64,000 nucleotides of DNA from Bacilli bacterium (GTDB lineage Bacteria; Bacillota_I; Bacilli_A; RFN20; CAG-826). The notes under the pieces were generated by a model, which worked only from the letters and a program-made list of their open reading frames with translations, ran no database searches and was not told the origin of the DNA. Both the position numbers and the translations under genes were made by a program. The DNA lies in NCBI GenBank assembly GCA_017477255.1, contig JAFUXB010000004.1, forward strand, positions 81,132-145,131, given 5' to 3'. This document shows, piece after piece, positions 1-64,000 of the stretch (positions within the stretch are counted from its first letter, which is position 1; the number at the start of each line of letters is the position of its first letter).

Positions 1-1451
1 GGAATCCTTTAAAAGAACCAGTCAATGCAGTTAAAGAATTATTACTTGCTCAAGATAAATGTGGAACTATCAAATATGATGTCTTTAATTCATATATTGA
101 TCCTTTCTATGAAATTGTTATGGCATCACCAATTAATACAAATCAAAATCAATGGGGTGCTTTTAATAGATGGTCAACTGATCAACAAATCGTCAAAATG
201 AACGTTATTAAAAACAATTTCTTCCAATATTCACCATCTTGGTATATTGCAACTGGGCCATTTAAACTTGATACATTCTCAGCAACTCAAATCTTATTAA
301 CTAAGAATGAATATTACTGGAATGCTAAAAATATTGGATTTGAAAAAATTAAATTATATTCATCCAATGACTTAAATCAAACTTATTCATTAATTACAAA
401 TGGATATGTAACATATTATGATGGCTTTATTCAACAAGATACTTTAGAAGGAATGCTTGCTTCAAATGAAGACTTACTTAATTTAAAAATGTATGATCCA
501 GGTTCAATTGGACTTACATTTAACTTAGAAAAACCAATCTTTACAGAAAAAGTAAGAGAAGCTTTCCAATATATCTTTGATAGAGATGAAATTAGACTTA
601 GTGCTAACCCATATGCAACTACAAGCTATTATCCTTTAATTGGTATGGCAGCTAGTGAAGCAGAAAGATATATGAGTAAAGAACACTTTGAAGAATTACC
701 AAAATATGAAAATAATACTGCAAAAGCTGAATCTTTATTAAATGAAGCTGGTTGGAGTAAAAGAGATGGAAGATGGTACATCGGTGATAATGAAGTCTCA
801 TTAACTTTAGGTGCTCCATCAAGTCACGATATTTCTTCAACTGCAGCAGAAGCTACAGCAGCTCAACTTGAAAAATTTGGAATTAAAACTAAAGTCTTAA
901 AATCAACCGCATTCTATGGAAATGCTGAAAGTGAACACAGTGTTTATGATTTAACTTTAGAATGGACTGATTTAAATATGTCATTCAGTTATCCAACTGG
1001 ATCTTATAACCAATTTGCAAATATTTACTCAAAATGGTGCCACGTTCCTAGATATGCTGGAAACTATGTAGATCCACAAAAAGCAGGACAAGTTAAATTA
1101 ATCTTTAATGGATTAGATGGAGATACAAAAACTTATGAATTCGCCGATTACATCAATTCTTTCTATTCAGTAAGTGAAGAACAATTAAAATATTTAGTCG
1201 ATGTATTTAATCTTGGTTTATCAAAAATGAATCTTGGAATTCAATTCTTCCAAAACGTTACTGCATCAACATATAATGCATCTCATATTACTGGTATTCC
1301 TTTAGAACAATATTGGAAAGAAAATAGAAATGTTTCATATGTTCCACCTGTTATGTCAGAAGATTTCTTTATTGTAGCTAGAACTAATTTACCATTCGCA
1401 ACTAACTACAATATTGCTTATGGAGTTTATCAACCAAATAAAGCTCAATAA
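1..1451 (+). CDS. ABC transporter substrate-binding protein, family 5 (OppA/DppA-like), 5'-truncated by the window edge
   Basis: Frame is open from position 3. Contains the family-5 motifs TGPFKL, VREAFQYIFDRDEI and KAESLLNEAGW. First gene of an opp-like operon. Confidence 0.85.
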   Translation, partial: NPLKEPVNAVKELLLAQDKCGTIKYDVFNSYIDPFYEIVMASPINTNQNQWGAFNRWSTDQQIVKMNVIKNNFFQYSPSWYIATGPFKLDTFSATQILLTKNEYYWNAKNIGFEKIKLYSSNDLNQTYSLITNGYVTYYDGFIQQDTLEGMLASNEDLLNLKMYDPGSIGLTFNLEKPIFTEKVREAFQYIFDRDEIRLSANPYATTSYYPLIGMAASEAERYMSKEHFEELPKYENNTAKAESLLNEAGWSKRDGRWYIGDNEVSLTLGAPSSHDISSTAAEATAAQLEKFGIKTKVLKSTAFYGNAESEHSVYDLTLEWTDLNMSFSYPTGSYNQFANIYSKWCHVPRYAGNYVDPQKAGQVKLIFNGLDGDTKTYEFADYINSFYSVSEEQLKYLVDVFNLGLSKMNLGIQFFQNVTASTYNASHITGIPLEQYWKENRNVSYVPPVMSEDFFIVARTNLPFATNYNIAYGVYQPNKAQ

Positions 1452-1470
1452 TTAGGTTTATTAAAAATTT

Positions 1471-2541
1471 ATGAAAGAAAATACGCCAATAATCGTAGAT
1501 AAAAAGAAAAACACTTTCTGGGAAGTTGTTTTAAAATTCCTTACAAAGTATAGATATTTCTTTGCTAAGATAGGAATTTCTATTTTAACATTGGCGCTTT
1601 CTACTATTCTTTTATTCTTTATTTTAAGAAAAATTCCTGGAGATATTGTTGAACTTTACGCTTTAAAATTACAAAATGCTCAAGGAATTACATATGATAG
1701 AGCTTATGAACTTGCAAAATCTTTATTAAATTTTGATCCAAATGAGAATGTTTTTGCTGCATTTTTCAGATATATTGGTGGTTTATTTAAAGGTCAACTT
1801 GGTGAAAGTTATCTTGAAACCGGAGTTAGTGCAAATTCATTAATTAAAACTCGTCTACCTTGGACTTTATTTATATCAAGTGTTGCTTTATTTTTATCTT
1901 TCTTTATTGGAACAAATATTGGAGGATTTATCGCAACAAGAAGAAATGGAATTGCTAATAAAATTTCTTCTTCATATATAGCAATTACTGGATCTATTCC
2001 AGATTATTTAATTGCTTTAATTTTAGTTATTATTTTTGGATATAACTTAAAATGGTTCCCAACACAAAATAACTACGATGCATTCAGTGTTACTCCTGGA
2101 TTTAACTTCCCATTTATTGGTAGTGTTTTATATTATGCAGCACTTCCAATTTTATCTTATACAATAGTTCAAACTGGTGTTTGGATTTTACATATGAGAG
2201 GAAGTGCAATTGGAGTTTTAGGAGAAGATTATATTTTAGCTGCTAAAGCTAGAGGGTTAAAAGAGTCAACAATTAGAAGAAGATATGTTAAAAAGAACGC
2301 ATTACTTCCTTTAATTACAATGCTTGGAGTATCATTTGGTTCACTTTTTGGTGGAGCCACTTTAATGGAATCAATTTTTAATTATCCAGGTATTGGTCTA
2401 GAGATTTCAAATAGAATTGTTAATAAAGATTACATGGTTGTTCAAGGATTAATTTTCTTTAGTGCAGCTATGGTAATTATCGTTAATTTAGTGGTTGATT
2501 TACTTTATCCACTAATTGATCCAAGAGTTAGGGAGAAATAA
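1471..2541 (+). CDS. oppB: Opp/Dpp-type ABC permease 1
   Basis: LGES, EDYILAAKARGL (EAA loop), ESIFNYPGIG and C-terminal DLLYPLIDPRVR. Confidence 0.92.
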   Translation: MKENTPIIVDKKKNTFWEVVLKFLTKYRYFFAKIGISILTLALSTILLFFILRKIPGDIVELYALKLQNAQGITYDRAYELAKSLLNFDPNENVFAAFFRYIGGLFKGQLGESYLETGVSANSLIKTRLPWTLFISSVALFLSFFIGTNIGGFIATRRNGIANKISSSYIAITGSIPDYLIALILVIIFGYNLKWFPTQNNYDAFSVTPGFNFPFIGSVLYYAALPILSYTIVQTGVWILHMRGSAIGVLGEDYILAAKARGLKESTIRRRYVKKNALLPLITMLGVSFGSLFGGATLMESIFNYPGIGLEISNRIVNKDYMVVQGLIFFSAAMVIIVNLVVDLLYPLIDPRVREK

Positions 2542-2543
2542 TT

Positions 2544-3452
2544 ATGAATAAGGAAAAATTTAGTGATTTTCTCTCTACTTTAAAGATTTTCTTTAAAAAC
2601 TTAGGTCATAATCTTTTAAATTTCTTAAAGAAGATTTTCTCAAGTAAGAAAACAATAATTGGATTTGTTTTAATTATGGTCTTTGTATTTATTGGAATAT
2701 TTGGACCATTAATTTTCCCTTATGATCAAAATACAGATGTTGCTAATAAATATTTACTTCCTTCAACTGAGCATTTCTTTGGTACAGATTGGCTAGGAAG
2801 AGATGTATTTAGACAAGTAATAGCAGGTACAAGTTCAGTATTAGAAATTGCTTTCTTTACTGCAATTTTCACAGTTACAATCGGAACTATTTTAGGAATC
2901 ATAAGTGGGTATGTTGGTGGAGTAGTAGATAAAATTATTATGTCTATTACTAATATTTTCTTATCAATTCCTTCATTCCCTGTTTATTTACTTTTAGCAG
3001 CTTTAATTACTTTAGAATCAAGTGTATCTTTAGCTTTAATTATTTCTTTATGGAGCTGGGCTGGACTTTGTAGATCAATTAGAGTTCAAGTAATGTCTAT
3101 TAAAGAAAGAGATTATATTCAAATATGTAAAGTTATGCATATGTCTACTTTCCATATTATTTTTAGAGAAATAATGCCAAATGTATTTTCTTATATTGCT
3201 GTAAATTTTGTTGTAGCAATGAGAAATGCAATTATGGCTAGTGTTGGAATTATGCTTGTAGGACTTGCTGCATATGACCCAACTAACTGGGGAGCAATAA
3301 TAAATGCTGCAAGAATGAAAGGTTTAGTTAATTATAAAAACATTTTAATTATGATTTACCCTTTAGTTTTTATAATTATTTTCCAAATTTCTACACTTTT
3401 ACTTTCAAATGGATTAGATGAAACTCTTAATCCTCGTTTAAAGGTCAAATAA
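2544..3452 (+). CDS. oppC: Opp/Dpp-type ABC permease 2
   Basis: PSTEHFFGTDWLGRD, GIISGYVGG and GLDETLNPR; hydrophobic segments. Confidence 0.92.
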   Translation: MNKEKFSDFLSTLKIFFKNLGHNLLNFLKKIFSSKKTIIGFVLIMVFVFIGIFGPLIFPYDQNTDVANKYLLPSTEHFFGTDWLGRDVFRQVIAGTSSVLEIAFFTAIFTVTIGTILGIISGYVGGVVDKIIMSITNIFLSIPSFPVYLLLAALITLESSVSLALIISLWSWAGLCRSIRVQVMSIKERDYIQICKVMHMSTFHIIFREIMPNVFSYIAVNFVVAMRNAIMASVGIMLVGLAAYDPTNWGAIINAARMKGLVNYKNILIMIYPLVFIIIFQISTLLLSNGLDETLNPRLKVK

Positions 3453-3461
3453 GGTAAAAAT

Positions 3462-4463
3462 ATGAAAGAAAATATTGTTGAATTCAAAAATATTTCCATA
3501 GATTACCCTATGAAAAAATATACATTAAGAGCTGTAAATAACGTATCTTTAAACGTAAAAAGAGGAAAAATTACTGCTTTAGTTGGAGAAAGTGGAAGTG
3601 GAAAAACAACTTTATCAAGCTCACTTATTAGATGTATTTCTGAACCTGGAATTATAGCTGAAGGTGAAGTAATTTTTAATTCAAATGATGGAAGTTTAAT
3701 TAATGTAGAAAAATTAAAAGAAAAAGAACTTCGTTCATTTAGATGGGAAAAAGTTTCGATGGTCTTCCAAGCAGCTCAAAGTGCCTTAAATCCAGTTTTA
3801 ACTGTTAGACAACAATTTTATGAAACTTTAGATGAACATGGAATTAAGCTTACAAAAGAAGAAAAAGAAGCTAAATGCTTAAAGATTTTAGATTTTGTTA
3901 AACTTGATTCAAAAAGAGTTATTGATTGTTATCCTCATGAATTAAGTGGTGGAATGAAACAACGTGTAATGATTGCTTTCTCTTTACTCCTTGATCCTGA
4001 AGTTATTATTTTAGATGAACCTACAACAGCACTAGATGTTATTACTCAACATTACATCTTTAATTTATTAAAAGAAATCAATAAAACAATGAATATTTCA
4101 ATGCTTTTAATGACACATGATATTTCCGTAGTTGCGAGTTTTGCCGATTACATCGCAGTAATGTATGGTGGAAGAGTTATGGAATATGGAAGTGTTGAAG
4201 AAGTATTTAAAAATAAATTACATCCTTATACAAAGGGATTAATTAATGCGACTCCATCAATTATTGGAAATATTGATGATGTTAGACCAATCGATGGAAG
4301 ACCTCCAAATATGTTAGACCTTCCAAAAGGATGTGTATTTTCAGATAGATGCCCATTTGCTAAAGATATCTGTAAAGAAAAAGAACCTGAAACTTTATAT
4401 AAAGAAGATGGAAGCTTTATTAAATGTCACTTATTTTTAGGAGGAGAAGACAATGGAAAATAA
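3462..4463 (+). CDS. oppD: Opp/Dpp-type ABC ATPase
   Basis: Walker A GESGSGKT, YPHELSGGMKQR, DEPTTALD, and C-terminal HPYT plus Cys-rich oligo_HPY domain. Confidence 0.95.
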   Translation: MKENIVEFKNISIDYPMKKYTLRAVNNVSLNVKRGKITALVGESGSGKTTLSSSLIRCISEPGIIAEGEVIFNSNDGSLINVEKLKEKELRSFRWEKVSMVFQAAQSALNPVLTVRQQFYETLDEHGIKLTKEEKEAKCLKILDFVKLDSKRVIDCYPHELSGGMKQRVMIAFSLLLDPEVIILDEPTTALDVITQHYIFNLLKEINKTMNISMLLMTHDISVVASFADYIAVMYGGRVMEYGSVEEVFKNKLHPYTKGLINATPSIIGNIDDVRPIDGRPPNMLDLPKGCVFSDRCPFAKDICKEKEPETLYKEDGSFIKCHLFLGGEDNGK

Positions 4464-5454
4464 AACTCCTCTATTAAGTTTAAAAAATATAAACATGGTT
4501 TTTAAAAAACCTGGATCTTTATTAAAAGATCAATATATTCACGTTTTACGTGATATTTCACTTGATATTTATGCAGGTGAAATCATTGCCTTAGTTGGAG
4601 AATCTGGATGTGGAAAAACAACTTTAGGCAAAATAATTACTGGATTATACAAACCAACTTCCGGGGAAATTTATTTTGAAGGAAATAAGGTTAGTGGGAT
4701 ATTTGATAAAAAAGTAACTTCATTTAATGAAATTCAATTTATTCAACAGGATAGTTACGCAGCTTTAAACCCTGTTAGAACAATTTATCAAAGTCTATAT
4801 GCTCCAATTAAAAATAAGCATAAAAAGTGGAGCAAAAAAGAGGTTGATGCAAAAATTGAAGAATTAATGCAGATTATTGGTCTTTATCCTAGTGAACAAT
4901 ATCTTTCAAAATATCCTCATCAACTTAGTGGTGGTCAACGTCAAAGAATTTTAATGGCTAGAGCAATTTCGCTTGAACCAAAATTAATTGTTGCTGATGA
5001 ACCAGTAAGTATGATTGATGTTTCGTTAAGACTTTCAATCTTAAATTTAATGAAAGAACTTAATGAAAAATTAAAGATGTCGTTTGTATATATATCGCAT
5101 GATTTATCGACTTCAAGATACTTTGCAGCAAATGGTAAAGTTGCAGTCATGTATCTAGGTGAAATTGTCGAACTTGGACAAATAGCTGATGTGATTTCTC
5201 ATCCATCCCATCCTTATACAAGGGCTTTAGTCCAAGCAGTACCAGTTCCTGATCCTACTTATAAAGGAGCAGACGAACTTCCACTTAAATCGATGCAACT
5301 TGGATCACTTGAAGATCGAACAGAAGGCTGTAGTTTTAAAGAAAGGTGTTTATATTGCACTAGTGAGTGTAATAAAAAACAAACTTATCAGTCTTCAAAA
5401 ACAGCACAAGTGCTTTGCTGCAATTTAAGCACTGTTCTTGACAAAGATAAATAA
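4453..5454 (+). CDS. oppF: Opp/Dpp-type ABC ATPase
   Basis: GESGCGKT, YPHQLSGGQRQR, DEPVSMID and HPYTRAL. Confidence 0.95.
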   Translation: MENKTPLLSLKNINMVFKKPGSLLKDQYIHVLRDISLDIYAGEIIALVGESGCGKTTLGKIITGLYKPTSGEIYFEGNKVSGIFDKKVTSFNEIQFIQQDSYAALNPVRTIYQSLYAPIKNKHKKWSKKEVDAKIEELMQIIGLYPSEQYLSKYPHQLSGGQRQRILMARAISLEPKLIVADEPVSMIDVSLRLSILNLMKELNEKLKMSFVYISHDLSTSRYFAANGKVAVMYLGEIVELGQIADVISHPSHPYTRALVQAVPVPDPTYKGADELPLKSMQLGSLEDRTEGCSFKERCLYCTSECNKKQTYQSSKTAQVLCCNLSTVLDKDK

Positions 5455-5467
5455 TAGGAGGGCAAAA

Positions 5468-8400
5468 ATGAAGTCAAAAACTAAAGTTGTTACATTTATG
5501 TTAAGTGCTTTAGCGTTTGCCGCTTTAACAGGAGCAAGCGCTACTAATTTAAGCAGAAATGTTCCATCAAAACCAAATTTGAAATTAGTTACTCCAAAAA
5601 AAGCTGCTGAGGAGGACGATGTACTTTTTAAAGAAGATTTTACTCAAGAAACAAGTACATGGGCTAATTTCGATTTTATCGATGGAAAGGCAGTTTATAA
5701 TGCTGCTGGAACTTGGACTAATGTACCAATTCCTGCATCTGCTTTCGTTGAAAGTAATAACTACGAATTTTCAATGCACATTAAGTACACTGATTCTCAA
5801 TCTGTTTTTTTACACCTTGCTCATGCTGATGGTGATGGTGAAAATAGAAACCTTTATTTAGAGATTATTGGTGGCGGTGCATTCTGGAGGTTTGCAAATT
5901 TTGGTGAGTGTGATATTTATGATAACTCTGGTGAAGATCAAGGATCATTAGGTCAAAACTTCCAATCAAAATTGCAAAACGAGGGAATCGAATTAAAATT
6001 TGTTGTTTTAGATGAAGTTATCGAAATTTATGGTGAAGGAAGAAGAATAATTTCTGTACCATATACTGCTTTTGGTAATAATAGATACGGAACTAAAACA
6101 AGAAGAGCAATTAAGAAAGGTATAATCGATGGATTTGGTATCGATTGTAGAGGTGCTGCAGGATCATTAATTATTGATAAATTTGAAATGAGAGAAGCTA
6201 AAAAAGCTGAAACTTATTATCATTTTGAAAACAAAATTACTGATGGTTTCTATACAATGCCTTTAACTTATAAGAATTTATATAGAGAAAACTTCAGTGT
6301 TTCTGCTGATTTTGAAGTTCATAGAGGATTAGTTGAAAATGGTGAAAATCATGCTTATCCAAAAATTCAACTTTTAATGAACCAAATTATTCCAAATGAA
6401 GGAGTTACATTAAGTGATCCATCTAACTTCCTTAATTTCCAAGAATATCTTGACCGTGAATTCCAAACTGCTTGGCTTGGTGGAATTTCACCTTCAACTG
6501 GTAGCTGGGCAGGTGCTGGTGGACAATATGTTCAATCAAAATTTGATGATACTAAATTTAATATGACTGTTGATGTTAATGGCGATAATATCAAAATGAC
6601 AACAAGAGCTTTAGAAGGACCAGATGCAGCTCATAGTGTCGATGTAATCGAAACATCATTTGCTAATTTAGGTTTAACTAAAGGTAAATTATTAGCAGTT
6701 AGACTTCAAAATGAATGGACAAATGTCTTAAATGGAACATATATCGGTTATGAAGGAAATACTGGTATTATTTCAACAATTAGCGGAAATAGATTCTTAA
6801 GTGGTAGAGAAGTTGTCGCTAATGCTCAAGTTTTTGGTCAAGCACTTGCTGATGGAGCTTGGTATTTAGATGGAACAAAAACTGAAGTTACTGGCTTAGA
6901 ATTTAAATCAAGTGCAATTGCTGTTGGTAATCACACATTAGCTTATGGTAATGATACAGTTAAATCAAATCCAGTTTCATTTGAAGTATTTGATAACTTA
7001 ATTACAATTAGTGCCGATAAAACCGAACTTTATCCAATCGACACAATTAAAATCACTGCTGAAAAAGAAGGTGATTTCACTGGACTTGAAACTTCTTGGG
7101 AAGTTAATGGTGTTAAAGTTGAAGGCGAAACTGGTGATGAATTAGAACTCACTGATTTAGAAGTTGGTGATTATGAAGTAGTTTGTAAAGCTGGAACTTA
7201 TATATCAAATAAAGTTTCATTTACAGTTAAAACTCCAACAATTAAAGTTGAAGCTTCAAAAGGTGCTTATGATGTTAGTGAAAAAGCATTATTAAAAGCA
7301 ACTACTGCCGGTTTATCTGATGATGATCATCTTGTATGGTATGCAAATGATGAAATCTTAGAACAAACTGGTAAAGAAATTGAATTACCACTCGCTGCAT
7401 ATGAAGAAGCTGGCCAAGTTGAAATTTATGCATTAAGTGCAAGCGGAATCGAATCAAATAAGATCACTTTATTTATTACTCATGATGTTTATGCAAGACT
7501 TTCTGGTGATGAAAACTGGAAATGTGCTTATAAACAAGAAATTGCTGAAAATGATACATTTGGAGCATATAGTGCTGTAGCAGATACTGATGGATCATTC
7601 TATTACATGCCACAAAATAGTGATGGTGGAAATGATGCTCAATTCCCAGCAGTTACTATTGAAACTCAATTATGGTCAATGGAATATGATTTATTCATTC
7701 CTGAAAGTGTAAAAGGCTATGGTGGTGAATATTATGTTTACCCACAAGCTGCTGGAATGGATAGCAAACATCCAAATGACTTTATCGAACTTGCATTAGG
7801 AGTCGGTAACGCAAAAGTTAGACCATATGTTAAAACTCACGAAGCTGGTGTTATTTATGAATATAAAGATTTCAACACTGGTTTAGATTTAACTTATGGA
7901 GAAGGAGTTGTTGATTTTGGTTGGAACCACATAGTTTATGCTATGGAAGGTAACACAGGTACTTTCTATATCAATGGAAAATTAGCATTCTATGCTACAA
8001 TTCCTAATTCAACTGTTCCTGGTGGATTTGTTATGTCAATGTATCCAGGTGCTGGTGGAAAGATTCCTCTAGGATTTAAAAACTTCTCAGTTTATGGTGT
8101 TGTTGAACCAGCTCCAGAAGTTGCTGCAGTTAATTTAAGTGCATCAGCAGTTAGTATTAAAGTTGGTCAAACAGCTATATTTAGTGCATCAGTTAGCCCA
8201 TATAATGCTGAATATGAAACTATTGAATGGTATGTAAATGGACAAAAAGTTGAAGGTGAAAATAAATTAACTTATACATTTACAGGAACTGCCGCAGGAT
8301 CATATGAAATTATGTGTAAGATTGATGGCATCGAATCAAATAAAAAGACAATAACTGTCACTGAAGAAGGACAATCTGGTGGCGATGAAGGAAGCAAAAA

Positions 8401-8500
8401 GAAAGGTTGTGGTGGCGAAGTTATCGCAACTAGCGCACTTGTTTCTATCGTTGCAATCAGTGCTTTAGGATTAGCTATTGCTAAGAAAAAACAAAAATAA
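5468..8500 (+). CDS. Large secreted surface protein with ConA/LamG-like and Ig-like domains and a C-terminal GCGG-TM-basic tail
   Basis: Start moved to ATG 5468 after the RBS AGGAGG. Signal peptide, beta-rich lectin-like segments (WNHIVYAMEGNTGTFYING), Ig-like repeats (WYVNGQKVEG), and the ending KKKGCGG + hydrophobic helix + KKKQK. Confidence 0.7.
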   Translation: MKSKTKVVTFMLSALAFAALTGASATNLSRNVPSKPNLKLVTPKKAAEEDDVLFKEDFTQETSTWANFDFIDGKAVYNAAGTWTNVPIPASAFVESNNYEFSMHIKYTDSQSVFLHLAHADGDGENRNLYLEIIGGGAFWRFANFGECDIYDNSGEDQGSLGQNFQSKLQNEGIELKFVVLDEVIEIYGEGRRIISVPYTAFGNNRYGTKTRRAIKKGIIDGFGIDCRGAAGSLIIDKFEMREAKKAETYYHFENKITDGFYTMPLTYKNLYRENFSVSADFEVHRGLVENGENHAYPKIQLLMNQIIPNEGVTLSDPSNFLNFQEYLDREFQTAWLGGISPSTGSWAGAGGQYVQSKFDDTKFNMTVDVNGDNIKMTTRALEGPDAAHSVDVIETSFANLGLTKGKLLAVRLQNEWTNVLNGTYIGYEGNTGIISTISGNRFLSGREVVANAQVFGQALADGAWYLDGTKTEVTGLEFKSSAIAVGNHTLAYGNDTVKSNPVSFEVFDNLITISADKTELYPIDTIKITAEKEGDFTGLETSWEVNGVKVEGETGDELELTDLEVGDYEVVCKAGTYISNKVSFTVKTPTIKVEASKGAYDVSEKALLKATTAGLSDDDHLVWYANDEILEQTGKEIELPLAAYEEAGQVEIYALSASGIESNKITLFITHDVYARLSGDENWKCAYKQEIAENDTFGAYSAVADTDGSFYYMPQNSDGGNDAQFPAVTIETQLWSMEYDLFIPESVKGYGGEYYVYPQAAGMDSKHPNDFIELALGVGNAKVRPYVKTHEAGVIYEYKDFNTGLDLTYGEGVVDFGWNHIVYAMEGNTGTFYINGKLAFYATIPNSTVPGGFVMSMYPGAGGKIPLGFKNFSVYGVVEPAPEVAAVNLSASAVSIKVGQTAIFSASVSPYNAEYETIEWYVNGQKVEGENKLTYTFTGTAAGSYEIMCKIDGIESNKKTITVTEEGQSGGDEGSKKKGCGGEVIATSALVSIVAISALGLAIAKKKQK

Positions 8501-8517
8501 TTTGTTTTAACTTATAA

Positions 8518-8545
8518 TAAGAGAGCGGGATTTCCCGCTCTCTTA
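8518..8545 (+). terminator. Intra-operon hairpin (terminator or mRNA-stabilising stem)
   Basis: Perfect inverted repeat TAAGAGAGCGGGA / TCCCGCTCTCTTA just after the stop at 8500. Confidence 0.7.
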
Positions 8546-8558
8546 TAAATAAAATATT

Positions 8559-10439
8559 ATGAAATGTAAGAGATTTATTTCTTTAGTATCAATTATGCTT
8601 TTATTAGGTGGAACTTCATGTAAAAAAGAAACTAAAAATGAAGAAGTTTTTAGTTATGATGATTTATATAAATCAGTTTATAAAGAACCTTTTAATTTAA
8701 ATGATAATAAATCATCGAAACCTCTTTATGGATTTACTAATAACACTTACCAAGGTTTTAATAATTGGTATTTTTTATATGATGATCTTAAAGAAATGAA
8801 TTTTGATAAAAATAAAGGGGCTTTTGTAGGAAATAACAACATTTTAAAAGAAAATGAAATTACTTTAAAAGGAAAAGTAACCTTAAAATATATCGCAGAA
8901 TTTAGTGGTGAATCTTTTATTTATGGATTTGTTAAACATGATAAAAATTCAAAAAAGAGTGCGGATTTGAAGGTTTATTTAAAAAATAACGTTGTTTTTA
9001 CTAAGTCAATTTCAAACGTAGAAACAGATGGAATTTATTTTGAAAGTAGTAAATTTAATTTAAATGTTAATGATGAAATTTTAATTGAAATAAGTTCAGA
9101 AGACGCCTTAATTCATTTTGAACCAGTTATTACTTCAAATTCTTCAAATAATGAATCTTTATATCATTTAAATGATTTTAATGAGCAATATGGTGATGTT
9201 TTCCCTTGGTATAACGAAGAAGAACACACATTATATATGCGTTATTTATATTCTCCTGATGCTACAAATGGTGATTTTTATAATCAGATTGATTTATCAA
9301 CAAATTTAGTAAGAATGAAAACTTATCCTGAAGCAGGAAATTATGAAATTTGGGAAAAGCAAAGACAAAATTATGATTTAAATTTTGTATTTGATTGTAA
9401 TAGATTTATTGATCGAACTGAATACACTTATGGAATTAGAGATTGCATGCTTTATAGAGATAAAGAAAATGGAAGATTTTTATTAATTGGAGGATGTTAT
9501 CGTACTTTTAGTGGTCCAATTTGGGATAGTGATTTAATGATTTATGCTAGTGATGATGATATGGCTTTAAGTTGGAGTAAACCAGGAGTTCCTGTTGAAA
9601 CTAATATAAAAAGTCATTTACCTGAATGTCCATCACTATTAAAAATAGGTGATAGATGGTATACATTTGTTTCAATGAGTCACGTTACTACACATCAAAT
9701 CGGAGCTTTACAATATCGAATTGGTGATAAAGATAAAGATTGTTTAGATGTAAACTGGATGGATAAAGACGTTTATTATTTAGATGGAGAAGATTTATGT
9801 GCTGCTAGACCTACACAAATTGGTGATAAAACTTATATGTGGGGCTGGATTACTGCATCTTATGATGGAGTCCCAATGAAACCTTGGGCAGGATATTTAA
9901 ACTTACCTAGAGAAGTTGTTCAAAGAAGTGATGGTTCACTTGGTGGAAGAATGGATCCAGGACTTGAAAAATTCTTAAATTATGGAAAATTAGTTGATAC
10001 ACCAAAAATTGATTTAACTTCAAATAATATGACTATAGTTAGAAATAATAATTATAGAAATTTAGTTAAATTTAATGCTTCTTTAAAAAACACAAATGAA
10101 ATTAGCTATTGTATTGTTCAAAATAAAAAACTTTATAAAGTCTCGTTAATTAAAGAAAATAATGAGGTTTTGATGCAAATTTCATCTCCAGATGACCCAA
10201 AGCATAAAATAAATTCAACTTTAAAAGTTCATTCTCCATCAGCTGATGATAATTATGAAATTAAAATTGTAATTGATGGAAGAATAATAGAATTTTTCGT
10301 AAATGATGATAATGCTTTAAGTGCATCAACATCGATGATTAAAACTGATGCTTATGATTCTTATTTATTATCAAGTGGAGATACTAGCATCTCTAATTTT
10401 AAAATTTATCGATTAAGGAGTTATTATGACTGTGAATAA
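8559..10439 (+). CDS. GH32-family (beta-fructofuranosidase-like) lipoprotein
   Basis: Lipobox GTSC; catalytic-type motifs YGDVFP (nucleophile), IRDC and PECP; WGW, LNLPREV and a C-terminal beta-sandwich (DGRIIEFFVND). Confidence 0.8.
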   Translation: MKCKRFISLVSIMLLLGGTSCKKETKNEEVFSYDDLYKSVYKEPFNLNDNKSSKPLYGFTNNTYQGFNNWYFLYDDLKEMNFDKNKGAFVGNNNILKENEITLKGKVTLKYIAEFSGESFIYGFVKHDKNSKKSADLKVYLKNNVVFTKSISNVETDGIYFESSKFNLNVNDEILIEISSEDALIHFEPVITSNSSNNESLYHLNDFNEQYGDVFPWYNEEEHTLYMRYLYSPDATNGDFYNQIDLSTNLVRMKTYPEAGNYEIWEKQRQNYDLNFVFDCNRFIDRTEYTYGIRDCMLYRDKENGRFLLIGGCYRTFSGPIWDSDLMIYASDDDMALSWSKPGVPVETNIKSHLPECPSLLKIGDRWYTFVSMSHVTTHQIGALQYRIGDKDKDCLDVNWMDKDVYYLDGEDLCAARPTQIGDKTYMWGWITASYDGVPMKPWAGYLNLPREVVQRSDGSLGGRMDPGLEKFLNYGKLVDTPKIDLTSNNMTIVRNNNYRNLVKFNASLKNTNEISYCIVQNKKLYKVSLIKENNEVLMQISSPDDPKHKINSTLKVHSPSADDNYEIKIVIDGRIIEFFVNDDNALSASTSMIKTDAYDSYLLSSGDTSISNFKIYRLRSYYDCE

Positions 10440-12324
10440 GAAGTTATTTTATTTTTTATTTGTTTGCAGCAGCTTACTTTTAACAGGTTGTAAAGGTAAA
10501 ACAGTTGAACCAGATAATAAGGAAGAAGAAGTAAATAGCTACGATCTTATTTATAATGGAGGTTCAAAAGAAAAACATCCAATCGTTAAAAAATATACTG
10601 ACTTTAATAGAGCAAGTTATGGCTATATGTTTAACGAAGTCCAAGGTTATAATAACTGGAATTATATCGAGAAAAACGATGGATTTGAGCCAACTCAAAT
10701 GTTTTTTATTGATGGAAAATGGCAAATAAATGGTGGTGAATTTGATAAAGGAATATTTAAAACAGTAGAATCACAAAAATTAGGTTATTTATATCAAATT
10801 CCTCAAGCAGGAAATTATTCATTTAATGGAACTTTAAAAAATATTGAATTAAAAGATAGTAGCTTAAAAATATACAAAAATGACGAATTAATCTATGAAT
10901 TAAGCGTTAATAAATATGATGTTGATGGAAGATATTTTGAATTAACTCATGCATTTAATTTAAATGATAAATTATATTTTTTAGTAAACGGAGAAAGTAC
11001 TTATTTAAATCCTTGTATTGTTAAAGGTGAAATTGAAGCATTAAGAGATTCTTTATATAATTCACATACTGATTGGAATTATTATGGGGATATTCATTGC
11101 TATTATTATAAAGACGAATTATATCTTTTCCATTTGTGGAATCATTCAGGGTTATGGCAATGGTATTGTCAAAAAGGTCATGACATGTTTCATTATGAAG
11201 AATGTGATTACGATACATCATTTGTTAAAAATCATTACATGGCATGGGGAAATAGTGCAGATGTAGTCGATTACAATCAATATTCATCAGCAAGAGATTG
11301 TACAACATTTTTTGATGAAGAAGTTAATAGATATAGATCAATTGGCTTAGGTTATAGAAAAGATGGAGCACCTGGACAAACATCTTGTGATTTATTTTTA
11401 AGAACATCAAGTGATAGCCTAGGATTTGATTGGTCTGAACCAGCTATTGCCTTAAGAAAATTCCCATTAACTTCAGATGGAGAACCTGAATGTTCACAAC
11501 TTATTAAAATAGGAAAAAGATGGTATTTATGTGCTGGAGTTAGTGGACAATCAATACATGGAGTTGGAACTTGTTCATATTGGGTAAGTGAAGAAAATCA
11601 AACAATTGATGAAGTAAATTGGCAAGCTTTACCAACAAATAAATTAGATGGTGAAGATTTATGCGTTCCTCAAATAGAAAAAGTAAGAGATAAATATTAT
11701 TTATTTGGTTGGATGCCAAGTCATTATAATGGAAATAACTGGGGTGGATATAAAAATTTACCACGTGAAGTATATGTAAGAGAAGATGGAACATTAGGTA
11801 CTAAATTTGATGAAAGATGTACTAAGCTTTTAAATAAAGGATCATATTTTAAATTAAATGAAATTAATGTAGTTTTAGAAAAAAACCTCGTAAATCTCAC
11901 ACCAAATTCTTTAATTTTTAATGGAAATGACAAAATAACTCTTCAAAAACAAATTGAAGCTTCTTATATAGAATTTGATGTTAACTTCCAATCAGGCAAT
12001 GAAATTAGATATTCAATGAATGATGGATATGATAATTATGATTTAGTTTTAAGAAGAACTAATGAAGGTGCTTATATGGAAGTAGTCAACGGACATGGCT
12101 TTGTAAGTTCTTCATATAATTTAAAATGTAACAATAATAATTTCCACGTGAAATTAACTGTTGAAGGTAAGATTGTTGAATTCAGTGTAAATGATTTAAT
12201 TGTTTTAAGTGGAAGAACTTATATGACTGAAAAATATACACCATCATTTATAGCAGATGGAAATTTAGAATTAACAAATATTAAAATAAATAGACTCACA
12301 CAGCTCTATGATGTTTATGATTAA
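10426..12324 (+). CDS. GH32-family lipoprotein, paralogue of the upstream gene
   Basis: Lipobox LTGC; YGDIH, ARDC, PECS, LDGEDLC, FGW and NLPREV. Confidence 0.8.
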   Translation: MTVNKKLFYFLFVCSSLLLTGCKGKTVEPDNKEEEVNSYDLIYNGGSKEKHPIVKKYTDFNRASYGYMFNEVQGYNNWNYIEKNDGFEPTQMFFIDGKWQINGGEFDKGIFKTVESQKLGYLYQIPQAGNYSFNGTLKNIELKDSSLKIYKNDELIYELSVNKYDVDGRYFELTHAFNLNDKLYFLVNGESTYLNPCIVKGEIEALRDSLYNSHTDWNYYGDIHCYYYKDELYLFHLWNHSGLWQWYCQKGHDMFHYEECDYDTSFVKNHYMAWGNSADVVDYNQYSSARDCTTFFDEEVNRYRSIGLGYRKDGAPGQTSCDLFLRTSSDSLGFDWSEPAIALRKFPLTSDGEPECSQLIKIGKRWYLCAGVSGQSIHGVGTCSYWVSEENQTIDEVNWQALPTNKLDGEDLCVPQIEKVRDKYYLFGWMPSHYNGNNWGGYKNLPREVYVREDGTLGTKFDERCTKLLNKGSYFKLNEINVVLEKNLVNLTPNSLIFNGNDKITLQKQIEASYIEFDVNFQSGNEIRYSMNDGYDNYDLVLRRTNEGAYMEVVNGHGFVSSSYNLKCNNNNFHVKLTVEGKIVEFSVNDLIVLSGRTYMTEKYTPSFIADGNLELTNIKINRLTQLYDVYD

Positions 12325-12348
12325 CATTTTTTAAAAATTTGAGTTAAG

Positions 12349-12414
12349 TGCCAATTTTGCAAAAAATAGAACATTTTTCGTAGGAAAAATGCAGTGGAAA
12401 TTGCAAAAATGGCA
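12349..12414. repeat. Long imperfect palindrome after the GH32 operon
   Basis: TGCCAATTTTGCAA...TTGCAAAAATGGCA with an inner CATTTTTC/GAAAAATG stem. Confidence 0.55.
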
Positions 12415-12463
12415 GATAAGACAAAATTTTGGTTTAAAACGTATTGATTTAGAAAGTTTTATT

Positions 12464-12560
12464 GTGAATTCTTAAAATAAATTCCTGATAATGAATAAAC
12501 CTAGAATTTATCATGCAAAATTCTTAAATTTTTATTTTAAATGGAATTTGAATTGAGAAT
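12464..12560 (+). repeat. 97-bp dispersed repeat, copy 1 (copy 2 at 42918-43014)
   Basis: Ungapped hand alignment gives about 83/97 identity. Confidence 0.8.
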
Positions 12561-12628
12561 CCATGCTTAAAATAATTAATTATTTTAGTAGTTTAAAACG
12601 CTTTACTAATTTTATATAATATCAGTAA

Positions 12629-13300
12629 ATGGAAAGTGTCCGTACAATTTTATTACATCGTTCAGCTTATGCTGATAATGATCTTGAAGCAGATGCTTTA
12701 AGAAGTTATCTTAAAGAAAAAGGAGTATTTGTTGTTAATTTAATGTCTTCACCAGGAGCAGGAAAAACAACAACCTTAACGGCTTTAATTAATAATCTTA
12801 AAGATAAAGTTAGAATTGGTGTAATGGAAGCAGATATTGATAGCGATGTTGATGCTATTAATATTGCTAAAAAAACTGGAGTTAAATCTATTCAACTTCA
12901 TACAGGAGGCATGTGCCATTTAGATGCTGGAATGACTAAAACTGGTCTAGATGAAATAAATATTGATGATTTAGACTTAGTTTTCTTAGAAAATGTTGGA
13001 AATTTAGTGTGTCCTGCTGAATTTGATACAGGTGCAACACTTGATATTATGATATTAAGTATTCCAGAAGGTGATGATAAACCACTTAAATACCCATTAG
13101 TATTTGAAAAAAGTGATTTAGTAATCATAAATAAAATTGATGCATTATCATATTTTAATTTCGATATGGAAAAATGTATTAATTCAATTAAAAAAAGAAA
13201 TAAGGATGCAACAATTATTCCTATAAGTGCAAAAACAGGTGAAGGAATCGATAAAGTTGCTGATTATTTTATACAAAGACTTAAATTTTACAAGGAGTAA
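12629..13300 (+). CDS. hypB: Hydrogenase nickel incorporation GTPase HypB
   Basis: SSPGAGKTT, TGGMCHLDA, ENVGNLVCPAEFD, EGDDKPLKYP and NKID. Confidence 0.95.
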   Translation: MESVRTILLHRSAYADNDLEADALRSYLKEKGVFVVNLMSSPGAGKTTTLTALINNLKDKVRIGVMEADIDSDVDAINIAKKTGVKSIQLHTGGMCHLDAGMTKTGLDEINIDDLDLVFLENVGNLVCPAEFDTGATLDIMILSIPEGDDKPLKYPLVFEKSDLVIINKIDALSYFNFDMEKCINSIKKRNKDATIIPISAKTGEGIDKVADYFIQRLKFYKE

Positions 13301-13306
13301 GCCGTT

Positions 13307-16201
13307 ATGTCAGAACAAAATGAAAAAGTAATCTCCAAATATCAAGGTGAAAAAGATTACGAATATGAAAAGGAATATAGAAAGTTAGCTAAAAAGATAA
13401 CTGACGTAGTTCCTCACAAACTAGCAGGAGTTAAAACTACTGATCCAGAATATTGGGGATTAAGAGAAGTTTTAAAGATTGAACATGTTAGAATTCTTAA
13501 TAAAATGAAATTAAGAAAATTCTACTCATTTGAAGAACTTCTTAAAATGAATAAAGAATATAATCCTGTTGAATTCCAAAAATTACTCGATGAAATGTCA
13601 GTTATTGGATTTATTGAATATGATTATGGTGATAATTATGCTTGGGAAGAACCAATAAAAGACGCACCAAAAATTAAAAGATATCGTTTAACATTCTTTG
13701 TTCCAGGTTCTGCAGAACTTATGAATTCTACTGTAGCTAGAATTGAAAAGAATCCTCCAGTAGCATCTTTCTTTGAAAGAATGACATTTATCCCACTTGC
13801 AGGAATTACTCAAATGATTCCACCTGGTGGTGATGGCGTTGGTATGCACGTTATTCCTGTTGAAAAAGCAATTGCACAAAACCAAGAAGCAATCGATGTT
13901 GAAAAGATTTCTCACTGGATGAAGAAATATGATGGACATATTGCTGCTGGTATTTGTTCATGTAGAGCATCAAGAGCTGTCTTAGGTGATGGATGTATTG
14001 ATGATGTTGATGATTGGTGTATTCAATTTGGTGATATGGCAGATTATGCTGTTGAAACTGGTCGTGCACACTATATTACTAAAGAAAGAGCACTCGAAAT
14101 ATTTGAACAATCAGAAAAGAATGGATTTGTTCACCAAATTACTAATATTGATGGTGAAAATAAAATCTTTGATATTTGTAACTGTGATGTAAAGATTTGT
14201 AACGCATTAAGAACTTCAATGTTATTTAATACTCCAAATCTTTCAAGAAGTAGCTACACTGCTAATGTTACAAAAGATAAATGTGTTGCTTGTGGTCAAT
14301 GTGTTGAAAATTGTCCAGCAGGTGCTGTTAAACTTGGTCAAAAATTATGTAAAGCTGATGGAAAAGAAGCTACATATCCAAGTCAACCACTCCCAGATAA
14401 GATCAAATGGGGAAAATATGCTTGGGATGAAAATTATAGAGATACAGCAAGAAGACATGATACTTATCCTTCAGGAACTGCACCATGTAAAGTTGCTTGT
14501 CCAGCACACGTCCCAGTTCAAGGTTATTTAAAACTTGCTAAAGAAGGAAAATATGAAGAAGCTTTAGCATTAATTAAAACTCAAAACCCATTCCCAGCAG
14601 TTTGTGGTAGAGTTTGTAATAAACGCTGTGAAGATGCTTGTACTAGAGGAAAAATTGATGCTCCAGTTAGCATTGATGCAGTTAAAAAATTCGTTGCAGA
14701 TTTAGATTTAAGAAGTGAAAAACCATATGTACCAGAAAAAATTATTGCTAATACACATGGTGAATTTGAAGAAAAGATCGCTATTATTGGTGCAGGTCCA
14801 GCAGGACTTAGTGCAGCTTATTATTTAGGTGTAATGGGCTTTAGACCAGTAGTATTTGAAAAGAATGAAAAAGCTGGTGGTATGCTTACTTATGGTATTC
14901 CATCATATAAACTTGAAAAAGATGTTATTGAAAAAGAAATCGATGTAATCAAAGCTTTAGGCGTTGAAATTAAAACCGGCGTTGAAGTTGGTAAAGATAT
15001 TACAATCGAAGAACTTAAAAAACAAGGATTCAAAGCTTTCTATATTGCAATTGGTTGCCAAGGTGGAAGAAGACCAGGTGTTGCTAATGATGAAGCAAAA
15101 GGAACTGATATTGCAGTAGATTATTTAAGAAATGCTTTAAGTGAAAAGAAAGAATTCAAAGGCGAAGTTGTTGTTGTCGGTGGTGGTAACGTTGCTGTTG
15201 ACTGTGCAAGAACTGCTCATAGACTTGGTGCTAAGAAAGTCTCAATGGTCTGCTTAGAAGATAGAGATCATATGCCAGCATCAAATGAAGAAGTTAGAGA
15301 AACTCTTGAAGAAAATATTGAAATCGTCAATTGTTATGGACCAAAAGAACTCAAAGTTAATGCCAAAGGCGAAGTTACAAGTATCGTATTTAAAAAATGT
15401 ACTGCAACTTTAGATGCTGAAGGTAAATTTAATCCTCAATATGATGAAAATGAAACTATTGAACTCGAAGCAGGAAAAGTTATATTCGCTATTGGACAAA
15501 CTATTGTCTGGGGTGACTTATTAAAAGGAACAAAAGTTACATTCTGGCATGGAAATTATCCAATCGCTGATAAGATGACTTATCAAACTGCTGATGAAGA
15601 TATCTTCGTTGGTGGTGATGTTTATAGCGGTCCAAAATTTGTTATTGATGCAATTGCAGCAGGACATCAAGTTGCTGATGCATTAGCAAGACACGTTAGA
15701 CCAAACGCTCACCCAACTATCGCATTTAACCAAAGAGGATTTGTACAATTAAATAAAGATGATATCACTCTTCCAGGTTATGATGATGCAGGTAGACAAG
15801 AAGAAGGAATGGATGAAAGTGTTGATTATAAGAATTCATTTAAAGATGCTCACAAGACTTTAACTGAAGAACAAGTCCGCATTGAAACAAGTCGTTGCTT
15901 ATCTTGTGGTGCTGCATTTGTTGATCCACATAAATGTATCGGTTGTGGTATCTGTACTACAAAATGTCATTTCGATGCAATCCATTTAGTTAGAGACCAT
16001 CCAGAAATGTCAAATATGAGAGTTGCTGAAAAGAAAGTCGGCGGACTCGCAGGATATGCCTTAAAACGTGCTGTTAAGATTGTTGCTCATTCAGGTAGTA
16101 AAGAAGCTCGTGAAATGGCTAAAAAACGTAAAGCTTATAAAAAAGCAAACAAAGAATTTAATAAAACTCATCCAAATACAGGTAATTCAATAGATGCATG
16201 A
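13307..16201 (+). CDS. FAD/NAD(P)-dependent oxidoreductase (GltD/PreT-like core) with several 4Fe-4S ferredoxin motifs and a Cys-rich N-terminal domain
   Basis: APCKVACPAH, NPFPAVCGRVC, IIGAGPAG, VVGGGNVAVD, two CxxCxxCxxxC motifs and RCLSC. Confidence 0.85.
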   Translation: MSEQNEKVISKYQGEKDYEYEKEYRKLAKKITDVVPHKLAGVKTTDPEYWGLREVLKIEHVRILNKMKLRKFYSFEELLKMNKEYNPVEFQKLLDEMSVIGFIEYDYGDNYAWEEPIKDAPKIKRYRLTFFVPGSAELMNSTVARIEKNPPVASFFERMTFIPLAGITQMIPPGGDGVGMHVIPVEKAIAQNQEAIDVEKISHWMKKYDGHIAAGICSCRASRAVLGDGCIDDVDDWCIQFGDMADYAVETGRAHYITKERALEIFEQSEKNGFVHQITNIDGENKIFDICNCDVKICNALRTSMLFNTPNLSRSSYTANVTKDKCVACGQCVENCPAGAVKLGQKLCKADGKEATYPSQPLPDKIKWGKYAWDENYRDTARRHDTYPSGTAPCKVACPAHVPVQGYLKLAKEGKYEEALALIKTQNPFPAVCGRVCNKRCEDACTRGKIDAPVSIDAVKKFVADLDLRSEKPYVPEKIIANTHGEFEEKIAIIGAGPAGLSAAYYLGVMGFRPVVFEKNEKAGGMLTYGIPSYKLEKDVIEKEIDVIKALGVEIKTGVEVGKDITIEELKKQGFKAFYIAIGCQGGRRPGVANDEAKGTDIAVDYLRNALSEKKEFKGEVVVVGGGNVAVDCARTAHRLGAKKVSMVCLEDRDHMPASNEEVRETLEENIEIVNCYGPKELKVNAKGEVTSIVFKKCTATLDAEGKFNPQYDENETIELEAGKVIFAIGQTIVWGDLLKGTKVTFWHGNYPIADKMTYQTADEDIFVGGDVYSGPKFVIDAIAAGHQVADALARHVRPNAHPTIAFNQRGFVQLNKDDITLPGYDDAGRQEEGMDESVDYKNSFKDAHKTLTEEQVRIETSRCLSCGAAFVDPHKCIGCGICTTKCHFDAIHLVRDHPEMSNMRVAEKKVGGLAGYALKRAVKIVAHSGSKEAREMAKKRKAYKKANKEFNKTHPNTGNSIDA

Positions 16202-16538
16202 GTTAGGAATAGTTGTTCACGTCATTAAACAAATTGAACAACTTGCTAAAGAAAATAATGTTAAAGAAGTTTGTGAACTTACTCTAGAAGTTGGTGAAGT
16301 AAGTGGTGTTGTAAAAGAATATTTTGTTGATGCATTTGAATGGTCAAAAAAGAAAACAGAATATATGAAAAACACCAAACTCAATCTAATCTTTATTGAA
16401 GCTATCTCTTATTGTGAAGATTGTAAAGAAACTTATAAGACAACTGCATATGGAAAAGAATGTCCAAAATGTGGTGGTGGAAATACATATCTTGTAAGTG
16501 GTAGAGATGTAATGATCAAAGAGGTAAAAGTAATATAG
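16194..16538 (+). CDS. hypA: Hydrogenase maturation nickel metallochaperone HypA
   Basis: MHE N-terminus, VGEVSGV, and two CxxC motifs (CEDC, CPKC). Confidence 0.95.
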   Translation: MHELGIVVHVIKQIEQLAKENNVKEVCELTLEVGEVSGVVKEYFVDAFEWSKKKTEYMKNTKLNLIFIEAISYCEDCKETYKTTAYGKECPKCGGGNTYLVSGRDVMIKEVKVI

Positions 16539-16560
16539 GTAGCTAAAAAGCTACCTTTTT
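16537..16560 (+). terminator. Rho-independent terminator
   Basis: AGGTAGCT-AAAA-AGCTACCT followed by a T run. Confidence 0.75.
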
Positions 16561-16565
16561 ACTTC

Positions 16566-16592
16566 AAAAACCCTTCAGAACTCAACTATTTT
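16566..16592 (-). repeat. 28-bp dispersed intergenic repeat (copy 1 of 8)
   Basis: AAAAACCCTTCAGAACTCAACTATTTT is close to the reverse complement of the consensus AAAAATAGTTGAGTTCTGCAGGGTTTTT. Confidence 0.75.
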
Positions 16593-16636
16593 ATATAAAT
16601 TAGTATTAGTTTAACTAATATTTACGAGGCAAAAAT

Positions 16637-17782
16637 ATGTTTAATAAGCATGATATTAGTAGAGATGAATGTCAACTTTATGAAAAACAAGCAAAACTGG
16701 GTTATGACTGGTGGCGGCATTCATTTACTGGAACAAATATAAAAACAAAAGAAAGAAAATCATTCTTTATTGAATTTTTCTTGTGTAATCCTAGTAGTGG
16801 AAAAGAATATCCAATACTTGGTCAACTTGATGAAAATAAAGCAAATAAAATTAAACCATCATACTTAATGATTAAAGCTGGTGCATGGGGAAAAAACGCA
16901 AAACAACTTCATAAATTTTTTGGTTGGAAAGAGATAGAAGTTAAATATAAAAAACCTTTTTATATTAAAGCAGATGGCTTTTTCTTAGACGAGCTTTCAA
17001 CGATTGGGTCGATTAAAATTGACGCGGAAGAAATTAAAAAACATCCTGAATATATGTGCCAAAGCGGAGAGATGTCTTGGAATTTAAAGATAAAAAAAGA
17101 TATAGCTTTTAATGTTGGTTATGGTGCTGGGAAACTATTTAGAAAGATGCAACTTTTTGAAATGTTTTGGCATGCTGAAGGAATGAAATCTTATTTTGAA
17201 GGAACTGTTACAATTGATGGCGAAGAATATGAAATTAAAAATGAAGATTCTTATGGTTATGCAGATAAAAACTGGGGAAAAGATTTTACTTCACCTTGGG
17301 TTTGGTTATCTTCAAATAATTTAACTAGTTTAAATACAGGTAAAAAACTTGAAAATAGTGCATTTGATATTGGTGGTGGATGCCCAAAAATTGGAAAAAT
17401 AGCTTTAAACCGCAAGCTTTTAAGTGCATTTTACTATGAAGGAAAGTGTTATGAATTTAATTTTTCTAAGTTTTTGCATAATGTAAAAACTACATTTGAT
17501 TGTCATGAAACTGAAGATGAAATTATTTGGCATGTTGAACAAAAAACATGGTCAAATAAAATGATTACTGATATCAAATGTAAAAAAGAAGACATGCTTT
17601 TAATTAATTATGAAGCTCCTAACGGATCAAGACTTCACAGAAGATTATGGAATGGTGGTAATGGAGTAGGAACCATTAAACTTTACCATAATAAAAAATT
17701 AATTGATGAAATATATTGTGAAAATGTTGGATGTGAATTTGGACAATATAATACTCTTAAAAAAAGACATCCAGTAAGATAA
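16637..17782 (+). CDS. Tocopherol-cyclase-family protein
   Basis: GYDWW(CGG)HSF, FFIEFF, YGYADKNWGKDF, PWVW and LWNGGNG. Confidence 0.75.
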   Translation: MFNKHDISRDECQLYEKQAKLGYDWWRHSFTGTNIKTKERKSFFIEFFLCNPSSGKEYPILGQLDENKANKIKPSYLMIKAGAWGKNAKQLHKFFGWKEIEVKYKKPFYIKADGFFLDELSTIGSIKIDAEEIKKHPEYMCQSGEMSWNLKIKKDIAFNVGYGAGKLFRKMQLFEMFWHAEGMKSYFEGTVTIDGEEYEIKNEDSYGYADKNWGKDFTSPWVWLSSNNLTSLNTGKKLENSAFDIGGGCPKIGKIALNRKLLSAFYYEGKCYEFNFSKFLHNVKTTFDCHETEDEIIWHVEQKTWSNKMITDIKCKKEDMLLINYEAPNGSRLHRRLWNGGNGVGTIKLYHNKKLIDEIYCENVGCEFGQYNTLKKRHPVR

Positions 17783-17830
17783 TAAAAGTGAAAGTTTAAT
17801 TATAAAAAATTATAATTAATTGGTATTACT

Positions 17831-19021
17831 ATGGCAAAGAATAAAAAGATGACAAAAGCACAAAAAATATGGACAGCAGTAGGGCTTAGTGCAGTTATTG
17901 GAGTTTTTAAAGCTGTTGGATTGGTTTTAAGTTATGTTGTTTATATTATTGGTTCATATAATAGAATTGGTAGTATTGAACTTACTCCTGATGGAAATGC
18001 TCAACACGAAAAAGTGTCGATTGGATCTAATTATAAGGCTATAACTTATAACATTGGTTTTGGTGCTTATTCACAAGATTATACTTTCTTTATGGATGAT
18101 GGATATGATGATGAAGGTAATTTAATTACTGGGTATTATTCAAAAGGTCGTTCTAAAGATGAAATTTTATATAACATAAATGGATCGAGTAATATAGTTA
18201 AAAATGAAGATTCAGATTTTGTTTTACTCCAAGAAGTAGATGTTCATTCAACTAGATCTTATTACGTTGATGAAGACAAAATTTATAGAGGTAAATTGAA
18301 TGAAGGTTATATGCATTCATTTGCTAAAAACTTCCATACTGCATTTTTACCATATCCTTTATATGATATGCATGGTTCAGTTCAATCTGGTTTATCAACT
18401 TATTCAAAATATAAAATTACACATAGTGAAAGAAAAGAATATACAGTTGCTACTGATTTTTCAAAATTCTTTGATTTAGATAGATGTTTCCAGGTTAATA
18501 AAATTGAAGTAGACAATGGAAAAATCTTATATCTGGTAAATAACCACATGTCAGCTTATGATGAAGGTGGAAAAATTAGAAAGATTCAAATGGAAGAGTT
18601 AAATGCTTTCTTAAATAAAGTTAAAGAAGAAGGTAATTATTGTATTGTTAGTGGAGATTTTAATCATGATTTATTGGTTAATAATCCAAAATTTGATTAT
18701 AATGATTCAACAAATAGACCATTTGGAATGACAAAAAAGAAACCAGATTGGTTATCTTATTTATTTGATGAAAATCATAATTCACCAATCACTTCAGGCT
18801 TTACTGTTTATGGTAGCGATAATAATCCAACTTGTAGAAATAACAATATAACTTGGATTGAAGGTGAAACGTTTGTAGCTTCAGTTGATGGATTTATAGT
18901 TTCTGATAATATTGAAGTTACATCAATTAAAACAATTAGAACAATAAATCCTAAGACAAATATTGAAGGTTTTGCTTATAGTGATCATGAACCTGTATCA
19001 CTTGAATTTAAATTAAAATAA
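17831..19021 (+). CDS. Membrane-anchored endonuclease/exonuclease/phosphatase (EEP) family protein
   Basis: N-terminal TM; TYNIG, LQEVD, GDFN, DGFIVS and SDHEPV. Confidence 0.85.
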   Translation: MAKNKKMTKAQKIWTAVGLSAVIGVFKAVGLVLSYVVYIIGSYNRIGSIELTPDGNAQHEKVSIGSNYKAITYNIGFGAYSQDYTFFMDDGYDDEGNLITGYYSKGRSKDEILYNINGSSNIVKNEDSDFVLLQEVDVHSTRSYYVDEDKIYRGKLNEGYMHSFAKNFHTAFLPYPLYDMHGSVQSGLSTYSKYKITHSERKEYTVATDFSKFFDLDRCFQVNKIEVDNGKILYLVNNHMSAYDEGGKIRKIQMEELNAFLNKVKEEGNYCIVSGDFNHDLLVNNPKFDYNDSTNRPFGMTKKKPDWLSYLFDENHNSPITSGFTVYGSDNNPTCRNNNITWIEGETFVASVDGFIVSDNIEVTSIKTIRTINPKTNIEGFAYSDHEPVSLEFKLK

Positions 19022-19023
19022 AG

Positions 19024-19081
19024 AAAAATACTTGAGTTCTGCAAGGTTTTTGAAAAAATATCGTAGATTTGCATGGTTTTC
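19024..19081 (+). repeat. 28-bp dispersed repeat, tandem pair (copies 2-3)
   Basis: AAAAATACTTGAGTTCTGCAAGGTTTTT followed by AAAAATATCGTAGATTTGCATGGTTTTC. Confidence 0.75.
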
Positions 19082-19149
19082 TAAAATAGATTCTTATTGG
19101 AAATTATTAATAAATTATTAAATGAATTATAATATTCAAGGAGAGCGTT

Positions 19150-20271
19150 ATGTATAAAATTATCGAAGTTAAATCTAAAAAAGACATTAATAGATTTGTA
19201 AAATTTCAAATAGATTTATATGAGGGAAATAAATATTTTGTTCCAGCTTTAAATAGTGATGAGAAGAAAATATTTAAAAAGAATTATGTTTATAACAATA
19301 CATGTAAAACAGTTTTTTATTTATGTGTAGATGAAAATAATAAAGTTGTAGGAAGAATTGAAGGAATTATTCAACTTGCAGCAAATGAAAAATGGAAACA
19401 AAAAAGAGTTAGATTTACAAGGTTTGATGCAATAGATAATCAAGAAGTTGCTAATCTTTTATTAGATTCTGTTGCTAAATGGGGAAAAGAACAAGGAATG
19501 GATGAACTTGTTGGTCCTTTAGGATATAGCGACTTAGAAAGAGAAGGTTTACTTATTGAAGGTTTTGATAAATTCCAAACTTATGAAGAACAATATAATT
19601 TTGATTATTATCAAAGGCTTTTAGAAAATTATGGACTAGAAAAAGATGTTGATTGGCTTGAATATAAAATTTTCCCACCAAAAGAAAAAGATGAAAGATT
19701 AATAAAAGCTAGTGAAATGGCTAAAAAACGCTATAAATTAAGAGCTTATTCTCCAAAAAGTGTCAGTAAATTTATTAAAGAATATAAAGAGCAATTCTTT
19801 GAAATAATTGATATTACATATAATAAGATTTATGGAACTGTTCCGTTTACAAAAGAAATGATGGATTCGAGCATTTCTAACTTTAATTTAATCTTAAGAC
19901 CTCAAGATATCATGGTAGTTTTAACAGAGGACAATAAAGTTGTAGGATTTGCTTTAGTATTTCCTTCACTTTCAAAAGTAATTACTAAATATAAAGGAAA
20001 AATCACACCTAGATTTTTAATTGATTTCTTTAAAAATAAAAAGAAACCTAACGTCATTGACTTAGGTTTAATTGGTGTTTTACCAGAATATACAATGAAA
20101 GGTGTCGCAGGTATTATCGTAACACATTTCTATGATCATTTATGCAATAATGGCATTGATTATATGGAAACTAATTTAATGCTCGAAAATAACAATAACA
20201 TCCTCGGATTTATGAGTAATTTTGAAAGAGAATTTACAAAAAGAAGAAGATGCTTTGTTAAAAAGATTTAA
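19150..20271 (+). CDS. YghO-like tandem GNAT acyltransferase
   Basis: FVKFQIDLY, VVGRI, LVGPLG...GLLIEGF, YNFDYY, IGVLPEY and LENN are typical of this family. Confidence 0.75.
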   Translation: MYKIIEVKSKKDINRFVKFQIDLYEGNKYFVPALNSDEKKIFKKNYVYNNTCKTVFYLCVDENNKVVGRIEGIIQLAANEKWKQKRVRFTRFDAIDNQEVANLLLDSVAKWGKEQGMDELVGPLGYSDLEREGLLIEGFDKFQTYEEQYNFDYYQRLLENYGLEKDVDWLEYKIFPPKEKDERLIKASEMAKKRYKLRAYSPKSVSKFIKEYKEQFFEIIDITYNKIYGTVPFTKEMMDSSISNFNLILRPQDIMVVLTEDNKVVGFALVFPSLSKVITKYKGKITPRFLIDFFKNKKKPNVIDLGLIGVLPEYTMKGVAGIIVTHFYDHLCNNGIDYMETNLMLENNNNILGFMSNFEREFTKRRRCFVKKI

Positions 20272-20285
20272 ATATCCAAATAATT

Positions 20286-20513
20286 TTATTTAGTAGCGTG
20301 TTCGTTTAAATAATTTAATACGTCTTTAACTGTTTTAAAAACGACTAAATCATCAAAAGTGATGCCAAATTCATCTTCAATTGACATTGACATCATTAAC
20401 ATAGCAATACTGTCCATTCCTAAATCTTCAACAAGCAAAGAATCTTCAGTAACTTTGCTAACATCTAAATTTGGTACATTTTCTTTAATAATTTTTAATA
20501 ATCTTTCGTACAT
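20286..20513 (-). CDS. acpP: Acyl carrier protein
   Basis: DLGMDSI phosphopantetheine site, IEDEFGI and KTVKD. Confidence 0.92.
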   Translation of the reverse strand: MYERLLKIIKENVPNLDVSKVTEDSLLVEDLGMDSIAMLMMSMSIEDEFGITFDDLVVFKTVKDVLNYLNEHATK

Positions 20514-20526
20514 AATTTCTCCTTAA

Positions 20527-21495
20527 TTAATTTTCATAAAAAGTTTTATTTTCAGTGATATTTAACAATATATGAGCAGCACTTAAAATTGCATCTGGAC
20601 CACTAGATCCTCTACATTTTAAGCAATATTTTTTAGCACCTAAAAGTATGCCTGCACCCAATGATTCAAAATTATAAATTGACATTAAATGTCCAACAAT
20701 TTGTTTAGAAACCGCCTCGTTCCCGGTTATTTTTCCAAATTTCATAATTTCCATAATGAAATTTTTAGCTGATCCTTCAGTAATTTTTAATAACTGATTT
20801 CCAACAAATCCATCAGCAACTAAGACATCGCAGTTATAATTTAATGCATTGCTTCCTTCAACATTTCCAACAAAATTAATACCTTCTTCATGAGCTAATA
20901 ATTTGTGGGTTTCTTTAATTAATGCATTACCTTTTGTAGGTTCTGTACCATTTGAAAGAAGTGCAACTCTTGGACTTTCAACTTTATAAAGTTTTCTCAT
21001 AAAGTCAGTTCCTAAATGAGCAAATTCAATTAGTTGTTCAGAACCACAATCAATAGAAGCACCAGTATCAACTAAACAAGTGAATTTACCTTGAACAGTT
21101 GTAGGTAAAATTGCTGCTAAAGCAGGTCTTGTTCTTTTTTCATTTAATAAATATCTTAAAGAACCAGCAAGTAAAGCACCAGTATTTCCAGCACAAATTA
21201 ATCCGATTACTTCATCGTTATTTGCACATTCTGCTAATGCTTTAAAAATAGATGCATCTCTTTTTTTAAATAAAGCTTCTTTAATATTATCTAAATTAGT
21301 AATAGTATCATTTGCTTCAATTATTCTTATTCTATCTTTTGGAAAGTCATAACTAGAAATTAATTCTTCTTGACCTACAATAATTAACTTAACGTTTTGA
21401 AATTTTTCAAGTACTAGTTTGCAGCCTTCTAAAATTGCTGTTGGCCCTTTGTCGCTTCCTAAAGTGTCAATAACAATGGTATATGATTTTTCCAT
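20527..21495 (-). CDS. plsX: Phosphate acyltransferase PlsX
   Basis: IDTLGSD, AGNTGA, RPALA, DTGA, NFVGNVEG and VADGFVGN. Confidence 0.92.
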   Translation of the reverse strand: MEKSYTIVIDTLGSDKGPTAILEGCKLVLEKFQNVKLIIVGQEELISSYDFPKDRIRIIEANDTITNLDNIKEALFKKRDASIFKALAECANNDEVIGLICAGNTGALLAGSLRYLLNEKRTRPALAAILPTTVQGKFTCLVDTGASIDCGSEQLIEFAHLGTDFMRKLYKVESPRVALLSNGTEPTKGNALIKETHKLLAHEEGINFVGNVEGSNALNYNCDVLVADGFVGNQLLKITEGSAKNFIMEIMKFGKITGNEAVSKQIVGHLMSIYNFESLGAGILLGAKKYCLKCRGSSGPDAILSAAHILLNITENKTFYEN

Positions 21496-21612
21496 TTTTA
21501 ATCTCCCTCTTTATTTGACCACTATAATTATATATAAAAGAAAGAATAGGTGCAAACTTATAAGGGTTTTATAACTAATATTTGAAATTAATTTGCGAAA
21601 TTTGAATTTTTA

Positions 21613-21640
21613 AAAAATAATTTAGATTTGCAGGGTTTTT
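21613..21640 (+). repeat. 28-bp dispersed repeat (copy 4)
   Basis: AAAAATAATTTAGATTTGCAGGGTTTTT. Confidence 0.7.
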
Positions 21641-21717
21641 GATAAAATAAGCTTTAAAATTCATGTATAAATGAACTAGATTTTAATGTATATTTGCAAA
21701 GACAAGCTATAATATTA

Positions 21718-22728
21718 ATGATGGAATTTAAAGACTTTTTAATTAGTAGAAGGAACGCACTTGGATATTCACAAAATGATATTGCTAGCGCGGTTGGGTA
21801 TAGTGCTCAACTTGTTTCATTGTGGGAGCAAGGTAAAGCTTTTCCAGATTTAAGTGTATGGGGTAAACTTTGCCAAATTTTAAATGTTGATTTAGAAAAT
21901 TTCCTTTACGCTAGAGATTATAAAGTTAATAAAATATGCGATATTTATAAATTTGATGCTAATAGATTTGCTAATAACCTTAAATATTTAAGAAAAAAGA
22001 ACAATTTAACCCAATTGGATTTAGCTAAAATGCTTGAAGTAAACGTAAAAACTGTTGCTTCGCGGGAAAAAGGCACATCTTTACCACAATTATCTAATTT
22101 TTTACATTTATGTTCTACATATGAATATAAAGTTGAAGAATTATATTTTTGTCTTCCTCATAAAGATGAAACAAATAAGAAGCCAATTAAGAAAAAAAGA
22201 GTGTTTTTACCTATATTTTTGCCAATAGTTATTGTTATTAGTTTAGGTGCAGCAACGACAACTGGAGTAGTCACGACTATTCAAAGAAGACAAAAAGCAA
22301 CTCCAATTGAAAATAAAACAGAAAATTCAATTTTATATGATGAACACTATCATTGGTATGTTAATGAAAAGGGTGAAATAGCTCAAAAAGAAGAACATGT
22401 CTTAAAAGAAACTGTTATTGTTGAAGTAAGTTGTGGTTATGAAGGAAAAGTTTTATATGCATGCGAAAAATGTCCATATCATTATCATAAAACTGTTGAA
22501 CCTACTGGTGACCATAATTTTGAAGAAGGTTATAATTTTGATGATGTGGGACACTGGAAAGAGTGTGTAATTTGTGATGCTACAACAGAGTTTGAAGCGC
22601 ATCAGTTTATTGAAATCTCTTATACTGAACCAACCTATGATAATGAAGGAAACTATGAATATCAATGTGAAATTTGTGGTTATCAATATTTTGAACGGAT
22701 TTCACCTTTAGTACCTGAAAATCCATAA
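21718..22728 (+). CDS. Membrane-anchored regulator: two XRE HTH domains, one TM helix and Cys/His-rich external repeats
   Basis: HTH1 SQNDIA...VSLWEQG and HTH2 TQLDLA...VAS(CGG)EKG; TM IFLPIVIVISLGAA; CxxC and HW motifs. Start taken at ATG 21718/21721. Confidence 0.75.
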   Translation: MMEFKDFLISRRNALGYSQNDIASAVGYSAQLVSLWEQGKAFPDLSVWGKLCQILNVDLENFLYARDYKVNKICDIYKFDANRFANNLKYLRKKNNLTQLDLAKMLEVNVKTVASREKGTSLPQLSNFLHLCSTYEYKVEELYFCLPHKDETNKKPIKKKRVFLPIFLPIVIVISLGAATTTGVVTTIQRRQKATPIENKTENSILYDEHYHWYVNEKGEIAQKEEHVLKETVIVEVSCGYEGKVLYACEKCPYHYHKTVEPTGDHNFEEGYNFDDVGHWKECVICDATTEFEAHQFIEISYTEPTYDNEGNYEYQCEICGYQYFERISPLVPENP

Positions 22729-22934
22729 AAATAAATAATTTATTAAAATAAAAATAATAAGGGTAGATCCTTATTTTTTTAATTTTATATGTAAAATATC
22801 AAATATCCGTTTGTTTTGAGTAAAAACCGGTTTGTTTGTTTCGTTTTTTGATACATTCAATAAATAATATAAATGCTAGCACATATCATTAATAACGTTA
22901 TTGATGAACTTTTAAATATCAATAAGGGGAAATT

Positions 22935-23153
22935 ATGAGATTAAACAAATCGCAAGCATTATTATTTATTTATGAAACTTTAATGAAAAATAGAAGAATC
23001 ACAAAATCTGAGGTTCAAGATGTTTTAGACATACCTGATTTAACGTTTAGACGTTATATGCAAGAAATAAGAGCGTATTTATATAACTTTTATAAAACAG
23101 AAGAACTAAAATATTCGAAAAAATGTGGTTATTATTATTTAACTGAGGAATAA
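22935..23153 (+). CDS. Small winged-HTH protein
   Basis: ITKSEVQDVLDIPDLTFRRYMQEIR resembles an HTH_11/WYL-associated N-terminal HTH; RBS GGGGA upstream. Confidence 0.55.
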   Translation: MRLNKSQALLFIYETLMKNRRITKSEVQDVLDIPDLTFRRYMQEIRAYLYNFYKTEELKYSKKCGYYYLTEE

Positions 23154-23181
23154 GCGTTAAAAAACGCTTATTTTTTTATTT

Positions 23182-25656
23182 ATGAGTCTCGTTAGGATTA
23201 AAAATTTAGTTAAAATTTACAAAACTAAAAACAATGAAGAAAAAGCTTTAGATATAGATAATTTATCTTTTCCTAAAACTGGTATGTTTTTTATATCTGG
23301 AAATAGTGGATCAGGTAAATCAACTTTAATTAATCTTTTAGGTGGTCTTGATTCAATTACTAGCGGCTCAATCGAAGTAAACGGACTTAAGTTAGAAGAA
23401 TTAAATGAGAACGAATTAAACAAATATAGATCAAGTATTGTTTCTTTTGTTTTCCAAGATTTTTATCTATTAGAACAATTAACAGTTTATGAAAATGTAA
23501 CTTTTTTACTTTCTAAAGACGAAGAAAATAATATTGATGTAGATAAGCTTTTAAAAGATATTGGTCTTTATGAACATAAAGATAAAAAACCAAGTCAATT
23601 AAGTGGTGGTCAAAAACAAAGAGTAGCTATTGCTAGAGGCGTAGCAAAATCACCAAAAATTTTACTTTGTGATGAACCAACTGGAAATTTAGATAAAGTA
23701 AATTCTAAAAAAATACTTGAGATTTTGAAGGTTTTATCTCAAAAAATACTAGTTATTGTAGTTTCACATAAAGAAGAAGAGTGCAATGAATTTGCTGATC
23801 ACATTATTTATTTAGATAATGGAAAAATAAGTAACGCACCTCATGACGACGAAGAAACTTTTGAAAAATGCAAATTAGTTAAAAATAAAATTCCGCCTAA
23901 AAATTTATTTAAATTATTTAAATCATTTTTATTTAATAAAAGATGGAATTCAATTTTTACAATTGTTTTAGTAACTGTTTTAGGAGCTTTATTTTTCGAT
24001 ATACAAGGCTTTTTAAAATTTAATATTAATGAAACTTTAAAAGATGAATTTAATAAAAATGGAGTTAATCAAGTTCAGCTTTTAAGTGGTGATATTACGA
24101 CAAATTATTATAAGATTGGAAATTTTAGCTTAAAAGAAATTGATGATATTAGTAAATCATTAACAAATAACAAAGCATATCCAGTTTATTCTCAAGCTTT
24201 TTTAATTAATCAAAGAAGTAGAGCGCTTCCTTATATGGATAATAATTTATATTATCCTTATGGATCTGTTAAAGGCGACACAATTGGTCTAAGACTTAGT
24301 GAAACTTATGGCACTTTAGTTGCTGATGAAGAATATTTAGAAGCTAAATTTGGACTTAATGGTAAATATGAAGTTTTAGCTGGTGATATAGAAAAATGTA
24401 AAAATGAGGATTATTTAATTGCAACAGATTTTTTTGCTGATTCTGTAATGTATTTAAATGAATTAAATAGTTATGAAGAAGTTTTAGGACCATATTATCA
24501 AAAAATCAATGTTGATAAAGGAATGTTTGGGAAAATTGGAGCAATAATAAAAACAGATTATAAAGAAAAATATAAAGATTTATTAAAAAAGAATGAAAAT
24601 ACAATGTCTTTTTCAAAAATGGATTTAAAAGACATGGAATTTATTAAGTTTTCTAATGATATACAAACTAGACTTGGACTAACTTATTCTTTAAATCCAA
24701 ATTATCAAAAATATATTGATGAAGGTATTTTAAGTAATTATTTTAGTTTCATGGGTATAGCTTATGAAAATAAAGAAAAAGATATCTTTTTTCAAAGTGT
24801 AAGTGCACAAAATAGAACAACAATAGGAATTGGCGAAAAAAGAAATATGCCTAAAAATACTGCAGTTATTCTTGCCCAAACTTATAACAAGTATTTTGAA
24901 AAGAATTATCCAACGACTTCAAAAATGACTCCTTTAAAAGAAGAAGACCAAGTTTATTTAAACTTTATTAAATATAAACACAATGATCCTACAAAAGAAA
25001 TTATATGGCAAAAAGAATTTAAAATTATTGGAGTGAGTTCATGCACTTCAATTGATGTAGATTCTTTTAAAGAAATGCAAAAATATGATATTGAACCTTT
25101 CCAAATTGCTTTTAAAAATAATAACGATTTAAGTAAAATCATTGATATTGCAGCCTCTAATCCAAAAATTAACGTAAATCTTCCTTCAAGTTTATCTGTT
25201 AACCAAATTGGTAAATTAGTAGATTCATTCGTTGATTTATTTAAGATTTTACAAGTTTTAGTTATTTTATTAGTTATTGTTTTTTATTTTAACTATAGCA
25301 TTAAAGCAATTACTTCAAACACTTATGAAATAGGAGTAATGAAAGCTTTAGGAGCAAGTGATAAAGAATTAAGTTCTATATTTATATTAAAAGGACTAGT
25401 TGTTTCTATTTTAGGAGTTTTAGGATCACTTGCTTTAGGAGCGCTAATTATTCCTTATACTGATAAAGTATTAGTTAATTCTTTAACAAGTTTTATAAGT
25501 GGATTTAATTTTAAAGGAACAATTATTAAATTTATTCCTAATTTAATAGCTATTGATTTAGGAATTTTACTTGTTGCAACTACCTTACTTTCAATAATTG
25601 CATTAATATTATTTAAGTTTATAAAGCCTATTAAAATAATAAAATCTAAAGATTAA
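23182..25656 (+). CDS. Fused ABC transporter ATPase/FtsX-type permease (MacB-like)
   Basis: GNSGSGKS, LSGGQKQR, DEPTGNLD, and C-terminal EIGVMKALGA with TM helices. Confidence 0.88.
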   Translation: MSLVRIKNLVKIYKTKNNEEKALDIDNLSFPKTGMFFISGNSGSGKSTLINLLGGLDSITSGSIEVNGLKLEELNENELNKYRSSIVSFVFQDFYLLEQLTVYENVTFLLSKDEENNIDVDKLLKDIGLYEHKDKKPSQLSGGQKQRVAIARGVAKSPKILLCDEPTGNLDKVNSKKILEILKVLSQKILVIVVSHKEEECNEFADHIIYLDNGKISNAPHDDEETFEKCKLVKNKIPPKNLFKLFKSFLFNKRWNSIFTIVLVTVLGALFFDIQGFLKFNINETLKDEFNKNGVNQVQLLSGDITTNYYKIGNFSLKEIDDISKSLTNNKAYPVYSQAFLINQRSRALPYMDNNLYYPYGSVKGDTIGLRLSETYGTLVADEEYLEAKFGLNGKYEVLAGDIEKCKNEDYLIATDFFADSVMYLNELNSYEEVLGPYYQKINVDKGMFGKIGAIIKTDYKEKYKDLLKKNENTMSFSKMDLKDMEFIKFSNDIQTRLGLTYSLNPNYQKYIDEGILSNYFSFMGIAYENKEKDIFFQSVSAQNRTTIGIGEKRNMPKNTAVILAQTYNKYFEKNYPTTSKMTPLKEEDQVYLNFIKYKHNDPTKEIIWQKEFKIIGVSSCTSIDVDSFKEMQKYDIEPFQIAFKNNNDLSKIIDIAASNPKINVNLPSSLSVNQIGKLVDSFVDLFKILQVLVILLVIVFYFNYSIKAITSNTYEIGVMKALGASDKELSSIFILKGLVVSILGVLGSLALGALIIPYTDKVLVNSLTSFISGFNFKGTIIKFIPNLIAIDLGILLVATTLLSIIALILFKFIKPIKIIKSKD

Positions 25657-25668
25657 AACATATCAAAA

Positions 25669-25783
25669 TGTTGGAAAACCGTATAAAAACTGGTCAAAAA
25701 ATGTTGGAAAACCGTATATTTTTGGCTCAATTTTTGTTGGAAAACCGTATAAAAACTGGTCAAAAAATGTTGGAAAACCGTAT
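25669..25783 (+). repeat. Array of four 16-bp direct repeats with an exact 33-bp period
   Basis: TGTTGGAAAACCGTAT at 25669, 25702, 25735 and 25768. Spacers are 17 bp and spacer 1 equals spacer 3. Confidence 0.95.
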
Positions 25784-25830
25784 TTTATTATGTATAATAA
25801 TAATGAATTCATATTATAGAGGTTTTATTA

Positions 25831-27144
25831 ATGTATAGGAAAATATCAGAATACATCGAAGAATATTTAAAAAGTGACGATAATAAAATATTATGTATTG
25901 AGGGTGCAAGACAAGTCGGTAAAACATATTCAATTCGTGAAATTGCAAAAAAGCATTTTAAAAATTACATAGAACTTAATATGACCGAAGATAAAAAAGA
26001 TAAAAAACTTTTTGAAAAAGTAGGAACTGTTAAAGAATTTTATATACAAGTTAGTGTAGTTGCAGGCGACAAATTAAATAATAGAAATGACACTGTTATA
26101 TTTATCGATGAAATACAAGAATATCCTAAGCTTTTTTCTTTGTTAAAACCTTTAGCAGAAGATAATAGATTTAAATATATTTGTAGTGGATCTGAACTTG
26201 GCATTGCGTTGTCTAGTGAATTTTTATCACCAATGGGATACGTAACAATAAAAAGAATGTATCCAATGGATTTTGAAGAGTTTTTAATTGCAAACTCGGT
26301 TGGTTCTATGGCAATTAACCATTTAAAAGAATGCTATGATAATAAAAAATCTGTTAATCTTTCTTTGCATCAAAAAATATTGGAATTATTCAAAACATAT
26401 TTATATGTTGGTGGTATGCCTAGTTGTGTGGATTCTTTTATAAAATTTCAAAATGTAGCTAAAATTAAAGATATTCAGGATGAAATAATTGAGTATTACT
26501 CAAATGATGCATCAAAATATGATAGAGTAAGTAATTTAGTTATAAAAAGAATTTACGACTTAATTCCATCCAATATTGAAAACAAAGTAAAAAGAATTCA
26601 AATAAGTTCAATAGAAAATAAAAAAGATGCAAGATTTGAAAGATACCAAAATGAGTTTGATTATTTGCTTACATCTGGCATTTCTCTTGGGGTTAAAGCT
26701 ATTAGTGAGCCAAGATTTCCTCTTATTCAGTCAACTACAAAAAATTCAATTAAACTTTATATGAATGATGTTGGTTTATTAACTGATAAACTTTATAAAA
26801 ATAATATAAACGCAATTCTTAATGAAGAATCTGGGGTTAATTTAGGAGCAGTATACGAGACAGTTGTCGCTCAAGAATTAAAATGCCATGGCCATGATTT
26901 ATATTATTATGATAGGAAAAAAGTAGGTGAAGTCGACTTTATAATTAATGATTATGATAATTTGTGTCCTCTACCTATTGAAATTAAATCTGGTAAAGAT
27001 TATCGAAACTTTAGAGCATTACCAAAATTATTAAATAGCGATGAATATAGAATTAAAAAAGGTTATGTTTTAAGTAATAAAAATGAAGTTTTAGTAGAAG
27101 GTAAAATTGTTTATATGCCTATCTATTTCGTTATGTTTTTATAA
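25831..27144 (+). CDS. AAA_14 ATPase with DUF4143 (C-terminal PD-(D/E)xK-like domain)
   Basis: GARQVGKT, FIDEIQ, SGS, YPMDFEEFL, GGMP, KLYMNDVGL and EVDF...PIEIKSG. Confidence 0.9.
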   Translation: MYRKISEYIEEYLKSDDNKILCIEGARQVGKTYSIREIAKKHFKNYIELNMTEDKKDKKLFEKVGTVKEFYIQVSVVAGDKLNNRNDTVIFIDEIQEYPKLFSLLKPLAEDNRFKYICSGSELGIALSSEFLSPMGYVTIKRMYPMDFEEFLIANSVGSMAINHLKECYDNKKSVNLSLHQKILELFKTYLYVGGMPSCVDSFIKFQNVAKIKDIQDEIIEYYSNDASKYDRVSNLVIKRIYDLIPSNIENKVKRIQISSIENKKDARFERYQNEFDYLLTSGISLGVKAISEPRFPLIQSTTKNSIKLYMNDVGLLTDKLYKNNINAILNEESGVNLGAVYETVVAQELKCHGHDLYYYDRKKVGEVDFIINDYDNLCPLPIEIKSGKDYRNFRALPKLLNSDEYRIKKGYVLSNKNEVLVEGKIVYMPIYFVMFL

Positions 27145-27165
27145 TTAAAGATAGGAGATGTGTTT

Positions 27166-28281
27166 ATGGCGAAATTTTTCGAACTTAATGAACAAAAATT
27201 TGGTTTTGGTTGTATGAGACTTCCTTTAATTGAAAAAGAAGTCGATATAGAACAATTTAAAAAGATGGTAGATCTTTTTATCGAAAAAGGTTTTATATAT
27301 TTTGATACTGCTCACGGTTATTTAGGTGGAAGAAGTGAATTAGCTTTAAAAGAAGCATTAACTAGTAGATATCCTCGTGATAAATATTTATTAACAGATA
27401 AATTAACAGGTAATTTTTTTAATAAAGAAGAAGATATTCGCCCTTTATTTGAAGAACAATTAAAAGCTTGTGGTGTTGATTATTTTGATTTTTATTTAAT
27501 GCATGCTCAAAATGCATCAAATTACGAACAATTTAAAAGATGTAGAGCTTATGAAATTGCTAGTGAACTTAAAAAAGAAGGAAAAGTAAAACATGTTGGT
27601 ATTTCTTTCCATGACACTGCTGATGTATTAGAAAAAATATTAAGAGAAAATCCTCAAGTAGAAGTAGTTCAAATTCAATATAATTACTTGGATTATGATG
27701 ATGTAGCCGTTCAATCTAAAAAATGTTATGACGTTTGTGTTAAATATAATAAACCAGTAATTATAATGGAACCTATTAAAGGTGGAAATTTAATTAAACT
27801 TCCAGGAATGGCAAAAGAAGTTTTAGAAGAACAAGGAATTACTCCTCAAAATTTAGCATTAAGATTTGCTGCAAGTCCTGAAAATGTAATGATGGTTTTA
27901 TCTGGAATGTCTACTTTAGAACAAATGGAAGATAATTTATCTTTTATGAAAGATTTTAAACCTATTACTGAAGAAGAATTTAAATTAACTAGAAAAATAG
28001 TAGAAATATTTAGAGGGCAACACCTAATTGCATGTACTGCTTGTAGATATTGCATTGATGGTTGTCCTAAACATATTTCTATTCCTGATTTATTTGCTCT
28101 TTTAAATTCAAAAAGAGTATTTAATGATTGGAATGCTAATTTTTATTATAATAACGTCCACACTATAAATAATGGAAAAGCTAGTGATTGTATTAAATGT
28201 GGAAAATGCGAAAGAGTATGTCCACAAAAATTACACATTAGAGATTTACTTGTAGAAGTTGCTAAAGAATTTGAAAAATAG
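27166..28281 (+). CDS. Aldo/keto reductase with C-terminal 4Fe-4S dicluster
   Basis: GFGCMRLP, YFDTAHGY, MEPIKGG, CTACRYC and CIKCGKCERVCPQ. Confidence 0.92.
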   Translation: MAKFFELNEQKFGFGCMRLPLIEKEVDIEQFKKMVDLFIEKGFIYFDTAHGYLGGRSELALKEALTSRYPRDKYLLTDKLTGNFFNKEEDIRPLFEEQLKACGVDYFDFYLMHAQNASNYEQFKRCRAYEIASELKKEGKVKHVGISFHDTADVLEKILRENPQVEVVQIQYNYLDYDDVAVQSKKCYDVCVKYNKPVIIMEPIKGGNLIKLPGMAKEVLEEQGITPQNLALRFAASPENVMMVLSGMSTLEQMEDNLSFMKDFKPITEEEFKLTRKIVEIFRGQHLIACTACRYCIDGCPKHISIPDLFALLNSKRVFNDWNANFYYNNVHTINNGKASDCIKCGKCERVCPQKLHIRDLLVEVAKEFEK

Positions 28282-28301
28282 TTGAGTTCTGCAGGGTTTT
28301 T
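28274..28301 (+). repeat. 28-bp dispersed repeat (copy 5), overlapping the stop codon
   Basis: AAAAATAGTTGAGTTCTGCAGGGTTTTT; its TAG is the stop of the aldo/keto reductase. Confidence 0.8.
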
Positions 28302-28316
28302 GATAAAAAACATAAG

Positions 28317-28345
28317 AAAAAGGCACAAATTAATTGTGCCTTTTT
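28317..28345. terminator. Bidirectional terminator between convergent genes
   Basis: AAAAAGGCACAA-ATTAA-TTGTGCCTTTTT. Confidence 0.8.
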
Positions 28346-28361
28346 AAGTGGATAATTTAAC

Positions 28362-31016
28362 TTAATAAGTCCAATAATATTTATTAAATGTATAAGTTAC
28401 AGTTGTTGAATATGAATGATGCCACTTATTATCTTCCCAAGTAGGAAGGATGCTAGAAGCATCAGTTTCAACACGAATTCTTCTTCTAGTATAAATTGCT
28501 TCCTCTCCTAAATTAATTAAAGTTTTAGGCATTTGGAGAGTTAAATCATATTTACCATAATCAATTGAGTTAGAATCATTAATTGCTCTAGAATTAAGAG
28601 TTGTTAATGTATTATCAAAGAATATATTAGTTACATAACTCATTCTATAAATTGCATCTTTTTCAATTCTTTCAACATTTAAAAATTTTAAGGCTTTAAC
28701 GTGACCAATTTCATTATAAGCATAAGGTGCAATTATTTTTGCATCTAAAACAACTGTGTAATAAGAAGTTGTTCCATCTGTTTCTTCTGTATAACCTTGG
28801 TCATAACATTTATAAAGAATATCTAAATCTTTTCTTTTAATAATATAATCATTTGGTTTAATAAATACTTTATTTTCACTATTTACAGTAATTGTATTAG
28901 TGTTAGAAGTAAATGCACTATCTTCAATTCCTATTACTGTATCAGCAATATTAGTAAATGTATTTTTTAATAGATAAACAGTTTTATCTTCAACATTTTT
29001 AAGTTCTGAAGCATTTGTAGCAAGTTTAGTTCCAGTAAATACATTTAAACCAACTTTAGTTAAAGTAGTAGGTAAAGCAACAGCTGAAGCTAAATTTGTA
29101 ACACCAGCAAAAGCTTCAGTATCAATACATTTTAATTTTTGGTCTTCGTAATCATTATTTAATCCATAACCATAATTAAAATCTACTTTAGTTAATGTTG
29201 AATTAGTAAATGCACCTTTAGCAATAAATTCAACTCCATAATCAACTTCTAAAGTTTTAGAAGTAGCTGATTCAGGATTATTTTGTTTATAAATGATCAT
29301 TGATCTTTTTGTTTCATTTCCTAAACAATATAAGCTAGGTCCCATATTTGAAACATAATATCCATCAATATTATTGGTACCATCGAGCATTTCAAGTCCA
29401 TATTCTTCAATATTTATATCATCACCTGTTCCAAAAGTTAATTTCTTTAATCCTGGCATATTTGCAAAGCATCTATTACCTAATTTTTTAACTTCATCAA
29501 GAATAAATAATTCTTGAACACCTTCGCAACCTTCAAATGCTGATTCTCCTATTTCAGTAGTAGGATTTGTAGGATTATTAATAAATGAAACTGATCTTAA
29601 ATTTTTAGCATTTTTAAATGCGTCTTTTTTGATATTTCCTCCATCAATAACGATTGAATGCATTGTTTCACTAACATATTCTTCTCCACCAAATAGTTTT
29701 GAAGTAGAAGTTAATAAATCGCCACTAATAACAAGTGTTTTAAGGTGGTTACAGTTTAATGCACCATCTCTAATTGTTTCTAAATTATCATTAGTTAAAT
29801 CTAAAATTGTATTAAATGATTGAACGACGTAAATAAGTTCAGTGTCATTTCCAATAAGTTTGTAATCATTTAAAATTTTAAAGTGAGTATTTTTAGTGCT
29901 TACCATTACTTTAGTGATATTTTCACAACCAAAGAAGACATTATTTCCGATATATTCTATAGTTTCTGGAATATAAATTGAATTCATTTGCGTGTTATCT
30001 TTAAATGCTTCATCTTTAATTCCTATAACTGGTCTTCCTTCAAATTCACTAGGAATTACAATATTTTTATCATCACCATAGAATTTTTTAACATAGAATG
30101 AAGCGTTTTCTGGTTGAATTTCAAATACGAAGCCTTTGTTTCTATAAGTTGGAGCATAATTTTCAACAAATACTGCAGTATAAGTTACTTCACCTTTAAC
30201 TTCAGTTAATGGTTTGTCCCAACCTAAAAATTCATAAGTTGTAGTAGCAGTTCCTGGTTTTTCTGGAGTAATTCCAGTGTATAGAGGAATTTCGCCATAT
30301 AAAACTTCTTCTGATTGAAGAACTTGACCATCATAATTTATGAAAGTAACTTTATATTTTCTTGTTACTTGTTTATATGTTGCAGTAAAAGTTGTATTAA
30401 CTTGAATATTTTCTAAAGGTTTATCCCATCCAGTAAATTCATAATTATATTGTTCATTTGATGGTTTAGTTGGAGTAGAACCTAAATAAACTGCATTTTT
30501 ACCTTTATTTATTTCAGCTCTATAAAGTTCGGTGCCATCGAAGTTTTTAAATATAACTAAAACAGTTTCTATAGTAGGATCTATTGGATCTACTTCAGGA
30601 ATTTCTTTAAAAATTACATCAACAATATTTTCACCTTCAACTAAATTAAATTCATAAGGAGCAGCTAAAGGTACACTATTGAGTCTAACTTCCTCAATTA
30701 AATAATTTTCTTTAGGAGTAATAGTTAAAGTAATTTTATCTCCAACAAGACCTTCTAAAGTGTTTGCTGTAACACTTCCCTCATCATGATTAAAGTTTAA
30801 AATAACTTTTCCTTTTAATTCTTCTGGAGCACTGTCTTTATCTTTAACACTACCCTTATTTTCAGTAGAACCATCGCTATAAACAACGATTAATTCTTTA
30901 TTTTCGTTAATATATGTATCTGTAATATATCTAGGATTATTTTTCTTACAAGAAAAAGACATAGAAGAAATTAAGCTTAATCCAATTAAAACTAATAATT
31001 TTTTAAAGTGTTTCAT
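28362..31016 (-). CDS. BspA-like LRR_5 surface lipoprotein with InlB B-repeat-like domains
   Basis: Lipobox SFSC; YEFTGWDK and YEFLGWDK repeats; IVIPSEFEGRPV and IGESAFEGC LRRs. Confidence 0.85.
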   Translation of the reverse strand: MKHFKKLLVLIGLSLISSMSFSCKKNNPRYITDTYINENKELIVVYSDGSTENKGSVKDKDSAPEELKGKVILNFNHDEGSVTANTLEGLVGDKITLTITPKENYLIEEVRLNSVPLAAPYEFNLVEGENIVDVIFKEIPEVDPIDPTIETVLVIFKNFDGTELYRAEINKGKNAVYLGSTPTKPSNEQYNYEFTGWDKPLENIQVNTTFTATYKQVTRKYKVTFINYDGQVLQSEEVLYGEIPLYTGITPEKPGTATTTYEFLGWDKPLTEVKGEVTYTAVFVENYAPTYRNKGFVFEIQPENASFYVKKFYGDDKNIVIPSEFEGRPVIGIKDEAFKDNTQMNSIYIPETIEYIGNNVFFGCENITKVMVSTKNTHFKILNDYKLIGNDTELIYVVQSFNTILDLTNDNLETIRDGALNCNHLKTLVISGDLLTSTSKLFGGEEYVSETMHSIVIDGGNIKKDAFKNAKNLRSVSFINNPTNPTTEIGESAFEGCEGVQELFILDEVKKLGNRCFANMPGLKKLTFGTGDDINIEEYGLEMLDGTNNIDGYYVSNMGPSLYCLGNETKRSMIIYKQNNPESATSKTLEVDYGVEFIAKGAFTNSTLTKVDFNYGYGLNNDYEDQKLKCIDTEAFAGVTNLASAVALPTTLTKVGLNVFTGTKLATNASELKNVEDKTVYLLKNTFTNIADTVIGIEDSAFTSNTNTITVNSENKVFIKPNDYIIKRKDLDILYKCYDQGYTEETDGTTSYYTVVLDAKIIAPYAYNEIGHVKALKFLNVERIEKDAIYRMSYVTNIFFDNTLTTLNSRAINDSNSIDYGKYDLTLQMPKTLINLGEEAIYTRRRIRVETDASSILPTWEDNKWHHSYSTTVTYTFNKYYWTY

Positions 31017-31028
31017 ATTTATTCCTCC

Positions 31029-32882
31029 TTATGCTCCATAATTCACTTCTACATAAGAACTTTGCCATTCGTAATTAAATAAAGAAGCAGGGGCTTCCTC
31101 TTTATTTTTCCACATATGGAAATTTAAAATTGCAAATGTATTAGCTCCAGAGCCAAGACTAAAAGCGCCAGTTCCAATGTTATAAAGGTTACTACAATAA
31201 AAACTAAATGTTAAATTAGTAGTTCCTGATTTATAGAATGCGTAAGATCCAATAAATTCAAGATTTCCTGGCATTGAAATATAGCTACCAGAAGTAAAAT
31301 ATTTATTTTTTAAATTTTGCATTTTTCCAAATCCACAAGAGCCAATATAAGTAATGTTATAAGGCATATCTACATATGTATAATTTGTACAATAAAATGC
31401 TTTTCCACCTATATATTCAACTGGATTGTCATAACTTAAACTAGTGATTTTATATTCATTAGTGCCATTAAAAACTTTATATAAAACATGATTACTAGTT
31501 CCATATAAAGCATTATTTTGAACAACAAAGTTTTCATTTTCTGAATCTAATGAGAATGAGTGATATGCTTCAAGGGTATATCTAAAAAACATAATATCAA
31601 TAAATCTTGTATCTTTTAAAATATTTGTAGAAGTGGCAGTTTTTGATGATCTAAATGCATAAAATTCATTAATTACACCATTTCCATCATCAGTAGAAGA
31701 AATATAACGGATATCATCAATTACATTATTATCATATTCTTCATTATCTGCAATAAATGCTAATGGATCAACATCAGTTAAAGATTTTGGTAAAGCAAAA
31801 TTAGTAACTTTACAATAAGAAAATGCCCTAAACCCAATTGTTTTTAAAGTATTTCCTTCAAAATTAACTTTTTTAATCCTTATATTATTTCTTAAAATTT
31901 CATCGTAAATTATAATTGTTCCTTCTTTAAATGTGATTTCATCACCTTTAAAAAATCTATCGATTTTATAAGCAATTTGATAAGGATATGTGTCATTTCC
32001 AATATAACATATTCCATCAACTGGATTTCCTTCTAAAGAAATACAGTTTTGGAAAATATTTTTTCCAATCTTATTAATATTTAGTTCTTTAAATCCAAGT
32101 TTTACGTTTTCTAAAGATATACAATCATTAAACGCATAATTTTCAATATCAGTAACAGTAGAAGGAATAACTACACTTTCTAAATTAGAACATCCAGTAA
32201 AAGCGTATTCTCCAATAGTTTCAATTGGATTTTCTAAATTATTTTCTAAAACTACTGATTCTAATGTAGTCATATTTTTAAAGAAATTTTCTCCAATATT
32301 TCCACCATTATAGAAAACTGTTCTTAGTTTAGTTGGGAATTGACTATAATCTTCAAATTCAGTAGAGAATAAATAATTTAATGAATATGTTACGTTATTA
32401 TCACCAATTTGATTATATTTTAATATTTCTAAATTTGATGAATTAAATGCACCCATTTCAATTACATAATCAAATTCATTAGTTCTTGCTTCAAGTTCAT
32501 AAGATCCATCAAGTTTAGCAGGATAAGCAACTAAGGTAAGATAAGGAGATTTAGTAAATAAAGCATCATTTTTAATAAATAAATTTTCATTTCCTTCAGC
32601 TATATTAAATCTTTCTATATTAGAGCAGCCATAAATTGCTCCTCTTTCTATTTCATTAATATATTTACCAAAAGTAATAGAAGTAATTAAATTATTTCCA
32701 GCAAAAGCACCTTCTTTTACTAAAGTAACAGGCACTCCTTGGAACGAATCAGGAATAATTACATTTAAATCTTCACCTCTATATTCAGTAACAGCAAATT
32801 CATCTTGGCTAGTTTCTTCATTATAAAAATGTTGAAATACTAGTCCATAAGAAAAATAAGAAGGAGTATTATTTCTCTTCAT
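31029..32882 (-). CDS. BspA-like LRR_5 protein (possibly the C-terminal part of a split lipoprotein)
   Basis: IIPDSFQGVPV and IGEYAFTGCSNLESVVIP; no signal peptide; ATGA overlap with the upstream ORF. Confidence 0.8.
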   Translation of the reverse strand: MKRNNTPSYFSYGLVFQHFYNEETSQDEFAVTEYRGEDLNVIIPDSFQGVPVTLVKEGAFAGNNLITSITFGKYINEIERGAIYGCSNIERFNIAEGNENLFIKNDALFTKSPYLTLVAYPAKLDGSYELEARTNEFDYVIEMGAFNSSNLEILKYNQIGDNNVTYSLNYLFSTEFEDYSQFPTKLRTVFYNGGNIGENFFKNMTTLESVVLENNLENPIETIGEYAFTGCSNLESVVIPSTVTDIENYAFNDCISLENVKLGFKELNINKIGKNIFQNCISLEGNPVDGICYIGNDTYPYQIAYKIDRFFKGDEITFKEGTIIIYDEILRNNIRIKKVNFEGNTLKTIGFRAFSYCKVTNFALPKSLTDVDPLAFIADNEEYDNNVIDDIRYISSTDDGNGVINEFYAFRSSKTATSTNILKDTRFIDIMFFRYTLEAYHSFSLDSENENFVVQNNALYGTSNHVLYKVFNGTNEYKITSLSYDNPVEYIGGKAFYCTNYTYVDMPYNITYIGSCGFGKMQNLKNKYFTSGSYISMPGNLEFIGSYAFYKSGTTNLTFSFYCSNLYNIGTGAFSLGSGANTFAILNFHMWKNKEEAPASLFNYEWQSSYVEVNYGA

Positions 32883-33400
32883 ATTTTATATTTAATATCT
32901 TTAGTTACTGGACTAATTACATTATTTAAATCTTCAATGTTTTTAATAGAAGTAGCAAAATCTAAAGAAGGAAGTTTTCCATATTCTACTTCTTGAGAAT
33001 TAACTAATGTTCCATCTTCTAAATAAAATTCAACTTTATAAGATTTTCTAATAGGAGTGAAATTAGCTTTTGCTATTGTTTCATTAGTTTCTTTATTATA
33101 TGAATAACTCCAATTTTTAAATTTAAAGTCATATTTAGAAGTACTTTCTCTAGTAGGTTCTTCCTCATTAAATCTAACATCTTTAGTTAAATCTTTAGTT
33201 TCTTTTAAAGTTTCACCATTATAGTTAATAAATCTAACTTTATTAGATTTTGCTAAAGGTAAAACTTTATTATTTAGCATCGAAGCTGGTTGTTCATTTT
33301 TATTTTCACTATTTTTTTCATTAATATTAGCTGAACAACCAACAAGTAAAAGTAGTGGTATTATCGTAAAAGCGATTTTCTTAATTATTTTGCTTTTCAT
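32879..33400 (-). CDS. Lipoprotein with B-repeat-like domains (possibly the N-terminal part of a split LRR lipoprotein)
   Basis: Start MKSK at 33400 after the RBS AGGAG; lipobox LVGC; VRFINYNG..YDFKFKNW and VEFYLEDG..VEYG. Confidence 0.7.
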   Translation of the reverse strand: MKSKIIKKIAFTIIPLLLLVGCSANINEKNSENKNEQPASMLNNKVLPLAKSNKVRFINYNGETLKETKDLTKDVRFNEEEPTRESTSKYDFKFKNWSYSYNKETNETIAKANFTPIRKSYKVEFYLEDGTLVNSQEVEYGKLPSLDFATSIKNIEDLNNVISPVTKDIKYKI

Positions 33401-33508
33401 ATTAATTTCGCTCCTTATATATTTAATTTTATTAAAATATATAATTTTTGACATCATTTTTTTGAACAAAAATATTTCTTATTGTATATTAAAGACGAGG
33501 TATTAATA

Positions 33509-33949
33509 ATGAGTTACAAATTTTATGGTCATGAAAATAGCAAAATTTTAAAAAATAATAGTGAATATAAAGGTATTTCAACTACACTCGAGCTTTATGA
33601 TTTATTAAATGATATTTGGTGTGAATATAGCTGTGCACCAAGACTTAGAAAAGATTGGAGTTTAGAAAATAAAACAGTAGGACAATGTTCAACTACAGCA
33701 TTTTTAGTTCAAGATATATTTGGTGGAAAAGTTTATGGAATTCCTTTAGAAGATGGAAGTTTTCATTGCTATAACGTAGTAGATGGCTACGTATTTGATT
33801 TAACTAGCGAACAATTTGGCAATAAAAAATTAGAATATAAGCTAGAAAATGAACAATTTAGAGAAGATCATTTTAAAAATGAAGAAAAATATTTAAGATA
33901 CAAATATCTTTGCGATGAACTTAAAAAGAAATTAGCAAAAAATATATAG
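33509..33949 (+). CDS. YunG-like protein
   Basis: W..ENKTVGQCSTTA..VQDIFGG, HCYN and DLTSEQF. Confidence 0.7.
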   Translation: MSYKFYGHENSKILKNNSEYKGISTTLELYDLLNDIWCEYSCAPRLRKDWSLENKTVGQCSTTAFLVQDIFGGKVYGIPLEDGSFHCYNVVDGYVFDLTSEQFGNKKLEYKLENEQFREDHFKNEEKYLRYKYLCDELKKKLAKNI

Positions 33950-34168
33950 TTTTTTGATTGCAAAATAAGTTTTATTAGACATAAATCTTATACTCATATT
34001 GATAAACGCTAGCATTATGTGTTTAAGAAAAATTACTAAAAATGTGAAGAACATAACCTTCTTGAATGAATGGATAAGAATTCACGTGCACCTGTTGAAG
34101 TAATTAATTCAACTTCGCCAAGTGTAAGAACTAATAAGACATTGGTGGATGTAAAAAAGGAGAAATAA

Positions 34169-34193
34169 TGAAGTGAACTCCAAATCGGACACT
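34169..34193. mobile_element. Possible IS3-family terminal inverted-repeat remnant
   Basis: TGAAGTGAACTCCAAATCGGACAC resembles IS3/IS150 ends (TG...CCAAA..GGACA). No transposase or partner end was seen. Confidence 0.4.
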
Positions 34194-34247
34194 TAAAATA
34201 ATAAAGACCAAAAGACGGAAATCGATTAAGACTCCTGTTTTTTAGTT

Positions 34248-34455
34248 ATATTGAAACAACTGTGTTGATACAAGGATTTTCCTTAAATCAACACTTTTTT
34301 GTTGTTTTGTTGTATCAAGCCTATTGTATAGCAAGGATTTATGACAACTATAGTGATACAATTTTTCCTCTTGTATTCTTATAGTTGTGTATTTTAAAAA
34401 GTATTTACAGGAAAGGTCTAAAAATACACGAAAGGTCAGGCTATCGAGTAAAACT
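34248..34455 (+). other. att-like site A: core ATATTGAAACAA plus right arm
   Basis: Core at 34248-34259, followed by a hairpin and ACA(C/G)GAAAGG repeats (34407, 34426), homologous to 42690-42895. Confidence 0.65.
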
Positions 34456-34632
34456 AGGCTTTTAAATCCAAAAAATCTCCAAAGGATTCTGAAATTTGTT
34501 AACATAATGCATTAATGTTGAGAAAAAGACAAAATAAATATGCGATAAAATGGTCTTTATATAGCAATTTATCAAAAAGATGATATACTATGATAAGAAA
34601 TGACTAATTATGCAAAGAATGAGGTAAAATGT

Positions 34633-34824
34633 ATGGAATTCAAGGAAAAGTTAGTTTATGTTAGAGCAAAATTAAATCTTACTCAAGAGGAATTAGCGAA
34701 AAAACTTAATGTATCTTTCCCTACAATTTCAAGATGGGAAAACGGAAAGACAAGGCCTACAAAAAAAGGACTTATGACTTTTGATGTTTTTTGCAAAGAA
34801 AACAATATTATTTGGGAGGATTAA
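34633..34824 (+). CDS. XRE-family HTH regulator (controller-like), first gene of the defence operon
   Basis: LTQEELAKKLNVSFPTISRWENGKTRP; RBS GAGGT before ATG 34633. Confidence 0.88.
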   Translation: MEFKEKLVYVRAKLNLTQEELAKKLNVSFPTISRWENGKTRPTKKGLMTFDVFCKENNIIWED

Positions 34825-34826
34825 TT

Positions 34827-37103
34827 ATGGCTACTAATTGGGATGATTTGGTCTCTGGTGAAGAACTTCTTAAAGCTACAAAAAAGAGAAAAAATAAATT
34901 TATTGAGCAAAAAGTGTCTGCAGATAAAATTGATGAATTTATCAATAAAGGTTGGGAAGTATTTAAAGAATATAAAAATGGTTCAGCTCTTGTGAAAAAA
35001 GAAAAATCTGTAGGAGATCTATTTGAAAATGAAGTTTGGCTAATATTCCAAAAAATGGGATTTAAGGTGATGAACGCCACAAATAAATTTAAATTAGATT
35101 ATTCTGATGTTTCGTCTAAGCAAATTGATATAATTGCTATTGATGATGAAATTTGCTTACTAATTGAGTGTAAGGCAACTGAAAAAGAAGATAATACTAA
35201 AACTTGGAAGACTGAACTTGAATCAATTAACGGAAACTTCAAAGGGTTATCCAATGAAGTTAGAAAGAAATATCCTAAAGTAAGAGTTAAGTATATTTTC
35301 GCTACAAAAAATTTCGTTATTGGTGATGCTGATATTAAGAGAATGGAAGATTTTAGAATCGCTAATTTCGATTATGAAAAAGTAAGATATTACAATGATT
35401 TGTCAGATCATTTAGGTTCTGCAGCTAGATATCAATTATTGGGCAATTTATTTGCAAAAACTGAAATTAAAGGTATGAATTCAAGTGTTCCTGCAATTGA
35501 AGGAAAAATGGGAAACAAGACTTATTATACTTTTTTAATTGAGCCAGAAAGACTGTTAAAGCTAGCATATATTTTACATAGAAATAAAGCAAATCATAAA
35601 TTAATGCCTACATATCAAAGACTAATTAAAAAAGATAGATTAAAAGCTATTAGAAAATTTGTTAATGAAGGAGGGTATTTTCCTAACTCTTTAATTGTAT
35701 CCATAGATACAAATGGAAGAGGAGTTGTTTTTGAACCATCCTCAACCAGAACTGATAATAACCTTTCAAGAATGGGTACGTTAAAGCTTCCAAAGACTTA
35801 TCAATCTTTATATGTAATTGATGGACAACATAGATTATACGGTTATTCTGATTCAAAATTTGCTTCATGTAATTCAGTTCCTGTTGTGGCTTTTGTTGAT
35901 ATGCAAAAACACGAACAAGTTAAACTGTTTATGGACATAAATGAAAATCAAAAATCAGTACCTAAAGGTCTTAGAAACACATTAAATATTGATTTATTAT
36001 GGAATGCTGAATTATATGCTCAAAGGCAGGAAGCATTACGATTAGATTTAGGACAACAATTGGGTGAAGATACAAAGTCTCCTTTATACGGTAGAGTTGT
36101 TACAGGTGAAGATTTATCAAATACAAAGCGTTGTATAACTCTAGATTATATTAACGATGCTTTTAAGCAATCAAATTTCTTTAATATTTACAAAAAAGGT
36201 AAGAACGAAATACTGACTCCTGGTACATTTGATAAGACAGATAATGATGAGACAGAGGCTATATTATTTCCATTTATATCTAAGTGCTTTAAAACAATTA
36301 AGGATTATTGTTCAGAAGAACGGGATAGAGGTAGTGAGGGATTTTTAACAATTAACAATACCACATTTGCCTTGATTAAAGTTTTTAATGATATAGTCAA
36401 TATCCAATTAAAGAAAGAAAATAAGGTGATAGTTGATGATGGTGATTCTTTCTTTAAAGAATGTGAAGGCATGTTATTAAATTTAGCTGATACAATTAAT
36501 ACTTTAGACCTTGATACGATAAATGCAATTAAAACTGCGAAAGGCGGAGCAGCTAAGAAAACATCATGGAATAAATTAAGGGTAGCTTTTAATACCAAGT
36601 TCCCTGATTTTACATATCCAGAACTTGAAGAGTATGTCAAGGAAAATTGTGTTAATAATAATCCGTATGCTTCACAATATATTGGAGAAATACTCGATGA
36701 AATCAAGAGACGTTTGAAAGATAAAATTGGAAATGACTCTCAATGGATGCACAAGTATTTACCTGAAAAATTAAGAAATGATTTAATATCTAAAGTTGCA
36801 ATTGAAAAAGTAAATAGACAAATTCAAGGTAATGATGAGGAAGTCGATGAATGGGACTATATTTCTTTTAATGAAATCAAACAAATTGCAAACTATGGTA
36901 CAAACTGGTCAGCTTTTTGCAGTGATGTTTTAGTTTTACCATCCAATAAGATGAATAAAATTAATACCTTGCAATGGCTTACTGATTTAGAATCAGCTAA
37001 AAATAGAATCAGTTTAAATCAATCTATTGTTACAAGTGAGTTTGAATCAATTAAGAAAATATATAGTGAATTTATTAAAGATGAAAATGGTGAGGCTATC
37101 TAA
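34827..37103 (+). CDS. DGQHR (DndB/ParB-like) domain protein with N-terminal PD-(D/E)xK nuclease-like and C-terminal Swt1/HEPN-like domains
   Basis: FENEV...QIDII...IECK; YQRLIKKDRL, FPNSLIV, VIDGQHRLYG and FMDINENQKSV. Start at ATG 34827 after GGAGG. Confidence 0.85.
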   Translation: MATNWDDLVSGEELLKATKKRKNKFIEQKVSADKIDEFINKGWEVFKEYKNGSALVKKEKSVGDLFENEVWLIFQKMGFKVMNATNKFKLDYSDVSSKQIDIIAIDDEICLLIECKATEKEDNTKTWKTELESINGNFKGLSNEVRKKYPKVRVKYIFATKNFVIGDADIKRMEDFRIANFDYEKVRYYNDLSDHLGSAARYQLLGNLFAKTEIKGMNSSVPAIEGKMGNKTYYTFLIEPERLLKLAYILHRNKANHKLMPTYQRLIKKDRLKAIRKFVNEGGYFPNSLIVSIDTNGRGVVFEPSSTRTDNNLSRMGTLKLPKTYQSLYVIDGQHRLYGYSDSKFASCNSVPVVAFVDMQKHEQVKLFMDINENQKSVPKGLRNTLNIDLLWNAELYAQRQEALRLDLGQQLGEDTKSPLYGRVVTGEDLSNTKRCITLDYINDAFKQSNFFNIYKKGKNEILTPGTFDKTDNDETEAILFPFISKCFKTIKDYCSEERDRGSEGFLTINNTTFALIKVFNDIVNIQLKKENKVIVDDGDSFFKECEGMLLNLADTINTLDLDTINAIKTAKGGAAKKTSWNKLRVAFNTKFPDFTYPELEEYVKENCVNNNPYASQYIGEILDEIKRRLKDKIGNDSQWMHKYLPEKLRNDLISKVAIEKVNRQIQGNDEEVDEWDYISFNEIKQIANYGTNWSAFCSDVLVLPSNKMNKINTLQWLTDLESAKNRISLNQSIVTSEFESIKKIYSEFIKDENGEAI

Positions 37104-37933
37104 TGGAAACAATATTAAAATGGGCTGGAGGGAAAAGATTATTAATAAATCAAATATCAAAAATAATAAATCCTGACCAGTTAAAAAAAGACAATGGACA
37201 TTACTATGAACCATTTATTGGCGGTGGCGCTATTGCCTTTTCATTAGAATTGAATGAAACCGTCATTAATGATTCGAATAAAGAATTAATTAATATGTAT
37301 AATGTTATAAAAAACAATCCTAGCGAATTAATTGAATTACTAAAAATTCATCAATCTAAATATTCTGATGCTTATTATGAAAGAATTAGAAAAATGGACC
37401 GAAGTAAAAATTATGATAATATTTCGAATGTTGAAAAGGCTGCAAGATTTATATTCCTAAATAAAACTTGCTACAATGGCTTGTATAGAGTTAATTCTAG
37501 CGGACATTTTAATGTTCCAAAAGGAAAATATAAAAATCCAGATATTATTATGGAAAAAAAGATAAATGGACTTAGTAGATTACTCAATGAAAAATCGTTC
37601 AAAATAACTTGTTTAGATTTTGAAAAAGCAGTAGAGGATGCAACCAAAGGAGACGTAGTATATTTTGATCCACCATATGATTATGAAGAAACTGGTTTCA
37701 CATCTTATTCAGCAATAGGATTTAACAAATCTGATTTAGTAAGATTAAAAAATTTATGTGACAGATTAATTGATAGAGGCTGTAGAGTAATAATTAGCAA
37801 TAATGACACTAAGTTTGTCAATGAATTGTTTAAATGCAATGGATATAAGATAGTTCATATTGAAGCTTTTAGATTTATAAGTTGTGATGGTTCAAAGAGA
37901 TCTAAAGTGAAAGAGGTTATTATTTATGGATAA
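37103..37933 (+). CDS. dam: Dam/DpnIIA-type (D12 class) N6-adenine DNA methyltransferase
   Basis: LKWAGGK, YEPFIGGGA, NGLYRVN..G.FNVP.G and YFDPPY. Confidence 0.92.
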   Translation: METILKWAGGKRLLINQISKIINPDQLKKDNGHYYEPFIGGGAIAFSLELNETVINDSNKELINMYNVIKNNPSELIELLKIHQSKYSDAYYERIRKMDRSKNYDNISNVEKAARFIFLNKTCYNGLYRVNSSGHFNVPKGKYKNPDIIMEKKINGLSRLLNEKSFKITCLDFEKAVEDATKGDVVYFDPPYDYEETGFTSYSAIGFNKSDLVRLKNLCDRLIDRGCRVIISNNDTKFVNELFKCNGYKIVHIEAFRFISCDGSKRSKVKEVIIYG

Positions 37934-38381
37934 GAATATACCATTTCCACAAGCTGATGATTTTAATAAAGTCATATCATTGTTAAATATTGAAGATGAA
38001 AGCAATTTGAAAAATAAAAACAAGATAAGTTTATTATTTGATGGAATAGCAGATAGACAGGTTCAGTATTATTTATCTGCATGTATGTATTTAGGCTTTG
38101 TTGATGAAAAAAAAGAATTCACATTATTGGGCAAAAAACTTAGAAAACTCTCAAGAACCGAACAAGAAATAGAATTAGCGCAAATTATTGTATCACATGA
38201 TGTTTTTGGGCATGTATATTTTTTAGAAAAACGTCTTGGAACGAAATTAGATAGAAGCGATGTTATTGAACTGCTTAAAACATATGTCAGTTTTGAAAGC
38301 GAAGAAATGTATAAAAGACGATCTCATACCATTATTAAATGGATTGAGTGGATAAATGATAAATTTAATGATGAATTTTAG
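37926..38381 (+). CDS. Winged-helix protein of a type associated with restriction systems (DUF7226-like)
   Basis: FPQADD, RQVQYYLSACMYLG and RRSHTIIKWIEWI; overlaps the MTase stop. Confidence 0.65.
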   Translation: MDKNIPFPQADDFNKVISLLNIEDESNLKNKNKISLLFDGIADRQVQYYLSACMYLGFVDEKKEFTLLGKKLRKLSRTEQEIELAQIIVSHDVFGHVYFLEKRLGTKLDRSDVIELLKTYVSFESEEMYKRRSHTIIKWIEWINDKFNDEF

Positions 38382-38520
38382 GAAAATAACATTGTTTATA
38401 TTACTATCTATTCCTTTAGTAATGTTGTGTTCTTGCAGTAACAAAAATGTTATATCAAACAATCCGTATACAAAAGAACCTTCAATAACAATACTATCAA
38501 CTGATTCAGAGGAAGATGAT
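38371..38520 (+). pseudogene. 5' half of an interrupted lipoprotein gene (continues at 41221)
   Basis: Signal peptide with lipobox LCSC. Ends in the 11-bp AGGAAGATGAT, which is repeated in the same frame at 41221. Confidence 0.55.
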
Positions 38521-38558
38521 TCAAGTACGAGTAAAATTTTAGAAAGGGGATAAAGCAG

Positions 38559-40580
38559 ATGATAAAAATTGATTTTCACATTCATACAATTAAAACAGAC
38601 TTAGATTCTGCATTTGATTTTAGTCTTGATAAAATTTCAGAATATGTGCAAAAAAAGAAAATTAATGCAATAGCCATTACTAATCATAATTTATTTGATA
38701 GAGCAAATTTTGATCTTATAAAAATTCACTTGAAAGATGTAGCTGTTTATCCTGGTATAGAAGTAACTCTTGAAGGTGGTCATTTAATTGTTGTTGCTCC
38801 TTTTACTAAAATAGAAGAATTTGAAGAGCAATGTAAAAAAATACATGATGAGTTCAAAGAAAAGAATGATATTTCTCTTGATTTCTTTATGGATATATTT
38901 TCTAATCATGAGGAGTATTTATTAATCCCACATTATGATAAAAATCCAAAAATACAAAAATTTATTTTAGATAGAATTGGCTCTAGTTTTATCTGTGGAG
39001 AGGTTTGCAGTCCTAAAAAATTTATAAGATTATATAAAGAAAAAGGAACTTTGACACCTTTACTCTTTAGTGACATGAGGATGGCTGATGATATCCCATT
39101 ATTAAACAAACAAACATATATTGATACTGACTCTACTGATTTTTACTCAATGAAGGAAGCAATTCGTGATAAAGAAAAGGTTTATATTAATGACAAAAAG
39201 AAGAGGGACTTATTTCCAATTTTAGATGACGGGACATTAGCTTCTTCTGGGTTAAATATTATTTTTGGTAAGAGATCATCAGGAAAAACATACACTTTAG
39301 ATCGAATAAATGAAAATTTTGATAATGTTAAATATATTAAACAGTTTGATTTGATTGAAAAGGATAAAGAAGCTGCTAACAAAAAATTTGATGAAAGTAT
39401 GTCAAATGATAGAAGTATTTATAGCGATGAATATCTGGCTGAATTTAAGGAAATTGTAAATAATGTTTTAAGTATTAATTATAAAGAACAAGAAACAAAG
39501 CTTAGCGATTATGTTTCTTCATTAGTTGAATTTGCTGTTGATATGGATAATCATGATGCTTTTTCTAAAGTCCCAGTTTTTAGTGAACAAAAATTTGAAT
39601 ATGTGATAGATAAAAAACCTAAAAACATTATTGATTCTATTTCAAATTTACTAGATTCTGGAACATACGAAAAAATAATTAATAAGTACATTTCCAATGA
39701 GAATCTTATTAAAATGCTAAATGAATTCGTCAAAATTCATAGGGAAAAGAAGAGAGAAGAATTAATATGTAAACAAGCAAATGAATTGATTGATAAGATT
39801 CAACGTGCTTTATCAATTGAGTCATCTCAAAATGCTATTCCATCATTTGATATTAATCAATATGCTACGGATGTAATAAAGAAGAATTTGTTTGTAAAGA
39901 TAGCTGACATAATTAAAAAACCTAAACTTTTATTAGAAAATCAAATTGGAAAATTTAAAATAGTAGCTAAAAGAGAACCGTTTGGATCTGCAAAAGAACT
40001 ACAAAATTTTGTTGGAAAAAAGGGAGAATACTCATCATCATATAATTTATATGATAATCCTTTCGATTATTTAAATTCTTTTGAAGATAAACCGCATATA
40101 CAAAAAGATCAAATTTATAAGTATTTTGTTAGAATCAATTATCAGGTATTAAATGCCAATGGCTATCCTGTTTCTGGTGGTGAACGTGCTGAATTTAATT
40201 TAGAAAAGAATTTAAGTGATGCTGAGAACTATGATATGTTGTTGATTGATGAGCCCGAATCATCATTTGATAATATATTTTTAAGAACTGATATTGTTGA
40301 TAAAATTACATCAATAAGTAAAAAAATACCTGTATTTGTATCAACACATAATAATGTTCTTGGTGGAAATTTAAATTCAAACTATATTTTGTATACTGAA
40401 GCAGTTAATACAGCAGATGGAACTATGTTTTCTATATACGGAGGAAACAGAGAGAATAAAGTCTTAACTTCTGTAAATAATACTCAAATTAAGAATTATG
40501 TAGTAATGATTAATAGCTTAGAAGGAGGAGAGGAATCATATGTTGAGCGAAAAGAAACCTATAAAAATCTTAAAGATTAA
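38559..40580 (+). CDS. PHP phosphoesterase fused to an ABC/SMC-like ATPase (Ppl-like anti-phage protein)
   Basis: DFHIHT, AITNHN, PGIEV, PHY and FSD; Walker A GKRSSGKT, signature SGGE, DEPE and STHN. Confidence 0.85.
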   Translation: MIKIDFHIHTIKTDLDSAFDFSLDKISEYVQKKKINAIAITNHNLFDRANFDLIKIHLKDVAVYPGIEVTLEGGHLIVVAPFTKIEEFEEQCKKIHDEFKEKNDISLDFFMDIFSNHEEYLLIPHYDKNPKIQKFILDRIGSSFICGEVCSPKKFIRLYKEKGTLTPLLFSDMRMADDIPLLNKQTYIDTDSTDFYSMKEAIRDKEKVYINDKKKRDLFPILDDGTLASSGLNIIFGKRSSGKTYTLDRINENFDNVKYIKQFDLIEKDKEAANKKFDESMSNDRSIYSDEYLAEFKEIVNNVLSINYKEQETKLSDYVSSLVEFAVDMDNHDAFSKVPVFSEQKFEYVIDKKPKNIIDSISNLLDSGTYEKIINKYISNENLIKMLNEFVKIHREKKREELICKQANELIDKIQRALSIESSQNAIPSFDINQYATDVIKKNLFVKIADIIKKPKLLLENQIGKFKIVAKREPFGSAKELQNFVGKKGEYSSSYNLYDNPFDYLNSFEDKPHIQKDQIYKYFVRINYQVLNANGYPVSGGERAEFNLEKNLSDAENYDMLLIDEPESSFDNIFLRTDIVDKITSISKKIPVFVSTHNNVLGGNLNSNYILYTEAVNTADGTMFSIYGGNRENKVLTSVNNTQIKNYVVMINSLEGGEESYVERKETYKNLKD

Positions 40581-40851
40581 AGATGGGAAAGGCTATTATT
40601 TAGATAAAAACGGAAATTATGTTGAAGTTGATAAGGTTGATAGAGATTCTTTGTTATATCTTATAAATTTAGTGATTAATAGTGAAGTCGAAATTGAAAC
40701 ATATGATGAATCTCTAATTTTAAACAAAGTTCATCAAATTATTTATAAAGAGATTTCTCAAAAAATACAAACTTTAAATACAAGTAAGTTGACACTTTTA
40801 TCTAATATAGATACTGAATATGCTGACTTGATTAACAAGTATAAAGATTAG
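40540..40851 (+). CDS. Small hypothetical protein coupled to the PHP-ATPase
   Basis: Overlaps the 3' end of the PHP-ATPase gene; 103 aa; start uncertain. Confidence 0.6.
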   Translation: MLSEKKPIKILKIKDGKGYYLDKNGNYVEVDKVDRDSLLYLINLVINSEVEIETYDESLILNKVHQIIYKEISQKIQTLNTSKLTLLSNIDTEYADLINKYKD

Positions 40852-41120
40852 ATTTAGTAATTGGTTTAATTCAAATTATTAAACTCTGTGAATTGGTAGT
40901 GAAATAGTGGATCAAATTATAAAAAATTATAATCGTTGTGTGCAAAGACTATTATGACAATTTTAAAGTCATAGATGAAGATGTAGAATTATATGGTAAA
41001 TATACTCATTTATTTGTTTTTAGATGCGTAATGGATAAGCAAATAAAAACTGATAAAGCAAGCAGGAGTAGGTCATTTGTATCCAAACCTTAAAGTGGAG
41101 ACTTTTTCTTATTACACGTA

Positions 41121-41221
41121 AGGGTGTTTCAAGGGTGTTTCACTTTTTCGTTATGGTGTTTCAAAATTTAAGGGATGTTTCATTTGTATTACCATACTTG
41201 TCCTTATACATATTGAAACAA
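41121..41221 (+). other. att-like site B: left arm (GGTGTTTCA repeats) plus core
   Basis: AGGGTGTTTCA at 41121 and 41132, GGTGTTTCA at 41155, GGGATGTTTCA at 41172; core ATATTGAAACAA at 41210-41221. Confidence 0.65.
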
Positions 41222-41387
41222 GGAAGATGATCCATACATGAATAAAACAATAGAATTAATAATTGATAATACAATAGTAGATGTTAATTGGTTAGATAAT
41301 GATTCTGTTACAGCCTTGACTAATCTTGCAAAAGATGGAATCATTAGTTTTGATAAAGTATTTTTTGAAAAGCACCAAACAAAGTAG
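41221..41387 (+). pseudogene. 3' fragment of a cyclophilin-like-fold lipoprotein
   Basis: EDDPYMNKTIELIIDNTIVDVNWLDNDSVTALTNLAKDG resembles the start of cyclophilin-like (DUF369-type) domains, then breaks off. Confidence 0.5.
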
Positions 41388-41407
41388 TAGATGGTACTAT
41401 TAAAGAA

Positions 41408-41660
41408 ATGCACGAAGGATGTGCAGATTTTGTTAGAAGAGGCGAAGCTTTCTATTATGATACTAAGGGAAAAATAAAGGATAAATTTCCTAAAGAAGAA
41501 AGAAATTCAAACGGTGTTTGTCATGTAAGACCACATGCAAGAGTAGGATTGGATCACTATGAATTACCAATAGCTGATAAAGTGATAGGAATAACCTCAT
41601 ATACAAAGCAGAGTTTTTAGTTTAATAAGGATTTTGTTGAAAAAATGATAAATGGTGCTG
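41408..41660 (+). pseudogene. C-terminal remnant of a Sau3AI/MutH-family restriction endonuclease
   Basis: CHVRPHAR...TKQSF(TAG)FNKDF, with TAG at 41618 where this family typically has Trp (KQxFWxN). Confidence 0.6.
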
Positions 41661-42584
41661 AAGAATGGTGATTTTTGTATGGATACTAAAAATGAAGAGT
41701 TATTTAAAAGATATTTAAATCCAACGAGAGGTTCCCATTATGTAAAAAGAGAGTATTTATCTAATTGGTCTAGTGATGGAACGCACATTTTAACATGTAG
41801 AGATAAAACTAATTTTGTTTCAAACAATTTGAAAGATGTCTGTACTGAAAGAGATATGTATAAAATGGAAAAATTAACTAATCTCGAATTAATGCAAGTA
41901 CAAACTTTTTATAAAAACTCAAAACCTCGGGTAAAGGAAATAAATGATAGTTTTATTGGTATGTGGCAACTTGCTTGTTCAATTATGGAAAACAAAGACA
42001 ATCCAGAAGACAAAAACTTGGCAAATAAAATAGCTATTCAGTGCGGAGAAGATTTACAATCTAATTTTGAATCCACTTTAGATGATTGTATAAAAAAATG
42101 CTTGTTAAATTGTGAGGAAAGTTTTTTGGACCAAGATGACAAATTACTAAATTTTGGGCTTTATCTTTTTAGTCAATATTTAAGAACTCAAAAACAAAAA
42201 AACAAAGTAATAAATAACCTAGAAAACGCTAATCATTTTGAAAATATTAAAGGTCAATTGAATCCTGAAAAATTGTGGAAAGTACTGATTATTATTATGA
42301 CAAATATGGCGTCTTATGAATTATTATCTAGAAAAGAAACAAACCATATTTGTTTTATCAAAAGTAATCAAAAAGCATTAATTACTAGTGATCAACCAGT
42401 TGTAAATATTGCGAAAGATATTGACCATGATTATGTAAAATTCTATTATCCTATTTCTCCATCAGTTTCTATAATATTTCCTGTTGAAAAGTTTTCAATA
42501 ATTGAAGACGATATTAGCTTAATAAAGAAAATGAATGATGTAATTATAAATAATAGTTATAGAATGTTTTTTAAATTAAAATAA
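41652..42584 (+). CDS. DUF4238-like protein
   Basis: HYVKREYLSNW near the N-terminus, QYLRT, ITSDQPV and YYPISP. Confidence 0.75.
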   Translation: MVLKNGDFCMDTKNEELFKRYLNPTRGSHYVKREYLSNWSSDGTHILTCRDKTNFVSNNLKDVCTERDMYKMEKLTNLELMQVQTFYKNSKPRVKEINDSFIGMWQLACSIMENKDNPEDKNLANKIAIQCGEDLQSNFESTLDDCIKKCLLNCEESFLDQDDKLLNFGLYLFSQYLRTQKQKNKVINNLENANHFENIKGQLNPEKLWKVLIIIMTNMASYELLSRKETNHICFIKSNQKALITSDQPVVNIAKDIDHDYVKFYYPISPSVSIIFPVEKFSIIEDDISLIKKMNDVIINNSYRMFFKLK

Positions 42585-42630
42585 AACACTAAAAAAGAGA
42601 TAAAAATAAGATATTTTTTGAAACATTTTT

Positions 42631-42895
42631 AAGGGGTGTGCAAAGGGTGTGCAGTGGTGTGCATTGTATTAAAATGATTCATCTTTGCCATATTGAAACA
42701 ACTGTATTGAAACGAGATTCTGGTCTCAAATCAGCACTTTTTCTTTATTTATAGACAATTTTGGTAAAGTTCAAGTCCTGTTACCGATAATAATGCCTAA
42801 TTTTTATTTGTTGAAAACAAGCTGGTAAAGTGTGCTTACACGAAAGTTTTACTTTTACACGATAGACACGAAAGGCCAAAGCTATTGTGTAAAGT
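42631..42895 (+). other. att-like site C: left arm, core and right arm
   Basis: GGTGTGCA x3 at ~11-bp period, core at 42690-42701, a hairpin, and ACACGA x3 (42838-42875). Confidence 0.7.
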
Positions 42896-42917
42896 AAAAA
42901 ACGTTTATATAAAATAC

Positions 42918-43014
42918 GTGAATGCTTAAAATAAATTCCTGATAATAAACAAACTTAAATTTTATTAGACCAAATTCTCAAATTTTAATTTAAAACGGAA
43001 TTTGAATTGAGAAT
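42918..43014 (+). repeat. 97-bp dispersed repeat, copy 2
   Basis: Matches 12464-12560. Confidence 0.8.
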
Positions 43015-43320
43015 TATAGTGTTTTTAGAGGATTTTTGAGCACATTAAAAAGAATGTGTAAATTCCGTTTATTAGACTAAATTCCGTTTAAAAAACAAAA
43101 ACTGATTTTACTTTTAGAATTAATGTAGAAAAAAATGTAATGCTTTTTAAAAAAGAAATTGATAAATTTAAGGGAATGGTCAACAATCTCTTTTTGTTAT
43201 GATCGACAATTATGTAACGAAAGAGAGGATATGGTTTTGTTTGATAAGGGATGTAAAAGAGGATTTCTTCCTCTAAAAAATTATATTTAATATTTTTGGG
43301 TATACATAGTTGGAGGAAAT

Positions 43321-44169
43321 ATGAAAACAACAATCAAATTATTTTTAATGGATGGAACTGCAACAGGAAGGATTAAATGTAGTTTTTCTTCTGGATGGAA
43401 TGGAATCGGGTATAAAATTCCAAAATCAGATTTAGATAAATGTGATAATATCACTTTTTTAAAGCAAGCAGGTGTATATTTTTTATTTGGGTGCGATGAA
43501 GAAGACAGTGAATTTGTATATGTAGGACAAGGAAATAAGAGACAAAATGGGCAAGGAGTACTTAGTCGAATAAAAGAGGCTCATGATAGCGTTCCATTAT
43601 GGAATGCTTGTGTAGTTTTTGTTTCTTCAGGAGAAGATATAGGTCCTACTGAATTAAATTATCTTGAAAATAGATTTACTAATATGGCGTCTGTGTCAGG
43701 AAGATATCTAGTTAAAAATAATAAAAATCCAAGCTCATCTCAGCTTTCAGAAGAAGATGAAGCGGATATGTCATTATTCATCGAAAATTCAAAATTAATT
43801 TTAAGTGCATTAGGTTATAGAGTTCTTGAGGAGCCTCTTGTGACAAACAATGATAAACAGACTACATATACATATTCTTATAACGGAAAAAAAGCAAAAG
43901 GAGTTCTCAGTGATGATGGGTTCGTTTTACTTAAAGGAAGTCAACTTAATGACGAAAGTTCTTTTGCAAAAAGATGGATTAAAAAAATACCGGCACAAAG
44001 AAATTTATATAAAAACAAAATAGAAAACTTGGTCACAACAGAGGATATACTTTTTAAAAGTTCATCTGGCGCAGCATGCTTTTGTTCTGGGCAATCTGTT
44101 TCCGGACCTAAAAATTGGGTTGATTCTGATGGAATAAGCCTAGAAAATAAAATTAAAAAAAATGTTTAA
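43321..44169 (+). CDS. GIY-YIG nuclease with C-terminal DUF4357
   Basis: IKLFLMDG, GVYFL...VYVGQ, YLE, FVLLKGS and FKSSSGAA...SGPKNW. Confidence 0.85.
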   Translation: MKTTIKLFLMDGTATGRIKCSFSSGWNGIGYKIPKSDLDKCDNITFLKQAGVYFLFGCDEEDSEFVYVGQGNKRQNGQGVLSRIKEAHDSVPLWNACVVFVSSGEDIGPTELNYLENRFTNMASVSGRYLVKNNKNPSSSQLSEEDEADMSLFIENSKLILSALGYRVLEEPLVTNNDKQTTYTYSYNGKKAKGVLSDDGFVLLKGSQLNDESSFAKRWIKKIPAQRNLYKNKIENLVTTEDILFKSSSGAACFCSGQSVSGPKNWVDSDGISLENKIKKNV

Positions 44170-44279
44170 TCTTTTAAAATATGTAAATAGTATTGAATTT
44201 TTGACTATTCTAAAATTTTAATGTAGTTAACCAATATCAAGAATTGAAATAAAAATTTATAAACTGCATAATAATAACA

Positions 44280-44360
44280 CCATAAAGAGTGTGGTTAGGG
44301 ACAAGCCCAGTAATCCACCGGCAACCCAAGTAATGTTGGGTGCCAAAGCTTGAACGATGG
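44280..44360 (+). ncRNA. SAM-I-clan riboswitch (compact variant lacking P4, SAM-I/IV-like)
   Basis: CCAT-AAAGAG, AGGGAC-AAGCCC, CCGGCAACC, GGTGCCAA and GATGG; P1 is CCAT/ATGG. Confidence 0.8.
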
Positions 44361-44376
44361 GAACAATAAAACTATT

Positions 44377-44406
44377 AAAGCTCCTATCGTGACGATGGGA
44401 GCTTTT
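44377..44406 (+). terminator. Riboswitch-coupled intrinsic terminator
   Basis: AAAGCTCCTATCGT-G-ACGATGGGAGCTTTTT. Confidence 0.8.
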
Positions 44407-44438
44407 TAATTCCTCTTTATGGTATTAAGGAGAGAAAT

Positions 44439-44957
44439 ATGGAAAAAGAATTATATGAGGATTTAAAAAGGCTTTATAGAGAACAATTAGGGGGATATGC
44501 AGATCGATATTGGAGATTTCGTGTATATTACCTTTTAAAAGAAAATTATAACTATGATTAGGATGACCCTAAAAATCGTAAAGAAAGGGAAGAAATGTTC
44601 AAGGATGAAACTCCTTGGAAACCAGACCCAGTAGTATATGAAACTTACATACCAGATAAAGAAATTAAAGAAAGAATCTTAGGTGAACTTAAAACACAAA
44701 ATAAAGATTTGTATGAAAAAGTGATTATTTTAGAGAAATATCTAGATATGTCTTTAGATGAATATAAAGAAGCGCGTGGAAAATATTTTATCGGTGCATA
44801 TTGCAATGATATACCTTTGATAGATAATTGGTCAAAAGAGAATTTAAGGTCAATTAAATTCCCTGAAAATGTTGACTTAATGCAAAAATACTATGATTAT
44901 TTTATTAAAAAATATCCAAGTTTATTAAATGTAATAGAAAGAGAACTCAAGAAATAG
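44439..44957 (+). pseudogene. Hypothetical gene with an internal in-frame TAG
   Basis: RBS AAGGAG and ATG 44439 are in frame with ORF 44595-44957; TAG at 44559-44561. Confidence 0.6.
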
Positions 44958-45134
44958 TTAGAAAATAGCAAGGATTAAAGCGTTTTTGGATTACTTTTAT
45001 ATTTATTGATCTAATTAATACATTATTTATTAGGATATAAAATATCTTGAGTTTTTGAGTTTTCATCAAGTTATTTTATATATCAAATAATGAGCTAACA
45101 AAAATATAAATTATTTTTATATTGGAGAAATATT

Positions 45135-48100
45135 ATGAAAAATAAGTTTTTACTCGGATTAGCAATTTGTTTAGGAACTGTTAGTTTACTTTCAGGATGT
45201 ACTAAAGACGATTTAATGGCTGCACTTGATAATAATACAAGTGAATTACAATCAGAAATTGATAATTTAAAAGAACAAATTAAAGTATTACAAGACAAAA
45301 TAACTAGTCTTGATAATTCAATGAGTGAAGAAATCAAAAATGTTAAAAATGATTATCAAGCTAAAATTGATGAATGTAATTTAAAAATTAATCAAAACAC
45401 AAAAAAGATTAAAGAACTTGAAGAACAATTAGCTTTAGAAAAAGCAAATTTAGAGAAAGATTATAATGATAAATTAGCTGGTTTAAAATTGCAATTTGAA
45501 ACTAAAAACGAAGAGTTAAGTGCAAAAATCTTAAAAAATAGTCAAGATCTAGAAGCTTTAACTAAAAAACACGATGATGATAAAAAAGAATTACAAGATG
45601 ACTATAATAAGAAAATTAATGATTTAGATACTAAAGACACTTTAGCTAGAGAAGAGTTACAAAAAGACTATAAAGAAAGATTAGAAAACTTAGATAATAA
45701 ATATTTTAGTGAAGTAGAAAAATTAAATGAGACAATTACTTCATTAAATAACTCTTTTGTTAATTTTAAAATCCAATATGATGCTGATAAAAAAGCATTA
45801 GAAGAAGACTATAATACAAAAATAAATTCATTAAGTGAAAATGAACAAGCAGCTAGAGATAAATTAAAAGAAGAATTCCAAGAAGCTTTAGAACAATTAG
45901 AAACTGAATTTAATAATCAAGTCTCTACTATTAATAGTAATTATGAAGAATTAAAAGCTAAACATGATGCTGATAAAATAGCTTTAGAAGATGATTATAA
46001 TTCTAAAATTAATTCTTTATCTGAAGAAGAACTAAAAGCAAGAAACGAATTAAAAGAAGATTATGACAAGAAAATTAGTGATTTAGATAATGAATTTAAT
46101 GAGAAGGTAAATAGTTTAAATGAATCTTTAGAATCATTAACAACTAATTTTGATCTTTTTAAAGAACAATATGTAAAAGATAAGAAAGCTTTAGAAGATG
46201 CTTTAAATGAAGAAATTTTAAACTTAAACAATAAATTAGATAGTACAAAAAACGAAATTATTGAAGACTATAATAAGAAGATTGGTGATTTAGATCAAAA
46301 ATATCAAGAACAAGTAACTGTTTTAAATCAAGCGCTCGAACAAGATAAATCCGATTTAAATAAGTTTAAAGAGAATTATGCAGTAGATAAAAAAGCATTA
46401 GAAGAAGAATTTGAAAGTAAATTGAATAATTTAGTTACAAAATATGATGCCGAAATTAGTGATATACAAGGTGAAATCAATTCGCTTAATAGTGAATTAG
46501 TTAATTTAAAAACTGAAATGAATAATCTTATTGAAGAAATTCAAAATGATTATAATAGCAAAATTAGTGATATTATTTCTCGACTTGAAACGTTAGAAGC
46601 AGTTGAATATCATACCGTGACATTTAACTCGAATGGTGGTAATGAAGTTGCTTCTCAAAAAGTAAAACACGGTGAAAAAGTAAAAGAACCAACAATAAGT
46701 AGAACTGGATATAATTTCAATTATTGGACATATAAAGAAAAAGAATTCGATTTTGATTACTTTATTGTAACTGAAGATATAACTTTAGAAGCTTCATGGT
46801 CGTATATTCCATATTCAGTTACTTTTAAGAATGATGACGGATCAATTTTAGAAAAACATGAAAATATTGAATATGGCACTTCAATTGAATATGAAGGTGA
46901 AACTCCAACAAAAGCCATACAAGAAGAACATTATGTATACGAATTTACTGGATGGGATATAGACACATCGTTTGTAAACGGTGATTTAATAGCAACTGCA
47001 CAATATAGTGCAAGTTATGCACCATATACAGTTGAATATTTAGATGAAGATGGAACATTGCTTCAAAGCAAATATGTCACTAGTGAAAATGAATCAACCT
47101 ATGATGGTGAGGTGCCTACTAAAGAAAATGATGAATTATATGAATACCAGTTTAAAGAACGGAAGAAAATAAGTGCAGATGATCAAAAAATTACATTTAA
47201 AGCAGAATATTACAAGAAATCTATTGATATAACTTTTGAACAAGGTTCTTACATGGGTGAAAATTTAGAATGGGTCTATGCCGAGTCTTGTAAGTATGTA
47301 AGCAAGTATAGTGGCATAGAGGAAGAGCCTATTATTCCGGATATGTGGGATAATCAAAAAGTAGTAGGTATTAGCCAAATGGCATTTCAATCTTGTTCTA
47401 CTGTTAAAAAGATTTCATTACCAAGATATATGAGGGTATTGAATGAATTGGCATTTTATCATTGTAATAATCTAAGTGAGATTACTTTTAATGATGATTT
47501 AATCTTGATAGGTGATAGTTGCTTTAGCAGTACTAAGTTAAAAACCATTAAATTAAATAAAAATCTTTTAAGAATTGATCCTTATGCTTTCTCATACTGT
47601 GATTTAATAGATGAAGTAGAAATCCCTGAAAAGATTACTTCTGATAATTTAGGCCCTAAGATTTTTTATGCGTGTAAAAATCTTTCAAAAGTAACAATTC
47701 ATGAAAATATTAAAGAAATACCAAGTGAGATGTTTCATGGTTGCACGTCTTTAAAAGAAGTTCAAGGGTTTGAGTATATTGAAACTTTTAATGACTCATG
47801 TTTTTATGCATGCAGTTTATTAAATGATGGTGTGATAAATATTAGTAAAAACGTAAAATCAATTGGTAAATCTGTTTTTTCTACTAATAAAATCTATATA
47901 AATGCTTCAGCAAATTTAAAATTATTTCCTTATATTGCCACTGCTTCAGTAATTTATTTAGATATTGAAAACGACTTAAAAACATTCGCATCAGATTGGT
48001 CTTCTGGGATAATAGTTTTATATGGTTATAAAGGCTGTATATATGATAGCTTAGGTTCAAAATATGCCGTTTATATGAGAAATGGAGAATATAAAGCAAG

Positions 48101-48260
48101 ATTAGAAACTATAATTGGGGGCGAAAATGTAGTAATTCCAAACCAAATTGAATATAGTGGTTCTTTAATTGATGTTGAATCCTATAGTTATGATCTATTT
48201 TATAATCATTTAGACATAAAAAGTATTTGTTTTAATGATAACATTACTGAAATGTTATAG
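45135..48260 (+). CDS. Lipoprotein with a long coiled-coil stalk, B-repeats and BspA-like LRRs (frameshifted at the 3' end)
   Basis: Lipobox LSGC; recurrent DKKALEEDYN-type heptads; VTFNSNGG and YEFTGWD; LRR_5 repeats. Confidence 0.8.
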   Translation: MKNKFLLGLAICLGTVSLLSGCTKDDLMAALDNNTSELQSEIDNLKEQIKVLQDKITSLDNSMSEEIKNVKNDYQAKIDECNLKINQNTKKIKELEEQLALEKANLEKDYNDKLAGLKLQFETKNEELSAKILKNSQDLEALTKKHDDDKKELQDDYNKKINDLDTKDTLAREELQKDYKERLENLDNKYFSEVEKLNETITSLNNSFVNFKIQYDADKKALEEDYNTKINSLSENEQAARDKLKEEFQEALEQLETEFNNQVSTINSNYEELKAKHDADKIALEDDYNSKINSLSEEELKARNELKEDYDKKISDLDNEFNEKVNSLNESLESLTTNFDLFKEQYVKDKKALEDALNEEILNLNNKLDSTKNEIIEDYNKKIGDLDQKYQEQVTVLNQALEQDKSDLNKFKENYAVDKKALEEEFESKLNNLVTKYDAEISDIQGEINSLNSELVNLKTEMNNLIEEIQNDYNSKISDIISRLETLEAVEYHTVTFNSNGGNEVASQKVKHGEKVKEPTISRTGYNFNYWTYKEKEFDFDYFIVTEDITLEASWSYIPYSVTFKNDDGSILEKHENIEYGTSIEYEGETPTKAIQEEHYVYEFTGWDIDTSFVNGDLIATAQYSASYAPYTVEYLDEDGTLLQSKYVTSENESTYDGEVPTKENDELYEYQFKERKKISADDQKITFKAEYYKKSIDITFEQGSYMGENLEWVYAESCKYVSKYSGIEEEPIIPDMWDNQKVVGISQMAFQSCSTVKKISLPRYMRVLNELAFYHCNNLSEITFNDDLILIGDSCFSSTKLKTIKLNKNLLRIDPYAFSYCDLIDEVEIPEKITSDNLGPKIFYACKNLSKVTIHENIKEIPSEMFHGCTSLKEVQGFEYIETFNDSCFYACSLLNDGVINISKNVKSIGKSVFSTNKIYINASANLKLFPYIATASVIYLDIENDLKTFASDWSSGIIVLYGYKGCIYDSLGSKYAVYMRNGEYKARLETIIGGENVVIPNQIEYSGSLIDVESYSYDLFYNHLDIKSICFNDNITEML

Positions 48261-49167
48261 ATTGTTTAATACTAATACAGCTAGTAATCTTGAACAAATT
48301 ACTTTAGGTAATGGATGTACTAATATTCCCGAAAGTTTTGCTTTAAATCAAAGTAAATTAACAACCGTTAATAATAGTAGTGTTGTACAGAATATAAAAT
48401 CTAGTGCATTTAAAGGTTGCTTAAAATTAGAGTCGTTTGATTTTTCAAATATTAATAATGAAATTTCGGCTTATGCTTTTTATCAAAATGAATCACTTAA
48501 AAAGATTGAAATTTTGGGTAATGTTATAAAAGTAGGAGATAGATGTTTTGAGGGATGTAAAAAAGTTGAATATTTATATGTTTCTAAAGATGTGAAAACT
48601 TTAGGAAGTTATTGCTTTAATTTTGGATATGTACTTGGACTTTTTAGAAGAAGATTGAGTTTCTTTGAATTTAATTATTCTACGGATATTGGTTTAGAAG
48701 GATTAAATGCAAGTTCAACCTTTGTTACTTATTGGAATATTAAAAAAATTATTCAAATTAATCAGATGAAAGTTGTCTTGTTCAATGATACATTCGATGC
48801 AATTATATGTGATGTTGCTTGCGAAGATTCTGAAATTACAGTGAGTGCCTTCACAATTAATGATGAGGGCAATGTTTATAATGTTTCTGAACTTGGAAGG
48901 AATTCAATTTTTAATACTGCTGCTATGAAAATTACTTTACGTAATTTGAATGCTAATAGTTATCCTATTAATGGTGCATCTAATTTGAAGTATTTAATTT
49001 TGGATAATATATTGACGATTAAAAGTGGAATAATTGATGGCATTAATGAAGAATTGTACATATATTGTAGTTATGAAACAGCGCCAGAAGATTGGTATGT
49101 TAAGTGGTATGGGTCAGTTAATCCAAATAACATTGTCTGGGGTTCAGTGAATCCTCCAATCTCTTAG
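48235..49167 (+). CDS. LRR_5 continuation of the upstream lipoprotein (probable frameshift near 48250)
   Basis: LRR pattern continues across the frame change; no RBS or signal peptide; ends in a W..W..IVW tail typical of BspA C-termini. Confidence 0.65.
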   Translation: MITLLKCYRLFNTNTASNLEQITLGNGCTNIPESFALNQSKLTTVNNSSVVQNIKSSAFKGCLKLESFDFSNINNEISAYAFYQNESLKKIEILGNVIKVGDRCFEGCKKVEYLYVSKDVKTLGSYCFNFGYVLGLFRRRLSFFEFNYSTDIGLEGLNASSTFVTYWNIKKIIQINQMKVVLFNDTFDAIICDVACEDSEITVSAFTINDEGNVYNVSELGRNSIFNTAAMKITLRNLNANSYPINGASNLKYLILDNILTIKSGIIDGINEELYIYCSYETAPEDWYVKWYGSVNPNNIVWGSVNPPIS

Positions 49168-49331
49168 TCTTTTATAATTAAAAATAAATAATAGTAATTA
49201 AACAATATTAAACAGTGAATTTCATATTCATTTTAGTATATTGATTTAATTTATAATAAAATAATGCAGGTAAAATATAATTAACTATTTTTAGATAAAT
49301 CTAAAATACGTTAAAACCTGCATTTTTTATT

Positions 49332-49359
49332 AAAAACCTTACAGAACTCCAATATTTTT
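49332..49359 (-). repeat. 28-bp dispersed repeat (copy 6)
   Basis: AAAAACCTTACAGAACTCCAATATTTTT. Confidence 0.65.
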
Positions 49360-49612
49360 ATTAAAAGGCAAACTTTATGAAAAGAAAAATTGTGCCATTT
49401 ATTATGTTTACTGTTATTGATATAATCTTATTAAATTAATATATTATTAAGGAAAAACGAGACATTTTTGTAAAAGTGCCTCGTTTTTATTTATTCGGAT
49501 TAATGTTAACTTATAAGTAGCAATCTTCAAATAAGAGAAATGCTTAATTTACTGTTGATATTACACGCATTTAATGTTTATAATATGTATGAAAATTGTG
49601 GAGATATTGTTT

Positions 49613-49906
49613 ATGGCAAAGGTAAATACAAACATTTCAATCGATAGTAATTTAAAAAAAGAAGCAATTCAGTTATTTTCTGAATTTGGATTAGATTTAT
49701 CAAGTGCAATAACTCTTTTTTTACAACAATCTGTAAGAGAACAAAGAATACCTTTTGAGATTAAAAAATTAACTCGTAATGAAGAAACACTTAAGTCATT
49801 CCTCGAATTTGAAGATATGAAGAAAGACAAAGAAAAATATAAGAGATATTCTTCCTTGTCTGAAATTTTGGAGGAATTAGATAGTGCTGACGATAGTGAG
49901 AAGTAA
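49613..49906 (+). CDS. dinJ: RelB/DinJ-family antitoxin
   Basis: NISIDSNLKKEA...GLDLSSAITLFLQQSVREQRIPFEI; RBS GGAG before ATG 49613. Confidence 0.88.
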   Translation: MAKVNTNISIDSNLKKEAIQLFSEFGLDLSSAITLFLQQSVREQRIPFEIKKLTRNEETLKSFLEFEDMKKDKEKYKRYSSLSEILEELDSADDSEK

Positions 49907-49934
49907 CAGATTTTTAAAAGACTTAAAGATTTGA
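49884..49934 (+). pseudogene. Truncated YafQ-family toxin
   Basis: GGAGG plus GTG start overlapping the dinJ end; reads VLTIVRSNRFLKDLKI then TGA; the rest is absent. Confidence 0.7.
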
Positions 49935-50096
49935 AAAAGAGAAGATAGGCTCCAAATTAAAAAGGGAGTCTTTTATTGAATTTAAGAGAGTTTTTGCCTA
50001 TTTATAATTTGATATATCAGTTAATTCTCATATTTTTTAAAAATTAAATAATCAAGTACTTGCAAATTTTTCACCAGCATTTATACTTAAAGCGAG

Positions 50097-50254
50097 ATTG
50101 ATAGAGGCGCAATTAGAAAAGTAACTAGTTGAAGAGACATCTAATGATGCTAGTGAAAGGCGAAGTTGCCGAAACACCTTAAAGGTATTTAAGGGAGTTG
50201 GGCTATAAGAGAAAATCTTATAGACTCCTACAATTATGTAGAGGAGCTATCGGT
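50097..50254 (+). ncRNA. Lysine riboswitch
   Basis: GATAGAGGCGC...TGAAAGG...GCCGAA...TGGGC...GACT...GCTATC, located upstream of an amino-acid ABC operon. Confidence 0.88.
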
Positions 50255-50276
50255 GAAATCTAAATTGCCTTTTTGC

Positions 50277-50318
50277 GGGAGATTGCATCGATATAAAGTG
50301 CAATCTCTTTCTTTTTTT
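50277..50318 (+). terminator. Expression-platform terminator of the lysine riboswitch
   Basis: GAGATTGCA...TGCAATCTC followed by TTTCTTTTTTT. Confidence 0.8.
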
Positions 50319-50329
50319 GGAGGTAATTT

Positions 50330-51202
50330 ATGAAAAGAAATGGTTTTTTAGGTGTTTTTGGTGTTTTATCACTATCGTTACTTGCTTCATGTTCAAATAC
50401 TGGGACTAATAATGAAAATAAATTAGTTATTGGTATGGAATGTGCATATCAACCATTTAATTGGACAATTAATTCTAGTAATGAATTTTCATTACCAATA
50501 TTTGGAACAAATCAATATGCAGATGGATATGATATTCAAATTGCTAGATATTTATCAAAAGAATTAAATAAAGAAGTAGTTATTAAAAAAATAGAATGGG
50601 ATTCATTAATTCTTAGTTTAGTAAATAATGAAATTAATGCAGTTTTAGCTGGAATGAGTGTAACTCAAGAAAGATTAAAAACAATTGATTTTACAGATCC
50701 TTATTTAAGTAGTGATTTAGCTTTTTTAATTAAAACTGAAAATTTACCTGAAGGGAATTCAAAAGAAAATCCTGCAAGTTATGAAGAATTAAAAACTTTA
50801 TTCTCTAATCAAAATTTAGTTTGCCAAGCTAATGTTGTAGGAGACGATTTAATTGATACTTATTTTGCTAGCATTGAAGAATTAAATGTTCATCATAATC
50901 AACCATTAGCAACTTATCCTTTAGCAGCTCTTGATGTTAAAAGTGGAGCAGCTTTTGCAATGCCTGCTGAACTTCCAGTTATCGAAGCTATGACAAATTT
51001 AGGTGGACTTTCAGTACTTTATTGTGATTATGAAAGCTTTTTAAGTGAAGATGATATTATTGGTTTATCAGTAAATATTGGAATTAAAAAAGGAAATGAA
51101 ACTTTAAAAAATGAGCTTAATGGAGCTTTAGCAAAATTAAGTGAAGAAGAAAGAGGAAGATTAATGGGCGAAGCTTCAGTTAGAAGTGCTCAAAATGCAT
51201 AA
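50330..51202 (+). CDS. Amino-acid (probably lysine) ABC substrate-binding lipoprotein
   Basis: Lipobox LASC; GMECAYQPFNW, GYDIQIA and AGMSVTQER. Confidence 0.9.
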   Translation: MKRNGFLGVFGVLSLSLLASCSNTGTNNENKLVIGMECAYQPFNWTINSSNEFSLPIFGTNQYADGYDIQIARYLSKELNKEVVIKKIEWDSLILSLVNNEINAVLAGMSVTQERLKTIDFTDPYLSSDLAFLIKTENLPEGNSKENPASYEELKTLFSNQNLVCQANVVGDDLIDTYFASIEELNVHHNQPLATYPLAALDVKSGAAFAMPAELPVIEAMTNLGGLSVLYCDYESFLSEDDIIGLSVNIGIKKGNETLKNELNGALAKLSEEERGRLMGEASVRSAQNA

Positions 51203-51204
51203 AT

Positions 51205-51990
51205 ATGAACTTTAATAAAATAGGTGAAATATTTACTAATAATGGAGATTTTATTTTAGCTGGAATTATTTCAACTTTAATCCTTTCTATATTTGGAACA
51301 GTAGTTGGATTAATTTTAGGTGTATTTTTAGCATATGGCAAAAATATAAAAGTAAAAGAACTAGATAATAAGTTTATTAAGGCTTTAAAAGTAATTTTAA
51401 GGGGGTTTTGCAGTATTTATTCAATAGTTTTAAGAGGAACTCCTATGATGGTTCAAGCTCTTATTTTTAAATATGGATGCTTAGCTATTTGTATAAATTT
51501 TGAAAATATAATTTTCCCTAAAGAAATAATTAATGTAATAAATGGATGGCTAATTGCAGGTTTAATTGTTATTACATTAAATACTGCAGCTTATATGGGC
51601 GAAATTGTTCAATCTGGACTTAATGGAGTTGATAAAGGACAAGTAGAAGGAGCTAGATCTTTAGGAATGAGTGCTAGAAGTGCATCATTAAAAATTATTT
51701 TACCTCAAGCTTTAAGAAATGCTTTACCTACTATAGGAAATGAATTTATTGTAAATATTAAAGATTCTAGTGTTTTAAATGTAATTACTGTTACTGAACT
51801 TTATTATCGAATGAAAGATATAGCTTCAACAAATTATGCATTTTTAGAATGTTATTTTATATTAGCTTTAATTTATTTAGTCATGACTTTGATTGCTTCA
51901 TTAGTCTTAAAACTAATAGAAAAGAAATTAGATGGAGAAAAGATATCTTTAAATCCTTTTGGAAGATTAAAAAGGAGCTATGATTTATGA
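51205..51990 (+). CDS. Amino-acid ABC permease
   Basis: RGTPMMVQ, LNTAAYMGEI, GQVEGARSLG and NEFIVNIKDSS. Confidence 0.92.
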   Translation: MNFNKIGEIFTNNGDFILAGIISTLILSIFGTVVGLILGVFLAYGKNIKVKELDNKFIKALKVILRGFCSIYSIVLRGTPMMVQALIFKYGCLAICINFENIIFPKEIINVINGWLIAGLIVITLNTAAYMGEIVQSGLNGVDKGQVEGARSLGMSARSASLKIILPQALRNALPTIGNEFIVNIKDSSVLNVITVTELYYRMKDIASTNYAFLECYFILALIYLVMTLIASLVLKLIEKKLDGEKISLNPFGRLKRSYDL

Positions 51991-52994
51991 GTGAAGTAGT
52001 TTTAAATGTATCTAATCTAGCTAAATATTTTGGAAGGGAAAAGATATTAAAAGACATTTCTTTTAGTGTAAATAGAGGCGATGTAGTCGCTATAATCGGT
52101 CCTAGTGGAAGTGGTAAATCTACACTTTTAAGATGCCTTAATTTACTTGAAACTCCAACTAGAGGTACATTAACTTTTGAAGATAAACCATATTTTCAAA
52201 TTGAAAAATGTAAAGATGATTTTGTTAATTATGAAGAATATAATAAAGCTCTTATTAAACACGATGAATTACTTGTTGAAACTGAAGACAATTTAGCTAT
52301 TTTTGTTAATAAAAAAATAGAAGGAGATAACTCAAAAGAAAATCTTCAAAATATCAAAAAAGCAAAAAAAGAGTTCAGATCTGCAAGGAAAATGAAAATT
52401 TTAAAGGAAAATTTCTTTGATTTAAATGCTTATAACGAGAGTATTAAACAAGCAAATAATTTTGTAATTTCAGATAAAGAACTTAATGTATTAAGATCAA
52501 AAATTACAATGGTTTTTCAATCATTTAATATCTTTAACAATATGGATGTTTTAAAGAATTGCGTATTGCCTCAAATTGATGTTTTAAAAAGAGATAAAAA
52601 AGAAGCAAGAGAAAAAGCATTTAAGGAATTAAATGCTGTTAATATGGATGACAGAATGAATTATAGACCAAGTCAATTAAGTGGTGGTCAAAAACAACGT
52701 GTCGCCATTGCTAGAGCTTTATGTATGGATCCAGAAATCTTACTTTTTGATGAACCTACGAGTGCATTAGATCCTGAAATGGTTAATGATGTTTTAAATG
52801 TTATGAAGAAATTAGCTAATGAAGAAAGAACGATGATTATTGTTACTCATGAAATGAATTTTGTTAAAAATGTTGCTAATAAAGTTATCTTTATTGAAAA
52901 TGGAAATATTGTTGAATTTGGTGAAACAAAAGAAGTTTTCTCTAATCCTAAATCACCTAGAACTAAAGCCTTTATTAAAGGTATAAATTCCTAA
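51987..52994 (+). CDS. Amino-acid ABC ATPase (GlnQ-like) with an internal helical insertion
   Basis: GPSGSGKS, LSGGQKQR and DEPTSALDPE; about 90 extra residues before the Q-loop. Confidence 0.9.
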   Translation: MSEVVLNVSNLAKYFGREKILKDISFSVNRGDVVAIIGPSGSGKSTLLRCLNLLETPTRGTLTFEDKPYFQIEKCKDDFVNYEEYNKALIKHDELLVETEDNLAIFVNKKIEGDNSKENLQNIKKAKKEFRSARKMKILKENFFDLNAYNESIKQANNFVISDKELNVLRSKITMVFQSFNIFNNMDVLKNCVLPQIDVLKRDKKEAREKAFKELNAVNMDDRMNYRPSQLSGGQKQRVAIARALCMDPEILLFDEPTSALDPEMVNDVLNVMKKLANEERTMIIVTHEMNFVKNVANKVIFIENGNIVEFGETKEVFSNPKSPRTKAFIKGINS

Positions 52995-53019
52995 AACCCT
53001 GCAGAACTCAACTATTTTT
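52992..53019 (-). repeat. 28-bp dispersed repeat (copy 7)
   Basis: TAAAACCCTGCAGAACTCAACTATTTTT, overlapping the TAA stop. Confidence 0.8.
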
Positions 53020-53176
53020 TAAAAATTTGCTTCAAAACTCACTTAAAATAAGTCTTAATTTTAATTTTAAAAATTAATTTAAGACTTTTTATTTTGCTTA
53101 TTTTTAAATTATTAGTGTTTTCTAATTTTATTTATTTTAAAATAAATAAGAAGAATATTTTAAGGAAGTATAATTT

Positions 53177-53821
53177 ATGAAAAAACAAAATGATCATGCA
53201 ACAAGAAAATTAGAAAGATTGCAACTTTATCTTAAAATTTTATATAAATTACAAAATCAAGGAAGAGTTCTTATTTCAAGCTCACAACTTGCTAAAGAAA
53301 TTGATTATTCAGAAGAACAAATTAGAAAAGACTTCCAACTTATAGCAACTAAACAAGGAAAACCAGGGGTTGGAAGAAGAATTGATGATATTGTTGCTGA
53401 TTTAGAAGAATATTTAGGATATAAAAAAGTTAGTAATGCCGTAGTTATTGGTGTTGGTAATTTAGGTGGAGCAATTTTAAGATATGAAGGCTTTGCAAAT
53501 TATGGATTAAATGTTTTAGCTGGATTTGATATTGATAATTCTAAAATTGGAACAGTTATAAATGATAAACCAATCTTTTCAATTGATAATTTAGAAAAAT
53601 ATATTCCAACTTTAGATGTAAATATTGCAATTTTAACTGTTGGAAAAGAAAATGCATTAGAAATTGCTCAAAGACTTGTTAAAGCAGGAATTCAAGGAAT
53701 TTTAAATTTTGTACCAATTCATTTGGAAATAGATGAAGGTGTTATAGTTCAAAATATGGACTTAGCTGCATCTTTATCAATACTTGCTCACAAAGTTAAA
53801 AATAAATTAAATAATGATTAG
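53177..53821 (+). CDS. rex: Redox-sensing transcriptional repressor Rex
   Basis: RLQLY, ISSSQLA, QIRKD, GVGNLGGA and GILNFVP. Confidence 0.93.
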   Translation: MKKQNDHATRKLERLQLYLKILYKLQNQGRVLISSSQLAKEIDYSEEQIRKDFQLIATKQGKPGVGRRIDDIVADLEEYLGYKKVSNAVVIGVGNLGGAILRYEGFANYGLNVLAGFDIDNSKIGTVINDKPIFSIDNLEKYIPTLDVNIAILTVGKENALEIAQRLVKAGIQGILNFVPIHLEIDEGVIVQNMDLAASLSILAHKVKNKLNND

Positions 53822-53874
53822 GTAATGATAACTATTTTTAGTAAAATATTGTTTTATTAATAGAAGGTACGTTT

Positions 53875-55299
53875 ATGAGAAAATTCGATACAGATGTTCA
53901 AGAACTTAAATATAAAGTATTAAAAGAAATCGCAAGAGGTCTTTTTGATGATAATCTATTAGAAAATTATAATGACATCCCAATGCGTATATCTCCAGGG
54001 CCAAAAAGCACGATGAGATGTTGCATTTATAAAGAAAGAGCAATTGTTTTAGAAAGAATGAAATTAGCTCTTGGTGGATCAAAAGATAGAAATAACGTAA
54101 TTGAAGTTGTTAAAATTGCTTGTGATGAATGTCCACTTGGAGGATATGAAGTAACAAGTAGATGTAGAGGATGTATTGCTAGAAGATGTGAAAAAGCATG
54201 TTTTAAAAAAGCAATTACATTTAATCCAATCACTAGAGCTGCCTATATTAATAAAGAATTATGTGTTAACTGTGGAATGTGTGCCAAAGCTTGTCAATAT
54301 AACGCAATCCAAAACTTTTTAAGACCTTGTGAACAAGCTTGTAAAGTTAATGCAATTAGCATGGATGAATTACATTTTGCTGAAATTAATGATGAAAAAT
54401 GTATTCAATGTGGTGCATGTGTTTATCAATGTCCATTTGGTGCAATTATGGATAAATCTTATATGAAAGAAGCTATTAGTATATTAAAAGATAGTAATTT
54501 CTCTAAAAAATATCCAGTTTATGCAATAGTTGCTCCATCAATTGCTGCCCAATTTAAATATGCAACATTAGGACAAGTTGTTACTGCGATTAAAAAATTA
54601 GGATTTAGTAATGTTGTTGAAGCTGCTTTAGGTGCAGATATGGTCGCTTATAATGAAGCAAAAGAGCTTGAAGAAAAAGGATTTTTAACTTCTTCATGTT
54701 GTCCAACTTTTGTTAATTTTATTAAAAAATATTATCCAACTTTATCAGAATATATTTCTAGTAACTTATCACCAATGGCTACAATTGCTAAATGGGTAAA
54801 AGAACATAATCCAGAATGTAAAATTATGTTTGTTGGACCATGTATTTCTAAAAAGAAAGAAATTCAAGAAACAGATGCAGGAAAATATATTGATGTAGTC
54901 TTAACTTTTGAAGAATTACAAGCTATGATCGATTCTAGAGATATTGACGCTTCAACATTAAAAGAAAGTCCATTAGATGATGCTTCTTATTATGGAAGAA
55001 TATTTGCTAGAAGTGGTGGACTTACTGAAGCAGTTAAAGAAGCTTTAAAAGAACAAGGAAGTTCATTTGAAGCTAAACCAATTACTGTTGATGGACTTGA
55101 AAATTGTAGATTAGCTCTTATGAAAGCTAAAAATGGCAATGTTGATTTTAATTTTATTGAAGGAATGGGTTGTTTAGGTGGATGCATTGGTGGTCCATGT
55201 TGTTTAACTCATGAAGTTAGAGATAAAGTTGTAATTGATAGATATGGTAAAGACGCTAAACCAAAAACTATTAAAGAAGCAATAAAAGAATATAAATAG
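53875..55299 (+). CDS. Monomeric [FeFe]-hydrogenase with ferredoxin domains (group B-like)
   Basis: H-cluster motifs TSSCCP, GPCISKKKE and EGMGCLGGCIGG; RCCIYKERA; 4Fe-4S motifs. Confidence 0.9.
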   Translation: MRKFDTDVQELKYKVLKEIARGLFDDNLLENYNDIPMRISPGPKSTMRCCIYKERAIVLERMKLALGGSKDRNNVIEVVKIACDECPLGGYEVTSRCRGCIARRCEKACFKKAITFNPITRAAYINKELCVNCGMCAKACQYNAIQNFLRPCEQACKVNAISMDELHFAEINDEKCIQCGACVYQCPFGAIMDKSYMKEAISILKDSNFSKKYPVYAIVAPSIAAQFKYATLGQVVTAIKKLGFSNVVEAALGADMVAYNEAKELEEKGFLTSSCCPTFVNFIKKYYPTLSEYISSNLSPMATIAKWVKEHNPECKIMFVGPCISKKKEIQETDAGKYIDVVLTFEELQAMIDSRDIDASTLKESPLDDASYYGRIFARSGGLTEAVKEALKEQGSSFEAKPITVDGLENCRLALMKAKNGNVDFNFIEGMGCLGGCIGGPCCLTHEVRDKVVIDRYGKDAKPKTIKEAIKEYK

Positions 55300-55597
55300 T
55301 TCGTAATAAATTATAAATTTGTTTTTATATTAATATTTCAAAAATTTAAATTTAGAATTATTGTATTTATTTTTATATAAGTAAATTGTGCACTCAAATA
55401 AAAATCTAGGTGCAAATTTTGCACTTTTATATTTTTAGTAAGTGCAAAATTAAAACTAATGGAAAAGTTTAGATACTAACTTATTAATTTGCATAGTCAA
55501 CAATTTGTAATTTGTAAAAACATGGAAACTCTGCTTTGAAGTTAATATTTTTAAAGTGGAGCTTATTTTAAAAAATGCAGGGAAATTTTAAAAATTT

Positions 55598-55624
55598 TTA
55601 GCACTCTCACTTGACGAGTGCTAA
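55598..55624 (+). promoter_or_regulatory. CIRCE operator (HrcA) overlapping the sigmaA promoter of clpB
   Basis: Perfect TTAGCACTC-N9-GAGTGCTAA; TTGACG at 55611 and TATAAT at 55633. Confidence 0.95.
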
Positions 55625-55663
55625 TTTTGTATTATAATGAAAGTGCTAAAAGCGAAAGGAGGA

Positions 55664-57784
55664 ATGTTTATGCAAATGAATCAAATGCCTGATTATGAAA
55701 ATGATAAAGATGTCCTTCAAAAATTCGGTCGTGATATTAACGAAGAAGTTAAAAAAGGAAAAATTGATCCAGTAATTGGACGTGATGAAGAGATTCGTAA
55801 AATCATCGAAATTTTAGCAAGAAAAACTAAAAATAACGTTATTCTTCTAGGCGAACCTGGTGTTGGTAAAACTGCAATTTTGGAAGGTTTAGCCGAAAGA
55901 ATTGTTAAAGATGATGTCCCTACTATCTTGAAAAATAAAACTATTTATGAGCTTGATATGGGAGCATTAGTAGCTGGTGCTAAATATAGAGGTGAATTCG
56001 AAGAAAGATTAAAAGCAGTTCTTAACAAAATAAAAGAATCTGAAGGAAAAATAATTCTTTTTATCGATGAAATTCATTTAATTGTAGGCGCTGGTAGAAC
56101 TGATGGAGCGCTTGATGCTTCAAATATGTTAAAACCAATGCTTGCTAGAGGTGAAATTGATTGTATTGGTGCTACGACATTAAAAGAATATAGAGAATAT
56201 ATTGAAAAAGATAGAGCACTTGAAAGAAGATTCCAACCTGTTTTAGTAAATGAACCAAGTGTTGAAGATACTGTAACTATTTTAAGAGGATTAAAAAATA
56301 GATTTGAATCTTTCCATGGCGTAAAAATTACTGATAATGCTTTAATTGCTGCAGCAACTTTATCAAATAGATATTTAACAAGTAGATTTTTACCTGATAA
56401 AGCTATTGATTTAGTTGATGAAGCATGTGCTTCAATTAAAGTAGATTTAGCTTCAATGCCAAGTGAACTTGATGAACTTGAAAGAAAAATTAGACAACTT
56501 GAAATTGAAAAAGTAGCTTTAAGTAAAGAAAGCGATGAAGCAAGTAAAAAACGTTTAGATGATGTAAATAAAGAACTTTCATCACTTAAAGAAAAAGATG
56601 ATGAAATTAAAGAAAAATGGAAAAAAGAAAAAGAAGAAATCTTAAACGTTAAACAGATTAAAGAACAACTTGAAAAAGCTCGATTTGATCTTGATGTTGC
56701 TTTATCTCATTCTGAATATGAAAAAGCTGGCGAACTTCAATATAAAGTTATTCCTAAGCTTGAAAATAAGTTAAAAGAAAACGAAATTTCTTCTGACAAA
56801 GAAAAACTTTTAAGTGAAGTAGTTGATGAAGAACAAATCGCTAAAATTATTTCAAAGATGACTAATATTCCTTTAAGTAAAATTGAAAAAGGTGATAGAG
56901 AAAAAGTATTAAACCTTAAAGAAACACTTGAAAGAAGAGTAATTGGCCAAGATGATGCTTTAAGTTTAATTAGCGATGCTATTTTAAGACAAAGAGCAGG
57001 TATTAAAGATACAAATAGACCAATTGGATCATTCTTGTTCTTAGGCCCTACTGGTGTAGGTAAAACTGAAGTAGCAAAAGCTTTAGCTGAAGCGTTATTT
57101 GATAGTGAATCTCATATTATTAGAATTGATATGAGTGAATATATGGAGAAATATTCAACGAGTAGATTAATTGGAGCTCCACCAGGATATGTAGGATACG
57201 AAGAAGGTGGTCAATTAACTGAAAAAGTTAGAAGAAATCCATATTCAATCGTATTATTTGATGAAATTGAAAAAGCTCATCCTGAAGTATTTAATTTACT
57301 TCTTCAAATGTTAGATGATGGTAGATTAACAGATTCTCAAGGAAGAGTAGTAGATTTCAGAAATACTATTATCATTATGACTAGTAATTTAGGTAGTGAA
57401 TATTTACTTAATAATGAAAAAGAAAAAGTAGATATGTTACTCCATCAAACATTTAAACCTGAATTCTTAAATAGAATTGATGAAATTGTTTACTTCAATC
57501 CATTAAATAAAGAAACTCAAGGAAAAGTAGTTGATAAAATGCTTAATTTACTTAATGAGAGATTAAAAGAAAATTATTATAGCTTTGATTTCTCTGACAA
57601 ATTAAAAGAATATATTCTTGAAAGTGCTTATTCTCCAATTTATGGAGCTAGACCAATAAAGAGATTTATTCAAAATAAAGTTGAGACAGTTATTGCAAAT
57701 GAAATCATCTCTCAAAAAGTAGATACTAAACATAAATATCTAGTTGATTATAATGATAAAGAAGTTGTAATTAAACAAATATAA
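55664..57784 (+). CDS. clpB: Chaperone ClpB lacking the N-terminal Clp domain
   Basis: [18 protein letters not shown], long M-domain, GPTGVGKT and [12 protein letters not shown]; RBS AAAGGAGG before ATG 55664. Confidence 0.93.
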
Positions 57785-57810
57785 GGTAGGCGTAAAAAAC
57801 CTACCTTTTT
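57783..57810 (+). terminator. Rho-independent terminator
   Basis: AAGGTAGG...CCTACCTTTTT. Confidence 0.75.
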
Positions 57811-57814
57811 CTTT

Positions 57815-57842
57815 GAAAACCTTGCAAATCTCAACTATTTTT
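57815..57842 (-). repeat. 28-bp dispersed repeat (copy 8)
   Basis: GAAAACCTTGCAAATCTCAACTATTTTT. Confidence 0.75.
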
Positions 57843-57852
57843 TAAACAAATG

Positions 57853-58344
57853 TTATTTTTGTTCGCCTTTTTTAATTAAATTTAAATTGATATGGCAATA
57901 GCCATTTACGTTCTTTTTTAAATAATTTTGATGATATTCTTCAGCTTTAAAGAAGTTACACATTTTACTGACTTCAATTTTATATCCTTTTTCTAAATGT
58001 TCATCTAAATAGGTTCTAGCATTAATTCCATCAAGTAAATCAACATAATAAATTCCTGTTCTATATTGACTTCCTTCATCTTCACCTTGTTTATTTAATG
58101 AATAAGGATCAACAAATCTTAAATAATGATTTAATAAATCTTCTAAAGAAATTAGTGAATCATCATAATCAATTTTGACAGTTTCTGCATGTCCTGTTGT
58201 ACCTGTTTTAACTTCTTCATATTTAGGAAAAGCAGTTGTACCATTACAATAACCTGCAGTAACTTCTAATACGCCTTTTAATCTTGAATAATATTCTTGG
58301 ACGCCCCAAAAGCATCCACCAGCTAAATAAATTGTCTTTTTCAT
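57853..58344 (-). CDS. msrA: Peptide methionine sulfoxide reductase A
   Basis: AGGCFWG, TGHAETV, QYRTGIY and AEEYHQNYL. Confidence 0.96.
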   Translation of the reverse strand: MKKTIYLAGGCFWGVQEYYSRLKGVLEVTAGYCNGTTAFPKYEEVKTGTTGHAETVKIDYDDSLISLEDLLNHYLRFVDPYSLNKQGEDEGSQYRTGIYYVDLLDGINARTYLDEHLEKGYKIEVSKMCNFFKAEEYHQNYLKKNVNGYCHINLNLIKKGEQK

Positions 58345-58474
58345 AATATAAATATTAGCACACTTGGAATTATTGAAAACTAAAATGATTTAAATAATTA
58401 ATTTTTAAATCAAATATTTATTTAAACATTAATTCAATTCTTTTCAAAAAAATATTTACATGTTAAATTAAAGT

Positions 58475-59110
58475 ATGAAAAAGGCAAAAAAATTTTTAAT
58501 AGGTTTAATTTTAAGTTGTAGTTTATGCTCATGTAGTACCAATAAAAGCAAAATGCAATTTGATTTTTATAATACCTTAGACGAATATTTTTGCTATGAT
58601 GGAAAACATTCATATTTAATAGAAGAAACATTTAGTGAAGGGTTAACAATTCAAGTTTTTGAATACGATTATTATTTAGATATTTTTATTGAAAATGCAT
58701 ATGGTCATCCGAAGTTGCATATAGTCAACAATATTATTAACAACTATGCAGGCTTAATTGCTGTTAATGTTTTTAAATCTGTTCTTTCTGATCAATTTTT
58801 ATTAGAAATTAAAGATAGAACAACTAAATTTTCATTTTTAAATATTAATACATTAATGATTGTTTTAAATCCATTAAATTATAAACAAACTGGTATTTAT
58901 GGATTAGAATGTTGTTTTTTCTCACCGTTATATGTAATTCCATTTAATGAAAACTCAATTGATTTTGAATTTATCGAAAATTTTTATCACAAAAATTATT
59001 TAGAAAGGATTAATTATTTTAAATTTAAAAACGATATATTGAATTATTCTAACAAAGAAGATTTTATTAAGTTATATGTAGATTATTGCTATAAGCATGG
59101 AGCTTATTAA
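58475..59110 (+). CDS. Hypothetical lipoprotein (paralogue family)
   Basis: Lipobox LCSC; shares FYN.L.E...YDG, FSPLY..P and INY.KFK with the next gene. Confidence 0.7.
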   Translation: MKKAKKFLIGLILSCSLCSCSTNKSKMQFDFYNTLDEYFCYDGKHSYLIEETFSEGLTIQVFEYDYYLDIFIENAYGHPKLHIVNNIINNYAGLIAVNVFKSVLSDQFLLEIKDRTTKFSFLNINTLMIVLNPLNYKQTGIYGLECCFFSPLYVIPFNENSIDFEFIENFYHKNYLERINYFKFKNDILNYSNKEDFIKLYVDYCYKHGAY

Positions 59111-59258
59111 AACGATTAAATTATTTCTTTTATTATCGATGTGTTTAAGTTTGAATAGATCCCTTTATATGGTTAAAACGGAAGTATAATGGTTTCTAAT
59201 TTCTTTATAATTACAAATGATGATATAGAATTATATGAACAAGGAGTCTTAGTGTTTA

Positions 59259-59873
59259 ATGAAGGCGTTGAAATTTAAAAATATTATAGTTTATTTAAGT
59301 TTATTGACTTTTTCATGTTCAAATAAAAATAAATTTGACTTAAATTTTTATAATGGATTGAATGAAATGCTTACCTATGATGGGTATGATAGTTTTTTGA
59401 CTATTTATTCATTCAAAGACGAGAAACGTATTTCTTATTATTTTGGAACTGAAAATCTTTTATTACGTTTTTCTTTTGTAGATGGAATAAGAAGTGAATA
59501 TATTAGAAGTCGTAAGATTGAACGTTCAGGTTTTAGTTATGAATTTAGAATTGATCGTTCAATTTTAAATGAAAACTATAAAGATATTGAAAATGGTAAT
59601 GGCTATTTTAATGCTGAGTTTGATGGTATTTTAATGATTGTACATCCAATTACATATTTAAGCGGATATCATTTTATGGATAATTTATCTTTTTCACCAT
59701 TATATATTTTGCCTATTTTAAATGATAATTTTTATTTTGAATTAACTGAATCTTATATAGATGAATCATATCTAAAAAAGATTAACTATTATAAATTTAA
59801 ACAAGATTTAAAGAATTATAATTCTATTCAAGAGTTTTTAAATTTTTATCAAGGATTTTATGAAAAAGATTAA
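59259..59873 (+). CDS. Hypothetical lipoprotein (paralogue)
   Basis: Lipobox TFSC; same motifs as 58475-59110. Confidence 0.7.
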   Translation: MKALKFKNIIVYLSLLTFSCSNKNKFDLNFYNGLNEMLTYDGYDSFLTIYSFKDEKRISYYFGTENLLLRFSFVDGIRSEYIRSRKIERSGFSYEFRIDRSILNENYKDIENGNGYFNAEFDGILMIVHPITYLSGYHFMDNLSFSPLYILPILNDNFYFELTESYIDESYLKKINYYKFKQDLKNYNSIQEFLNFYQGFYEKD

Positions 59874-60471
59874 ACATTTAATTAATTTATTTTTTGTTTT
59901 AACGTTGTGTGGATGTCAAAAGCACGATTTTGTTTTCGACTTAGATCCTAAGTTTGGTATTTTAGAGAATGATAAAACTGTTTTATTTAATATTAATTTA
60001 GTTAAATTTGAGATTAAATCTTATTTAATTGATAGAAACGCAAAAGTTATTAATTTTGATTGTTTAAATAATTTTTCTATTGGATACTTTGATAAAGTTG
60101 TTGAAGAGAAAAATAATCGCGTTAATTGTTATCTTATTTATGAAAATAGTTTAATAAATTTTGACAATAGAAAGCACTTTACAAGTAACGAGAAAGAAGT
60201 TTTGGATTATTTTTTAAATCTTGATTATTTTTATGTATCTGAATATTTGGGTTTTTTCGGATATAATTATTTTAAATTTTTAGATGATACTAGAATTTTT
60301 CCATTCAAAGATAATAAGTTAACATATTTTAGTGTGGATGATCTTATTCAATATGATGATTTGTCAAAAAGAGAAATTTCTGAAAAATTTGATGAATATT
60401 TATATGATGGAATGCCTGAACAAGAGTTTTTAGATGCTTTCACCAAGTATATTACTGATGAATATCGTTAA
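59860..60471 (+). CDS. Hypothetical lipoprotein
   Basis: Lipobox LCGC; similar size and aromatic-rich composition. Confidence 0.65.
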   Translation: MKKIKHLINLFFVLTLCGCQKHDFVFDLDPKFGILENDKTVLFNINLVKFEIKSYLIDRNAKVINFDCLNNFSIGYFDKVVEEKNNRVNCYLIYENSLINFDNRKHFTSNEKEVLDYFLNLDYFYVSEYLGFFGYNYFKFLDDTRIFPFKDNKLTYFSVDDLIQYDDLSKREISEKFDEYLYDGMPEQEFLDAFTKYITDEYR

Positions 60472-60596
60472 AAATGCCTGTTATTTATAAATTTTATTAA
60501 TAACAAAATAAAAATTATAATTTTTATTTATACTTTTTGATATAATTTTTTTAACAGGTAATTTTATATTCAATTAACTTTGATTTTGGAGGCTTT

Positions 60597-61751
60597 ATGG
60601 AATTTAAATTAGATGGTAATGAACTTAGATTAATTTTCGTAGGAGAAATTAATAGCGCCACAGCAGCTAGTGTTGAAGAAGATGTTAATAAAACATTAGA
60701 AGGAAAACAATTTGAGAAATTAATTTTAGATTTTGAAAAAGTTGTTTATGTTTCTAGTGCTGGACTTAGAATAATTTTAAAACTTAAACAAAAATATAAA
60801 GATGTTTCTATAATTAATGCCTCTTTAGAAGTTTATGATGTTTTACAAATGACTGGTTTTACTAATTTAATGGAAATTAAAAAAGCATTAGCAGTTGTTG
60901 ATGTTACAGGATGTGAAATAATTGGAACTGGTTATTATTCAAAAGTTTATAGAATTAATAAAGACACAATTATTAAAGTTTATGAAAGACAAAATGATAT
61001 TAAAGAAATTGAAAGAGAATTAAATCTTTGTAAACAAGCCTTTATTTTAGGAATTCCAACTGCAATTTCATTCGATATAGTCAAAGTTAATGACAAATTA
61101 GGTGTTAGATTTGAAATGTTAGATTCTCATTCTTTAAGAGATTTATTTGTTAATTATCCTGAAAGATTTGATGAATTATGTGCTAAATATGCAAATCTTT
61201 TAAAGAAAATTAATACAACAGAATCAACAGATGAAACCTTACCTGATGCTAAAAAGGAATGGTTTAAAAAACTTGAAGCAATTCAACCTTATTTAGATGT
61301 TGAAGATTTCTTTAAATGTAGAGAACTTTTAAAAGGAATCCCTTATAGAAAAACATTTATTCATGGTGATTGCCATGTTAAAAATATTATGGTTCAAGGT
61401 GATGAATTATTCTTAATTGATATGGACACATTATCAATTGGACATCCAATTTTTGAACTTGCTGCAATTTATGCAACATATTGTGCATTTGAAGAAGATA
61501 TTCCTGGAAATAACGAAGTTTTCTTAAAAATGAATGGCGAATTAACTAGAAAAATGTACATTCAAATCTTAAAAGATTATTTTGATAACTATAATGAAGA
61601 TATTTTAAATAAGATCAGAATTGTTTCTTATATTCACATGATGTGGTGGGATTTAACATTTGAACCAGAATCATTAAAGCATTTAGATAAATCAAATAAA
61701 AAATTAGCTGAACTTTTAAAACAATATAATGATTTAGATATAGGTGCATAA
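60597..61751 (+). CDS. STAS (anti-anti-sigma) domain fused to an APH/choline-kinase-like phosphotransferase
   Basis: GEINSATA...YVSSAGLR...TGF (STAS); IGTGYYSKVY, HGDCHVKN and IDMD (kinase). Confidence 0.85.
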   Translation: MEFKLDGNELRLIFVGEINSATAASVEEDVNKTLEGKQFEKLILDFEKVVYVSSAGLRIILKLKQKYKDVSIINASLEVYDVLQMTGFTNLMEIKKALAVVDVTGCEIIGTGYYSKVYRINKDTIIKVYERQNDIKEIERELNLCKQAFILGIPTAISFDIVKVNDKLGVRFEMLDSHSLRDLFVNYPERFDELCAKYANLLKKINTTESTDETLPDAKKEWFKKLEAIQPYLDVEDFFKCRELLKGIPYRKTFIHGDCHVKNIMVQGDELFLIDMDTLSIGHPIFELAAIYATYCAFEEDIPGNNEVFLKMNGELTRKMYIQILKDYFDNYNEDILNKIRIVSYIHMMWWDLTFEPESLKHLDKSNKKLAELLKQYNDLDIGA

Positions 61752-63612
61752 AATGAAAAAAAGTATTCAAATTGATACTTTAGAAAAAAATGAACATGAC
61801 GCCAATAAACAGATGGTTAAAGTCTCTGTTTTTTCAGCGATTGTTTTAACAATTATTTATATTTTATATTTAACTAAAGTATTTCCTATTAGAAGTTTAC
61901 TTTTAGTCAATATTTTCTTTCCATACAATATTGTCATGATGTTATCTACATTAATTTGGCAAAAAACTAAATTTTTTAATAAGCCTGGAATGAAATATTT
62001 CCTTCTTTTTATATTTATGACTGTTATTGCTACAGTTAATGTAGCTATGCCAAAACATGCTATGATTGGTTGGGCTGCTTGTATTGTTTTAGCAAATCAT
62101 TATTATAGTCCTAAAGTTGGTAGAGTTATATTTTTTACTTCACTTATTACAATGCTTATTTGTATATATGCTGGTATGTTTTTTGGTGAATATGATCTTA
62201 ATTTATTTAATGGAGCAAAGATTGTATATGATGAAGAAGCAGGTAGAAATATATTAGTTGAATTAAATACATTTGAAGAAAGAGTCGCATTTTTAAATGA
62301 AAAAGTTCAACAAGGAGATAATAGATATATTAAAGTATTTGTTTATTATTATTTAGCTAGAGCTATCTTTTTAACTGTTGTTTTCTTTATTACTGATGCA
62401 TTAAATAAAAGAACATTTAAATTATTAAGTGATGAAATTAATTTATCTAATAATCATTCTAGAATTGAAACAGAATTAAGTATTGCTGAAGAAATTCAAA
62501 GAAGTGCATTGCCTGATGAATTTACTAATTCAAAAGATGTAACAATATTAGCTGAACTTAAACCAGCTAAAGAAGTTGGTGGTGATTTATATGATTATTT
62601 CCAACTTGATGATACACATGTAGCAATTGTAATAGGCGATGTTAGTGGAAAAGGTACACCTGGTGCAATGTTTATGATGAAAACAATCACTTGTATTAAA
62701 AATTTTATTAATATAAGTGAATCTCCAAGTGAAATATTAAAGAAAGTAAATAAAGTTTTATGTGAAGGTAATTCTTCACAAATGTTTGTTACTTGTTTCT
62801 TAGGTATTTTAGATACTAAAACTGGTGAATTTACTTATTCAAATGCCGGTCATAATCATCCAGTAATTAAAAGAAATAATAAATATGAATTACTTGATTG
62901 TTATTCAGGATTTTTACTTGGATGTATTGAAGATGTTCCATTAATGGATCAAAAAATTAAATTAGAAAGTAACGATATCATCTTACTTTATACAGATGGA
63001 GTTACTGAAGCTAGAAACGAAAAAGGTGAATTCTTTGGCGAACTAAGACTTTTAAAAGAATTAAATAAGAAAGAATATACTTCTCACGTTTCTATGTTTT
63101 ATGATTTAAAAGAAGAAGTTAGTAAATTTATTGGTGAAGCTGAACAAGCTGATGATATTACTTTACTTGCTTTAGCTTATAAAGCTGATGAAGCAAATAT
63201 CAAAGATATTTTAGTTAAATCTAAACCTGAAAATATTGAAGAAATATTTAAAGTTATTAAAGAAGGAACTAAGGAAGATGAACTATCTTCTAAAATTACT
63301 AATGAATTAACTATTATTGCAGATGAAATATATTCTAATATTGCTAAATTTGCCTATAATGGCGACATTGGCGATGTTTATTTTAGATATGAATATAATA
63401 GAGTAAAAAAAGTTATTACATTAATTTTTATTGATAGGGGCGTTAAATTTAATCAAACTGAAGTTAATAGAGAATCTATTACTGGTGAAGAAAAGAAACT
63501 AGAAGAAGGTGGACTTGGAATTTTAATGGTTAAAAATTTAGCATCTTCATTTAGTTATGATAGATTAAATGATAAAAATGTTTTAGTTATCAAATATAAT
63601 ATTAATAAATAG
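61744..63612 (+). CDS. Membrane SpoIIE/RsbU PP2C phosphatase fused to an RsbW-like HATPase
   Basis: TM region; EVGGDLYD, GDVSGKG, NAGH, YTDGVTEA and DDIT; EIYSNIAKFAY, DRG and GGLGI. Confidence 0.88.
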   Translation: MHKMKKSIQIDTLEKNEHDANKQMVKVSVFSAIVLTIIYILYLTKVFPIRSLLLVNIFFPYNIVMMLSTLIWQKTKFFNKPGMKYFLLFIFMTVIATVNVAMPKHAMIGWAACIVLANHYYSPKVGRVIFFTSLITMLICIYAGMFFGEYDLNLFNGAKIVYDEEAGRNILVELNTFEERVAFLNEKVQQGDNRYIKVFVYYYLARAIFLTVVFFITDALNKRTFKLLSDEINLSNNHSRIETELSIAEEIQRSALPDEFTNSKDVTILAELKPAKEVGGDLYDYFQLDDTHVAIVIGDVSGKGTPGAMFMMKTITCIKNFINISESPSEILKKVNKVLCEGNSSQMFVTCFLGILDTKTGEFTYSNAGHNHPVIKRNNKYELLDCYSGFLLGCIEDVPLMDQKIKLESNDIILLYTDGVTEARNEKGEFFGELRLLKELNKKEYTSHVSMFYDLKEEVSKFIGEAEQADDITLLALAYKADEANIKDILVKSKPENIEEIFKVIKEGTKEDELSSKITNELTIIADEIYSNIAKFAYNGDIGDVYFRYEYNRVKKVITLIFIDRGVKFNQTEVNRESITGEEKKLEEGGLGILMVKNLASSFSYDRLNDKNVLVIKYNINK

Positions 63613-63637
63613 TTAAGATAAGAGGTTTTAATTTCGT

Positions 63638-64000
63638 ATGTATAAGAATCAGAATTTACTAAATATTAAAAGAAGAATATTAATAGTCGATGATGAGTTA
63701 ATTAATCGAACTATTTTAGCTGAGATGTTAAAAGATACTTATGAGATTTTAACTGCAAGCAATGGTGAGGAAGCTTTAGAAATATTAAATAAAGAAGAAT
63801 ATATCACTATTGTCATACTTGATTTATTAATGCCTAAAGTTGATGGCTTTGAAGTTTTAAAAAGAAAAAAAGCAAATATAAATATTAAAGATATTCCAGT
63901 TATTGTTTCTACTTCAGAAAAAGAATTGGAAGTAAAAAGTTTAAAACTTGGAGCTAGTGATTTTATTAAAAAACCATATGATGATGTAGAAGTAATTAAA
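63638..64000 (+). CDS. Response-regulator receiver-domain protein (3'-truncated by the window)
   Basis: ILIVDDE, NGEEAL, ILDLLMPKVDGFEVL, IPVIV and GASDFIKKP. Confidence 0.88.
   Translation, partial: MYKNQNLLNIKRRILIVDDELINRTILAEMLKDTYEILTASNGEEALEILNKEEYITIVILDLLMPKVDGFEVLKRKKANINIKDIPVIVSTSEKELEVKSLKLGASDFIKKPYDDVEVIK

What the first reader, a model, noticed from the sequence alone, without database searches (positions are those of the whole stretch)
16715..47162. CGG appears to be read as tryptophan (sense-codon reassignment)
Seen: scanning by eye, I found only six in-frame CGG codons in the real genes (16715, 22063, 22696, 36321, 41928, 47160). Three lie at positions where Trp is expected. 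At 22063 the second XRE HTH reads VAS-CGG-EKG, whereas the first HTH of the same protein has VSLWEQG and the XRE at 34633 has ISRWENG. At 47160 the B-repeat reads YQFKE-CGG-KK, whereas sister repeats in this window read YEFTGWD, YEFLGWD and FKFKNWS. At 16715 the tocopherol-cyclase-like protein reads GYDWW-CGG-HSF, and I recall WWWH in homologues. The codon at 36321 (EE-CGG-DRG) is compatible with Trp; 22696 and 41928 are uninformative. CGA and AGG sit at ordinary Arg positions (QYRIG, HPYTRAL). Established: CGG->Trp was reported in a clade of low-GC uncultivated Bacilli (Shulgina and Eddy, Codetta). Inference: this genome uses that code, so the supplied ORF translations are wrong at these sites. 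CGG also occurs in defence-island genes, which suggests they have adapted to the host code.
Basis: partly seen in the sequence, partly recalled or inferred. Interest (0 to 1): 0.85.

Follow-up and report, generated by a model that had tools for sequence, protein, structure and literature searches.

The report
CGG codon read as tryptophan
This low-GC gut bacterium almost certainly reads the rare codon CGG as tryptophan instead of arginine, a genetic-code change already published for its group, so standard translations of its genes are wrong at a few dozen positions.

Summary
The six CGG codons lie in frame at the stated coordinates. Without the duplicate contigs the assembly has 27 in-frame CGG codons.

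With CGG masked as X:
- 11 of the 27 sites sit in Trp-dominated columns. Examples: W in 120 of 120 tocopherol-cyclase-like homologues, 119 of 119 DUF1848, 79 of 80 GlyRS, 25 of 29 EF-G, 103 of 126 DndB-like.
- 3 sites have weaker aromatic or Trp support.
- 6 sites lie in variable columns.
- 7 sites could not be assessed.
- No site lies in an Arg-dominated column.

A Codetta-like likelihood against two congeners favours Trp over Arg by 10^9.4 and 10^12.6. CGA, CGC, CGT, AGA and AGG behave as Arg.

Thirty-five of 59 congeners carry a tRNA with anticodon CCG; all 29 read in full have a Trp-like body. The nearest relative lacks tRNA-Arg(UCG). The tRNA was not found in this 53%-complete assembly.

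CGG→Trp was published for uncultivated RFN20 Bacilli (Shulgina and Eddy 2021), later called Onthovivens. This is therefore a correct call of a known alternative code. A standard-code subclade exists within the same genus.

The parts
16715..16717 (+). CGG codon, residue 27 of the tocopherol-cyclase-like protein (gene 16637-17782)
   Evidence: W at this position in 120 of 120 homologues (64-98% identity), motif DWW-W-H/N. A 98%-identical protein (P0001) has W.
22063..22065 (+). CGG codon, residue 124, second XRE helix-turn-helix of the protein encoded at 21694-22728
   Evidence: W in 9 of 10 homologues. The tenth (P0121, 94% identical, a standard-table translation) shows R, so it probably also has CGG.
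22696..22698 (+). CGG codon, residue 335 of the same protein, in the C-terminal tail
   Evidence: Homologues have V 6, I 2, N 1, T 1 of 10. This is a variable hydrophobic column, neither W nor R.
36321..36323 (+). CGG codon, residue 511 of the 770-aa DndB-like protein (gene 34791-37103)
   Evidence: Of 126 full-length homologues: W 103, gap 10, Y 3, F 2, K 2, E 2, and Q, G, S, T 1 each; R 0. Twenty-four of the 150 best hits were dropped for being 700 aa or shorter. Pfam DndB hit.
41928..41930 (+). CGG codon, residue 93 of the DUF4238 protein (gene 41652-42584)
   Evidence: Only one homologue was found (65% identity). It has Cys (TGT), so the site is uninformative.
47160..47162 (+). CGG codon, residue 676 of the 1041-aa BspA-LRR / Listeria-Bacteroides-repeat protein (gene 45135-48260)
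   Evidence: Two sister repeats in the same protein have W at the matching place (residues 531 and 607, e.g. YEFTG-W-D). Alignments to congeners are only 22-25% identical and give E and D, so they are not reliable. Support for Trp is weak.

Best explanation
The organism is a roughly 53%-complete, 28% GC metagenome-assembled genome of uncultivated gut Bacilli of the RFN20 type. It translates CGG as tryptophan. CGA, CGC, CGU, AGA and AGG remain arginine.

Proposed mechanism:
- The tRNA-Arg species that would read CGG (anticodons CCG and UCG) are gone. CGU, CGC and CGA are left to tRNA-Arg(ACG).
- A dedicated 74-75 nt tRNA with anticodon CCG reads CGG. It has a tRNA-Trp-like body: U instead of the arginine identity base A20, a small AATGGTA D-loop, G73, and usually A1-U72.
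- This tRNA is charged by the single TrpRS.
- Low GC had driven CGG to near zero. It now reappears only as a rare synonym of TGG (about 1.8% of Trp codons) through T-to-C changes at Trp sites.

Shown here: the codon-to-column evidence in this genome, the tRNA set in congeners, and the contrast with a standard-code congener. Inferred: that this genome itself carries the tRNA, and that the tRNA is charged with Trp only.
For: 1. Site by site, with CGG masked as X, 11 of 27 sites lie in Trp-dominated columns:
- tocopherol-cyclase-like: W 120 of 120
- DUF1848: W 119 of 119
- GlyRS: W(TGG) 79 of 80 named genomes, Y 1, and W in the 4 PDB alignments printed
- EF-G: W(TGG) 25 of 29 congeners, Y 4; outgroup genera W 3, Y 2 of 5
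- DndB-like: W 103 of 126
- XRE HTH: W 9 of 10
- IMPase: W 15, F 8, Y 3, others 3 of 29, and W in the 4 PDB alignments printed
- DUF4185 Asp-box: W in 2 of 2 PDB chains
- NUDIX, ABC/FtsX and DUF402: TGG in the orthologue of the nearest relative G059. ABC/FtsX and DUF402 also have W in G003.

2. Proteome-wide reciprocal best hits:
- G000 CGG aligns to WFGWSKYWE in G003 and WTTKYDFWWWDV in G059. There is no R among these 21 alignments.
- Trp is the maximum-likelihood amino acid, by 10^9.4 and 10^12.6 over Arg.
- Controls in the same alignments: CGA, CGC, CGT, AGA and AGG align to R in 37-71% of cases, and TGG aligns to W in 66-70%.

3. Congeners:
- G059 (EF-G 87% identical) has CGG aligned to W at 9 of 13 sites against G003 and 7 of 8 against G000.
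- G003 has CGG aligned to R or K at 6 of 9 sites and never to W.

4. tRNAs:
- 35 of 59 congeners have a tRNA with anticodon CCG.
- All 29 read in full are 74-75 nt, have G73 and have U after G18G19.
- Of 17 CCG tRNAs in other genera of the family, 14 are 77-nt Arg-type with A20.
- G059's 45 tRNA genes include Arg ACG, CCT and TCT plus this CCG tRNA, and no UCG.

5. CGG codons occur on all 5 non-redundant contigs.

6. The same reassignment is published for RFN20 Bacilli.
Against: - No tRNA(CCG) and no tRNA-Trp is in this assembly: 14 tRNAs in total (aragorn) and no blastn match.
- Two spots where close relatives carry the tRNA(CCG) gene hold no tRNA in G000. These are downstream of tRNA-Gln(CTG) at C6:60490-60566 and after the small gene ending at C6:58224.
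- Six assessed sites lie in variable columns where neither W nor R is seen.
- Seven sites could not be assessed.
- At the GH32 site, 24 homologues give K 9, Y 5, R 3, F 2, W 2, T 2, Q 1. Only the nine closest are aromatic.
- G059 has Y, not W, at the GlyRS site.
- The tRNA(CCG) necessarily keeps C35 and G36, which are arginine identity nucleotides (recalled), so some Arg charging is not excluded.
- The EF-G tree leaves G000 in a polytomy that includes the standard-code subclade.
- There are no peptide data.
Confidence: 0.9

Rival explanations
1. CGG is decoded ambiguously (Trp and Arg) or inefficiently in this species. This could happen if the Trp-like tRNA(CCG) is partly charged by ArgRS, or if the tRNA has been lost and CGG is close to unassigned.
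For: - No tRNA(CCG) is in the assembly, and two syntenic spots lack it.
- The anticodon keeps C35 and G36 (sequence; their role as Arg identity elements is recalled).
- Six of 20 assessed sites lie in variable columns that would tolerate either residue.
- Shulgina and Eddy themselves say that ambiguous translation cannot be excluded without experiment.
Against: - CGG sits at invariant Trp positions of essential proteins, EF-G and GlyRS. Arg there, or stalling, would be costly.
- The assembly is only 52.75% complete with 14 tRNAs, so absence of the tRNA means little.
- All 29 congener tRNA(CCG) genes read lack A20.
Confidence: 0.07
2. The code is standard. The CGG codons are real Trp-to-Arg substitutions (single T-to-C changes) in a degenerating genome, or they are sequencing or assembly errors.
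For: TGG to CGG is a single transition. CGG is very rare, with 27 sites.
Against: - Eleven independent hits on Trp-dominated columns, including invariant ones, and none on Arg-dominated columns.
- Likelihood 10^9-10^12 against Arg.
- The duplicate contig C3 (99.996% identical to C7) repeats 8 of C7's 10 CGG codons.
- A 94%-identical protein from another record keeps the same residue at the HTH site.
- Congeners carry the matching tRNA.
- The standard-code congener G003 shows the opposite pattern.
Confidence: 0.02
3. The mRNA is edited from C to U at these sites, so that CGG becomes UGG and is read by the normal tRNA-Trp(CCA).
For: It would give Trp without a new tRNA, and no tRNA(CCG) is seen in this assembly.
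Against: Congeners with the same codon pattern carry a dedicated Trp-like tRNA(CCG). I recall no precedent for such site-specific editing of many bacterial mRNAs; this was not searched. I did not examine RNA reads.
Confidence: 0.01

Closest known systems
CGG->Trp in uncultivated Bacilli of GTDB order RFN20 (Shulgina and Eddy 2021, eLife, PMC8629427), called Onthovivens in later papers (PMC13092985; bioRxiv 10.64898/2026.05.03.722492)
   Same: - Same codon and same new meaning.
- Very low GC and CGG near 1 per 10,000 codons.
- A dedicated tRNA(CCG) with Trp features in relatives, and no tRNA(UCG) in the nearest relative.
- CGA stays Arg.
- Gut MAGs whose named relatives include Candidatus Enteromonas. 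That genus is assigned to RFN20, family CAG-826, in PMC8035907.
   Different: Identity with the published clade is therefore probable but not shown. The figure supplement and tables that list the published genomes could not be seen. Here the decoding tRNA is missing from the assembly.
CGG->Trp in Anaerococcus (same paper)
   Same: Same reassignment, low GC, tRNA(CCG) with Trp identity features, and tRNA(UCG) missing (passages).
   Different: It belongs to a different class of Bacillota and is described as an independent origin. Support from conserved single-copy genes was lacking there, whereas here it is strong.
CGA and CGG ->Trp in Absconditabacteria (same paper)
   Same: CGG is read as Trp.
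   Different: There CGA is reassigned too and UGA is read as Gly. Here CGA aligns to Arg (R is the top residue, 41-47%) and TGA ends 72 of 667 ORFs.
Unassigned CGG in Mycoplasma capricolum (Oba et al. 1991, as cited in PMC8629427)
   Same: An AT-rich genome in which CGG has fallen out of use. It is the proposed intermediate stage.
   Different: Here CGG is used at conserved Trp sites of essential genes, so it is assigned and not vacant.
CGG->Gln in Peptacetobacter, and CGG->Ala proposed in RGIG3102 (bioRxiv 10.64898/2026.04.02.715157)
   Same: The same codon is captured by another amino acid in low-GC Bacillota.
   Different: The new meaning differs. In my likelihood test neither Gln nor Ala came close to Trp. 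Gln appears only once in a top-5 list, about 10^10 below Trp, and Ala never appears.

Membership tests
CGG->Trp alternative code of low-GC Bacillota (RFN20 / Onthovivens type) | In-frame CGG codons align to conserved Trp columns rather than Arg columns | tested here: met
   11 of 27 sites are in Trp-dominated columns and 0 are in Arg-dominated columns. Trp is the maximum-likelihood residue by 10^9.4 and 10^12.6 over Arg.
CGG->Trp alternative code of low-GC Bacillota (RFN20 / Onthovivens type) | The other Arg codons (CGA, CGC, CGU, AGA, AGG) keep their Arg meaning | tested here: met
   R is the commonest aligned residue for each of them: 37-63% against G003 and 42-71% against G059.
CGG->Trp alternative code of low-GC Bacillota (RFN20 / Onthovivens type) | A dedicated tRNA with anticodon CCG that carries Trp features and lacks Arg identity (no A20) | tested here: inconclusive
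   Not found in G000, which has 14 tRNAs and is 52.75% complete. Present in 35 of 59 congeners, including five of the six closest by EF-G. All 29 read in full have U after G18G19 and G73, and are 74-75 nt.
CGG->Trp alternative code of low-GC Bacillota (RFN20 / Onthovivens type) | No tRNA-Arg(UCG), which would also read CGG | tested here: inconclusive
   None in G000's partial assembly. None among the 45 tRNAs of the nearest relative G059. The 8 congeners with a true tRNA-Arg(UCG) have no tRNA(CCG).
CGG->Trp alternative code of low-GC Bacillota (RFN20 / Onthovivens type) | Low genomic GC and very rare CGG | tested here: met
   GC is 27.8-29.2% per contig. CGG is 1.26 per 10,000 codons.
CGG->Trp alternative code of low-GC Bacillota (RFN20 / Onthovivens type) | Membership of the published clade (RFN20, Onthovivens) | not testable with these tools
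Named relatives at 62-72% GlyRS identity include Candidatus Enteromonas and Alloenteromonas and many 'uncultured Bacilli / Erysipelotrichaceae / Mollicutes' MAGs. Enteromonas is assigned to RFN20 in PMC8035907.
CGG->Trp alternative code of low-GC Bacillota (RFN20 / Onthovivens type) | Trp demonstrated in the protein at CGG sites | not testable with these tools
   No proteomic data were available. The source paper also lacks them.

The most novel reading that the evidence does not exclude
The boundary of the genetic-code change runs through this one genus.
- 35 of 59 congeners carry the Trp-like tRNA(CCG).
- A well-supported subclade carries tRNA-Arg(UCG) instead (G003, G049, G017, G012, G068 in the tree, 100/99; 8 such genomes by pattern). 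Only G003's codons were examined, and it reads CGG as Arg or Lys-like.
- A sister-genus genome (G207) appears to hold both a Trp-like tRNA(CCG) and an Arg(UCG)-type tRNA.

If the standard-code subclade is nested inside the reassigned species, the reassignment has been reversed. Alternatively, the Trp-like tRNA has spread horizontally. If G207 is not a binning artefact, it would be a living ambiguous intermediate. G000 sits in the unresolved basal polytomy.
Probability: 0.2. Interest if true: 0.65.

Novelty: already known. Interest (0 to 1): 0.35.

Why it matters
Sense-codon reassignments in bacteria are very rare. The papers read here list only a handful, all of arginine codons apart from one proposed threonine (ACA) case.

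For this genome the practical point is that table-11 translations put Arg where the cell most likely puts Trp. This affects at least 27 positions in half a genome. Among them are EF-G, GlyRS, an inositol monophosphatase, a NUDIX hydrolase and three genes in this window, including the DndB-like gene. Gene callers, structure predictions and heterologous expression of these genes would all carry the error.

Genes that enter from standard-code donors with CGG=Arg codons would be mistranslated here, which makes the code a partial barrier to gene flow.

Scientifically it adds a well-supported member to a known case. The support from conserved single-copy genes is stronger than what the source paper reports for Anaerococcus. 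It also points to a genus in which reassigned and standard species can be compared directly.

Tried and rejected
- **tRNA-Trp BLAST search across the genus.** I used the tRNA-Trp(CCA) of G003 as a BLAST query, hoping to catch a CCG-anticodon duplicate. The weaker second hits, 20 of which I fetched, were all tRNA-Gly(TCC). This was a dead end. The anticodon-loop pattern search found the CCG tRNAs instead.
- **G000's own tRNA(CCG).** Aragorn on the whole assembly found none. Blastn-short with 29 congener tRNA(CCG) sequences gave no hit better than 14 bases. Synteny with G011/G046 and G059/G013 showed that both expected spots are occupied by other genes.
- **A second, specialised TrpRS.** One trpS match each in G003, G059, G011 and G017, and none in G000's assembly. 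Rejected for the four congeners searched.
- **Reversal of the reassignment in the G003 subclade.** G003's tRNA-Arg(UCG) shares its first 31 bases with its tRNA-Arg(ACG), which suggested a newly evolved tRNA. However, Arg(UCG)-type 3' halves nearly identical to G003's are common in other genera of the family. The EF-G tree with five outgroups leaves the base of the genus unresolved. The idea is weakened but not excluded.
- **Unassessed sites.**
  - GH127-like L010: the PDB alignment starts three residues after the site, and 0 of 300 sampled phylum genomes (G000 aside; one further genome unscored) matched at E 1e-30.
  - L012, L015, L009: no Pfam family, no relatives in viral contigs, and none in G059 or G003.
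  - L003 and L017: the site lies outside the Pfam domain and there are no homologues in G059 or G003.
  - L011 residue 842: no usable alignment.
- **Unmasked alignments.** PDB and BLAST alignments made with CGG translated as R shift the site onto nearby R residues or open gaps. I therefore masked CGG as X in all counts that I cite.
- **Not attempted.** The sequencing-run tools and complex prediction. Reads from a gut metagenome could not be attributed to this species for a tRNA whose flanks are unknown.
- **Could not be seen.** The figure supplements and tables of Shulgina and Eddy and of PMC13092985. They may list this very genome or genus.

Full report
**What is in the sequence**

The window is C7:81132-145131 of an assembly of 836,894 bases in 7 contigs, at 28% GC. 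Contigs C3 and C5 are 99.99% identical copies of parts of C7, so the non-redundant assembly is about 699 kb. It is rated 52.75% complete.

They are the only in-frame CGG codons in window ORFs of at least 100 aa.

Genome-wide, my ORF caller took the longest ORFs of at least 100 aa and chose them greedily without overlap. It gives 35 in-frame CGG, against 159 and 865 in the other two frames. After removing the duplicate contigs, 27 CGG remain in 25 proteins among 215,120 codons, against 1,496 TGG. They lie on all five non-redundant contigs.

**What the CGG codons align to**

I translated every query with X at CGG, so that the aligners could not be pulled towards Arg. Unmasked alignments did shift the site.

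Eleven sites fall in Trp-dominated columns:

| Site | Aligned residues |
|---|---|
| Tocopherol-cyclase-like, window 16715 | W 120 of 120 |
| DUF1848 | W 119 of 119 |
| GlyRS | W(TGG) 79 of 80 named genomes, Y 1; W in the four PDB alignments printed |
| EF-G | W(TGG) 25 and Y 4 of 29 congeners; W 3 and Y 2 of 5 outgroup genera |
| DndB-like, window 36321 | W 103 of 126, R 0 |
| Second XRE HTH, window 22063 | W 9 of 10; the tenth is a 94%-identical protein showing R |
| Inositol monophosphatase, before the DPxDGT motif | W 15, F 8, Y 3, I, L, D of 29; W in the four PDB alignments printed |
| DUF4185 Asp-box | W in 2 of 2 PDB chains |
| NUDIX | TGG in the orthologue of G059 |
| ABC/FtsX | TGG in the orthologue of G059; W in G003 |
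| DUF402 | TGG in the orthologue of G059; W in G003 |

Three sites have weaker support:
- GH32: the nine closest homologues have W 2, F 2 and Y 5. The fifteen more distant ones have K 9, R 3, T 2 and Q 1, in what looks like a shifted alignment.
- Two Listeria-Bacteroides repeat positions, window 47160 and L011 residue 522. Sister repeats have W there.

Six sites are in variable columns:
- window 22696: V, I, N, T
- window 41928: one homologue, Cys
- the N-terminus of a permease: F, T
- an integrase loop: K, F
- a ComEC-like protein: G, K
- a DnaC-like protein: S, D

Seven sites could not be assessed. No site lies in an Arg-dominated column.

**A whole-proteome test with controls**

I rebuilt two congeners from fetched stretches:
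- G003: 878,755 b, 25% GC, 44 tRNAs.
- G059: 1.27 Mb fetched, 27% GC, 45 tRNAs. It is the closest relative by EF-G, at 87% identity.

I then made reciprocal-best-hit alignments with CGG masked. The table shows which residue each genome's CGG codons align to in the other genome.

| CGG codons of | Compared with | Aligned residues |
|---|---|---|
| G000 | G003 | W 3, F, Y, G, S, K, E (9 sites) |
| G000 | G059 | W 4, T 2, D 2, K, Y, F, V (12 sites) |
| G059 | G003 | W at 9 of 13 |
| G059 | G000 | W at 7 of 8 |
| G003 | G059 | R 3 and K 3 of 9, never W |

There is no R among the 21 G000 alignments.

In the same alignments the other five Arg codons of G000 align to R in 37-71% of cases, and TGG aligns to W in 66-70%.

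I estimated emission probabilities from all other codons and computed a likelihood over the 20 amino acids:
- For G000, Trp is best. The next residue is 10^4.6 lower against G003, and Arg is 10^9.4 and 10^12.6 lower against G003 and G059.
- For G059, Trp is best, with Arg 10^25 and 10^21 lower.
- For G003, Arg and Lys are best, with Trp 10^12 lower.

The method therefore separates a reassigned genome from a standard one within the same genus.

**How it probably works**

A pattern for an anticodon loop with CCG followed by a T-arm found a tRNA in 35 of 59 congeners. These include G059, G011, G046, G013, G054 and G072, which are six of the seven genomes closest to G000 by EF-G.

Aragorn labels these tRNAs Arg by their anticodon. 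All 29 that I read in full have these features:
- 74-75 nt long
- G73
- U, not A, after G18G19
- the small AATGGTA-type D-loop also seen in the tRNA-Trp(CCA) of G059
- A1-U72 in 22 of 29

In other genera of the same family, 14 of 17 CCG tRNAs are ordinary 77-nt tRNA-Arg with A at that position. That A20 is the main ArgRS identity element, and that G73 and A1-U72 are TrpRS elements, is recalled knowledge.

G059 has Arg tRNAs ACG, CCT and TCT and no UCG. CGG there can thus be read only by the CCG tRNA. This matches the arrangement Shulgina and Eddy describe for the three Firmicute CGG reassignments.

There is one TrpRS gene each in G003, G059, G011 and G017. Charging by TrpRS is inferred, not shown.

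In G000 itself neither this tRNA nor tRNA-Trp is assembled. Two positions where relatives carry the gene are occupied otherwise. With 14 tRNAs in a half-complete bin, this is weak evidence of absence. It is nevertheless the main gap in the case.

**Comparison with what is known**

Shulgina and Eddy (eLife 2021, PMC8629427; abstract and passages read) predicted CGG->Trp in three lineages:
- a clade of uncultivated Bacilli of GTDB order RFN20
- Anaerococcus
- Absconditabacteria, together with CGA

They report low GC, loss of tRNA(UCG) and a tRNA(CCG) with Trp features. Two 2026 papers call the Bacilli lineage Onthovivens (passages read).

Named relatives of G000's GlyRS include Candidatus Enteromonas and Alloenteromonas and many unnamed Bacilli, Erysipelotrichaceae and Mollicutes MAGs. 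Enteromonas is placed in RFN20, family CAG-826 (PMC8035907, passage read).

I could not name G000's genus. It most probably is the published lineage or lies next to it. The supplements that would settle this are closed.

**Side observation: a standard-code subclade in the same genus**

Within the genus, 8 of 59 genomes have a true tRNA-Arg(UCG), and none of those has the CCG tRNA. In an EF-G tree, the five of them that were sampled form one clade together with two genomes that have neither tRNA (support 100/99). The base of the genus, including G000, is a polytomy even with five outgroups.

Arg(UCG)-type tRNAs are common elsewhere in the family. Retention of the ancestral state in that subclade is therefore the simpler reading, but a reversal is not excluded.

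G207, from another genus, shows both a Trp-like tRNA(CCG) and an Arg(UCG)-type match. It is a 130-contig bin with 3% contamination, and I did not resolve this.

**Verdict**

The kind is already known, so the interest is moderate. It is a correct and well-supported call of a rare but published alternative code. Its practical consequence concerns how this genome should be translated.

Noticed in passing
G000 contigs C3 (121,355 b) and C5 (16,790 b) against C7: C3 and C5 are 99.996% and 99.994% identical to parts of C7. The assembly is redundant. Its true size is about 699 kb, and codon counts from the raw file are inflated.
   Followed up: yes
Genus of G000: G003, G017, G048, G049, G068, G012, G005, G014: Eight congeners carry tRNA-Arg(UCG) and no tRNA(CCG). 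G003's own CGG codons align to R or K at 6 of 9 sites. The genetic code therefore differs between species of one genus. The position of this subclade is unresolved in an EF-G tree.
   Followed up: partly
L438 (G207:C113, another genus of the family) and G207:C19:23443-23471: G207 has a 75-nt Trp-like tRNA(CCG) and also an Arg(UCG)-type tRNA match. This is either a stage with two tRNAs competing for CGG or a binning artefact. The bin has 130 contigs and 3% contamination.
   Followed up: no
G000 C6:58224-60566; L134, L136, L137, L146: The tRNA(CCG) gene sits in different neighbourhoods in different congeners: next to tRNA-Leu(CAA), about 450 b downstream of tRNA-Gln(CTG), or directly after a small gene. 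Both of the last two spots are tRNA-free in G000.
   Followed up: partly
window 16715 and 22063; proteins P0001 and P0121: A 98%-identical tocopherol-cyclase-like protein from another record has W where G000 has CGG. A 94%-identical HTH protein shows R, so it presumably has CGG, at the same place. This looks like TGG/CGG synonymous variation between close strains. The underlying DNA of those records was not seen.
   Followed up: no
window 34791-37103 and 41652-42584: The first is a 770-aa protein with a DndB domain and a weak Hjc-like nuclease match. A DUF4238 protein lies a few kb downstream. The 770-aa family is large: 1,835 representatives at E up to 0.001. I did not study its function.
   Followed up: no
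G000 C7:37222-38001 (L018) and C1:98873-99514: The CGG-bearing inositol monophosphatase is a divergent second copy, 25-36% identical to those of relatives. Another IMPase-family gene lies on C1.
   Followed up: no

Follow-up and report, generated by a model that had tools for sequence, protein, structure and literature searches.

The three short repeats that divide the defence island of this window (the whole 64,000-nt stretch of DNA analysed) are probably the attachment-site junctions of an integrating-element family, and the cassettes between them would be hitch-hiking on that family or derived from it and stacked serially. The first-pass annotation had read the island as a tandem series of recombinase-less defence cassettes. 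Tandem accretion of such cassettes is supported by the finding that gene content changes exactly at the sites, both in relatives and on metagenome contigs.

Sites and cargo of the island

The 12-mer ATATTGAAACAA, proposed earlier as a common core, occurs in three exact copies at 34248, 41210 and 42690 (sites A, B and C), all on the + strand, against 0.08 expected by chance; none of 100 shuffles reaches three. With one mismatch allowed, the count of three is not above the chance expectation of 3.71; thus, the signal consists of the exact copies and their context. The whole 837-kb assembly contains the 12-mer 11 times: three copies are sites A, B and C, three more are their counterparts on contig C3, a reverse-complement duplicate of the island region, and the remaining five lie inside unrelated coding sequence, without arms. 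The sites and their cargo are as follows.

Site A, right half-site only: 34247..34469, + strand (sequence, fold, R1 model match)
Half-site of A, ATATTGAAACAACTGTGTTGATACA: 34248-34272, + strand (sequence)
Terminator hairpin of A, with T-run: 34262-34300, + strand (fold)
Right-arm boxes of A: ACAGGAAAGG at 34407 and ACACGAAAGG at 34426, + strand (sequence)
Cassette 1 cargo: 34470..41122, + strand (Pfam, PADLOC)
XRE/controller-like HTH: 34600-34824, cassette 1
DndB/DpdB-like DGQHR protein, N-terminal region nuclease-like: 34791-37103, cassette 1
Dam-type N6-adenine methyltransferase: 37103-37933, cassette 1
DUF7226 protein, matching the C-terminal part of a type II REase model: 37926-38381, cassette 1
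PDC-M49A PHP-ATPase: 38559-40580, cassette 1
PDC-M49B: 40540-40851, cassette 1
Site B, left arm (four direct-repeat boxes) and 50-bp site: 41123..41234, + strand (sequence, R1 match)
50-bp site of B: 41185-41234, with TGTATTA at 41185, central CA at 41209-41210 and right outer motif ATGATCCA (6/9)
Cassette 2, decayed: 41235..42634, + strand (ORFs, Pfam)
Truncated small ORF: directly 3' of site B, cassette 2
70-aa ORF: 41408-41620, cassette 2 (no family match)
DUF4238 protein: 41652-42584, cassette 2 (Pfam)
Site C, full junction module: 42635..42910, + strand (sequence, R1 match)
50-bp site of C: 42665-42714, from TGTATTA through the central CA at 42689-42690 to TGAAAC
Weak hairpin of C, with T-run: 42702-42745
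Right-arm boxes of C: ACACGAAAGT at 42838 and ACACGAAAGG at 42866
Cassette 3 cargo, GIY-YIG/DUF4357 protein: 43321..44169, + strand (Pfam; PADLOC E 1.3e-77)

The modular arms described from the letters alone were recovered as well: A has the right arm only, B the left arm only and C both. The left arm carries GGTGTTTCA at 41123, 41134 and 41155 and GGATGTTTCA at 41173 in site B, and GGTGTGCA at 42635, 42646 and 42656 in site C. The element reported as (T)TGTATT 19 nt before the core corresponds to TGTATTA at 41185 (B) and 42665 (C), starting 24 nt ahead of the C that precedes the core. Common to the right arms of A and C are CTGT, a hairpin, a T-run and ACACGAAAGG, the last lying at the claimed distances of 178 and 176 nt from the core (34426 and 42866), with further degenerate box copies at 34407 and 42838. 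The hairpin folds at -14.2 kcal/mol in A (z -3.85) and -7.4 kcal/mol in C (z -1.25), and B has none.

Site A is degenerate, with TA as its central dinucleotide instead of CA; it lacks a left half-site, no tRNA lies to its left, and none occurs anywhere else in the window. Its R1 model match (34239-34300) spans model positions 38-98 only, and the end of its arm is marked by cassette 1 homology starting at 34470/34471 on contigs from three other metagenomes. Site B (R1 match 41168-41232, model positions 5-69) is without a hairpin 3' arm, a T-run or a right arm past +25. Site C is the window's best R1 match (53.7 bits, E 7e-15) and shares 79% identity over 127 nt with the sequence directly after tRNA-Leu(CAG) in a relative (G027). 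In cassette 2, the 70-aa ORF, taken for an REase remnant in the first-pass annotation, has no family match; a DUF4238 gene also lies just upstream of a left arm in the relative G067 (locus L062). The cassette 3 protein matches PDC-S14, a candidate single-gene defence system. No closing left arm was found downstream of cassette 3, and searching the window with R1 at a cut-off of E 1 yields no additional site.

A junction-module family at tRNA 3' ends

A search for the core and arms in relatives, which the first-pass annotation had suggested, revealed a widespread family: the module model matches 48 of 60 genus genomes (up to 13 matches per genome in the genus search) and 84 of 151 order genomes, representing 33 of 47 genera. 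Each module comprises 2-5 direct-repeat boxes, a 50-bp dyad-symmetric site and a right arm of ~220-300 bp. The site reads TGTATCAAA, 15 nt, CA, 15 nt, TTTGATACA, and its right half forms the 5' side of a terminator hairpin. Across 46 aligned sites, the central C is present in 44/45 and the following A in 46/46; a 9-bp inverted repeat occupies -24..-16 (TGTATCAAA) and +17..+25 (TTTGATACA), placing the dyad axis between C and A and the inverted motifs 35 bp apart. Of 35 sites folded, 32 reach -6 kcal/mol or lower, and a T-run is present in 33. Module subfamilies differ in their arms. The direct-repeat boxes are spaced ~11-22 bp in left arms and 19-28 bp in right arms. In relatives, full modules stand between cassettes.

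Of 20 right-only matches fetched from relatives, 18 have a right half that starts precisely behind the CCA of a tRNA gene, with 10 anticodons represented. More right arms follow tRNA-Leu(CAG), tRNA-Gly(TCC) and tRNA-Met, and one follows a tmRNA-like 3' end as judged by eye. In the window's own genome (G000), the trailers of all 10 tRNA genes examined (of 14, the other four being inner genes of one tRNA cluster) are unrelated; therefore, the sequence common to the tRNA-end sites is not a native trailer. The left arm carries no copy of the tRNA 3' part beyond CCA. From the perspective of mechanism, the central CA would in the naive state be the end of the tRNA or tmRNA CCA, with the tRNA T-loop perhaps serving as a generic half-site, and the element would insert exactly behind the tRNA. 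Since the right half-site forms the 5' side of the hairpin, the element would supply its own terminator. One observation that counts against this explanation concerns a prophage right end in G017: no tRNA is present at the orthologous locus in G023.

Recombinases, phage carriers and cassette exchange

As the first-pass annotation had stated, no recombinase is found nearby: there is none among the Pfam hits of the 54 ORFs in the window, and the lowest tblastn E-value with 10 recombinases of relatives as queries was 0.07. Neither the window nor the rest of G000 yielded a large serine recombinase, a weak negative for a genome that is 53% complete. In relatives, 34 Recombinase-domain matches from 14 of 60 genomes formed the source list, from which 12 loci were examined together with two viral records. 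A co-oriented left arm lies 0.1-3.7 kb downstream of the recombinase gene(s) at 10 of these 14 large-serine-recombinase loci: five of eight tandem pairs (L068, L111, L113, L114, L116), three of four single or fragmentary genes (L062, L096, L117) and both viral records (IMG/VR contig L128 and phage PV036447.1). At the three other tandem pairs the left arm is inverted (L103) or absent (L112 and L115), and it is also absent at the single-gene locus L118, on a 2-kb contig. The tandem large serine recombinases of prophages are the only recombinases that recur beside the left arm. The best NCBIfam matches of these recombinases are Ccr models, at 160 bits, far below the cut-off of 900.

The carriers are prophages encoding Dit_N, tail and lysis-module genes, and the left arm forms the right terminus of those with two tandem large serine recombinases. 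The published Heliusvirales phage record PV036447.1 has the left arm (...TTGTATTAAAATAGTTGTGTAAATACA) at its end and starts with CACCA, the right half-site, the hairpin and the T-run. None of 11 annotated site-to-site or tRNA-to-site intervals in relatives contains an intact large serine recombinase; among them are one recombinase fragment, one small resolvase and one hsdS-shuffling tyrosine recombinase.

Autonomous members of the family would be temperate, Heliusvirales-like phages whose right end encodes, beside the left arm, a tandem pair of large serine recombinases; this pair may act on the 50-bp site with crossover within the invariant central CA. The window cassettes, with two arms and defence genes and no recombinase, would have integrated one behind another, such that two elements meet at site C in an attP-like joint, site B is a joint after loss of the right arm and site A a remnant with only the right half kept. 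If the cassettes move at all, the phage-encoded recombinase pair would probably mobilise them in trans, like recombinase-less SCC with CcrAB. Canonical large serine integrases are known to recombine attP with attB or attL with attR only, so insertion into, and excision between, attP-like joints would need more permissive, Ccr-like behaviour. Direct-repeat boxes such as those in both arms are not known from serine-integrase sites, which counts against this explanation, as do the TA and missing left half-site of site A, the lack of a tRNA at the array, the tandem pairs without a co-oriented left arm and the low Ccr scores of the recombinases.

Near-identical cassettes occur in different species and contexts. 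Contigs of two species (G001:C41 and G075:C11) have 6,740 bp in common at 98.9% identity, comprising a right arm, an HTH gene and hsdMSR (a type I restriction cassette); the identity stops exactly at CA, where one genome continues into a left arm and the other into tRNA-Leu(CAA). Cassette 1 occurs in metagenome runs from three other studies, with ~97% identity in X4 (185 differences in 6,666 nt), ~96% in X5 (295 differences in 6,652 nt) and in pieces in X7. In X4 and X5 it is preceded by a different right arm than in the window; on the X4 contig, a C-type right arm stands ahead of it, and homology to the right arm of site C starts at 42689, the C of CA. The left arm at B is shorter by 40 nt in X4 and 32 nt in X5, i.e., one repeat unit fewer. 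The whole island is present in one other sample, X3 from the same study, in an unchanged arrangement. The island's left flank has no DNA homologue in the 59 other species.

A less probable account grants the same junction origin and regards the cassettes as inert prophage relics, in which two att arms and the accessory genes near phage ends were left over after interior deletion, with no trans mobilisation today; its sole difference from the explanation preferred here is whether the cassettes are active now. It agrees with the degenerate sites A and B, the recombinase fragments beside the left arms at L096 and L117, and the accessory genes that the family prophages L068 and L111 bear between recombinases and left arm. 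No circular or empty junction or excision product of the island was seen among assembled contigs, which also fits. Against it stand the complete arm-to-arm restriction cassette, nearly identical in two species at different array positions, and cassette 1, found in other studies' metagenomes with both ends and a swapped right arm; therefore, the units are argued to travel as units.

It is rather unlikely that the modules serve as conserved terminators or regulatory elements between genes, with cassettes swapped, after transformation or transduction, by homologous recombination between the 300-bp repeats instead of site-specifically. In favour of this reading, the hairpin makes a good terminator, module length suffices for homologous recombination, there are several modules per genome, and right arms swap independently of cargo, as the C-type arm before cassette 1 in X4 illustrates; such recombination may add to arm shuffling. 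However, it does not account for insertion exactly after the CCA of at least 10 tRNA genes with unrelated trailers, the invariant CA on the dyad axis, the identity break exactly at CA, or a phage record ending in two half-modules.

The architecture that the first-pass annotation had assigned, tyrosine-integrase att sites with a core and arm-type repeats, is similarly improbable. On this reading the repeats would be bound by the N-terminal domain of an integrase encoded elsewhere or by an excisionase. Tyrosine cores have a 6-8-bp overlap, and inverted motifs spaced 35 bp apart around an invariant CA fit the attP of large serine recombinases instead. Direct-repeat boxes on both arms, the standing of tRNA genes as classical targets (PMC4383910) and the 386-aa tyrosine integrase adjoining array L104 speak for this assignment, but the left arm lacks a tRNA 3' copy, the same arms follow many different tRNAs, the three other nearby tyrosine recombinases (~330 aa) are hsdS-shuffling types inside type I RM cassettes, the L104 enzyme is located upstream of the tRNA, and no tyrosine integrase recurs beside the arms, whereas tandem serine recombinases do.

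Relation to known systems

By analogy, the closest counterpart of the attachment-site family proposed here would be the SCC/CcrAB composite islands (staphylococcal cassette chromosomes, with ECC as the enterococcal equivalent). SCCmec composite islands and pseudo-SCC are tandem and include recombinase-less cassettes bounded by the same repeats. The CcrA and CcrB pair resembles the two tandem recombinases here, and the cargo is likewise highly variable, often with restriction systems. Unlike SCC, which targets the rlmH 3' end, the modules occupy the CCA end of many tRNA/tmRNA genes, their autonomous carriers are tailed prophages, their recombinases are only distant Ccr relatives, and direct-repeat boxes flank the site. 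The att repeats of SCC/ECC are about 50 bp and contain inverted repeats, as here (per the att-site description in PMC6222049); the same description gives TATCATAA as a central motif in ECC, unlike the conserved TATCA(T/A)AA here, which lies at the outer edge of the half-site.

The attP sites of large serine integrases (phiC31, Bxb1, A118 type) are ~50 bp with an imperfect dyad and a non-palindromic central dinucleotide, and in such phages the recombinase gene adjoins attP at the prophage end; the module matches both geometry and arrangement. Here, however, there are two recombinases instead of one, the apparent targets are many and share only the T-loop-to-CCA geometry, attP-like joints persist in arrays, and direct-repeat boxes flank them. 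Integrons, to which the island had been likened, also hold arrays of promoter-poor cassettes that lack a recombinase, have a recombination site at their end and often carry defence cargo. The likeness stands as an analogy but not further, as there is no intI/attI platform and no folded-strand attC site, the cassettes bear their own regulators and terminators, and the recombinase class differs.

Islander-type islands and the tycheposons of Prochlorococcus stack behind a tRNA, newer units pushing older ones outward, and share remnants, recombinase-less units and defence and niche cargo with the arrays here (bioRxiv 10.1101/2020.12.28.424599 and PMC4383910). Tycheposon-like elements have tyrosine integrases in 910 of 937 cases according to the former, and such elements leave a partial copy specific to one tRNA at each joint; here the joint retains nothing of a tRNA past CCA, the same arms occur behind tRNAs of at least 10 anticodons, and the site looks like that of a serine recombinase.

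The suggestion that the arrangement may be undescribed holds in part: the literature searched yielded no description of the module family or its use of tRNA CCA ends, but there is precedent for tandem accretion at tRNA genes and for SCC-type composite islands. The attachment site of a gut-phage family looks like a widespread route for swapping defence genes in small-genome gut bacteria.

Sites and cassettes of the window

The 12-mer ATATTGAAACAA occurs in exactly three copies in the window, all on the forward strand (0.08 expected by chance); with one mismatch permitted, its count is at chance level. The first-pass annotation had described this repeat as a core with modular arms, and the description holds. 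Sites B and C share a left arm of direct-repeat boxes (three copies of GGTGTTTCA and one variant at B; three copies of GGTGTGCA at C), followed in both by TGTATTA. Sites A and C share a right arm comprising CTGT, a hairpin with a T-run, and ACACGAAAGG at 178 (A) and 176 nt (C) from the core. A complete module thus consists of boxes, a ~50-bp dyad site around a central CA, a terminator hairpin and a right arm. The features are as follows.

34248, forward strand: site A; right half and arm only, TA in place of CA, no tRNA before the site
Between A and B: cassette 1; XRE/controller-like HTH, DndB/DpdB-like DGQHR protein, Dam-type methyltransferase, DUF7226, candidate system PDC-M49A/B
41210, forward strand: site B; left arm kept, 50-bp site nearly complete, everything beyond +25 replaced by gene fragments
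Between B and C: cassette 2; gene fragments and a DUF4238 protein
42690, forward strand: site C; central CA intact, one mismatch in the right motif, hairpin weakened
After C: cassette 3; GIY-YIG/DUF4357 protein (PDC-S14)

On account of the gene content of these three blocks, the earlier label of a defence island is fair. Site C is a full attP-like joint of two elements. As sites A and B are degenerate and a search of the window with the sequence model R1 found no closing left arm after cassette 3, the array appears old and partly decayed; its anchor is either lost or situated in a rearranged region of surface-protein genes. In the 837-kb, 53%-complete assembly of the source genome, G000, the three sites recur only on contig C3, a reverse-complement duplicate of the window region with identical site spacings (6,962 and 1,480 bp). 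This stretch is thus present twice in the assembly (contigs C3 and C7), and genome-wide counts are doubled. Five further exact 12-mers in the assembly all lie within unrelated genes.

Two other features of the region were recorded. Just past cassette 3, a SAM riboswitch-like match (44277-44363, forward strand; 39.4 bits against a gathering score of 44.4, E 6.6e-06) lies upstream of a 120-aa ORF (44595-44957) with no family match; it was the sole Rfam match in 30000-50000 (E up to 1), and no family matched at the sites themselves. An AAA_14/DUF4143 ATPase (25831-27144; PADLOC candidate PDC-S01, E 2e-165) has no module adjoining it in the window; in relatives, such ATPases recur as single-gene cassettes directly beside modules (loci L021, L022, L089, L104, L106 and L111).

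Anatomy of the site and its junctions with tRNA genes

In an alignment of 46 sites, the central dinucleotide (C in 44/45, A in 46/46) and two outer motifs are the most conserved positions. These 9-bp motifs (TGTATCAAA, -24..-16; TTTGATACA, +17..+25) form an inverted repeat whose axis lies between the C and the A. The left outer motif is the TGTATT that the first-pass annotation had placed 19 nt ahead of the core, and the right half-site is its CTGT plus hairpin. Large serine integrases have an attP of 50 bp with imperfect symmetry about a non-palindromic dinucleotide; the inverted sites of tyrosine-recombinase cores lie only 6-8 bp apart. With a length of ~40-50 bp, imperfect inverted half-sites and a non-palindromic central dinucleotide, the sites described here have the form of large serine recombinase (LSR) att sites. 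Left-arm boxes fall into the subfamilies GGTGTTTCA, GGTGTGCA, GGGGTYGCAA, GGGGTGTCG, GGGGGTGCAC and GGTACGAA, and right-arm boxes are ACGAAAGG-like or TAGAACGATTAC.

The right outer motif doubles as the 5' arm of the hairpin, which is followed by the T-run. Folds of -6 kcal/mol or lower were found in 32 of 35 sites and a T-run in 33 of 35, and the 3' arm covaries with the 5' arm between subfamilies. On these grounds, hairpin and T-run are read as an intrinsic terminator, provided by the element for the tRNA or cassette ahead of it. At two loci of the relative G011, an IS3-family element (terminal repeat TGAACTGAACCCCATTTAGTTCAC; rve and HTH_Tnp_1 genes) lies within this hairpin (L089:8646-8760 and L094:10480-10625), which may thus be an IS target.

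A BLAST search with site C matched many genomes of relatives over the stretch from TGTATT to the core, often at contig ends. R1, a sequence-only model built from 13 aligned examples from 10 genomes, found the module in 48 of 60 genomes of the genus (37 of the 40 of good quality), with up to 13 matches per genome. Across the order, 84 of 151 sampled genomes and 33 of 47 genera carried it at E <= 1e-5. Matches were of three classes: full modules, right-only and left-only. Four left-only matches were inspected as possible natural array ends and were rejected as such; those at L089 and L094 arise from the IS3 insertions, that at L024 has another terminator behind CCA, and site B is a truncation.

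The right-only matches proved more informative. Among 20 fetched, 18 start at the last bases of a tRNA gene, the remaining two comprising one without a tRNA and one with tRNA-His ~220 nt away. Ten anticodons are represented behind the 18 (Glu-TTC, Glu-CTC, Leu-CAA, Leu-TAA, Leu-TAG, Gly-CCC, Arg-CCT, Ala-GGC, Ala-CGC and Lys-CTT). Elsewhere, Leu-CAG, Met and, on a viral contig, Gly-TCC precede a right half, as does one tmRNA-like 3' end that was judged by eye and not called by ARAGORN. The same 150-300 bp stand behind different tRNAs, often near-identical across species. A native tRNA trailer was ruled out as their origin, as all 10 trailers and terminators examined in G000 are unrelated (10 of its 14 tRNA genes, the other four being inner genes of one tRNA cluster). 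The shared sequence was therefore brought in. In a provirus from IMG/VR (G208), GGGGTTGCA-type boxes are followed by a ~30-nt tRNA 3' fragment (T-arm, acceptor, CCA), the usual right half and a type I restriction-modification cassette (L123:2200-2350); a different phage may have integrated into the tRNA ahead of a pre-existing array.

At 20-21 of 22 junctions, the tRNA genes carry T-T-C-R-A at -21..-17, in register with A-T-C-A-A of the left arm. Given this register, the T-loop, which is universal and stands at a set distance from CCA, could serve as a generic half-site. The left arm itself was considered as a tRNA relic and rejected, its agreement being limited to CCA and four T-loop positions. 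Three other identities were dismissed: a promoter (TGTATT as -35 and CATATT as -10, including a sigma-G-like spacing), given that the right half stands directly behind tRNA genes and the motifs are inverted repeats; IS200/IS605-type ends with a target and sub-terminal hairpin, given that no hairpin lies near the left end and no transposase is linked; and Xer/dif-type modules, given that the search for an 11-6-11 dyad was negative and that the likeness of the last box plus TGTAT to a dif arm is superficial.

Recombinases, phage carriers and movement of cassettes

No recombinase was found among Pfam hits of the window's ORFs, and no resolvase-domain gene in the 53%-complete G000 assembly. G000 encodes two tyrosine recombinases (300 and 307 aa), read as Xer-like by size and high score alone. 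A stray exact copy of the 12-mer (G000, contig C2, position 99314) lies inside the 300-aa gene, where it encodes NIET, and is taken to be a coincidence. Across the 60 genomes of the genus, 14 hold 34 matches to the Recombinase domain (PF07508), often as tandem pairs of ~435 and ~530 aa. At 10 of 14 LSR loci examined, the recombinase gene(s) are followed, 0.1-3.7 kb further downstream, by a co-oriented left arm made up of GGGGTGTCG-type boxes, TGTATYA and a terminal CA. Such an arm accompanies five of eight tandem pairs, three of the four genes that are single or fragmentary, and both viral records. Among the exceptions, the site is inverted at L103, L112 lies beside tRNA-Trp without a module, and none was found at L115 and L118. 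An autonomous element with a recombinase of Resolvase, Recombinase and zinc-ribbon domains beside the site is thus present in relatives; none was found in the window or in the 53%-complete G000 assembly.

The LSR carriers are prophages, as indicated by genes for a distal tail protein, tail and lysis modules preceding the recombinases. Closest among phage records are gut phages assigned to Ca. Heliusvirales, each of which has two recombinase matches (52-57% identity). For example, PV036447.1 (Anaeroplasmataceae phage NatCom_34063) ends in three GGGTGTCG boxes and TTGTATTAAAATAGTTGTGTAAATACA, 116 nt past the second recombinase, and begins with CACCA, TTAGAGTACATTAGTCTTGATAC, a hairpin and a T-run. 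The ends of this phage are thus the two module halves, cut at CA. In the same record, a ~26-bp left-arm stretch (GGGGTGTCGG box plus GAAGTAATCGTTCTAAC) recurs inverted in the right arm (L131:5100-5206, L132:160-250), where TAGAACGATTAC is repeated three to four times; the shared repeats are possible binding sites of one factor on both sides of attP. In the ORF after the second LSR, weak AP2-domain matches were seen at L111:11713-12342 (E 2e-4) and L115:3846-4463 (E 4e-4). Such a protein was not accepted as the box binder, since only 2 of 9 recombinase-downstream ORFs match, both under the Pfam cut-off, and it serves as a candidate lead only. A term search of the main text of the paper on this phage lineage returned no tRNA, integrase, recombinase, attachment site or integration site (PMC11283538).

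In relatives, arrays run from a tRNA through a right half and arm, a cassette, a full module, a further cassette, and so on (for example, L019, L061, L090, L091, L096, L100 and L107). Their cargo is accessory and often defensive, including type I restriction systems with an HTH gene, GmrSD, DUF4238, AbiEii, Schlafen/AlbA_2, T5orf172 and AAA_14/DUF4143 (PDC-S01) proteins; small metabolic or regulatory genes of an ordinary kind also occur. All 11 intervals annotated in relatives lack an intact LSR; one LSR fragment, one small resolvase and one hsdS-shuffling tyrosine recombinase were present. By Pfam, the A-B and B-C intervals of the window likewise lack an LSR. In type I restriction cassettes behind a module, a ~330-aa tyrosine recombinase lies between two inverted hsdS genes (L062:7225-9298; G015, contig C20; G074, contig C1), an arrangement read as an hsdS-shuffling, phase-variable system.

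Breakpoints between related arrays coincide with the sites. Contigs of the genomes G001 (C41) and G075 (C11) share 6,740 bp at 98.9% identity, covering the right arm, HTH gene and hsdM-S-R. The identity stops exactly at CA, beyond which lies a left arm with boxes in G001 and tRNA-Leu(CAA) in G075. Because the two are different species, this points to a recent transfer of the hsd cassette as a unit. Breaks in homology at CA, here and at the tRNA junctions, in the X4 contig described below and at the ends of PV036447.1, are indirect, sequence-level evidence that an LSR may exchange strands at the central dinucleotide. At the G023 locus orthologous to that of a G017 prophage, compared as a candidate empty site, there is no tRNA, and homology starts 152 nt past CA.

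Contigs from four public metagenome runs (X3, X4, X5 and X7) were compared with window positions 32000-46000. X3, from the same study as the likely source, has the identical arrangement, with single contigs across A and across B to C; it confirms the window's assembly without being independent. In X4 (manure, another study), one 7,217-nt contig opens with 200 nt unlike the window, followed by 122 nt of C-like core and right arm from 42689, 125 other letters and then 34470-41135 at ~97% identity. It ends with a left arm 40 nt shorter, the core up to 41221 and 57 further letters. X5 (pig, another study) yielded a 6,946-nt contig over 34471-41218 at ~96% identity, with a left arm 32 nt shorter, and X7 yielded pieces of cassette 1 from 34471 on. 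Cassette 1 thus moves with its left arm and core, its cargo starting at 34470 and the ~220-nt right arm being exchangeable. In X5, a 35-nt TTGTATT...CATATTGAAA unitig has a depth of 692 versus 17.6 for the cassette, so the site is common to many genomes or loci of that community. No excision or circle product, with no joint of B-left and A-right and no empty site, was seen in the contigs of these four runs, and a synteny comparison with 59 other species gave no DNA match to the left flank of the island.

Known systems and a proposed mechanism

The site-and-cassette feature is real, and its nearest counterpart is the staphylococcal SCC, whose target gene is rlmH. As in SCC, recombinase-less cassettes stand in tandem between the same att repeats (all 11 annotated intervals in relatives; A-B and B-C in the window). 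However, SCC inserts at the 3' end of rlmH, whereas the sites described here stand behind tRNA genes in 18 of 20 cases. No rlmH was found in G000, and in G033 and G011 it lies ~2 kb upstream of the first array site, not at the joint. In both, the order dnaB, MBL-fold gene, rlmH precedes module arrays (L021:1603-2073 and L089:1537-2019, respectively), and the rlmH 3' end of G033, the one of the two inspected, showed no SCC-like site. Against NCBIfam, the recombinases match best to CcrB, XisF, CcrC and CcrA, in each case well under cut-off (CcrB, 159.7 bits versus 900; CcrA, 84 versus 700); they are distant relatives of CcrA and CcrB, not orthologues. SCC/ECC islands with paired serine recombinases are known (PMC6222049), as is tandem accretion at tRNA genes (tycheposon preprint, bioRxiv 10.1101/2020.12.28.424599; Islander, PMC4383910).

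In tycheposons and tRNA islands, the joint repeats copy the 3' part of a specific tRNA. Here, by contrast, left arms share with tRNA ends just CCA and TCRA in T-loop register, and the same arms occur behind 10 anticodons. The tyrosine integrase implied by the first-pass annotation was not recovered: none was found in the window, G000 has only its 300- and 307-aa enzymes, and in relatives, the tyrosine recombinases close to sites either belong to the hsdS-shuffling type or stand upstream of the tRNA, not at the tRNA-proximal end of an island. The suggested integron-like behaviour fares no better. An integron combines intI, attI and Pc with an attC per cassette; the window and G000 have no intI-like gene, no Rfam family matches at the sites, and the joints are symmetric duplex-type sites. 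Integrons are an analogy only.

Tentatively, and with rather more doubt than confidence, we propose that a phage LSR pair uses tRNA and tmRNA ends as a generic landing pad, that recombinase-less defence cassettes exploit it, and that the boxes bind an accessory or directionality factor. The landing pad would be the T-loop TTCRA together with CCA at a constant spacing, and crossover would fall within the CA of CCA. Elements could then enter at the end of any tRNA operon in the genome, each replacing the terminator of the tRNA with its own. Recombinase-less defence cassettes with both att arms would exploit the phage enzymes. Canonical serine integrases should not recombine attP-like joints; hence, the proposal has to assume either Ccr-like permissiveness or an accessory factor, and the direct-repeat boxes are the predicted sites for a factor that would enable such joints to recombine. 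The outcome would be an order-wide, SCC-like exchange of anti-phage genes among small-genome gut Firmicutes through the integration machinery of phages. Our searches of the literature turned up no account of a serine-recombinase site with the tRNA CCA end at its centre, of its use at many different tRNAs, or of recombinase-less defence cassettes with these phage arms.

If correct, this proposal would supply a candidate enzyme for a recombinase-less cassette stack behind tRNA genes, and a serine-recombinase system aimed at a structural feature common to all tRNA genes, not at one sequence, would be relevant to the specificity of recombinases and to genome engineering with such enzymes. The sequence model would mark cassette boundaries, and hence new candidate defence genes, in hundreds of genomes. 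A gut phage lineage that is very common would lend the cassettes its attachment system, which would explain how defence islands build up and are reshuffled in a large group of uncultured small-genome gut bacteria that otherwise have few mobile elements.
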